DNA of 64,000 bases, from positions 67,828,001-67,892,000 of the forward strand of contig OZ241830.1 of assembly GCA_965202585.1 (NCBI GenBank), read 5' to 3'. Position numbers and translations under genes: made by a program. Of this stretch, positions 1-64,000 are shown in pieces (within the stretch, counting starts at the first letter, position 1; the number at the start of each line of letters is the position of its first letter). The notes beneath the pieces were generated by a model that did no database searches, was not told where the DNA came from, and was given only the letters and a program-made list of their open reading frames with translations. The stretch comes from Thalia democratica (lineage: Eukaryota).

Positions 1-3000
1 AGTAAATCTGGCCTGCTAAAATAGTTTATTGCATTTAAATTCTAAACAAACTTCATTAATTTTTCCTTTTATTTTGCTGCAATACGGTCAAATAGTTTTT
101 ATTACTTTGCTAAATAATGAAAAAAACGTTGTATTTCATAATTAATGTCCTTCACAAGATTTTAAAAAGTATCCGTGGTGTGTGACCCGATAACTAAAAG
201 GTTCTTTGTGAACCAGGTCCTAGCTCCGAATGTTTTGTGTGCTTTTTTGTCGTTAAATAAACAATATTAATAATAAGTTATGTAAAAAGTTATAAAAAGG
301 TCTTGTTGTATTTAGCTAAAACGACTTAAAGATGGTTAAGAAAAAGTTGTGTTGTAACTAGAATGAATTACAGACTAAGAACAGTTTTATGTTTAAAATT
401 GTCACGTTACTTCCAAACGCCTGCTGATCTGGATTTAACTTCTTGAAAAATGTCTTAGTAGTCCTTTGACATACTTTTCCTTAAAATTGTTCATATAAGG
501 GGAATTTACAAAAATTTAGCATTTTTTTAAATTTTAAACTTGTTAGTGCTGTAATTAAATGCTTTCTAAACAAATTTGTTATCTTAATTGGGTGAACAAT
601 GGTACAGCTAAATAAAATAACTAGGACAATATTAATTGCTGCAATTGTTAACAAAGTCTTGTAAAACTGAATTTAATAAATGTTACTTGATTCAAAATTT
701 TTTAGTAAGACAACTAACAAACAGTTTTAGTCACAAATAAGGTCAATGAATTCATGTGAATAAAAACCCTTTGGTCAATGAGCTACTCACAATTTTGCTT
801 CTTAACACTGTTTCGATATATTTTAATTGATAAGTAACAAAAGTAAAAAATAAATAAAAATCATGTATTTTTATGAACTAACAAAATTAAATTCAGATGA
901 TCCATACACTAATGTCAATAATGTTTGAAATAATATTTTTTGTGTTATTTAATTATTCATTTGTCTTAAAGTAATAAACATCAGGTTCTACCATAAACTG
1001 TTTTTTTTTTTCATTTGACCAAGTAAGACTGAACAAAGCATTTTAACACTTCTTTGTAAAAATGGTTCAAGTTTTAGTTAATTGTACATTCTTGAACTGA
1101 TTGTTTTTTATTTTCCTAACTAATGTTTTAAAATTTTAACAAATATCTGAAAAAGACACTATAAATTTTTATGTTAATGGTAAATTATCAGTGAAGTAAC
1201 AGTCAAACTTTTTGCAATAATAAGCATACTCTGGGCAAGAGTGAATGTGTTTCTTAATATGTTACTTGACCTGCCACATTAGTATGTTATTTTTAATTAT
1301 CTTAAAATAAAACATAAAACAATGTTTTAGTTTTCTTGGTGACAATGCTTTTGGAAAGTTTTCACAAGACTAAAATCTTAACACCATAAACCACAAAGTG
1401 TGGGAAAATCATGAAGCTTGAATCTCCAGACAAGTGTTCACTAGCACTACATCAAAAAATAACAATCCAACAAAACCCCAAATTTTGCCTTTTTAAGAAT
1501 AGGCCATAAACCAAATAATTTTAACAAAAACCATTCTTTTGTTTTAATTATTATTTAACATAAACAATTTTTTACTATAAAACAAGTTCAAATTTGGCAG
1601 AATTGTTTTTTGTACAGCCTTGAACCCATTTGTTGTCATTGTTCTAACTGTTTTAATAAAGTTTTACAATGGTCTGAACTTCAACTTTTTTAACATCATG
1701 TTTGTCCATCTGGTTTTGGCCCGTGGAAAAACAACTGGCACCACACCATCTTCTCTCTTCTACATCAACTTAAAGTATTTTTTGTGTTTAATTTTTTTTG
1801 CCCTTTCTACAATGTTATTTATGTATATGTTCTTAAAAATAAAAAATGTTTAAACTAGTTTTGTACTTGTTTAGTGTTTTTATTGATTTAATTCAGTCTT
1901 AATCAATAAACCTCACACTGGGTGTTAATACTTATTTAAGCATAGATGAATTTAAATCACAACTATTAATATAAAAAGTAAAAATAAGCATAATAAATTA
2001 ACAAAAATTACAAAGAAAAGTTAAAAGTTTAAGAAAAAACTCTATGAGTTGAACTTTAAAGGTTTAAAAGCTTCACACAACATTATTATGTACAATCAAC
2101 TAAGTAAAATAAAACTTTAGTAATCATAAAATTGGACTTATTAATTCAAAAAAATACTTAATCAAAAAAAAATTACTCAAATAATTTATAATGGGAACTA
2201 AGAGCATCTTAGTAAAAAGTTTCCCAGAAAAAAATGATCCTTTAAAACTTTTAACTATTATCACGTCGCAATTAAAGTTTTATTTGAAATCTATTTCAGC
2301 TAGGCAAAAACGAGCATTTTTTGTTCATAAAACTTATAATCTTTCAGTGTTAGAAGTTCAACATTCGTTATTCAAAGTTTATCAATTAACCAAAACAAAG
2401 TCAATAAAGTTTTTAATATTCTAATAATCTTTTTTTCTTTTTTTTTCAGGTGGTTCACAGGAAACAGCAAACCAGTTAAAACACGCCCCTGGTTTACAGG
2501 CTAAGTCGTGACTTTTATATATTTTTTAACATTTTAACTACTCAATTTGTTTGAATTTTTTGTGAAAAAATGTAGCTACATTTGATATTCTACAAGCCTT
2601 TTCTAGTTTTATTGGTCTGTTTTCTAAATAAAAAAATTTATTGGAACATTTCTTTTTTGTTTATTTAGATTTTAAGATTTAAGGTTTTTAACATTATTTA
2701 TTAGTTTTTTTGCACTTACTACATTGCCAAAAAAAAAAACTATGGTGGAAATTCAGTTTTCAACTAAAGGAAATTTTATTAAAATAATTTAAAAGATAAC
2801 TAAAAAACTAATAACTTATATTAAGTTATTTTAATCATTTATTATCAAAAATTAATTAGGAGTTTTCACAAGAAATATTGTGAAAATTAAGCATTATTAC
2901 AGAGTTCATATTTAATTGATGAGTTTATGTTAATGTTGATGAGTTTGTAAGTAAGTTAAAATGACTTTATTGAACAGCATTGTTTTTTAAGTGTTTTATA

Positions 3001-3022
3001 CATAAATACATTGAATAATATA

Positions 3023-5713
3023 TTGTAACAGGATATCAAACTGCATTTGGTATTTTTTTTATTTTGTTGGAAAGTATTGAGAACTCTTTTGCTCATCCAT
3101 GCGTTTAAGAGAAAGCTCGTAAGGTTACGTGTTTAACTGATGCAATTCTTCATTTGCATACTACAGCCATGTATAAACACTCATCAAGTGAAAGATATTT
3201 CATTCAAGCCAGGCCTTGCTGAAGTAAACATGTAATTCTAGTTAGACAATTGTGTTGGTTTATGAAAATTTTTATGTTTAAGAAGGATTTTTCTCATAAG
3301 TATTTTTATAGTTTTAAGTTCAAGCAGTTAATTTTTTTTTTTAATTTAAGCATTCTCAAAATATACCTTATTTAGATGTAAATTGTGTTTAAAAGTTTTA
3401 ATAAAACAATATCTTAAGCATATTGCTTTGAAATTTTACATGGTTCTTTGTAATTGTTAGTGTTTGCATTTGTTCTTAAATATAAAATATATTCATTTAT
3501 GACGTGCCTTGTTTTATATAGAGTAGCCCTACCCCTAAGTACTATCTAATATTAATATATATTAGTATAGAGTAGTTGGGTTAATGTTATTTATTTATTA
3601 GGGTTAATACTATTGACTTGTAACATACTATAACAATAAGTTTATTGATTATATAAACCACCTTATCTGTAAGTAACAATATACATTTTATTACTTTATT
3701 ATCTTTCAACTTACAAATCAAAATATCTAGAATTAAAGAAATAATAAATATGGGACAATATTATATATACTTATGTTTCATAACAAATACTCACTATACT
3801 TACCAGTTGAATTTTTTACCTTGATAGTGTTTATAACTGAACATATTTTTTGTAATGTGCAGGACGTAAGTTTAATGTGTGTGTATTAAACATTAAAAAC
3901 CTTAAGTAAAGTTCAATTTGATTTATTTTTTATTTCAATTAAAATACTCAACGCCAGCTTTAATTTTTAGGTATAAATCATAACTTATTTTTTTTTACAC
4001 TGACTTATTTTCTTAAATTACAAGAAAACAAAAGTTTAATCCTATAGGTTTTATAGAATTTTTTTTTTCAAGATTATAAAAAAACTTAAACTATATTAAC
4101 TTACTAAGATCACTTTTTTAGTTAGTTTAGATTGATAACTTATTAAACACACTTTTTGGCTTAAATACCTTTTTTTTTATAGTGCTAACTAGTAATAATT
4201 TTATTACCATCTACAAACTGAAGAAAAATATATTTTTTATAGTATGAAACTGTGCTAAAAATTTGTTTTAAAAAAGCTATTGAATAGTTTTATACTCTCG
4301 TTATGAATTTATTTTGAGCATATCTAACTTTTACCATTTACAAATATTAGAGAAATTTATTTTAACATATAGGCGATTAAAATTTAAAAGTTTGAAAATT
4401 TTTATTTTCAAGACAAAAATTTTTACTAAAATTATATCTCATCCTACACTTATTTACACGTTTTAGGAGGGTGATTAGACTAATTTCTTGAAGCCGGTGC
4501 GACCCCTAAAAAAAGGAAAACATTGTTTAACCAGAATCTTTAAAATTGTTTATTATTTTGTTGTATTAGTTTTTACTTAATTTTTGAATAATGAATGCTG
4601 GTTTACATTACGAAAGTATTAAAAGTAATTTTTTCTGTGTAAACTATCTGGCCCTAAACATCAGCTGAGAGAATTTTAGAGTTTCAAACACATTGTGATG
4701 ACACAGAGCATCAAAAGTTTATAGGATCCTTAACGTGTGCAAAACTTTTACGAATTTGCATAAAGTTTTCAACTTAAATGGCTACCATTAATAAATCAAG
4801 ATTATGCTTAGTTTTTGAACTAAATACAAAAAGTATTAGCTAAGTATTTATTATATAGCAATTACTGAGAATGATAAATTAAATTAACTTCCCGCACGTC
4901 TTTAAATTAATTATTTTCATACAAATATTCAATTTACATTTTCAAAGTTTTGGTTTTTATAGTTCACCAAAAACTAACCATGTCATTTTAGACACTAAAC
5001 GGCGATATTAAAATAATGACATTTTATCATTTTGTTTAAAATAGTATTTAACTAAAAATATGTTATGTTGCTTTGTCTTTAAAAAAGACTTTGTAACCTA
5101 TGGATGTAGGTACCTTAAATACACACTTAACCTACACTAAATATTGATACTAATAAAACTTGGGGCTACTCTATATAAAACTAGGCATGAAAATAAATGA
5201 ACATGTTGCATTAAAGAACAACTGCGAAAATTAATAAGAATATAAATAACATAATACTTTAGAAACTACTCTAAATGTATTCAAAACTTTACACACGAAT
5301 CAATCTAACAGGATTATACTTTTACAATGTATAAAACAAAATAAGATTCAACTACTTAAGACATTTAATATAAAAGTAACATTGTTAATCAATTACTTTA
5401 AATAGCACAAGAAAACAATATAAGTGTCTATTCAACATGAACAACATTTTTACTGCAGCAGGCTGTGGCTAGGACCCCTACTACTTTCTGTTGCTGGTTT
5501 ATATAGAAGCGTTCTTAGCTTTATGCAACATCACATCAGTAATTTGTTGTCTTCACTTTATTTTCTCCTTGTGTTAATTGTTTTAAACTGGCACTAGTAT
5601 AAAATTTGACCTTTCAAGCTTTCATTTAACCGATTGAATGAACAATGATACTAGCTCAAAACTTTCCATCAAGTCTAAACAGTAACCAAGTACAATCAAG
5701 TATCCTGTTACAA
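3023..5713. repeat. Old inverted duplication: ~550-600 bp arms (~3023-3580 and ~5110-5713) around a ~1.5 kb spacer, unit copy 1
   Basis: tgccttgttttatatagagtagccc (3505-3529) is the reverse complement of 5163-5187 at 24/25. Further matching anchors are ttgtaacaggata (3023-3035 vs 5701-5713) and a degenerate gcct(t)gctg[a/c]agtaaa motif on both arms. Confidence 0.8.
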
Positions 5714-6673
5714 CTTATAATACTAAATTCTAATAACAAAATAATTTGTATTTTTTAGGTAATTTCTAAGTTTTATTTCTAAAATTTGTCAAAAGAAAAT
5801 ACTTAAGTTTTAATTAAACTTATTGATAGAAATTGATTTTATTTGTAAAGGTAGTTTGGATTCAAGTTTTTGAAATAAAATAAAAACATTAAAATGTTTT
5901 AAAGTATTTATTGTTGTTTTTCAAAAAAAAATTTACAGGTTAAAAATCTTTCCGTTCAAAATAGGTGATTCAAATAAATGGTTCAACCGAATTACTTATA
6001 AGTTTAATAAATAGTATGTTAAGCTTTTTGTGAAACTAAACCTTATACTTGTTTTTCTAGAATACTACTGTAATCATATTTTCTTTGTGTTAACTGTCAT
6101 GGTCAATGCGGAAACTTCTATTTTTTCTAAGTACAATGTACACAATTAATAATAAATAAACATTAGACTATTTACCAACTTATTTCACTAAAAATTTTAT
6201 CTGGTAATACTTTAGTTTATACCTAGATGGTTTCTACTTCTTGTACAGGTTATTGTTTTTAAAGCAGAATTTTTAGTAAAACCATGAACAAACATTATCA
6301 AGTAAAAAAATAAAAAAACTTTTATTACAGATTAGGAAGGATAAAAAGATTTAATAACAGCTTGAAATTAAGTTTAAAAGTATAAGCTGGTTGATAGCTA
6401 TTGAATATTGCTAAAAAATATATACAAGAATGAACGATCATACTAGTTTAGTATTAACTTTTATAAATACATATATTTAATTTTGCTAAAATAAACTAAT
6501 GCTATAATAGATTAGTATGTATTTACTTCTTTTTCTAAAGTGTTTTGTTTAACGCTGTTGTAGTAAATACTATACGTTATAAAGAAAACTAATTTCTTAA
6601 AAATGCAGAAAGTAAACTATAATTTGATATTTAACGGTAAGATAATTAAACATATTTGTCATCATAAGAAAGC

Positions 6674-7983
6674 ATGGTTAAAAACATTTATCAAAAAGAT
6701 GTCCGTGCAAACTATCCTAAGTTAGTACAAAGCTCCCAAGTTGTCCACAAATTCGTAAAAATTACAAAGTAGATGAGTTTGCAAGGTTTGCAAAGAGAAT
6801 GCTCAAGGAAGTTTGATGACAACAAAATTAAATGACCTTTCAGAATCAGGTATTTGAAATGATTGTGTATATTATTTATTTTTTTTTTGGAAGCTCAGTC
6901 TAACCTCTAAACTAAACTTCATTTTTGACGTTATTAATTCGTTTTAAACGTTAAATTTAATGTACAAGTGTCAAATATTTATTTTTTTTCAAAGTTTGAT
7001 GTTGAAATAAATATGAAACGTTTTTAAAAAAAAGTTCAACAAGTTAAAAGAATTATAGAAATTATGTAAGTATTTATACAAAAAATTAAAAGTATAAACT
7101 ACTTGTAAAAGCATTTTTTCAAAACAATTTAACAGGCTTTACATTTGTATTTTATAACTAACTTTACTGCTCATAAAAATGTTTGTACAAATGTATACAC
7201 TTGAAGAAATAAACTTTTACAAGGAGATTGCTAGTGTTGTAATTGCTTTTTTTCTCTAATAACATTAAATATATTAACTTTTAAAAAAGATCAGAAAATA
7301 GAGATGAAACAAGTTAAAAATTTAATACAAGCTTAGTTTTATAAAACTTTTGTTTGATTACTTTTACAAAAAATTTATAAAAAAAAACCTTAATTATTAC
7401 AATAACTTATTCTAATAAGACTTTGTTTAAATTATTTCTTAACCGTTCTACTTTGAACTATTTTTCCAGTTACAATTAATTTTTTTTTTAATGTTTTATA
7501 TTAGAATGGTCACAGCTTTCTTCAACAGAATTTTATTTATAGGTAAACGCGAGTTTGAAAACGACGAATATCTCAAAGTTATAATTCAGAACAAGCTTTC
7601 ACTGAACGAGAACACAAATACGAGTTTGAAGAAATATATTGAAATCAAACTAACAACCAAAAAGTTGCTGCTTATTTTAAGATAAGCGAAATCTACTAGC
7701 TACTTGCAGTTAGATTACCACAGCTTGGCGAAAGTGGTGCGCAGTTCTAATGTAAACGCCACCTCGGAACTCGAAGTGTTATATGCAGCCACAGCTTGGT
7801 TGAGTAAAGATTTCAAAAAACGAAGCAAGTTTGCGAAAAGTCTTGATGCTTAAAATTCGTTTTGGCGTGCTGTCGGATCAAAGCTCAAAACGCATTTTGT
7901 CTAAAACACCAAAGTTAGCCGGAACGATCGGAGAAATATTAAAAGACGACTTTCTCAAAGAATTACTCAATTTATTTAGATAA
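6674..7983 (+). pseudogene. BACK-domain pseudogene, paralog of the Kelch gene, copy 1 (exons 6674-6849 and 7543-7983)
   Basis: Exon 2 translates across frameshifts to KVAAYFKISEIY..SYLQLDYHSLAKVVRSSNVNATSELEVLYAATAWLSKDFKKRSKFAKSLMLKIRF, which aligns with the BACK domain of the adjacent Kelch gene. The intron is phase 1 (TCAG|gtatt ... tttatag|GT). There are several frameshifts and stops. Confidence 0.85.
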
Positions 7984-10780
7984 TATAAGGTGCAGTAAGG
8001 CTTACAAATGTAGTTACAAATCTTCACAGTACTAAAAAAATATTTAACTTGAGACATTTGGTAGAGTAATTCAACTTTCTAGTTTTATTTTTATGTTAGT
8101 AAGTAATAAAGCATTTACATGTTATTGTTTGAAAAAGTAACTTATGAGATATCAGCAATCAAAGTTTGAAAGTGTTGTAAGTTTCTTAAATAGATCTAAG
8201 TATTTCACTAAAAAACTATCTACTTTTATACCTATTACGTATTGTTTTTAGAATATTCTTAGTTTAATTTAAAGTTTTACAAGATTGTTTTAATAGTTTT
8301 AGGGTTGCCAACAACTTAAGAAATGTAAGAAGTTCTAAAAAAATCTCAGAAAGACTCAGGCGAGTTTGGTATATAGTTATACAAGATGACTCAAGTACTT
8401 TATTTATAAAAACAATTTGGGAATATTTTAAAATTTCTACGATTTTCAATCAAATTCCATATTTTTTAGATGTTGAGTGAGATTAAGTAGTTGCAGTTTA
8501 AATATTTTGATTTTTTAATATTTTACAAACAGAATTATTCAAAAACCAAATTTTTTAGATTTAAAAAAAAATATTTAAATGTTGATTCTTTCTTAAAAAG
8601 TATTTAAATAAAAAACTCCAGAATATTCAATGCAAGGATAGGTTTTTTTGACTCAAAGAGACAATCCTACGATTGCTACTTGATAAAAATCAAAAAAGAA
8701 TTAGGCTACTTAGTTAGATCTTATTGGTTAAAGCATAAAAGTGAACAAAAAACTCATAACATACTCAATTCTGTATTTATAGTCTCAATCTTCTGAAATA
8801 TATAAAACACTTAAAAAATGTGAAACAATGAATTTTATATATTTACTCGTTAAAACAGACTAGAGTTATAATTTAAATAAATCTATTAGACTTAAAATGA
8901 AAAACAATAATACCAGTTAGGCTTTGCTTATCCAAGTCAATGAGAAAACCATAGTAAGTCAAAACAAATGGGTAGTAAAAATACTTACTAACAATTATAT
9001 AACTTTAACTTATAGAAATATACCCTCAAGTTTTATTTTAAGTATATGTTTTCTCGTCAACAACTTAATTGAAACTCAGGTGTAAAAATAGGTGATAGAA
9101 GAAGGGTCAGTTTAATTTTTTTAAGATTTTAGGAAAAAGATATCGATAAGTTGTTTTGCAAAAAAAAAATATAACGATTTATTAGTAGTCTCAACACGTT
9201 TAAAATAGTTTTTAAAGTATGAAATTAACGTTAAGTAAAAGATTTTGTAGTCCATCTTGAAACTTTTAGAAACTTGAATAAAAATGTTATATAACTTTTA
9301 GTTCTGGCTGCTAAACACTTATCAATTTACAATAAAATCTACTGCAAAATTTGAAAAGCAATAAGATAACTAAAAAATGAATAACAGTTGTCAAAGAGCA
9401 AGCACTCATCTTTACAAGCTAAGAAAAAGCATAATAAACACAGACTATTGTTTCACAAAACACAAAAAGACGTCGAAGAAATTTACAGAAAAATTCGCAA
9501 TTAGTAACTGTTAAACGACAAAACGCAGCAAGAAATCGGATCACAGGATTAACAACTTGAAAAAAAGTTATAATTACTGATGTTTAAACTCACTACCAAC
9601 TATATTTGAAGTAGGACATAATCAATTCATACTTATATTCACTTAAGACGAACACATTTTCGCAATTAACAATTTGTTGACAAAAGAAAAATTATCAAAC
9701 TAAAGCTATTTAGATATGAATTGAAAAATTTGACAGCTTTATATTAAAAGAAGCTAGATAGAAAATTTATTGCAGTACTTGTATGAATGATGAAGCAATG
9801 ACATCATAATGATTTACTTGATTTTTAGCCACGTCAATTGAGTAAGGATTTGCTTTTAAGCTAGCTCAATTGTCTAATTTGTAGGTACAACTACAGTTTG
9901 CAAGAAGATGAAATAAACTAACAACGATTAAAAAATACTCTATACTTTCTAAGTTAATACTTCTAAAATCTTAATTAGTTTGATTAGAAGTTGAAAACTT
10001 AACAATGAAATTAGAAAAATAAAAATTTCATGTTCTTTCGTATTATCTTGATTATGGTTATTTTCAACGATACAGATTTATTTTTACTATTTATGATTTC
10101 TCTTTTGATGTGCTACTTTTAATTGTTTTATCAAAGTAAAGTCTTTTAATAAATAAATTTAATCTAAAGTTTAAAATAATTTTTTTTCTTTTAAAGTAGA
10201 ACTAAAACAGTTTAGAAAAAACCAACTATTGGCTTAACTGTACTGAAAGTGGACTAAAATCTTAAAAATAATATCTTTTTATGCAATTTATAAAAAATTA
10301 TTTCAAAAAAATATTATCTAAGTATATATTGCGTTGTTTTGTTTTTTTGAATATCATATATATTTCTGCCGTTGAAGTTTAAGCATATTACAGCCTAAAA
10401 TATTTAACATAATTCAGTTAGATGTGTGTATTTAATTGGTTATTAAACTAAAATTGTCGTCAATCTTTTAACTTAATACTACTTTCTTACTAGTTAGTCA
10501 TGAAGTTACTCTAAAACTACAGTTGAAACTGTATTAAGATTTTGCATAAAACTTAGTTTTTTATTTTAAATTTTATGTTTTAAATTCCATATTTAAATTA
10601 AATAATTTTATTACACTCAAAAACAAAACACATTTATAACTCGTTCCATAAAACAAGTAAAAAATGTTATGACAAATTTATTTTTACTGTTAAAGTTATT
10701 ATGGATACATAAATCAGATGTTTATTATTATTTTAATGTTAAAAAAATAATTAATTTTATTTAGGTAGGTTTAACTTAAA

Positions 10781-12526
10781 ATGAGTTTTAAATTATCAAA
10801 AAATCGTAGAAAAAGCTTTAGTTTAGTTAAAGCATGCAAAAACAATGCTCGAAAGATAAATGAAAACAAAAATAGGATAAAAGTTTTTGAAACAGGTTTG
10901 TTTTTCGTTTTAAAATATGTATTTCCGAAGTATTTATTTATGAACCTTATGATTATTTTGTCAACTTTAGATTTGCTATTAAACCAAGTTACCTCCGGAT
11001 TTTTAGAAAAAAACACAATTTTTTTAAACACTTTAAATATTTTTTTTAATTGCTTCATAAATAACAAGTATTTAAAGTTAAGGTTTGAAAAAAAAGGTGT
11101 TAACTAATACTTTTAAAACATTTTTAGGTAGGAAAAAATCTAAAGAAGCAATGTTTGTATCGGCTTTTAAACTAAATAAACTTTTTCTACTAACAAACGT
11201 ACCAAAACTAAGCAGAAAAATCGAAGATAGTTTAACTGTTCAAAACGTATCCACATACTGCCAGATGTCATACATTTACAATCTAAACGTTCTATTTAAA
11301 AAAACGTTCAGCTTCATTGAACGTTGTTTTGTAGTGGTTGCTGAAACTAAAAACTTTTTAGAAATAGAAGATATTTTGATTGCAAGAATAATGGGTAGTT
11401 CTGGGTTAAAAATTACTTCAGAGTTAGAAGTTTTCAATGCTATAGATAGCTGGACTAGCTACAATACACAAAAAAGGAGCAAGCATGCAAAACATCTTTT
11501 TTTAAAGGTTCGGTTTCATCTTTTGCCCGATCGCACATTGAAACACGTTATTGATAAATCTTCATACTTTTCTAAAACTAAAGAACATGGTGCACTGTTC
11601 AATGCAGTTATGGGTAACAAAGAGAATTTTCCAAAAAAGTTGCTAAACAACTGCTACACCCATAGATATTGCGACCAACATGATTTTGATATAGTTATTT
11701 GTGGAGTTTTAGATGAACATTTAAAAAACTCAAACAAAGTGTTTCACAAAACAATAGAAAATGTGAAATTTATTACTCCAAAGAAACAAAAAGCAAATTT
11801 TAACCGAGTGGTTTGTTTGAAAGGAGAAATTTATGCAATAGCAGCAGGTAACTACATGTTTAAGGAAGACAAAACTACCATTGAAAAATACATTGCAAAA
11901 ACGAATACTTGGGAGAAAGTTTCACAAATAGACGACAACGGAGGACGAAGTTCATTTTGCTGCTGCGCTTTCATGAACGAAATATATATACTAGGCGGCT
12001 GTTACCGATGGTACGTGACTGACTCTTGCTTGAAGTTTGATGCAACAAGCCGCGCTTGGAAGGGAGTCACGGAGATGAGCGAAGCGCGCCAGCATGCGGC
12101 GTGCGCCGTTTTCCAAGGAAAAATCGTGGTTTGCGGCGGGGAAGATGAAGAAGATGAAAATTACTCGGAAACGGTTGAGTCGTATGACGTCATCACCGAC
12201 ACTTGGTCGCCGATGCCCAGCATGATGGAAAGCAAAAGCAGGCACAGCGCAGTTGCGGTGAGAAGCAAGTATTACGTCATCTGCGAAACGATTTTTGCGA
12301 GGTCTTTGACAGCGTTTGTAACAAGTTTGTTGCCTTAAAAGAACCGAATCTAAAGTTTAGACGAATGAGTAGAGCTGTTTCATTTGGCAGTAAAATTTTT
12401 GTGTTTCGTTTTACTCAACCTAGTTTGGTTGTTTATGATGTTGATAAAGACGAGTGGTCGGAGGAACTGTGTGAAATTACCAAAAATGTTCAATGCTTTT
12501 CCTGTACAGTTGTACCATTTTGTTAA
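10781..12526 (+). pseudogene. BACK-Kelch gene copy 1, frameshifted (exons 10781-10895 and 11128-12526)
   Basis: Nearly identical to intact copy 2. A 1-bp deletion at 12287/12288 (gaaacg vs gaacacg) splits the ORF into 11085-12338 and 12203-12526. It could be an assembly error. Confidence 0.8.
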
Positions 12527-12530
12527 TAAA
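12525..12530 (+). terminator. Polyadenylation signal AATAAA overlapping the Kelch stop codon (also in copies 2 and 3)
   Basis: The sequence tgtTAATAAAtttg follows the last codon in all three copies. AATAAA is common by chance in AT-rich DNA. Confidence 0.4.
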
Positions 12531-25867: not shown

Positions 25868-28553
25868 TTGTAACAGCATATCAAGCTGCATTTGGTATTT
25901 TTTAATTTTAATGGAAAGTATTGAGAACTCTCTTGCTCATCCATGCGTTTAAGAGAAAGCTCGTAAGGTCAAGTGTTTAACTGATGCAATTCTTCATTTG
26001 CATACTACAGCCATATATAAACACTCATCAAGTGAAAGAGATTTCATTCAAGCCAGGCCTTGCTGAAGTAAACATGTAATTCTAGTTAGACAATTGTGTT
26101 GTTTTATGAAAATTTTTATGTTTAAGAAGGATTTTTTCTCATAAGTATTTTTATAGTTTTAAGTTCAAGCAGTTAATTTTTTTTTTTTAATTTAAACATT
26201 CTCAAAATATACCTTATTTAGATGTAAATTGTGTTTAAAAGTTTTAATAAAATAATATCTTAAGCATATTGCTTTGAAATTTTACATAGTTCTTTGTAAC
26301 TGTTAGTGTTTGCATTTGTTCTTAAATAGAAAATATATTCATTTATGACGTCCCTTGTTTTATATAGAGTAGCCCTACCCCTAAGTACTATCTAATGTTA
26401 GTATATATTAGTATAGAGTAGTTAGGTTAATGTTATTTATTTATTATGGTTAATACTATTGACTTGTAACATACTATAACAATAAGTTTATTTATTAAAT
26501 AAACCACATTATCTGTAAGTTACAATATACATTTTATTACTTTATCATCTTTCAACTTACAAAACAAAACATCTGGAATTAAAGAAATAATAAATATGGG
26601 ACAATATTACATATACTTATGTTTCATAACAAATACTCACTACACTTACCAGTTGAATTTTTTACCTTGATAGTTTTTATAACTGAACATAATTTTTGTA
26701 ATGTGCAGGACGTAAGTTTAATGTGTGTGTTAAACACTAAAAACCTTAAGTAAAGTTCAATTTGATTTATTTTTTATTTCAAACAAAATACTCAACGCAA
26801 TCTTTAATTTTTAGGTATAAATCATAACTTATTTTTTTTACACTGAATTATTTTCTTAAATCACAAGAAAATAAAAGTTTAATCCTATAGGTTTTATAGA
26901 AATTTTTTTTTTCAACATTATAAAAAACTTAAACTATAATAACTCACTAAGGTCACTTTTTTACTTAGTTTAGATTGATATTTGTAAAACACACCTTTTG
27001 GCTTAAATACCCTTTTTTAAAGTGCTAACTAGTAATAATTTTATTACCATCTACAAACTAAAGAAAAATATATTTTTTATAATATGAAATTGTGCTAAAA
27101 ATTTGTTAAAAATAGCTATTGAATAGTTTTATACTCTCGTTATAAATTTATTTTGAGCATATCTAATTTTTACCACTTACAAATATTAGAGAAATTTATT
27201 TTAACATATAAGCGATTAAAATTTAAAAGTTTGAAATTTTTTTTTTTTCAAGACAAAAATTTTCACTAAAATTGTATCTCATCTTACACTTATTTACACG
27301 TTTTAGGAGGGTGATTAGACTGACTTCTTGAAGCCGGTGCGACCCCTAAAAAAAAGAAAACATTGTTTAACCAGAATGTTTAAAATTGTTTATTTTGTTG
27401 TATTAGTTTTAACTTAATTTTTGAATAATGAATGCTGGTTTACATTACGAAAGTATTAAAAGTCATTTGTTTCTGTGTAAACTAGCTGGCCCTAAACATC
27501 AGCTGAGAGATTTTTAGAGTTACAAACACATTTCGATGACACAGAGCATCAAAAATTTATAGGATCCTTAACGTGTACAAAACTTGTACGAATTTGCATA
27601 AAGTTTTCAACTTAAATTGCTACCATTAATAAATCAAGATTATGCTTAGTTTTTGAACTAAATACAAAAAGTATTAGCTAAGTATTTATTATATAGCAAT
27701 TACTGAGAATGATAAATTAAATTAACTTCCCGCACGTCTTTAAATTAAATATTTTCATACAAATATTCAATTTTACATTTTTAAAGTTTTGGTTTTTATA
27801 GTTCACCAAAAACTAACCATGTCATCTTAGACACTAAACGGCGAAATTAAAATAATGACATTTTATCATTGAATTAGATTTAAATAAAAATATGTTATGT
27901 TGCTTTTTCTTTAAAAAAGACTTTGTAACCTATGGATGTTAGGTACCTTAAATACACACTTAATCTATACTAAATATTGATACTAATAATACTTGGGGCT
28001 ACTCTATATAAAACTAGGCATGACAATAAATGAACATGTTGCATTAAAGAACAACTGCGAAAATTAATAAGAATATAAATAACATCATACTTTAGAAACT
28101 ACTTTAAATGTATTCAAAACTTTACACACGAATCAATCTAACAGGATTATACTTTTACAATGTATGAAACAAAATAAGATTCAACTACTTAAGACATTTA
28201 ATATAAAAGTAAAATTGTTAATCAATTACTTTAAATAACACAAGAAAACAATATAAGTGTCTATTCAACATGAACAACATTTTTACTGCAGCAGGCTGTG
28301 GCTAGGAGTTAGGACCCCTACTACTTTCTGTTGCTGGTTTATATAGAAGCGTTCTTAGCTTTATGCAACATCACATCAGTAATTTGTTGTCTTCACTTTA
28401 TTTTCTCCTTGTGTTAATTGTTTTAAACTTGCACTAGTATAAAATTTGACCTTTCAAGCTTTCATTTAACCGCTTGAATGAACAATGATACTAGCTCAAA
28501 ACTTTCCATCAAATCTAAACAGTAACCAAGTGCAATCAAGTATCCTGTTACAA
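25868..28553. repeat. Nested inverted duplication, unit copy 2
   Basis: The same arm anchors as copy 1 are present: ttgtaacag at 25868-25876, tatcctgttacaa at 28541-28553, and the gttttatatagagtagccc / gggctactctatataaaac pair. Confidence 0.78.
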
Positions 28554-29514
28554 CTTATAATACCAAATTCTAATAACAAAATAATTTGTATTTTTTAGGT
28601 AATTTCTAAGTCATATTTCTAAAATTTGTCAAAAGAAAATACTTAAGTTTTAATTAAACTTATTGATAGAAATTGATTTTATTTGTAAAGGTAGTTTGGA
28701 TTCAAGTTTTTGAAACAAAATAAAAACATTAAAATGTTTAAAAGTATTTATTGTTGTTTTTCAAAAAAAATTTGCAGGTTAAACATTTTTCCGTTCAAAA
28801 TAGGTGATTCTAATAAATGGTTCAACCGAATTACTTCTCTAAGTTTAATAAATAGTATGTTAAGCTTTTTGTGAAACTAAACCTTATACTTGTTTTTATA
28901 GAATACGACTGTTATCATATTTTCTTTATGTTAACTGTCATGGTCAATGCGGAAACTTCTATTTTTTCTAAGTACAATGTACACAATTAATAATAAATCA
29001 ACATAAGACTATTTACCAACTGATTTTACTGAAAATTTTATCTGGTAGTACTTTAGTTTATACCTAGATGGTTTCTACTTCTTGTACAGGTTATTGTTTT
29101 CAAAGTAGAATTTTCAGTGAAACCATGAACAAACATTATCAAGTGATAAAATGAACAAACTCATATTACAGATTAGGAAGGATAAAAAGATTTAATAACA
29201 GCTTGAAATTAAGTTTGAAAGTATAAGCTGGTTGATAGCTATTGAATATTGCTAAAAAATATATACAAGAATGAACAATGATACTAGTTTAGTATTAATT
29301 TTTATAAATACATATATTTAATTTTGCTAAAATAAACTAATGCTATAATAGATTAGTATATATTTACTTCTTTTTCTAAAGTGTTTTGTTTAACGCTGTT
29401 GTAGTAAATACTCTACGTTATAAAGAAAACTAATTTCTTAAAAATGCAGAAAGTAAACTATAATTTAATATTTATAGGTAAGATAATAAAACAAATTTGT
29501 CATCACAAGAAAGC

Positions 29515-30831
29515 ATGCCAAAAAAAGTTTATCAAAAAGATGTCCGTGCAAACTATCCTGAAGAAGTTAGTACGAAGCTCCCAAGTTGTCCACAAATTTG
29601 TAAAAATTACAAAGTTGATGAGTTTTGCAAGATTTGCAAAGAGAATGCTCAAGGAAGTTTGATGACAACAAAATTAAATGACTTTTCAGAATCAGGTATT
29701 AAAAATGATTTGGTATATTACTTTTTTTTTTTTTGGAAGCTCAGTCTAACCTCTAAATTAAACTTCATTTTTGACGTTATTAATTCGTTTTAAACGTTAA
29801 ATTTAATGTACAAGTGTCAAATATTTATTTTTTATTCAAAGTTTGATGTTGAAATAAATATGAAACGTTTTAAAAAAAAAGTTAAACAAGTTAAAAGAAT
29901 TATATAATTCCGTAAGTATTTATACAAAAAACTAAAAGTATAAACTACTTGTAAAAGCATTTTTTCAAAACAATTTAACAGGCTTTACATTTGTATTTTA
30001 TAACTAACTTTACTGCTCATAAAAATGTTTGTGCAAACGTATACACTTTAAGAAATAAACTGTTTAAAGGAAATTGCTAGTGTTGTAATTGCTTTTTTTC
30101 TCTAATAACATTAAATATATTAACTTTTAAAAAAGATCAGAAAATAGAGATGAAACAAGTTGAAAATTTTATACAAGCTTAGTTTTATAAAACTATTGTT
30201 TTATTACTTTTACAAAAAATATATAAAAAAAAACCTTAATTATTACATTGACTTATTCTAATAAGACTTTGTTTAAATTATTTCTTAACCGTTCTACTTT
30301 GAACTATTTTTTTCAGTTACAATTAATTTTTTTTTTAAATGTTTTATATTAGAATGGTCACAGTTTTCTTCAACAGAATTTTCTTTATAGGTAAACGCGA
30401 GTTTGAAAACGACGAATATCCCAAAATTATAATTCAGAACAAGCTTTCACTGAACGAGAACACAAATACGAGTTTGAAGAAACATATTGAAATCAAACTA
30501 ACAACCAAAAAGTTGCTGCTTATTTTAAGATAAGCGAAATCTACAAGCTACTTGCAGTTAGATTACCACAGCTTGGCGAAAGTGGTGCGCAGTTCTAATG
30601 TAAACGCCACCTCGGAACTCGAAGTTTTTTATGCAGCCACAGCTTGGTTGAGTAAAAATTTCAAAAAACGAAGCAAGTTTGCGAAAAGTCTTGATGCTTA
30701 AAATTCGTTTTGGCGTGCTGTCGGATCAAAGCTCAAAACGCATTTTGTCTAAAACACCAAAGTTAGCTGGAACGATCGGAGAAATATTAAAAGACGACTT
30801 TATCAAAAAATTACTCAGTTTATTTAGATAA
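29515..30831 (+). pseudogene. BACK-domain pseudogene, copy 2 (exons 29515-29695 and 30391-30831)
   Basis: Exon 1 is open for 60 codons plus 1 nt (MPKKVYQKD...FCKICKENAQ...SES) and ends at a gtatt donor. Exon 2 is a BACK domain with a frameshift, an internal deletion at AGCTA (30546-30550) and a +1 T at ~30691. Confidence 0.85.
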
Positions 30832-31469
30832 TATAAGGTGCAGTATACTTACAAATGTAGTTACAAATCTTCACAGTACTAAAAAAAATATTTAACTTGA
30901 GACATTAAGTAGAGTAATTCAACTTTTTAGTCTTATTTTTATGTTAGGTAAGTAATAAAGCATTTACATGCTATTTTTTAAAAAAGTAACATGAGATATC
31001 AGCAATTAAAGTTTGAAAGTGTTGTAAGTTTATAAATAGATCTAAGTATTTCACTAAAAAACTATCTACTTTTGTACCTATTAAGTATTGTTTTTAGAAT
31101 ATTCTTAGTTTAATATAAAGTTTTACAAGATTATTTTAATAGTTTTAGGGTTGCCAACAACTTAAGAAATGTAAGAAATTCTAAAAAATCTCAGAAAGAC
31201 TCAGGCGAGTTTGGTATATTGTTATACAGGATGACTCAAGTACTTTATTTATAAAACCAATTTGGGAATACTCTAAAATTTTTACAATTTTCAATCAAAT
31301 TCCAGATTTTTTAGATGTTCAGTGAGATTAAGTGGTTGCAGTTTAAATATTTTGGTTTTTTAATATTTTACAAACAGAATTATTCAAAAACCAATTTTTT
31401 TAGATTTAAAAAAAAATATCTAAATGTTGATTCTTTCTTAAAAAGTATTTAAATAAAAAACTCCAGAAT

Positions 31470-32003
31470 ATTCAATGCAAGGATAGGTTTTTTTGACTCA
31501 AAGAGACAATCCTACGATTGCTACTTGATAAAAATCAAAAAAGAATTAGGCTACTTTGTTAGATCTTATTGGTAAAAGCATAAAAGTGAACAAAAAACTC
31601 ATAACATACTCAATTCTGTATTTATAGTCTCAATCTTCTGAAATATATAAAATACTTAAAAAAATTTGAAACAATGAACTTTATATGTTTACTCGTTAAA
31701 AACAGACTAGAGTTATAATTTAAATAAATCTATTAGACTATTCAATGCAAGGATAGGTTTTTTTGACTCAAAGAGACAATCCAACGATTGCTACTTGATA
31801 AAATTCAAAAAAGAATTAGGCTACTTTGTTAGATCTTATTGGTAAAAGCATAAAAGTGAACAAAAAACTCATAACAATCTTCTATATTTATAATGTCAAT
31901 CTTCTAAAATATATAAAATACCTAAATAATGTGAAACAATGAACTCTATATATTTACTCGTTAAAAACAGACTATAGTTAAAATTAAATTAATCTATTAG
32001 ACT
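31470..32003 (+). repeat. Tandem duplication of ~270 bp specific to unit copy 2 (31470-31739 and 31740-32003)
   Basis: attcaatgcaaggatagg...tctattagact occurs twice head-to-tail here, but only once at ~8626-8892 and ~54542-54810. Confidence 0.95.
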
Positions 32004-33917
32004 TGAAATGAAAAACAATAATACCAGCTAGACTTTGCTTATCCAAGTCAATGAGAAAACCAGTAGTAAGTCAAAACAAATTGGTAGTAAAAATACTATC
32101 TAACAATTATATAACTTTAACTTTTAGAAATATACCCTCAAGTTTTATTTTAAGTATATGTTTTCTCGTCAACAACTTAATTGAAATTCGGGTGTAAAAA
32201 TTGTCAGCATCAGTAGACTTAGATTGTGATAGAAGAAGGGTCAGTTTAATTTTTTTAAGATTTTAGGAAAAAGATATCGATAAGTTGTTTTGCAAAAAAA
32301 AAAATTAACGATTTATTAGTAGTATCAAAACGTTTAAAATAATTTTTAAAGTATGAAATTAACGTTAAGTAAAAGATTTTGTAGTCCATCTTGAAACTTT
32401 TAGAAACTTGAATAAAAATGTTATATAACTTTTAGTTCTGGCTGCTAAACACTTATCAATTTACAATAAAATCTACTGCAAAATTTCAAAAGCAATAAAA
32501 TAACTAAAAAATGAATAAAAGTAGTCAAAGAACAAGCACTCATCTTTACAAGCTAAGAAAAAGTATAATAAACACAGACTATTGTTTCACAAAACACAAA
32601 AAGACGTCGAAGAAATTTACAGAAAAATCCGCAATTAGTAACTGTTAAACGACAAAACGCAGTAAGAAATCGGATCACAGGATTAACAACTTGGAAAAAA
32701 GATATAATAACCGATGTTTATTTAAACTCACTACCAACTATATTTGAAGTAGGACATAATCAATTCATACTTATATTCACTTAAGACGAACACATTTTCG
32801 CAATTAACAATTTGTTGACAAAAAAAAAGATTATCAAACTAAAGCTATTTAGATATAAATTGAAAAATTTGACAGCTTAATATTAAAAGAAGCTGGCGAG
32901 AAAATTTATTGCAGTACTTGTATGAATGATGAAGCAATGACATCATAATGATTCAATTGATTTTTAGCCACATCAATTGAATAAGAATTTGTTTTTAAGC
33001 TAGCTCAATTGTCTAATTTGTAGGTATAACTACAGTTTGCAAGAAGATGAAATAAACTAACAACGATTAAAAAATACTCTATACTTTCTAAGTTAATACT
33101 TCTAAAATCTTTATTAGTTTGATTAGAAGTTGAAAACTTAACAATGAAATTAGAAAAATAAAAATTTCATGTTCTTTCGTATTATCTTGATTATGGTTAT
33201 TTTCAAGGATACAGATTTATTTTTACTATTTATGATTTCTCTTTTGATGTGCTACTTTTAATTGTTTTATCAAAGTAAAGTCTTTTAATAAATAAATTTA
33301 GTCTAAAATTTAAAATATAATTTATCGTATAAAGTAGAACTAAAACAGTTAAGAAAACCAACTATTGGCTTAACTATACTGAAAGTGGACTAAAATCTTA
33401 AAAATAATATCTTTTTATGCAATTTATAAAAAATTATTTCAAAAAAAATATTATTTAAGTATATATTGCGTTGTTTTGTTTTTTTGAATATCATATATAT
33501 TTCTGCCGTTGAAGTTTAAGCATATTACAGCCTAAAATATTTAACATAATTCAGTTAGATGTGTGTATTTAATTGGTTATTAAACTAAAATTGATGTCAA
33601 TCTTTTAACTTAATACTACTTTCTTACTAGTTAGTCATGAAGTTACTCTAAAACTACAGTTGAAACTGTATTAAGATTTTGCATAAAACTTACTTTTTTA
33701 TTTTAAATTTTATGTTTTAAATTCCATATTTAAATTAAACAATTTTATTACACTCAAAAACAAAACACATTTATAACTCTTTCCATAAAACAAGTAAAAA
33801 ATGTTATGACAAATTTATTTTTACTGTTAAAATTATTATGGATACATAGATCAGATGTTTATTTTTATTTTAATTTTAAAAAAATAACTAATTTTATTTA
33901 GGCAGGTTTAACTTAAA

Positions 33918-35665
33918 ATGAGTTTTAAATTATCAAAAAATCGTAGAAAAAGCTTTAGTTTAGTTAAAGCATGCAAAAACAATGCTCGAAAGATAAATGA
34001 AAACAAAAATGAGATAAAAATTTTTGAAACAGGTTTGTTTTTCGTTTTAAAATATGTGTTTCGGAAGTATTTATTTATAAACCTTATGATTATTTTGTCA
34101 ACTTCAGATTTGCTATTAAACCAAGTTACCTCTGGATTATTAGAAAAAAAAACCATTTTTCTAAACGCTTCAATTATATTTTTTAATTGCTTCATAAATA
34201 ACAAGTATTTAAAGTTAAGGTTTGAAAATAAAAGGTGTTAACTAATACTTTTAAAACATTTTTAGGTAGGAAAAAATCTAAAGAAGCAATGTTTGTATCG
34301 GCTTTTAAACTAAATAAACTTTTTCTACTAACAAACGTACCAAAACTAAGCAGAAAAATCGAAGATAGTTTAACTGTTCAAAATGTATCTACATACTACC
34401 AGATGTCATACATTTACAATCTAAACGTTCTATTTAAAAAAACGTTCAGCTTCATTGAACGTTGTTTTGTAGTGGTTGCTGAAACTAAAAACTTTTTAGA
34501 AATAGAAGACATTTTGATTGCAAGAATAATGGGTAGTTCTGGATTAAAAATTACTTCAGAATTAGAAGTTTTCAATGCTATAGATAGCTGGACTAGCTAC
34601 AATACACAAAAAAGGAGCAAGCATGCAAAACATCTTTTTTTAAAGGTTCGGTTTCATCTTTTGCCCGATCGCACATTGAAACACGTTATTGATAAATCTT
34701 CATACTTTTCTAAAACTAAAGAACATGGTGCACTGTTCAATGCAGTTATGGGTAACAAAGACAATTTTCCAAAAAAGTTGCTAAACAACTGCTACACCCA
34801 TAGATATTGCGACCAACATGATTTTGATATAGTTATTTGTGGAGTTTTAGATGAACATTTAAAAAACTCAAACAAAGTGTTTCACAAAACAATAGAAAAT
34901 GTGAAATTTATTACTCCAAAGAAACAAAAAGCAAATTTTAACCGAGTGGTTTGTTTGAAAGGAGAAATTTATGCAATAGCAGCAGGTAACTACATGTTTA
35001 AGGAAGACAAAACTGCCATCGAAAAATACATTGCAAAAACGAATACTTGGGAGAAAGTTTCACAAATAGACGACAACGGAGGACGAAGATCATTTTGCTG
35101 CTGCGCTTTCATGAACGAAATATATTTACTAGGCGGCCGTTACCGATGGTACGTGACTGACTCCTGCTTGAAGTTTGATGCAACAAGCCGCGCTTGGAAG
35201 GGAGTCACGGAGATGAGCGAAGCGCGCCAGCATGCGGCGTGCGCCGTTTTCCAAGGAAGAATCGTGGTTTGCGGCGGGGAACATGACGAAGATGAAAATT
35301 ACTCGGAAACGGTTGAGTCGTATGACGTCATCACCGACACTTGGTCGCCGATGCCCAGCATGATGGAAAGCAAAAGCAGGCACAGCGCAGTTGCGGTGAG
35401 AAGCAAGTATTACGTCATCTGCGAACACGATTTTTGCGAGGTCTTTGACAGCGTTTGTAACAAGTTTGTTGCCTTAAAAGAACCGAATCTAAAGTCTAGA
35501 CGAATGAGTGAAGCTGTTTCATTTGGCAGTAAAATTTTTGTGTTTCGTTTTACTGAACCTAGTTTGGTTGTTTATGATGTTGATAAAGACGAGTGGTCGG
35601 AGGAACTGTGTGAAATTACCAAAAATGTTCAATGTTTTTCCTGTACAGTTGTACCATTTTGTTAA
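33918..35665 (+). CDS. BACK-Kelch protein (Kelch-like, no complete BTB fold), the only open copy; exons 33918-34032 and 34266-35665, ~504 aa
   Basis: The 476-codon ORF contains a BACK domain (TSELEVFNAIDSW...KVRFHLL) and about five Kelch repeats (EIYLLGG..KFD...W; RIVVCGG..VESYD...W). The upstream 115-nt ATG exon ends ACAG|gtttgt and joins in frame to tttttag|GT. The splicing model is inferred. Confidence 0.9.
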
Positions 35666-37232
35666 TAAATTTGAAGTATTAATTGACTTGCTAAGTGCCA
35701 AATAATTGTATAAATGATTTTTAATGGCGTATTAAGGTTTTTTTCAGTGACGAAGATTTTTATTATCAAATAATTACTTTCTATAGTAATTTTTATCAAA
35801 ATACTTTTAGGAATAATGTATTTGTCTATTAAAATGCTAAGAAATTAGTTTAATTATTACAATCAAGCTTTTACAATATAATTTCTTAAAATTAAATATG
35901 TATTATTGTTTTAAGAAATTGTTTTTTTATTAATTTTTCAAATACTGTTTAATCTTGTTAAAAGTTATATTATTCTTTCATATTATAAAACAATTTATAA
36001 TTAAAAGTTTCTCTCTAAATGAGTTCATTTAACAGAAATCTTAAAACAACTAGAGTCGCTTAAAAAATGCTTTAGTAGAAATGTAGAAATATCGCATGCT
36101 TCTTCGCTTTCTTAATTATATAAGAGAAGAACTTAAAAAAATATTTATTTCTCAAGGCTTAAATATGTTAATTTTCAACATACTTTGCTTTTGGTAGAAT
36201 GGTTATCTTAAGTCACCTGCTAACTCTTTTTTAAGCTGAGTACTACTTAATCTACTATTATGCTTATGTATTCTTTATAGTGTGTATTTACTTTGTATAT
36301 ATTGTTATATGCTATATACAAAGATATAAATAAATACAGTAGTAGTAAAATTGTTTATATTGAACATTTTACCAATAAATGCTATTAAATTAGACATTTA
36401 AAACTATTTACATATGCCATACAAGCTGAAAAATATTAAACTAATTTATCTAAAAAATTAACTAAAATTTATATTTCTGTCACGTCATTTATTTCTGAAT
36501 TGAAAAAATATTGAAACTTTCTTAATGACTTTATCATTATGTCTACAAAAATTATTTTTTTATAAAAGTAACATAGTGTAAACAAAGAGATTATAGTTTT
36601 CTAATGTTATAAAAAAAAATAATAAAATGATGCACTTCAGTCAGAATGGTTTGAGAATCTAAAAAGATCTCAATTCCAATCTACAGCAGAAGGACCACGT
36701 GCAGGCATTTGCAAAATTATATTTATGCAAAATTTTAAAGTTATTCACTTTGCATAGCCATAATTTTGCAAAAGGTGCATCCCATCATATCTACAAACAA
36801 GTAGTTATGATGCCTTCCTTTTAATAATCGCAGCTTAGTGTGTTTTTGTATTAAAAAAATGTGTGTTTAGTTAGAACACCTTTTTAAAAGTAACAAAAAT
36901 AAATAGACATTTAAGTCAACTTAGCTGCAACTCTTCCCCTAGACTATATTTGCAAAATCCCTATACTATTCGTTTATTAACAGTCAACAACAAAATTATA
37001 CAAATGTACAAAAATATAAAAGCTTTTCTTATAAAAAGAGAACAGATTAAGAGATAATAAACTACTAATATTTGTAAGCGTTACAATTATTTCATTAAAT
37101 AAAAATCTTGTAAAACAATCAAACTTATAAAGCATTGTTAAACGAAATCAAATTACTAATTTGAAAGCAAGCATAATCAAAAACAAGCTCACAACAAATC
37201 AATGATAAGTACTATGCACTATAATAAAACAA

Positions 37233-38208
37233 TCAACGTTGGAAAAATTCATGATTCAAAGCAGCATCAGTAGTAGTTCTCAGTTGTGGGTTAAACTGTA
37301 GCATACTTTGAAGTAGGTCCAGTAGCAAGTCTTCATTTTCGTAAGTTCCATCAAAGGCATCTTCAAACTTCTTCTGGTAACTAATCTTTGGTTCTTCTAA
37401 ATCTTTTGTAAAAGTTTCCGGTGAATTTTCTATCATCTCTTTGCAACCATCTGGACAAAGACTTTTTGCTTGTTCAACTATTCTACGATTAACGATTTTT
37501 CTATCGTGGTCTTTTACTTTTATAATTTTCTTGTTGAAGAACATTCTAAATATAACACATCCTAATGACCATACGTCCACTTTTCGATCCAATCTTAGAG
37601 ATAAAGCCATTTCAGGACACCTAAAGTCTTTACTTATAAACCATCTATCTTTATTTTCCTTTTTCAAATCTTCTTCCTTTTCAGCGTTACCCAAATCAAT
37701 AAGTTTGATTCCATCAACCAATTCATTTTCAAAAGAAGACAGTACGACGTTAGTTGGTTTGATATCAGTATGAACTATATCATGTCGATGAAGAAAATTC
37801 ACAGCTTGAATTAGCTGTTTAGAATAGTCTTTGACATATCTTTTATCAAGCTTATTTTTAGATAGATATTCAGACATATTTAACCCGTGAAGAGGAGTCA
37901 CAAGATAATATTTATTTTTTTCACGGAAAGATTCTTTAAGATAAAGGCAAAGCTTGTTATTTTCATTGCTTATTTCCTTCAATATTGCGATTTCTCTCAA
38001 ATCATCTTTTTCTTTGTCTTCAAATACTTTAATTGCTACATGTTCTTTTTTGGTTTCATCGAAGTACTTTTTAATTTTTGCCACACCTGATTGGGCAATC
38101 TCCTCTACATACTTATACTTTTTGATTGAGTGCCGAATCTTATACTTCACCTCCCTCTGTTTTCTGATTTGCTTTCTCAACAACTTCTTTCAAACTTTTT
38201 GAACTCAT
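37233..38208 (-). pseudogene. Intronless divergent CMGC-like protein kinase, copy 2 (catalytic domain open, 5' end disrupted)
   Basis: The ORF at 37233-38183 has VAIK, HTDIKPTN, DLG, FRCPE, DVWSLGC and MLQFNPQLR. The homologous ATG (38206-38208) is followed by a TAA at 38140-38142 and a 4-bp TCAA duplication (38122-38129), so the kinase frame begins only at a TTG. Confidence 0.85.
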
Positions 38209-41200
38209 TGTTTTTATTTAAGGTTAACGAAACGGAACTTAAAAAGAAATGCTTATTTAAACTAATAATAGTTCTTTTTCGTAACCTTTACAAATATTTT
38301 TTATTGTATGAAGTTTAGTTATTAGTTCAAGTATCTTAAAATAAATAAAAGTAGTTAATCAAAGACATTACTTAAATTTTAACTAACTCATTTCTTTTTT
38401 ATCCTTTCATATTAGCTTTATTTTTAACATCTTAAAACCACTTGGTAAGACTGAAGTTTTAACACGCAGTACTAAGTATTATCCAGCTTATAAAACCAAT
38501 GGTACTCTGCCTTTTATGCATTTAAGTAGTTGTGTGGCACCTTTTGCTTTTTGTATAAAATAACATACTCTAATTATTTTACAACATTAGGGTTTAAATA
38601 ATTTTTCATGAAACTGAAAATTTTAGACGTGTCTCGATAAGTATTTTTTCAAGCTATTTTCACCATAAGGTTGTTACTAAGAAATAACATGGTCAACAAA
38701 AGAAAACATTGTGTTTTCATATTTTTTACAACAGTTGTAAAGAGATAACTTTCCTTTAAACTTAAAATTATCAATATCAATTATTAAGACCGCAAGATAT
38801 GCTTAGGATTAGCGTAATTGAGTTCAAATAAAAATAAAAAACACCATTAAACGGTTATCAATCCATTTAGTAGGTTTCGATATGCTATGGTAAGTTTTTC
38901 GCAAATATTCTATCTAACTTTGAAAAAAAAAAGAATGTGTTAGTGAGAATTATTTATTTGGGTCAAAAACTAAAAATTGTTGGTGACGAATGATAAAAGT
39001 TTCTAAAAAAAGTTGGCAAAAGTGCTACTATTCTAAAAAACTCAATCCACTCAAATGGAAGTTATTTTTTCTAAAATTCTATTTCTTTATGTATGCCTTG
39101 AACAATTATATAAAGTTCATCAACCCTATCAGAGTCCAATCAATTTTCTATAACATCAAAACGAAGCTGTTTTAGTTTGTTTTAGATAAAAATAGACTAA
39201 TAAAATTCATGACTTTTTTTTTGTGATTTTTAAGTCTAAAATGTCGTTTCATTTGGACTGATAAACGAAAAACGCATTAAGCTTAGAAATGATTTTATTG
39301 AAACGATTAAAATAGAGAAAAGTTGTAAATTTTATAAACTAACATTCCTTAGACTCTGAAATCATACTTGTCAAAAAATGTTTTAGGTTTCTTATTGAAA
39401 CAAACAGAACTGCAAGTCTGTTAACAAAATGTTTCTCCGTTGACTAAAAATTGACAGCGTTGGTTTAAAGTTGGTGAACTTTGAAGAAAAACGATATGTT
39501 GCAATGAACACTAGATAGTCTCTATTGCCCGGCAGTTTAAACATACGTTTTACTTCAGAAACAGCTGTCTTAAAAATTTAAATTGCAATATGATTACTAA
39601 TGAAGTATTTTAAGTGTTACTAACTATTACAGACATTTTTTATAACCTTAATATAAAAATAAGTTTGTTATACTAAACAAATCAAATAACAAAAATTTAT
39701 AATTAGAAATTCGACGAAAAAATAATTTAAGAAGTATCTATGTTTTGATAAAGATCACTTTTTATAAAGACTTTTTACACTCAAAGGAGTGACACTAATA
39801 ATTTTTTTTATTAAGCATACTTTTTTAGGACAAAAATTTATCCAATTGTGATTTTTTTTTCTCAATTTATACTGCTAAAAAAGTATATTAACGTTCTTAA
39901 AGCCGTTTTATTAATCATATTTATTAGAGCAGTTTATGGTAAACAGTAGTGACATATTTTAATTTTTTTTCAAAAAATGGAATATTAAGGAGCAATTAAG
40001 ACTATGGTTTTAACTTCTTTCTCTAGAAAAAGTTGATTGATTGCAGAAAATAAATTTATAAATAAATAAATTATGTTTTATGCTGTACTTAATCCTAATA
40101 AATTTAGGACATCGCGCACATATCATCTTTTGCTAAAATAAATGGTAAAGCAGAGATGATTGTAAAGTGATTGGTAATTTTCAAAATTGATGCATTGGAA
40201 AACTTTGACAATGACATGTATTGTTAGTCCAATGACAAATCTGAGAAGTATTTGTAAAAGAAGCGCCACACATAGAATTTTCTAAAAATCAAGATTTGGG
40301 TGAACAGAGCGTCAGGAAGCTAAAATTTACAGGTGTCGACATGTGTTTACTAAAGAAAGAATGACGTTCTTCGTTGGCAAGCTTGAAAAAGGAGAGGATA
40401 AGAAATTTAAGTACTCTTACATTACCACTTTACTGTTAAAACATATGACATACAGATACTTACAATACGGAAACCCACAAAATATATTGTACAATTAGAT
40501 GTCAACGAGAATCAAATAAAAGATATGTCGATTATCAAATTCTACAAAATTTCCACATTCAAGATGTGAAGTTAGCTAGTAAAAAGGGAGACAATTTTTT
40601 TAGCATCTTAACTTTGAAACTACAGGTAACTCAACTTTAAATGGAATGAAAGAAGAACATCTTTTTTTATGGTTCAAAAAGGAAATAATGCGTCTCTTGA
40701 TTACGCTGCCAAACTTAGAACAAGATATGTGAACGATGATGTGTTTGTTAGTTTGATCGAATAATTGAACAACTGACTATGTTAATCTGCTGGTGGTGAA
40801 CATAGTATGCGAAAAGTAATCCAACAATAATTTCTCTTTAAGGTTAAAGTTTTTTATGTATTATTTTCAATTATTTTGTTTATGTTGCTCGTATTTGTTT
40901 TTTTAGTTTAAAAACTTGTTCTAATATAGTTTAGGTTTGTATATATTAATATTTCTTCTATTTTATTTTTTGAAATGTGTTTTTAACCCATATGAAATAT
41001 TTTTCATGTAAATAAGCTACAAGTATGTATAGTTTTACAGCCTACTATAAAGTTGAAAAAATTTCAAGTTGTTACAGACTATTATTTATTAAAAAACTAG
41101 TCTTAAAAATAATCTTTTTTCAGCTTTCATGCAAAAAAAAAGAATTTATTCAAAATTTTTATTATAAGCTATTTTAATGTTATTTATTTCCCAATTCTAG

Positions 41201-43558
41201 GTTTATAAACAACTTTATTCTTAAACACATTATACAGTATCCTAAATTACAGTTAAATGATTTTTTTTTTCCTTTAATTTAATAAATGAGCCCAAGAAAA
41301 AAGAAAAGAAAATGAAAATAAATAATAAAAAGACTTGCTAATATTTTTTTCACAATCATTATATTAGCTCGTTTATCTACATTTCTATCGTAATAAAAAA
41401 TTTAGTCTTTGTTTAAAAAACTTGTATTCATTCTTTTTGTTTGAAATTATCTCCTAATGTTACAGCTTGCAATTTTAGTGTCGAACTGATTTGTTACATT
41501 TATACCAATGTGTTTAACTTGTGTGTGGCTAAATTTTTTAAAATAATTCATGACAAATACTAATTAAAAAAAAAAGTTTCGTTTAACATCTTTGACTCGG
41601 AAAAACTGAAGTGTTAAATAAACATTTTGTTTCATTCTTTTTAGGTAATATGATGTAAAATACCATTAATACCAAGGACTTTAAGTTTTCAATATTTCAT
41701 GTAGTCATGTTGCTTTCAATTTGTAGATATAAGTATTAGTTTTTCAATACAGTTTTCTAACATCGTTTTTAACTTTAAATTTGCTCTAAACAAAGTTCCC
41801 ACTCTCCAGTACTTTTGCAAAACAAATAGTTCAAAATTGTGTTGTGTATCTAAACTAAAGTGATTAAAACTATAAAATTATATAAAATATATACATTGTG
41901 CAACTAAGTAACTACAAAATAAATATACACTAAGCCTTTTCAGTGTTTTTTTAATACAAATTTTAATGATTAAGTTTGTAAAAAAACACCATTTAGTAAA
42001 AATAAATTAAAATAAAGGCAAAGGTTTTTGTTTTACAAAACATTTTTATTCAAGTTAGTGGCTTAACAAAAATAAAAAACTTACTTTAGTTTATGTACAT
42101 TTCAAAAACTTAAACAAAATAGTTTCTTAACTTTTAGTTTTACTTTATATATTTAACTAAAGTTATTTAATCCTTATTTAGCCTTCTTCATATTTGTTTT
42201 ACTAATACTATCTGTGTTCTACACAAAATAGTTTAGTTTTAATACAGGTAATATTATTTCAAAAATGTACTTTCTAAAATTATAGTAGCAAAATAAGATA
42301 TACTATATTTTAAAACTTAGAGGTATTTAAAAAAACATTTTATACTTTTATTTAGCTAGTTGTTAATTATTGCTAATAAAAACTATGGTTGAAACGTTAT
42401 TGGACTAGTATCGGAACTTTTTCAACTAAACTGTAATAAAAAAAAAGCATTTTAATTAGTATTTTTAAAGAAAGAGAATTATTAAAATTAATAATATTAT
42501 AAAATTAATTAGAAATAAACAATACAACTTTGTTTTGATAAAAAGATTAAAAATAAGCATTAAAAACTTAGACTTTACAAACATTTGTTTGATTATAAAA
42601 GTAATATAAATTAATTTTAAAAACTTAGTATATTGTCATTAAATAAAAGCTTAATCTTAAGCCATGATAAATTATTTCAGAAAGCTATAAATATAGAGTT
42701 TTTCTAATTTTTATAAGAAAATAAAAACGTTTTAAGATCATTCAGTTTATATTCCTAGTCAGTATAAAATGTTTAAAAGCTCTAGAAAGAAGTTCTTGTA
42801 AAAATTTTACGAGTAAATTTTCGAAATAAGTAAAAAATAATTGTCATGGTTTCTCTCCATCTTTTACTCGCATATTTTGTACTTTAGTAATAGTCATAAA
42901 TAAATTTGTTTGAATCAATTTTTTGTAAGTGTTTTGTATTTATGTTTTTCTTAATACTTTTATAGCCCAAAGGTTGTTCTCTATAGTACCAACTCTTTAA
43001 CAAAACGTAAAATTTCAAGTTAGATTAATTTCTGTTTTTTTATTAAGGTGACATAATTTAAATTCTAAAGAATAAGCCTAAAATAAAAGTATACAACATT
43101 TATGTAAATATAAAAATAATAAATAATATCTTTTTTACCAAAAGTTAAAACAAGTTTTATTTGAAACCTGTCCTGAATTCAAACAAAATATGATTTAAAA
43201 ATGAACAGCTTTGTTCATGTTATAAATATTTAATACAAATTCTTAAGCTTAGTAAACTTAGTTTTAGTTTTAAGTATAACAGATGGGAAGTACCTCTTTA
43301 GAAAATAGCCCAAAACAATTTGACTTTCATAGTTGTAATTTTATTTTAACATTTTTACACCAAACTCATACTACTTCAGACTACTTTTAAAGATTAAAGT
43401 AAAGTCTTCAAATTCAGTGACTTTATAATTAAATTTACACTTTTAATTACCTTACAATTGACTTTAGAGCTTCATGTAAACATTAGAGCAAATAAACTTG
43501 TTAAAAGTGGAAATTGTTACTGATAATAACTTGAAATAAACTAGTAAGTTTCAACTAG

Positions 43559-44102
43559 AGGAATTTCGTATATACTAAGTTATTGGCAACCTTACGAGGA
43601 AGAAAAAAACGATAAAAGAAACGATTTAATGTTGTTCCATAGCACGTACAAAAATTGAGCGACAAGAATATTAAAAGAAGATTTGAGAAACTCGAAAAGC
43701 GGGTTATTTGGCAAGGTAGTCTACATGACCGAGTGTCCTGACACATCCTTCGTATAAGCTTCAACTTTCTTAGGTGTTGTTGACAGCTTCAACAGTAAGT
43801 ATTTTAACTACGTACTTGTCAACTAGGTTTTGGGATCCGAAAGCTGCAAAACTTTACTTACGATACCTCTGAACTCGATATAGATGGTGACAACACTGCT
43901 GAAAGCATGCATCCATTTGAAAAACATTTAAAACTTTATAGTCTATAGCCAATTTAAGAGGACTACAAAAAGACCTTCATGGAAGAAATACTAAAATAAG
44001 AAGACAGATGCGTTGAATCATTATGATGAGATTGTCGCAGTCGAAAAAATAACCATACCAAAATATTTGATTGCGTTCGAAACTGTAGAAAAGAAATATT
44101 AA
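43559..44102 (+). pseudogene. PARP-like ADP-ribosyltransferase catalytic domain pseudogene, copy 2
   Basis: Hand translation gives NDLMLFHST (His 43638-43640), SGLFGKVVYMTECP (Tyr 43722-43724), and NHYDEIVAVEKITIPKYLIAFE (Glu 44028-44030). There are multiple stops. Confidence 0.82.
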
Positions 44103-44876
44103 GTTTGAAACTTGAGAAATTTATTATATTGACCTGCTTGAATAAAAGAGTATTTAATTTTATTTTTAAAGAGTCATTAAAAAATTTTTACAAATAAGAA
44201 TAAAAATAAATGAAAGATCTAAATTATGCCAACTGTTTTGACAATTTGTTGTTTTCTTACAAACAGATTGTAAAATGTAACTATAAGAGATGTTTTAGCT
44301 ATCTTTTTATTCTGTAGTTTTTTTGCTTGAGAAACTGTTTCAAAAATTAAAGTTATGCCTAATTAAAAAAATTGTTAATTAAAATTTTAAGCAGGATTTT
44401 TCATTTTCCTAGTTATAACTCAGTACAAAAAGTTTTCGTAAATATACTTTCTAACGTTCTAGTAGTAACTTTTTATGTTTTGATTAATTTTGAACTAGCT
44501 GGAAATCTCTATAAATATTTTTAAGAATAAACTTATGATTTTGAACATATGTACATCATGAACAATGTACTTTTTATGTCAGAATTATCTTTGTTTGTTA
44601 AACAGTTGAACATTTTGTTCATAGAAACCCTAAGTAAATTGTTGAAAAAATATGCTGAATAATGTCAAAAAAATCAAAAATATTTAAGGAAAGCTGTTAA
44701 TTTTAAAAAATTATATATATATAAATAAGGTTTTTAAATGATCTAAAACTAGGTGGTTATTAAGTATTAAAATCTTAGGAATTAAAAAAATAAAAATTGC
44801 TTAAATAAAATAGCAAAGTGAAGAAAAGCTGTGTACTTGCTCAACTCTTTTAAAAATCATCTTTTCAATGCCATTA

Positions 44877-45650
44877 AAGCGCGCTTCTGATTGCCTTTTC
44901 AACCTTCCATCTTAGAGCAAAGCGAAATATTAAGGCTATTACAAAAGATTAACTTCTTTTGCTGATAATGCTACATTGGTTGCTTACTCTGCCCAAGACC
45001 TGCCTACATTACTAAATCAGTTTTCATCAGCATGTTTAGATTTTTGCCCACAATTAATCTTAGAAATTAATATTCGTATTTATGAAGCATTAAAATTTTT
45101 CTCTCGTTTGACTACAAAGGTTTATGACAACTTTAATTTAAGTATTCGCATAAAGGCTAACGTTTATTGTTTCTTTTTATGCATTAGTCTGATATAAGTT
45201 AGCGAGACGTTGTGTAGCGTGCAGGAGATAGAAATCAATACTTTTTACCTACAACGCCTCCGTTGCGTTTTTAGAATTTCATAGCAACAAAAGATCACTA
45301 ACGAGGAAGCGTTGAGAAAAATTGGTACCAAAATGTACTGAACCATGGTTAACAGGGCTTCTATGGAAAGGTCATGTTCTAATGTTCAGTGAAGAGCGAA
45401 TCCCAGAGTATTTGTTGTATAGCGAGCAAGTCGTTAGCAAACGTGACCGATTTCCCCCAATATAATTTTTTAATGAAGTATGCAAGCTGATCTAAAAAGC
45501 TTGAAAATAAGAAATGATGAGTGGAAATAGATTGGAAAAGTCCTCGTCAAATGAGGATCTTATATAAACAAAAGACTTAAAAGGAGGAAAAAGCTTAAAA
45601 AAGTTTAACAAGCCAGAGCAAACGATGAAACGATGAAAAGAACCAAACCG
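44877..45650 (+). mobile_element. 5'-truncated, decayed RTE-clade LINE (RT C-terminal region), copy 2
   Basis: LFNL..LRAK, then FADNATLVAYSAQDLPTLLNQFSSACLDF (FADN 44958-44969, cf. the RT FADD motif), FSRLTTKVYDNFNLSIRIKANVY, INTFYLQRLRCVFRIS*QQKITNEEAL and LLWKGHVLMFSEERIPEYLLY. This is the order seen in RTE/BovB-type ORFs as I recall them. Confidence 0.85.
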
Positions 45651-48600
45651 GTATTTATTTTGTTTATTTACAATATATTGCCTCCTTTTACTTTTAAGTT
45701 TATTTACTGCAGTGTATAATTTTTTACGAACAATACGCACAGCTGACTTCTGGTGGTAGCGGACTTTTCACCACATATGTTGAAGTATGCAATTCTTCAT
45801 GTTTTTAAACAGATAATTTATAACTGATTCATAAAGAAACTTTATTTCTTAATATATCTAATTTTCAAACTTTATCGTAGTAATTTTTACTCGATTAAGT
45901 GGTTGTTAAACTGGAGTCCCCGATCATGAAAATATATGGCCTGCTAGATTAGTTTATTGCATTTAAGTCTTAAATTAATTTAATTAATTTTTCTTTCTAT
46001 TTTGTTGCAATAGGTTGAAGTAGTTTTTATTACTTTGCTAAATGATGAAAAAAACGTTGTATTTCTTAAATAATGTCCTGCACAAGACGTTAAAAAGTAT
46101 CCGTGGTGTACGATCGATGATTATTAGGTTCTTTGTGAATCAGGTCCTAAGACCGAATATTTTTTGCGCTTTTTTGTCGTTCAATAAACAATAATAATAA
46201 TAAGTTAAGTAAGAAGTTATAAAAAGGTATTGTTGTATTTAGCTAAAAAGAGTTAAAGATGGTTAAGAAAAAGTCATGTTTTGACTACAATTGTAGACTA
46301 AGAATATTTTTATGTTTAAAACTGTCTCGTGACTACCAAACTCCTGCTGATCTGGATTTAATTTCTGGAAAAATGTCTTAGTAGTACTTTGACATATTTT
46401 TCATTAAAATCGTTCATATAAGGGGAATTTACAAAAATTTAGCATTTTTCGAAATTTTAAATTAGTAGTGCTCTGATAGTAGTGATTAAATGTTTTCTAA
46501 ACAATTTTGTCATCTTAATTGGGTGAACAATGGTAAAGCTAATTAAAATAACTAGGACAATATTAATTGCTTCAATTGTTAACAAAGTCTTGTAAAACTG
46601 AATGTAATAAATGTTACTTGATTCAATATTTTCTAGAAAGACAAATAACAAACATTTTTAGTCACAAATAAGGTCAATGAATTCATGTGAATAAAAACCC
46701 TTTGGTCAACGAGCTACTCACAATTTTGCTTGTTAACACTGTTTCGAGATATTTTAATTAATTAGTAACAAAGTAAAAGAAAAAATAAAAACCATGTATT
46801 TTTATGAACTAACAAACTTAAATTCATATGATCCATACACTAATGTCAATAATGTTTGAAATAATATTTGTTGTGTTATTTAATTATTCATTTTTCTTAA
46901 GGTAATAAACATCAGGTTCTACCATATACTGTTTTTTTTTCATTTGACCAAGTAAGACTGAACAAAGCACTCTAACACTTCTTTGTAAAAATGGTTCAAA
47001 TTTTAGTTAATTGTACATTCTTGAACTGATTGTTTTTTATTGTCCTAACTAATGTTTTAAAATTTTAACAAATATCTGAAAAAGACACTATAAATTTTTT
47101 TTTAATGGTAAATTATCAGTGAAGTAACAGTCAAACTTTTTGCAATAATAAGCATATTCTGGGCAATAGTGAATGTGTTTCGTAATATGTAATTTTACCT
47201 GCCACATTAGTATGTTATTTTTAATTATCTTAAAATAAAACATAAAACAATGTTTTAGTTTCCTTGGTGACAATGCTTTTTGAGAATTTTCGCAAGACTA
47301 AAATCTTAACACCAAAAACCATAAAGTGTGTGAAAATCATGAAGCTTAAATCTCCAGACAAGTGATCACTAGCACTACATCAAAAAATAACACTCCAACA
47401 AAACTCCAAATTTTGCCTTTTTAAGAATAGGCCATCACCCAAATAATTCTAACAAAAACCATTCTTTTGTTTTATTTATTATTTAACATAAACAATTTTT
47501 TATTATAAAACAAGTTCAAATTTGGCAGAATTGTTTTTTGTACAGCCTTGAACCCATTTGTTGTCATTGTTCTAACTGTTTAAATAAAGTTTTACAATTG
47601 TCTGAACTTCAACTTTTTAAACATCATGTTTGTCCATCTGGTTTTGGCCCGTGGAAAAACAACTGGCACCACACCATCTTCTCTCTTGGACATCAACTTA
47701 TAGGATTATTTGTGTTTAACTTTTTTTGCCCTTTCTACAATGTTATTTATGTAAATGTTCTTAAAAATAAAAAAATGTTCAAACTAGTTTTGTACTTGTT
47801 TAGTGTTTTTATTGATTTAATTCAGTCTTAATCAATAAACCTCACACTGGGTGTTAATACTTATTTAAGCATAGATGAATTTAAATCACAACTATTAATA
47901 TACAAAGTAAAAATAAGCATAATAAAATTAACAAAAATTACAAAGAAAAGTTTAAAGTTAAAGAAAAAACTCTATGAGTTGAACTTTTAAAGGTTTAAAA
48001 GCTTCACACAACATTATTATATACAATCAACTAAGTAAAATAAAACTTTAGTGATTATATTGGACTTATTAGTTCAAAAAAATACTTAATCAAAAATAAT
48101 TTACATAAATAATTTATAATGGGAACTAAGAGCATCTTAGTAAAAAGTTTCCCAGAAAAAAATGCTCCTTTAAAACTTTTAACTTTTATCACGTCACAAT
48201 TAAAGTTTTATTTGAAATCTATATCAGCTAGGCAAAAACGAGCATTTTTTGTTTAAAAACTAATCTTTCAGTGTTATAAGTTCAACATTCGTTATTCAAA
48301 GTTTATCAAATAACCAAAACAAAGTCAATAAAGTTTTTAATATTCTAAGAATCTTTTTCCTTTTTTTTTTCAGGTGGTTCTTAGGAAACAGCAAACCAGT
48401 TAAAACACGCCCCTGGTTTACAGGCTAAGTCGTGACATTTATATATTTTTTAACATTTTAACTACTCAATTTGTTTGAATTTTTTGTGAAAAAATGTAGC
48501 TAAATTTGATATTTTACAAGCCTTTTCTAGTTTTATTGGTCTGTTTTCTAAATAAAAAAATTTATTGGAACATTTCTTTTTTGTTTATTTAGATTTTAAG

Positions 48601-48949
48601 ATTTAAGATTTTTTAACATTATTTATTAGTTTTTTTGCACTTACAACATTGCCAAAAAAAAAAAACTATGGTGGAAATTCAGTTTTCAACTAAAGGAAAT
48701 TTTATTAAAGTAATTTAAAAGATAACTAAAAAACTAATAACTTATATTAAGTTATTTTAATTATTTATTATCAAAAATTAATTAGGAGTTTTCACAAGAA
48801 ATATTGTGAAAATGAAGCTCTATTACAGAGTTCATGTTTAATGGATGAGTTTATGTTAATGTTGATGAGTTTGTAAGTAAGTTAAAATGACTTTATTGAA
48901 CAGCATTGTATATTAGCTATTTTATTACATAAATACATTGAATAATATA

Positions 48950-51612
48950 TTGTAACAGGATATCAAACTGCGTTTGGTATTTTTTTATTTTAATGGAAAG
49001 TATTGAGAACTCTCTTGCTCATCCATGCGTTTGAGAGAAAGCTCGTAAGGTCACGTGTTTTACTGATGCAATTATGCATTTGCATACTACAGCCATATAT
49101 AAATACTCAACAAGTGAAAGAGATTTCATTCAAGCCAGGCCTTGCTGCAGTAAACATGTAATTCTAGTTAGACAAATGTGTTGTTTTATGAAAATTTTTA
49201 TGTTTAAGAAGGATTTTTTCTCATAAGTATTTTTATAGTTTTAAGTTCAAGCAGTTAAATTTTTTTTAATTTAAACATTCTCAAAATATACCTTATTTAG
49301 ATGTAAATTGTGTTTAAAAGTTTTAATAAAATAATATCTTAAGCATATTGTTTTGAAATTTTACATGGTTCTTTGTAATTGTTAATGTTTGCATTTGTTC
49401 TTTGATATAAAATATTTTCATTTATGACGTGCCTTGTTTTATATAGAGTAGCTCTACCCCTAAGTACTATCTAATATTAGTATATATTAGTATAGAGTAG
49501 TTGGGTTAATGTTATTTATTTATTAGGGTTAATACTATTGACTTGTAACATACTATAACAATAAGTTTATTGATAAAATAAAGCACATTATCTGTAAGTA
49601 ACAATATACATTTTATTACTTTATTATCTTTCAACTTACAAATCAAAATATCTAGAATTAAAGAAATAATAAATATAGGACAATATTATATATACTTATG
49701 TTTCATAACAAATACTCACTATACTTACCAGTTGAATTTTTTACCTTGATAGTGTTTATAACTGAACATATTTTTTGTAATGTGCAGGACGTAAGTTTAA
49801 TGTATGTGTCTTAAACACTAAAAACCTTAAATAAAATTCAATTTGAATTATTTTTTATTTCAAACAAAATACTCAACGCCAGCTTTAATTTTTTGGTTTA
49901 AATCATAAATTATTTTTTTTACACTGACTTATTTTCTTAAATCACAAGAAAACAAAAGTTTAATCCTATAGGTTTTATAGAAATATTTTTTTTCAAGATT
50001 ATAAAAAACTTAAACTATAATAACTTACTAAGATCACTTTTTTAGTTAGTTTAGATTAATAATTTATTAATCACACATTTTGGCTTAAATACCCTTTTTT
50101 TATAGTACTAACTAGTAATAATTTTATTACCATCTACGAACTGAAGAAAAATATAATTTTTATAATATGAAATTGTGCTAAAATTTTTGTTTGAAAATAG
50201 CTATTGAATAGTTTTATACTCTCGTTATAAATTTATTTTGAGCATATCTAATTTTTACTATTTACAAATATTAGAGAAATTTATTTTAACATATAAGCGA
50301 TTAAAATTTAAAAGTTTGAAAAGTTTTTTTTTCAAGACAAAAATTTTCACTAAAATTATATCTCATCTTACACTTATTTACACGTTTTAGGGGGGTGATT
50401 AGACTGATTTCTTGAAGCCGGTGCGACCCCTAAATAAAAGGAAAACATTGTTTAACCAGAATCTTTAAAATTGTTTATTTTGTTGTATTAGTTTTTACTT
50501 AATTTTTGAATAATGAATGCTGATTTACATTTCGAAAGTATTAAGAGTCATTTGTTTCTGTGTAAACTAGCTGGCCCTAAACATCAGCTGAGAGAATTTT
50601 AGAGTTTCAAACACATTGTGATGACACAGAGCATCAAAAATTTATAGGATTCTTAACGTGTGCAAAACTTGTACGAATTTGCATAAAGTTTTCAACTTAA
50701 AATGCTACCATTAATAAATCAAGATTATGCTTAGTTTTTGAACTAAATACTACAAGTATTAGCTAAGTATTTATGTATTATATAGCAATTACTGACAATG
50801 ATAAATTAAATTAACTTCTGGCACGCATTTTCATACAAATATTCAATTTTACATTTTCAAAGTTTTGGTTTTTATAGTTTACCAAAAACTAACCATGTCA
50901 TTTTAGACACTAAACGTCGAAATTAAAATAATGACATTTTATCATTGAATTAGATTTAAATAAAAATATGTTATGTTGCTTTTTCTTTAAAAAAGACTTT
51001 GTAACCTATGGATGTAGGTACCTTAAATACACACTTAATCTATACTAAATATTTATACTAATAATACTTGGGGCTACTCTTTATAAAACTAGGCATGACA
51101 ATAAATGAACATGTTGCATTAAAGAACAATTGCGAAAACTAATAAGAATATAAATAACATCATACTTTAGAAACTACTTTAAATGTATTCAAAACTTTAC
51201 ACACGAATCAATCTAACAGGATTATACTTTAACAATGTATGAAACAAAATAAGATTCAACTACTTAGGACATTTAATATAAAAGTAACATTGTTAATCAA
51301 TTACTTTAAATAACACAAGAAAACAATATAAGTGTCTATTCATCATTTTTACTGCAGCAGGCTGTGGCTAGGACCCCTACTATTTTCTGTTGCTGGTTTA
51401 TATAGAAGCGTTCTTAGCTTTATGCAACATCACATCAGTAATTTATTGTCTTAACTTTATTTTCTCCTTGTGTTAATTGTTTTAAACTTGCACTAGTATA
51501 AAACTTGACCTTTCAAGCTTTTATTTAACGGCTTGAATGAACAATGATACTAGCTCAAAACTTTCCATCAAATCTAAACAGTAACCAAGTGCAATCAAGT
51601 ATCCTGTTACAA
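48950..51612. repeat. Nested inverted duplication, unit copy 3
   Basis: ttgtaacag at 48950-48958 and tatcctgttacaa at 51600-51612 are the outer anchors. The motif gcct(t)gctgcagtaaa is present on both arms. Confidence 0.78.
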
Positions 51613-52555
51613 CTTATAATACTAAATTCTAAATAATTTGTATTTTTTAGGTAATTTCTAAGTTTTATTTCTAAAATTTGTCAAAAGAAAATACTTAAGT
51701 TTTAATTGAACTTATTGATAGAAATTGATTTTATTTGTAAAGGTAGTTTAGATTCAAGTTTTTGAAATAAAATAAAAACATTAAAATATTTTCAAGTATT
51801 TATTGTTGTTTTTCAAAAAAAAATTTACAGGTTAAACATTTTTCCGTTCAAAATAGGTGATTCTAATAAATGGTTCAACCGAATTACTTCTAAGTTTAAT
51901 AAATAGTATGTTAAGCTTTTTGTGAAACTAAACCTTATACTTGTTTTTCTAGATTACTACTGTTATCATATTTTCTTTATGTTAACTGTCATGGTCAAAG
52001 CGGAAACTTCTATTTTTCTAAGTACAATGTACACAATTAATAATAAATCAACATAAGACTATTTACCAACTTATTTTACTGAAAATTCATCTGGTAGTAC
52101 TTTAGTTTATACCTAGATGGTTTCTACTTCTTGTACAGGTTATTGTTTTCAAAATAGAATTTTCAGTGAAACCATGAACAAACATTATCAAGTGAAAAAA
52201 TGAACAAATCTGTATTACAGATTAGCAAGGATATAAAGATTTAATAACAGCTAGTTTGAAAGTATAAGCTGGTTGATAGCTATTGAATATTGCTAAAAAA
52301 TATATACAAGAATGAACAATCATACTAGTTTAGTATTAACTTTTATAAATACATATATTTAATTTTGCTAAATAAAACAAATGCTATTATAACTTAATAT
52401 ATATTTACTTCTTTTTCTAAAGTGTTTTGTTTAACGCTGTTGTAGTAAATACTCTACGTTATAAAAAAAACTAATTTCTTAAAAATGCAGAAAGTAAACT
52501 ATAATTTAATATTTATCGGTAAGATAATAAAATAAATTTGTCATCACAAGAAAGC

Positions 52556-53869
52556 ATGCTTAAAAAATTTTATCAAAAAGATGTCTGTGCAAACTATCCT
52601 GAAGAAGTTAGTACGAAGCTCCCAAGTTGTCCACAAATTCGTAAAAATTACAAAGTTGATGAGTTTTGCAAGATTTGCAAAGAGAATGCTCAAGGAAGTT
52701 TGATGACAACAAAATTAAATGGAATTTCATACTCAGGTATTTGAAATGATTGTGTATATTATTTTTTTCTTTTTTGGAAGCTCAGTCTAACCTCTAAATT
52801 AAATTTCATTCTTGACGTTATTAATTTGTTTTAAACGTTAAATTTAATGTACAAGTGTCAAATATTTATTTTTTTTTAAAGTTTGATGTTGAAAAAAATA
52901 TTAAACGTTTTTAAAAAAAAGTTAAACAAGTTAAAAGAATTATAGAAATTCTGTAAGTATTTATACAAAAACTAAAAGTATAAACTACTTGTAAAAGCAT
53001 TTTTTTCATAACAATTTGAAAGGCTTTACATTTGTATTTTATAACTAACTTTACTGCTCATAAAAATGTTTGTGCAAACGTATACACTTGAATAAATAAA
53101 CTGTTTAAAGGAATTTTCTAGTGTTGTAATTGCTTTTTTTTATCTAATAACATTAAATATATTAACTTTTAAAAAAGGTCAGAAAATAGAGATGAAACAA
53201 GTTAAAAATTTAATACAAGCTTAGTTGTTAAAAACTATTGTTTGATTACTTTTACAAAAAATATATAAAAAAAAACTCATAATTACAATGACTTAATCTA
53301 ATAAGACTTTGTTTAAATTATTTCTTAATTGTTCTACTTTGAACTAAATTTTTCAGTTACAATTAATTTTTTTTTAAATGTTTTATATTAGAATGGTCAC
53401 AGCTTTCTTCAGCAGAATTTTCTTTATAGGTAAACGCGAGTTTAAAAACGACGATTATCTCAAAGTTATAAATCAGAACAAGCTTTCACTGAACGAGAAC
53501 ACAAATACGAGTTTGAAGAAACATATTGAAATCAAACTAACAACCAAAAATTTGCTGCTTATTTTAAGATAAGCGAAATCTACAAGCTATTTGCAGTTAG
53601 ATTACCACAGCTTGGCGAAAGTGGTGCGCAGTTCTAATGTAAACGCCACCTCGGAACTCGAAGTGTTCTAGGCAGCCACAACTTAATTGAGTAAAAATTT
53701 CAAAAAACGAAGCAAGTTTGCGAAAAGTCTGATGCTTAAAATTCGTTTTGGCGTGCTGTCGGATCAAAGCTCAAAACGCATTTTGTCTAAAACACCAAAG
53801 TTAGCTGGAACGATCGGAGAAATATTAAAAGACGACTTTCTCAAAGAATTACTCAGTTTATTTAGATAA
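52556..53869 (+). pseudogene. BACK-domain pseudogene, copy 3 (exons 52556-52736 and 53430-53869)
   Basis: Same structure as copies 1 and 2. It lacks their +1 T (reads KSLMLKIRF in frame) but shares the upstream frameshift and the internal deletion. Confidence 0.85.
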
Positions 53870-56734
53870 TATAAGGTGCAGTATACTTACAAATGTAGTT
53901 ACAAATCCTCACAGTACTAAAAAAATATTTAACTTGAGACATTAAGTACAGTAATTCAACTTTTTAGTCTTATTTTTATGTTAGGTAAGTAATAAAGCAT
54001 TTACATGTTATTGTTTGAAAAAGTAACTTATGAGATATCAGCAATCAAAGTTTGAAAGTGTTGTAAGTTTCTTAAATAGATCTAAGTATTTCACTAAAAA
54101 ACTATCTACTTTTATACCTATTAAGTATTGCTTTTAGAATATTCTTAGTTTAATCTAAAGTTTTACAAGACTATTTTAATAGTTTTAGGGTTGCCAACAA
54201 CTTAAGAAATGTAAGAAATTCTAAAAAATCTCAGAAAGACTCGAGCGAGTTTGGTATATTGTTATACAGGATGACTCAAGTACTTTATTTATAAAAACAA
54301 TTTGGGAATATTCTAAAATTTCTACAATTTTCAATCAAATTCCAGATTTTTTAGATGTTGAGTGAGATTAAGTAGTTGCAGTTTAAATATAAGTAAAAGA
54401 TTAAGTAGTTGCAGTTTAAATATTTTGATTTTTTAATATTTTACAAACAGAATTATTCAAAAACCAAATATTTTAGATTTAAAAAAAATATCTAAATGTT
54501 GATTCTTTCTTAAAAAGTATTTAAATAAAAAACTCCAGAATATTCAATGCAAGGATAGGTTTTTTGACTCAAAGAGACAATCCTACGATTGCTACTTGAT
54601 AAAAATCAAAAAAGAATTAGGCTACTTTGTTAGATCTTATTGGTAAAAGCATAAAAGTGAACAAAAAACTCATAACATACTCAATTCTGTATTTATAGTC
54701 TCAATCTTCTGAAATATATAAAATACTTAAAAAAATGTGAAACACTGAACTTTATATATTTACTCGTTAAAAACAGACTAGAGTTATAATTTAAATAAAT
54801 CTATTAGACTTAAATGAAAAACAATAATACCAGTTAGGGTTTGCTTATCCAAGTCATTGAGAAAACCAGTAGTAAGTCAAAACAAATGGGTATTAAAAAT
54901 ACTAACTAAAAATTATATAACTTTAACTTTTAGAAATATACCCTCAAGTTTTATTTTAAGTATATGTTTTCTCGTCAACAACTTAATTGAAATTCGGGTG
55001 TAAAAATTGTCAGCATCAGTAGACTTAAATTCTTAAATTGTTATAGAAGAAGGGTCATTTAAATTTTTTTAAGATTTTAGGAAAAAGATATCGATAAGTT
55101 GTTTTGCAAAAAAAAAATATATAACGATTTATTAGTAGTCTCAACACGTTTAAAATAGTTTTTAAAGTGTCAAATTAACGTTAAGTAAAAGATTTTGTAG
55201 TCCATCTTGAAACTTTTAGAAACTTGAATAAAAATGTTATATAACTTTTAGTTCTGGCTGCTAAACACTTATCAATTTACAATAAAATCTACTGCAAAAT
55301 TTGAAAAGCAATAACATAACTAAAAAATGAATAACAGTTGTCAAAGAACAAGCACTCATATTTACAAGCTAAGAAAAAGTATAATAAACACAGACTATTG
55401 TTTCACAAAACACAAAAAGACGTCGAAGAAATTCACAGAAAAATCCGCAATTAGTAACTGTTAAACGACAAAACGCAGTAAGAAATCGTATCACAGGATT
55501 AACAACTTGGAAAAAAGATATAATAACCGATGTTTATTTAAACTCACTACCAACTATATTTGAAGTAGGAAATAATCAATTTATACTTATATTCACTTAA
55601 GACGAACACATTTTCGCAATTAACAATTTGTTGACAAAAAAAAAAGATTATCAAACTGAAGCTATTTAGATATGAATTGAAAAATTTGACAGCTTTATAT
55701 TAAAAGAAGCTAGCGAGAAAATTTATTGCAGTACTTGTATGAATGATGAAGCAATGAAATCATAATGATTCAATTGATTTTTAGCCACGTCAATTGAATA
55801 AGAATTTGTTTTTAAGCTAGCTCAATTGTCTAATTTGTAGGTATAACTACAGTTTGTAAGTAGATGAAATAAACTAACAACGATTAAAAAATACTCTATA
55901 CTTTCTAAGTTAATACTTCTAAAATCTTTATTAGTTTGATTAGAAGTTAAAAACTTATCAATGAAATAAGAAAAATAAAATTTCATGTTCTTTCGTATTA
56001 TCTTGATTATGGTTATTTTCAACGATACAGATTTATTTTTACTATTTATGATTTTCTTTTGATGTGCTACTTTTAATTGTTTTATCAAAGTAAAGTCTTT
56101 TAATAAATAAATTTAATCTAAAGTTTAAAATATTTTTTTTTCTTTTAAAGTAGAACTATAACAGTTTAGAAAAACCAACTATTGGCTTAACTATACTGAA
56201 AGTGGACTAATATCTTAAAAATAATATCTTTTTATGCAATTTATAAAAAATTATTTCAAAAAAAAAACTATTTAAGTATATATTGCGTTGTTTTTTTTTT
56301 TAAATATCATATATATTTCTGCCGTTGAAGTTTAAGCATATTACAGCCTAAAATATTTAACATAATTCAGTTGGATGTGTGTATTTAATTGGTTATTAAA
56401 CTAAAGTTGATGTCAATCTTTTAACTTAATACTACTTTCATACTAGTTAGTCATGAAGTTACTCTAAAACTACAGTTGAAACTGAATTAAGATTTTGCAT
56501 AAAACTTACTTTTTTAATTTAAATTTTATGTTTTGAATTTCATATTTAAATTAAATAATTTTATTACACTCAAAAACAAAACACATTTATAACTCGTTCC
56601 ATAAAACAAGTAAAAAATGTTATGACAAATTTACTTTTACTGTTAAAGTTATTATGGATACATAAATCAGATATTTATTTTTATTTTAGAGTTAAAAAAA
56701 TAATTTATCTTTATTTAGGCAGGTTTAACTTAAA

Positions 56735-58471
56735 ATGAGTTTTAAATTATCAAAAAATCGTAGAAAAAGCTTTAGTTTAGTTAAAGCATGCAAAAACAAT
56801 GCTCGAAAGATGAATGAAAACAAAAATAGAATAAAAGTTTTTGAAACAGGTTTGATTTTCGTTTTAAAATATGCATTTCAGAAGTATTTATTTATAAACC
56901 TTATGATTATTTTGTCAACTTCAGATTTGCTATTAAACCAAGTTACCTCAGAATTTTTAGAAAAAACACAATTTGTTTAAACGCTTTAAACAATTTTTTA
57001 ATTGCTTCATAAATAACAAGTATATAGGAAATTAAAGTTAAGGTTTGAAAATAAAAGGTGTTAACTAATACTTTTAAAACATTTTTAGGTCGGAAAAAAT
57101 CTAAAGAAGCAATGTTTGTATCGGCTTTCAAACTAAATAAACTTTTTCTACTAACAAACGTACCAAAACTAAGCAGAAAAATCGAAGATAATTTAACTGT
57201 TCAAAACGTATCCACATACTGTCAGATGTCATACATTTACAATCTAAACGTTCTATTTAAAAAAATGTTCAGCTTCATTGAACGTTGTTTTGTAGTGGTT
57301 GCTGAAACTAAAAACTTTTTAGAAATAGAAGAAATTTTGATTGCAAGAATAATGGGTAGTTCTGGGTTAAAAATTACTTCAGAGTTAGAAGTTTTCAATG
57401 CTATAGATAGCTGGACTAGCTACAATACACAAAAAAGGAGCAAGCATGCAAAACATCTTTTTTTAAAGGTTCGGTTTCATCTTTTGCCCGATCGCGCATT
57501 GAAACACGTTATTGATAAATCTTTATACTTTTCTAAAACTAAAGAACATGGTGCACTGTTCAATGCAGTTATGGGTAACAAAGAGAATTTTCCAAAAAAG
57601 TTGGTAAACAACTGCTACACCCATAGATATTGCGACCAACATGATTTTGATATAGTTATTTGTGGAGTTTTAGATGAACATTTAAAAAACTCAAACAAAG
57701 TGTTTCACAAAACAATAGAAAATGTGAAATTTATTACTCCAAAGAAACAAAAAGCAAATTTTAACCGAGTGGTTTGTTTGAAAGGAGAAATTTATGCAAT
57801 AGCAGCAGGTAACTACATGTTTAAGGAAGACAAAACTACCATCGAAAAATACATTGCAAAAACGAACACTTGGGAGAAAGTTTCACAAATAGACGACAAC
57901 GGAGGACGAAGATCATTTTGCTGCTGCGCTTTCATGAACGAAATATATTTACGAGGCGGCCGTTACCGATGGTACGTGACCGACTCCTGCTTGAAGTTTG
58001 ATGCAACAAGCCGCGCTTGGAAGGGAGTCACCGAGATGAGCGAAGCGCGCCGTTTTCCAAGGAAGAATCGTGGTTTGCGGCGGGGAAGATGAAGAAGATG
58101 AAAATTACTCGGAAACGGTTGAGTCGTATGACGTCATCACCGACACTTGGTCGCCGATGCCCAGCATGATGGAAAGCAAAAGCAGGCACAGCGCAGTTGC
58201 GGTGAGAAGCAAGTATTACGTCATCTGCGAACACGATTTTTGCGAGGTCTTTGACAGCGTTTGTAACAAGTTTGTTGCCTTAAAAGAACCGAATCTAAAG
58301 TTTAGACGAATGAGTAAAGCTGTTTCATTTGGCAGTAAAATTTTTGTGTTTCGTTTTACTGAACCTAGTTTGGTTGTTTATGATGTTGATAAAGACGAGT
58401 GGTCGGAGGAACTGTGTGAAATTACCAAAAATGTTCAATGTTTTTCCTGTACAGTTGTACCATTTTGTTAA
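56735..58471 (+). pseudogene. BACK-Kelch gene copy 3, frameshifted (exons 56735-56849 and 57089-58471)
   Basis: A 17-bp deletion at 58051/58052 (agcatgcggcgtgcgcc lost) splits the ORF into 57058-58092 and 58070-58471. There is also an L-to-R change in the YLLGG Kelch motif. Confidence 0.88.
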
Positions 58472-59922
58472 TAAATTTGAAGAATTAATTGATTAGCTAA
58501 GTGCCAAATAATTGTATAAATTGTACAGAAATCTAAGACAAAATTCATTCAAAACATCTTTATTAAAGCAACAAACAAGTAAAATCGATTTCGGCTAACG
58601 CTTTTCAATTACTTTAGTTAGCAACTAATTTTAAGATTAAATTTTGAGTATATAAATAGTTAGAGGTTACATCAGAAAAATCAATTAACACTAATTAGCA
58701 TAATTGAGCAAAAATTAATTAAACATTCACAATTCATAAATGCATATACAAAACAGTTTATCAGTAATTTAACTAAGATAAGCAACATTAAAAATAAAAT
58801 AAAAATAAGCGACAAAATTCAAATAAAATCTATAACAACTTATAAAGATTAGATTTATAAACGTATTGTTGCTTACACAAATTAGGTTTACATGTTTTTA
58901 TAAATAGAGATTCTAAAACACTTAGGTGATAATCGTTACGAGCTTTTTTACTCTTTATTTTCGTAATCGTCTTTTTTTTTCAACTGACTAACAACGTACG
59001 ATTCATAGCAAAATGTTTTTATCATATTCGTTTAGATCAGAGTAGTACAAAGCTATATGCAATAAAGAAGTTTAATATGACTAACAATTTAATTTTGCAT
59101 AAAAACATGATAATTTATAAGATACATTTTGTAGTAGAAATCAATTTAGAACACTTATAAATTGAATCATTCAAGTTAACTTAAAGATCGAAAACAAGTT
59201 CAAACTCACTTAAGAACCAAAAATACCCTACAAACTTGTAACTTTTTAAAAAGGCTCTTACTAAACTATTATACAAAAACATTTATACTTTTGATAGCAG
59301 ATTGATAAAATAAAATTTAAAAGTTAAAAAAACTAACAAGATAAAGTTTCAAACTTTATAATACTAAACTTTTAAAATTTTTAATTATAATGTGTTCAAG
59401 GCTTGTAAATGCTTATATGTTATAAAAACCTACATTTTATGCAATAATGTAAAAAATAGTGTCTTATTTCTAGAAGTACAAATAGCATAAAGAAGAGTTA
59501 CTCATTATTTTAAATCATTACTGGTTTGTAATTAGTTTTATTGTTTGAGACAGCAAACGAAGGAGGAAAAATACAAATGTTTTTACTTCACACATTTTTA
59601 TCAGTTTAAATTTTTAGTATAAAAAAAACTAGGTATCACAAAATTACAATTTCCTAAAACTTCAATTTTCTAAACGAAACTTCCAATAAAGAAAATAATT
59701 TTTAAAATCAACACAATTATAAAAAAAAGTGTGAAAATCTTAAGAGCTCTTCTGCAAGCTTATCGAAGGAAAAAATTTAAAATAACCGAAGGTTTGTGCT
59801 TAATAAGAAAATTTTTCAAACGTCCTTGATAAAAGTAGGAATAAAATTCTACAAAAATTTACTAAAAAGGCATAAGCAGCGAAACAAACTAAAGCCGTCA
59901 ATTGAAATTGAGACGTGCAGCA

Positions 59923-62900
59923 TCAAACGACGTTGTGTTTGAACAGCACGTAGTTGGCCATCGTGTGGTTGCCCGACTGCCGGTACATCAAGCTGAGGTT
60001 GAAGGCGATCTCGTGCCGGAGGTCGAAGCTGTCCTCGCACACCGCGTCGACCACATTGGCAGGTGGTCCGCACTTCAACGCGTCCTCGTACATGTGCACC
60101 GCAAAGTGGTTCAGCCCGATCTGGTGGAGGGCGCGCCCGATGTTGTACAGCGACTCCTGCTTGTTGTTCCGCAGCTGCCATTTCAAACATTATACAGGTT
60201 TGTTCAAGTTTTATTTCAAATATCATGCCAACTGGCCTTTTCAGTTTATATTAAATAACATCATTATTTGAAAGAGGGATATTTTGTTACTTATTCAAAC
60301 AGAAGCTGACTCATGAATTTTTTTAATTTTTAAGTAGTTTTTATTGTTATTTAATGCACGAAGTTAGATTTATGTTTGCGGTTATTTATATCCCAATGAA
60401 ATAAGTGCGGGTTAAAAACTGTATTTACAAAAAACCTTTATATAGTTTTTATTAATCTTTAATAGTTAACCTAACAATGAAATATTACAAATAACTTTGT
60501 TTCGTTAGTTTCAAAAACGTCAGCTTTTAGACTTTATCAAAATAAATATTCTAGCAAGAAAACTCAACATTACCATTGAGGATCTTCAACGTGATAAACA
60601 ATCTTTCAAAATAATCAAACCTGGCAATACTTGGCAAGGAGTGCGAAGGCTTGCGCGACATAAGTGTGCTTGTTACCGCAAGTTTTCTGCGTGAGTATGT
60701 GGCAGTAGCAAATTCCCACTATCAAATGCAGTTCCGGATTTTCTTGCTCCTGCAAGTATTCATGTTTTTTATCAGATAAGTTTATTCGTTAGCACTGACC
60801 AAAGTTGGTTTAAAAAAGCTACGTACATTTTCTAAATGAATATAAAGACATTTTTTAACTGTAAAAGTCTTACTTTAACTTACACATTCACTTCTTTAAC
60901 ACATTACACAAAGATACTATAAAAGTTTCAAAAATATGAATATTGGATATAAGTAACAGAACGAGCTTAAAAAACTATATACTTTTGGTTTTTCTCAGAA
61001 AGGGATTAAAATTGTTAATAACGTTTAGTTTGCTTATAATTACTTTTTAAAACTTTACTTGGTTTTTAATAAAATATATTAGTGAAGTTTTATTATGTAC
61101 TATTCTGTTTTTAATAACTAAAAATTTTCAAAAACAATTAAAGTACAGATACATCTACAAAAAATTGTCAAACTTCTTCTAGTAGTTCGATGTAATAATT
61201 AAGTGCAGGTCTGAAGTTATTAGATGCAATATCTCCATGAGCGAACATGCTTTGAAGCGGGTAAACTTTCTTATCTTGTACCTGTAATTGTACACTTGCT
61301 TTTCGTGAATGTTTTTAAAAAGAAAACAAATTAACCACCTTGTTTTGCTAGTAATTAACTTTGAAAATAACACAAAAATAACTTATCATTATTGCGAAAA
61401 ACTTTAATTTACTCTGCAATTAAAAAGTGGTAAACTTAACTAGTCATTAAAATAATACTTTACATTAGCACAAAACAAAAAACGTCAACATAAGTTTACT
61501 TAATATGCAGCGCATTATTGTTGTAAAAACAATTTCTATTGGAATAAAATAATAGATAACCCATACTGGGATATAGACAGTATTCAATAAACACGTATTT
61601 ATTATCTTAGATAAAAAAACCTTAAACGCAAAACTTTCTGCCTTGCAATTAATAATACTTTTCTGCAAATTTTTTTGACACAATACTGACCACCATGATT
61701 CTGTGGAGAAACCTGTGAGTGTTTTTGAGAACCTTCTGACTGTGAGACATCCTGGTGACCACCTGATTGAATATGTTCCACACGTGGTTCTGCACCGATG
61801 ACTGGTCCTCCTTATTCGATAAGATCACCTTCCTTCAATTGATATACAACAGGTTTGTATGGAAACAATATACAGTAAGACAGTGTTTGTATAAATGATG
61901 TTACAATTTTAAACTTATATTTATGAAATAAACACAGTCTATATTTTGGATGCCATTTATAAAAGCACTAAAAGTTTTAACACAATTTTTAATTTAAAAA
62001 ATATATACTAAAATCCAAAATTAGCTGAAAAAACTGCTTGATAAGTTTATTTATGTTTGTAAAATTAAAAGTTAATAAAAGTGCAGCAAAGTATTCATTC
62101 TATCTGTAAACAACACAAATAACTTGATTCAAACAAACTTGAGTATTTTGAAGGCGTAATAGTACCACCCGCTCAACAGGCTGAACCTGAACAAAATAAC
62201 TTCCAGCTTGCTTCTTGAAATTTTCGCGCGCGAAAAGAAATTTTTCTCCTTCATAACGTGGTCGCTTATCAAACAGGCCTCCTTGTATCTTTTGCACGTG
62301 TTGAGCAGGTTCAGCAACTCCTTGATTGATAAGCTTCATTATATTGGTGGAGTCTTAGCTCGTAAAAGTTTTTTTTACTAAACAAATAATATGCAGCAAA
62401 AATATTAAAATACATTAGAATATTAAGTTATAAACTATTTGTATTTAAGAAAGTTTTTTTTTTGGTATGATTTAACCTTATGTTAAACTTAGCTTATCTC
62501 ACGGCATACGAAGGTCCAGGCTTAAGCTCTGTAGACTTTCGCTGATGTTTTCGTTAAAAAAGAATTGATATACTTTTCAAACTTTTGTATAAACTTTTAA
62601 TCAGTTTTTAGTAAATATGGAGTGTTTATACTGTCATAAAATAACAAAAGATTATGTTCTAAAACTATCCCTTATCATTTCTGTAGAAGCAAACCTTAAC
62701 TTAGCCAAAAACATTTATAGAAGAAAGTTACTTATAATTTAATACTAACCTGAATGTGTTATAATTTTCAACTTTAACAAGTTTTTAATAATACAGTGCT
62801 TATTCACTTATCCGGACATGTTGGGCAATTCTGTAAAGGTGTCCGGATAAGCAGTTTTCCAGATAAGTACAAAATATAGTGTTTTTATAAAATAATATAA

Positions 62901-63883
62901 CTGCTGTAATTTATGCAATGTAAAGTAAATAATAATAACTCAGCCATTTTCTTCCTTTTTCTGCTTTAAATTTCTTACACTTTACTTTTCAAAATGTCGT
63001 GAAAAGTCGACTCGCCCATGCTAAAATGCTCTATTATAAAAGACTTTAAAACATTGTTTTCCCATCTTTTTACAAACTTCTAGTTTATTTTTAAAGCTTA
63101 TTGCAACTCGTGTTCTTTTTTATTTTTGTAACTTGTCTATTTCTGAAACCTTGTATGTTGAGTATGTCAAACTTACAGAACTTTTTGATAATAAAAAAAA
63201 ACTATGCACCTCATCTTAAATAAAAATTGTTTCGATTAAGAACTTTTGATAGTTTGAATTAAAAACCAAACATAAAAAAACTTTAATATACTAATTTTCT
63301 ATAAAATTAAAATTAAAAACATTATTTAATTTTACTGATTTACTTTATATATAAAGGTTTCTAATAACTAAACTAGTTTTGAACAAAATTGAACGTAAGC
63401 TTTACTAGTATTATTACGTCATAATAATGTAATAAATTGCAGAAGTTATATAAACATTTAAAACTTTTCTACAGCATCAAAGCTTAAACATTAGTATGTA
63501 TTAAACACAAAAATGTTTGTTTCTTCTTTTTTTCTTCTCGACTAAAATTTTCCGCATAAGTGAGCGTCAGGATAAGTGAATAAGCATTGTACAACTAAAC
63601 TATTTTTAAATTAAAAATTAGACTCATATTTCAAACTCGTTTTCAAGTATCAAAAGCAAAACTAAAAGAGTTTCAAATACACTAGCATTCTAAAACACAC
63701 CAGTGAAACTTTATCAAAACAAACCTTGTAAAAGTCGATCCACTGCCTCTGCTTGAAGACCTGCCAGTCGGCTTTCAGGTACAATTCCTCGTCAATCCTC
63801 TGCTTGCCCGCCCTCTTGCAAGTCACTTTGATCTCGCCTGCGAACGGGTTGGTTGTTTTCCTACTTCGCTTCACTATTGACAG
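59923..63883 (-). CDS. GTF3C3: General transcription factor IIIC TPR subunit (TFIIIC102/Tfc4 homolog), last six exons; 5' part lies beyond the window
   Basis: Exons 63725-63883, 62139-62320, 61691-61832, 61174-61281, 60621-60749 and 59923-60174 join in frame with GT-AG boundaries. The product includes WNIFNQV, HRFLHRIM, QAFALLAKY, QESLYNIGRALHQIGLNHFAVHMYEDAL and DLRHEIAFNLSLMYRQSGN, matching the human GTF3C3 C-terminus as recalled (WNIFNQV; YNLGRGLHQLGL; DLRRDIAYNLSLIY). Confidence 0.92.
62794..63589 (-). mobile_element. Non-autonomous pogo/Tigger-like (Tc1/mariner superfamily) DNA transposon, 796 bp, in a GTF3C3 intron
   Basis: The 24-bp terminal inverted repeats match at 22/24 (cagtgcttattcacttatccggac at 62794-62817 vs 63566-63589), with TA on both sides (62792-62793 and 63590-63591). 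An internal minus-strand remnant at 62940-63119, KRTRVAISFKNKLEVCKKMGK...FSMGESTFHDILKSK, resembles the CENP-B/pogo N-terminal HTH. Confidence 0.88.
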
Positions 63884-64000
63884 CTGAAAATTTATGCTTT
63901 CACGTTGAACCAGTTATTTGTATTTATCTTAAAAGTTATTAAGTGCCCAAACAGTATGAGAAAATCAAAGTTTGATATTTCGGTAAAGACCTTGTATATA

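What the first reader, a model, noticed from the sequence alone, without database searches (positions are those of the whole stretch)
1..58521. Tandemly amplified 23-kb cassette: BACK-Kelch + atypical kinase + PARP-like ART remnant + BACK paralog
Seen: one repeating unit holds four intron-poor, fast-diverged genes from substrate-adaptor (Kelch), phosphorylation and ADP-ribosylation families. It sits beside a conserved single-copy housekeeping gene, and the copies decay independently. Established: PARP-family ARTs and ubiquitin-ligase adaptor families are often expanded and fast-evolving in host defence, and amplified divergent kinases occur in drive systems such as mouse t-complex Smok. Inference: this may be an undescribed lineage-specific defence or selfish (toxin-antidote/drive) locus under birth-and-death turnover. 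Caveat: the ART and BACK paralog were already dead before these copies split, so they may be passengers of Kelch or kinase amplification.
Basis: partly seen in the sequence, partly recalled or inferred. Interest (0 to 1): 0.75.

Follow-up and report, generated by a model that had tools for sequence, protein, structure and literature searches.

The report
Decaying tandem Kelch–kinase duplication array
The 23-kb repeat is real, but it is one slice of a half-megabase patch of messy segmental duplication in which only a Kelch gene and a small kinase gene were ever functional, most copies in this window are already broken, and nothing points to a defence or gene-drive device.

Summary
The 23-kb tandem repeat is real: 2.5 units in the window, 93-95% identical. 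All four listed elements are present. Only two are genes: a BTB-less BACK-Kelch gene and, tail-to-tail 1.6 kb away, an intronless 323-aa CMGC kinase. The PARP-like and second BACK pieces are old relics whose stops are shared between copies, so they are passengers.

In the window only the unit B Kelch is intact. Both kinase copies are dead; unit B keeps a 316-aa ORF but has a stop at codon 22 plus a 4-bp insertion.

The array is larger than reported. The unit recurs in three blocks, one inverted, across about 0.5 Mb. The Kelch gene is also amplified without the kinase.

The "single-copy housekeeping" neighbour (GTF3C3) is not single-copy. Its last exon occurs 18 times in the genome, 13 of them in this region.

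New here: an old paralogous Kelch-kinase pair in the same arrangement lies on another contig (C2). Linkage of these two genes therefore predates the array.

dN/dS of 0.2-0.5 shows past constraint on both genes. No evidence supports defence or drive.

The scan has already described this giant BTB-less Kelch family, and similar arrays with decaying neighbour genes, on other pieces of this genome. Verdict: ordinary birth-and-death duplication.

The parts
1..22860 (+). Repeat unit A. Both of its genes are broken.
   Evidence: Self-BLAST gives 94.7% identity to unit B over 1-8892 and 95.0% over 8620-20383.
22861..45933 (+). Repeat unit B. Its Kelch is intact and its kinase is disabled near the start. 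It carries a 270-bp internal tandem duplication at 31465-32003.
45934..58521 (+). Repeat unit C, partial. It ends about 50 bp past the Kelch stop, at unit position 12855. The left block and the 33.6-kb array show the same breakpoint.
7686..7844 (+). BACK-domain relic in unit A. The same relic lies at 30534-30692 in B and at 53573-53854 in C, where it has 2 stops.
   Evidence: tblastn shows 38-43% identity to Kelch B residues 82-134/183. Pfam BACK gives E 3e-8 and 8e-9. One search reports the stops in the C copy.
11097..12526 (+). BACK-Kelch gene, copy A. A 1-bp deletion after position 12287 (codon about 400) shifts the frame.
34235..35665 (+). BACK-Kelch gene, copy B. It is the only intact gene in the window. 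The open frame is 476 codons, the first ATG is at 34289, there is no BTB domain, and BACK spans residues 54-152 followed by the Kelch repeats.
   Evidence: Pfam. All 120 listed relatives have BACK and Kelch but no BTB. N-terminus examined.
57058..58471 (+). BACK-Kelch gene, copy C. A 17-bp deletion after position 58046 (codon about 331) shifts the frame.
14091..15061 (-). CMGC kinase gene, copy A. It is a pseudogene, with a 1-bp deletion in the catalytic loop near 14618 and TAA stops near 14376 and 14221.
37233..38208 (-). CMGC kinase gene, copy B. The native ATG is at 38206-38208. A TAA lies at codon 22 (38140-38142), followed by a 4-bp insertion. The 316-aa ORF at 37233-38183 has therefore lost its start.
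   Evidence: Alignment with the intact copies L and R. Coordinates.
20479..21035 (+). PARP-like ADP-ribosyltransferase relic in unit A. The unit B copy lies at 43548-44099. Several stops are shared by both copies.
   Evidence: Six-frame reading. Pfam PARP gives 17.4 bits, below the cut-off. The relic is 64-76% identical to intact PARP-like ORFs of this genome (one search compared).
58522..64000 (-). Right flank holding the 3' exons of a GTF3C3 (TFIIIC subunit 3) gene. The last exon is at 59923-60186. This flank is itself multi-copy.
   Evidence: The last exon matches human GTF3C3 residues 806-882 with E 1e-19. The flank recurs at 94-95% identity. There are 18 copies of the last exon in the genome.

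Best explanation
The window is a slice of a roughly 0.5-Mb region (G000 contig C6, about 67.48-67.99 Mb) of recent, repeated segmental duplication. The duplication is most likely driven by unequal or non-allelic homologous recombination, with gene conversion between copies, and is followed by independent decay of copies.

The only real genes of the 23-kb unit are a convergent pair. One is a BTB-less BACK-Kelch gene from a family with thousands of hits in this genome. The other is an intronless, lineage-restricted 323-aa CMGC kinase, nearest to CDKL/DYRK, with an intact catalytic core but a glycine-poor ATP loop. The PARP-like and BACK pieces are older pseudogene debris that was copied along.

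Duplication breakpoints ignore gene boundaries. Examples are mid-Kelch breaks, a break just after Kelch, and a break that carries the neighbouring GTF3C3 gene along. The Kelch gene is copied far more often than the kinase. The array is therefore structural birth-and-death turnover, not a selected multi-gene device.

Shown: the anatomy, copy states, past purifying selection and the old Kelch-kinase linkage. Inferred: the recombination mechanism, and that the amplification itself is largely neutral.
For: - Repeat structure.
- Wider map: the unit recurs at C6:67481684-67515112 (+), 67817028-67828000 (+, starting at Kelch residue 232) and 67955597-67992111 (-). A 33.58-kb-period array between them shares only unit positions 10292-12855, the Kelch gene.
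- Copy counts: about 25 full or partial Kelch copies of this subfamily, 5 kinase copies and 18 copies of the GTF3C3 last exon.
- Copy states: the kinase is intact at three places (open frames of 326 codons). It is broken in A and B. Kelch is intact in B, L1, R and C45. It is frameshifted in A, C, L2 and the 33.6-kb array.
- Constraint: Nei-Gojobori dN/dS is 0.25-0.38 for the kinase and 0.2-0.5 for Kelch among full-length copies. It is 0.29-0.53 among the copies without a frameshift. Fisher tests give p 0.0006-0.03.
- Gene conversion: B and the copy 340 kb to its left are 99-99.7% identical over about 4 kb around Kelch, against about 95% in the flanks.
- Relics: stops in the ART relic are shared by copies. 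No ART relic lies at the paralogous C2 locus.
- Genome background: 5850 first-look Kelch candidates and 851 PARP candidates in 801.8 Mb.
Against: - The Kelch-kinase adjacency is older than the array. A paralogous pair with the same tail-to-tail layout lies on C2, and the two Kelch genes form a clade with SH-like support of 100. This leaves room for functional coupling.
- A relative carries at least 10 distinct intact variants of the same kinase, 95-99% identical to each other. Repeated amplification of the kinase could therefore be selected.
- The neutrality of the amplification is inferred, not measured.
- Expression, read depth and population copy number could not be examined.
Confidence: 0.75

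Rival explanations
1. The convergent Kelch-kinase pair is a functionally coupled two-gene module. For example, the propeller may bind, present or regulate the kinase or its substrate. Its copy number would then be under adaptive or selfish selection, as in defence, toxin-antidote or drive systems.
For: - A paralogous pair in the same orientation lies on C2, with about 46% (Kelch) and 43% (kinase) amino-acid identity.
- ((Kelch B, P0024), (C2 Kelch, P0025)) has SH-like support of 100 among 122 family members, so the pair duplicated as a unit before the split from the relative.
- Both genes show dN/dS well below 1.
- The kinase is multi-copy in a relative too.
Against: - Kelch is amplified at least 13 times next to a GTF3C3 fragment without the kinase, so there is no stoichiometric coupling.
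- The C2 pair is itself broken: the kinase has a TAG and the Kelch has 2 frameshifts.
- Neighbours copied together stay neighbours by default.
- No C2-type kinase was found in the relative.
- No expression, interaction or phenotype data exist.
Confidence: 0.13
2. The array is wholly or partly an assembly artefact, with divergent haplotypes or collapsed and expanded repeats laid out in tandem.
For: - Unplaced contigs C45, C1025, C1183, C1184 and C511 carry the same Kelch and/or GTF3C3 pieces.
- Kelch copies in the 33.58-kb array are identical to each other, as over-expanded repeats would be.
- Read depth could not be checked.
Against: - There are more than two units in a row plus separate direct and inverted blocks on the same contig.
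- Units differ by 5-7%, with private indels, private disabling lesions and different breakpoints.
- A gene-conversion tract is confined to about 4 kb.
- The contig is 81 Mb long, and no N runs occur in the window or in the fetched C6 flanks.
Confidence: 0.07
3. All four elements, including the PARP-like ART, form one working cassette.
For: The four elements are co-duplicated in every complete unit.
Against: - The ART relic has several in-frame stops shared between copies and scores below the Pfam cut-off.
- The BACK relic is a fragment of 53-102 residues.
- The ART relic is absent from the older C2 pair.
- A random 23-kb segment of this genome has about a 2% chance of holding a PARP candidate and about a 15% chance of holding a Kelch candidate.
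Confidence: 0.02

Closest known systems
BTB-BACK-Kelch (KLHL/KBTBD) Cul3 substrate adaptors
   Same: There is a BACK domain followed by Kelch repeats. The nearest named Atlas clusters are animal KLHL and KBTBD proteins, with scores of 0.91-0.94.
   Different: No BTB domain is present in this protein or in any of the 120 listed relatives. Only about 35 residues precede BACK. Canonical Cul3 recruitment therefore cannot be assumed. The gene is a single exon of about 475 codons and belongs to a family with thousands of candidate hits in this genome.
CMGC kinases of the CDKL and DYRK type
   Same: The best solved relatives are CDKL5 (E 2e-29), DYRK2, p38, FUS3 and CLK4. The VAIK lysine, the alpha-C glutamate, H-x-D, the catalytic-loop asparagine, the D of DFG (here DLG) and the PE motif are all conserved across 17 sequences.
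   Different: The ATP-binding glycine loop has lost its glycines (QSGVAK here, SSSVAM in the relative). The protein is a bare 323-aa kinase domain and the gene has no introns. Outside one related organism (62-67% identity) the nearest hits are at most 27-33% identical.
Mouse t-complex Smok and other amplified kinase drive loci
   Same: A divergent kinase is present in several tandem copies.
   Different: No responder or distorter structure, no germline expression data and no transmission data exist here. Two of the 5 kinase copies are dead. The resemblance rests on copy number alone.
Other tandem arrays in this same genome with a Kelch gene plus a decaying neighbour (earlier scan notes s1-311146 and s1-311274)
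   Same: A Kelch gene from the giant BTB-less family multiplies in 15-30-kb units together with whatever lies beside it, and the neighbour decays.
   Different: Here the neighbour kinase keeps three intact copies, shows purifying selection, and has an older paralogous pairing with Kelch on another contig.

Membership tests
BTB-BACK-Kelch Cul3 adaptors | N-terminal BTB/POZ domain that binds Cul3 | tested here: not met
   Pfam finds BACK at residues 54-152 and Kelch repeats but no PF00651. None of the 120 relatives carries BTB. The frame upstream of 34235 is closed.
BTB-BACK-Kelch Cul3 adaptors | BACK domain followed by a Kelch beta-propeller | tested here: met
   BACK E 8e-20. Kelch_1 E 4e-18. 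Propeller-level models cover residues 249-457.
Eukaryotic protein kinases, CMGC group | Catalytic core residues: VAIK Lys, alpha-C Glu, HxD Asp, catalytic Asn, DFG Asp and APE Glu | tested here: met
   K60, E72, H146/D148, N153, D171 and E199 are invariant in alignment A2. Pkinase E 6e-40. The best solved matches are CMGC kinases.
Eukaryotic protein kinases, CMGC group | Glycine-rich GxGxxG ATP loop | tested here: not met
   The loop reads QSGVAK in this genome and SSSVAM in the relative, against GEGAYG in CDKL5. Activity is therefore plausible but unproven.
PARP-type ADP-ribosyltransferases | Open catalytic domain that passes the family model | tested here: not met
   The best piece scores 17.4 bits against a cut-off of 26.7. 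Stops interrupt the domain in both copies, and several are shared. Homology to the genome's PARP-like family is nevertheless clear, at 64-76% identity over 42-47 residues.
Toxin-antidote or meiotic-drive locus | Two components that are always co-inherited and co-amplified | tested here: not met
   There are 5 kinase copies against about 25 Kelch copies. At least 13 Kelch copies are joined to a GTF3C3 fragment instead of the kinase.
Toxin-antidote or meiotic-drive locus | Transmission distortion, or a killing and rescue activity | not testable with these tools
   This needs crosses or expression assays.
Birth-and-death tandem gene family (segmental duplication) | Several paralogous units with independent pseudogenisation and variable breakpoints | tested here: met

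The most novel reading that the evidence does not exclude
The BTB-less Kelch gene and the glycine-loop-less CMGC kinase form an old, lineage-specific two-gene module. The module has been kept tail-to-tail through at least one ancient duplication and is repeatedly amplified in two related species. Its copy number would be selected in a host-parasite or intragenomic conflict.
Probability: 0.1. Interest if true: 0.6.

Novelty: new member of a known kind. Interest (0 to 1): 0.3.

Why it matters
The result mostly clears away a tempting story. The PARP and BACK pieces are junk, the window's kinases are dead, and the 'housekeeping anchor' is itself amplified.

Three things remain of modest value. The first is a well-mapped example of how a giant Kelch family spreads by dragging neighbouring genes along. 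The second is an uncharacterised kinase subfamily with a conserved catalytic core and a degenerate ATP loop, kept beside a Kelch gene at two old loci. The third is an unexpected multi-copy state of a TFIIIC subunit gene.

Tried and rejected
The contigs of the relative's Kelch (P0024, P0025) and kinases (P0001-P0010) could not be read, so synteny in the relative is untested.
C6:67.68-67.828 Mb and 67.892-67.942 Mb were mapped only from search coordinates.
- Complex prediction on Kelch and kinase gave no verdict (score 0.00, below the mark). It is not evidence either way.
- A word search with the C-terminal piece of the C2 kinase found no C2-type orthologue in the relative.
- Two literature searches for Kelch expansions in tunicates or salps found nothing relevant.
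- Rfam, tRNA and tandem-repeat scans of the window were empty.
- An attempt to show that the duplicated GTF3C3 copies are full length was inconclusive. Upstream ORFs matched only generic TPR proteins or nothing.
- A first IQ-TREE run timed out, and FastTree was used instead.
- For that tree the broken C2 Kelch was read through its two frameshifts with X at each break, inside the script only.
- The large representative search was not run, because no claim here rests on absence of relatives.
Full report
**Observation**

The window is AT-rich (about 26% G+C) and has no N runs. Self-comparison shows a direct repeat with a period of 22.8-23.1 kb. Unit A is 1-22860, unit B is 22861-45933, and unit C is 45934-58521 and partial. 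Long HSPs are 92.8-95.5% identical. This is far beyond chance.

- A short BACK relic lies at 7686-7844, 30534-30692 and 53573-53854. Pfam BACK gives E 8e-9 and 3e-8, and the relic is about 40% identical to the main Kelch.
- A BACK-Kelch gene lies on the + strand.
- A protein-kinase gene lies on the - strand, 1.6 kb downstream and tail-to-tail.
- A PARP-like relic lies at about 20479-21035 and 43548-44099.

The PARP-like relic scores under the Pfam cut-off, at 17.4 against 26.7 bits. Its best piece is nevertheless 64-76% identical to intact about-230-275-aa ORFs elsewhere in the genome that pass the PARP model. It is therefore a true decayed family member.

**State of the genes in the window**

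Kelch:
- B has an open frame of 476 codons.
- A has a 1-bp deletion after position 12287.
- C has a 17-bp deletion after position 58046.

Kinase:
- Alignment with the intact copies elsewhere shows that the true gene is 323 codons from an ATG. This is the same length as the relative's proteins.
- Copy A has a 1-bp deletion in the catalytic loop and two TAA stops.
- Copy B keeps a 316-codon ORF. However, it has a TAA at codon 22 and a 4-bp insertion just after it, so the ORF is cut off from its start.
- No kinase in the window is therefore intact.

**What the two genes are**

The Kelch protein has BACK (residues 54-152) and Kelch repeats but no BTB domain. None of its 120 listed relatives has one either. 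The genome gives 5850 first-look candidates for it and many full-length single-exon paralogues at 37-44% identity. Earlier scan notes describe the same giant BTB-less family on other pieces of this genome and call the organism a probable pelagic tunicate. I did not verify the organism. I saw only that the nearest named clusters are animal KLHL proteins and that the flank gene resembles human GTF3C3.

The kinase is a CMGC kinase. Its best solved relatives are CDKL5 (E 2e-29), then DYRK2, p38 and CLK4. All catalytic residues are conserved, but the glycine loop has lost its glycines. Outside this genome it has 62-67% identical, 323-aa relatives in one related source. There are at least 10 such variants, 95-99% identical to each other. 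Beyond those, nothing exceeds about 27-33% identity.

**The wider locus**

The window is G000:C6:67828001-67892000. The 23-kb unit also occurs in three other places.
- Directly left of the window, at 67817028-67828000. This is a partial unit that starts at Kelch residue 232 and has an intact kinase.
- As about 1.5 units at 67481684-67515112.
- As an inverted block at 67955597-67992111.

Between these lies a 33.58-kb-period array (five periods fetched). It shares only the Kelch gene with the unit (unit positions 10292-12855) and adds a truncated second Kelch copy.

In total:
- About 25 full or partial Kelch copies of this subfamily lie between 67.49 and 67.97 Mb. More lie on unplaced contigs.
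- There are only 5 kinase copies, of which 3 are intact.

The unit's right-hand breakpoint in the window (unit position 12855, about 50 bp past the Kelch stop) is reused in the left block and throughout the 33.6-kb array.

**The neighbour is not single-copy**

Window 58400-64000 carries the last exons of GTF3C3. The last exon matches human residues 806-882 with E 1e-19. The whole stretch recurs at 94-95% identity after each Kelch of the 33.6-kb array. The last exon is present 18 times in the genome. Thirteen of these are in this region, and all 18 have an open frame. Whether the copies are full length could not be settled. It also shows that duplication here copies whatever lies next to Kelch.

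**Selection and conversion**

- Nei-Gojobori estimates among kinase copies give dS 0.07-0.11 and dN/dS 0.25-0.38.
- Among full-length Kelch copies they give dS 0.02-0.05 and dN/dS 0.2-0.5. Among the four copies without a frameshift (B, L1, R, C45) the range is 0.25-0.53.
- Synonymous changes are in significant excess, with Fisher p from 0.0006 to 0.03.
- Both genes were therefore under constraint for much of the time since the copies split, and the lesions in A, B and C are recent.
- Unit B and the copy 340 kb to its left are 99-99.7% identical over about 4 kb around Kelch, against about 95% in the flanks. This points to gene conversion or very recent copying.

**An older linkage**

Contig C2 carries a Kelch gene (+) and, 2.4 kb downstream, a kinase gene (-) in the same tail-to-tail layout. 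They are about 46% and 43% identical to the array genes. Both are broken, by two frameshifts and one TAG respectively.

The C2 Kelch has its own 73% orthologue (P0025) in the relative, and the array Kelch has a 71% orthologue (P0024). In a FastTree of 122 family members the four form one clade, with SH-like support of 100. The pair was therefore duplicated as a unit before the two organisms split, and both loci have kept the adjacency.

This is the one result that favours some coupling of the two genes. It is weak evidence, because co-duplicated neighbours stay adjacent by default. No PARP relic lies at the C2 locus.

**Interpretation**

The best reading is ordinary birth-and-death segmental duplication around a member of a hyper-expanding Kelch family. 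Neighbouring sequence is dragged along: a kinase gene, old PARP and BACK debris, and a GTF3C3 gene.

Nothing supports a four-part cassette, and the Kelch protein cannot be assumed to be a Cul3 adaptor. A defence or drive role is neither supported nor excluded, because expression, depth, synteny in the relative and phenotype could not be tested. An interaction prediction for Kelch and kinase returned no verdict and is not used as evidence.

An assembly artefact is unlikely, given private lesions, differing breakpoints and direct plus inverted blocks on one 81-Mb contig. The exact copy number remains unverified.

**Verdict**

The feature is real, and its anatomy was largely well seen. It was over-interpreted. 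It is a new member of a known kind, a lineage-specific tandem duplication array, of low to moderate interest.

Noticed in passing
window 58400-64000; C6:67.51-67.94 Mb; C6:34770094; contigs C45, C511, C1025, C1183, C1184: The GTF3C3 (TFIIIC subunit 3) gene region is multi-copy. The last exon occurs 18 times with open frames at 95-100% amino-acid identity, usually about 2.2 kb downstream of a Kelch copy. Whether any or all copies are full length is unresolved.
   Followed up: partly
L029 (G000:C2:71906001-71916000): Kelch 1294-2691 (+), kinase 5096-6010 (-): An old paralogous Kelch-kinase pair sits in the same tail-to-tail layout, and both genes are broken. The Kelch has a 73% orthologue (P0025) in the relative.
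   Followed up: yes
C6:67513633-67649423 (L004-L017): A 33.58-kb-period array of at least five units was fetched. Each unit has one near-full Kelch with a shared 1-bp deletion at codon about 457, one Kelch cut at residue about 350, and a GTF3C3 fragment. The Kelch copies of two units compared here (P1 and P4) are identical to each other, with 0 differences, which means very recent amplification or assembly over-expansion.
   Followed up: partly
window 32861-36860 versus C6:67485848-67493351: A tract of about 4 kb around the Kelch gene is 99-99.7% identical between copies 340 kb apart, while the flanks are about 95% identical. This is a probable gene-conversion tract.
   Followed up: partly
window 34175-34300: Where the relative's Kelch protein starts with Met-Lys-Ile-Lys, this genome has TTG and an extra base. 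The first in-frame ATG is therefore at 34289. A pyrimidine-rich stretch ending in AG at about 34265 could be a splice acceptor for an upstream exon, as an earlier scan note proposed for this family.
   Followed up: no
G000:C5:6.89-7.72 Mb and C281: Dozens of short kinase-like open frames (121-200 codons, 30-44% identical to the kinase N-lobe) recur at spacings of about 15-22 kb. This looks like another large tandem array, this time of truncated kinase genes.
   Followed up: no
window 31465-32003: A 270-bp internal tandem duplication is present in unit B, while units A and C each carry a single copy at the corresponding position.
   Followed up: no
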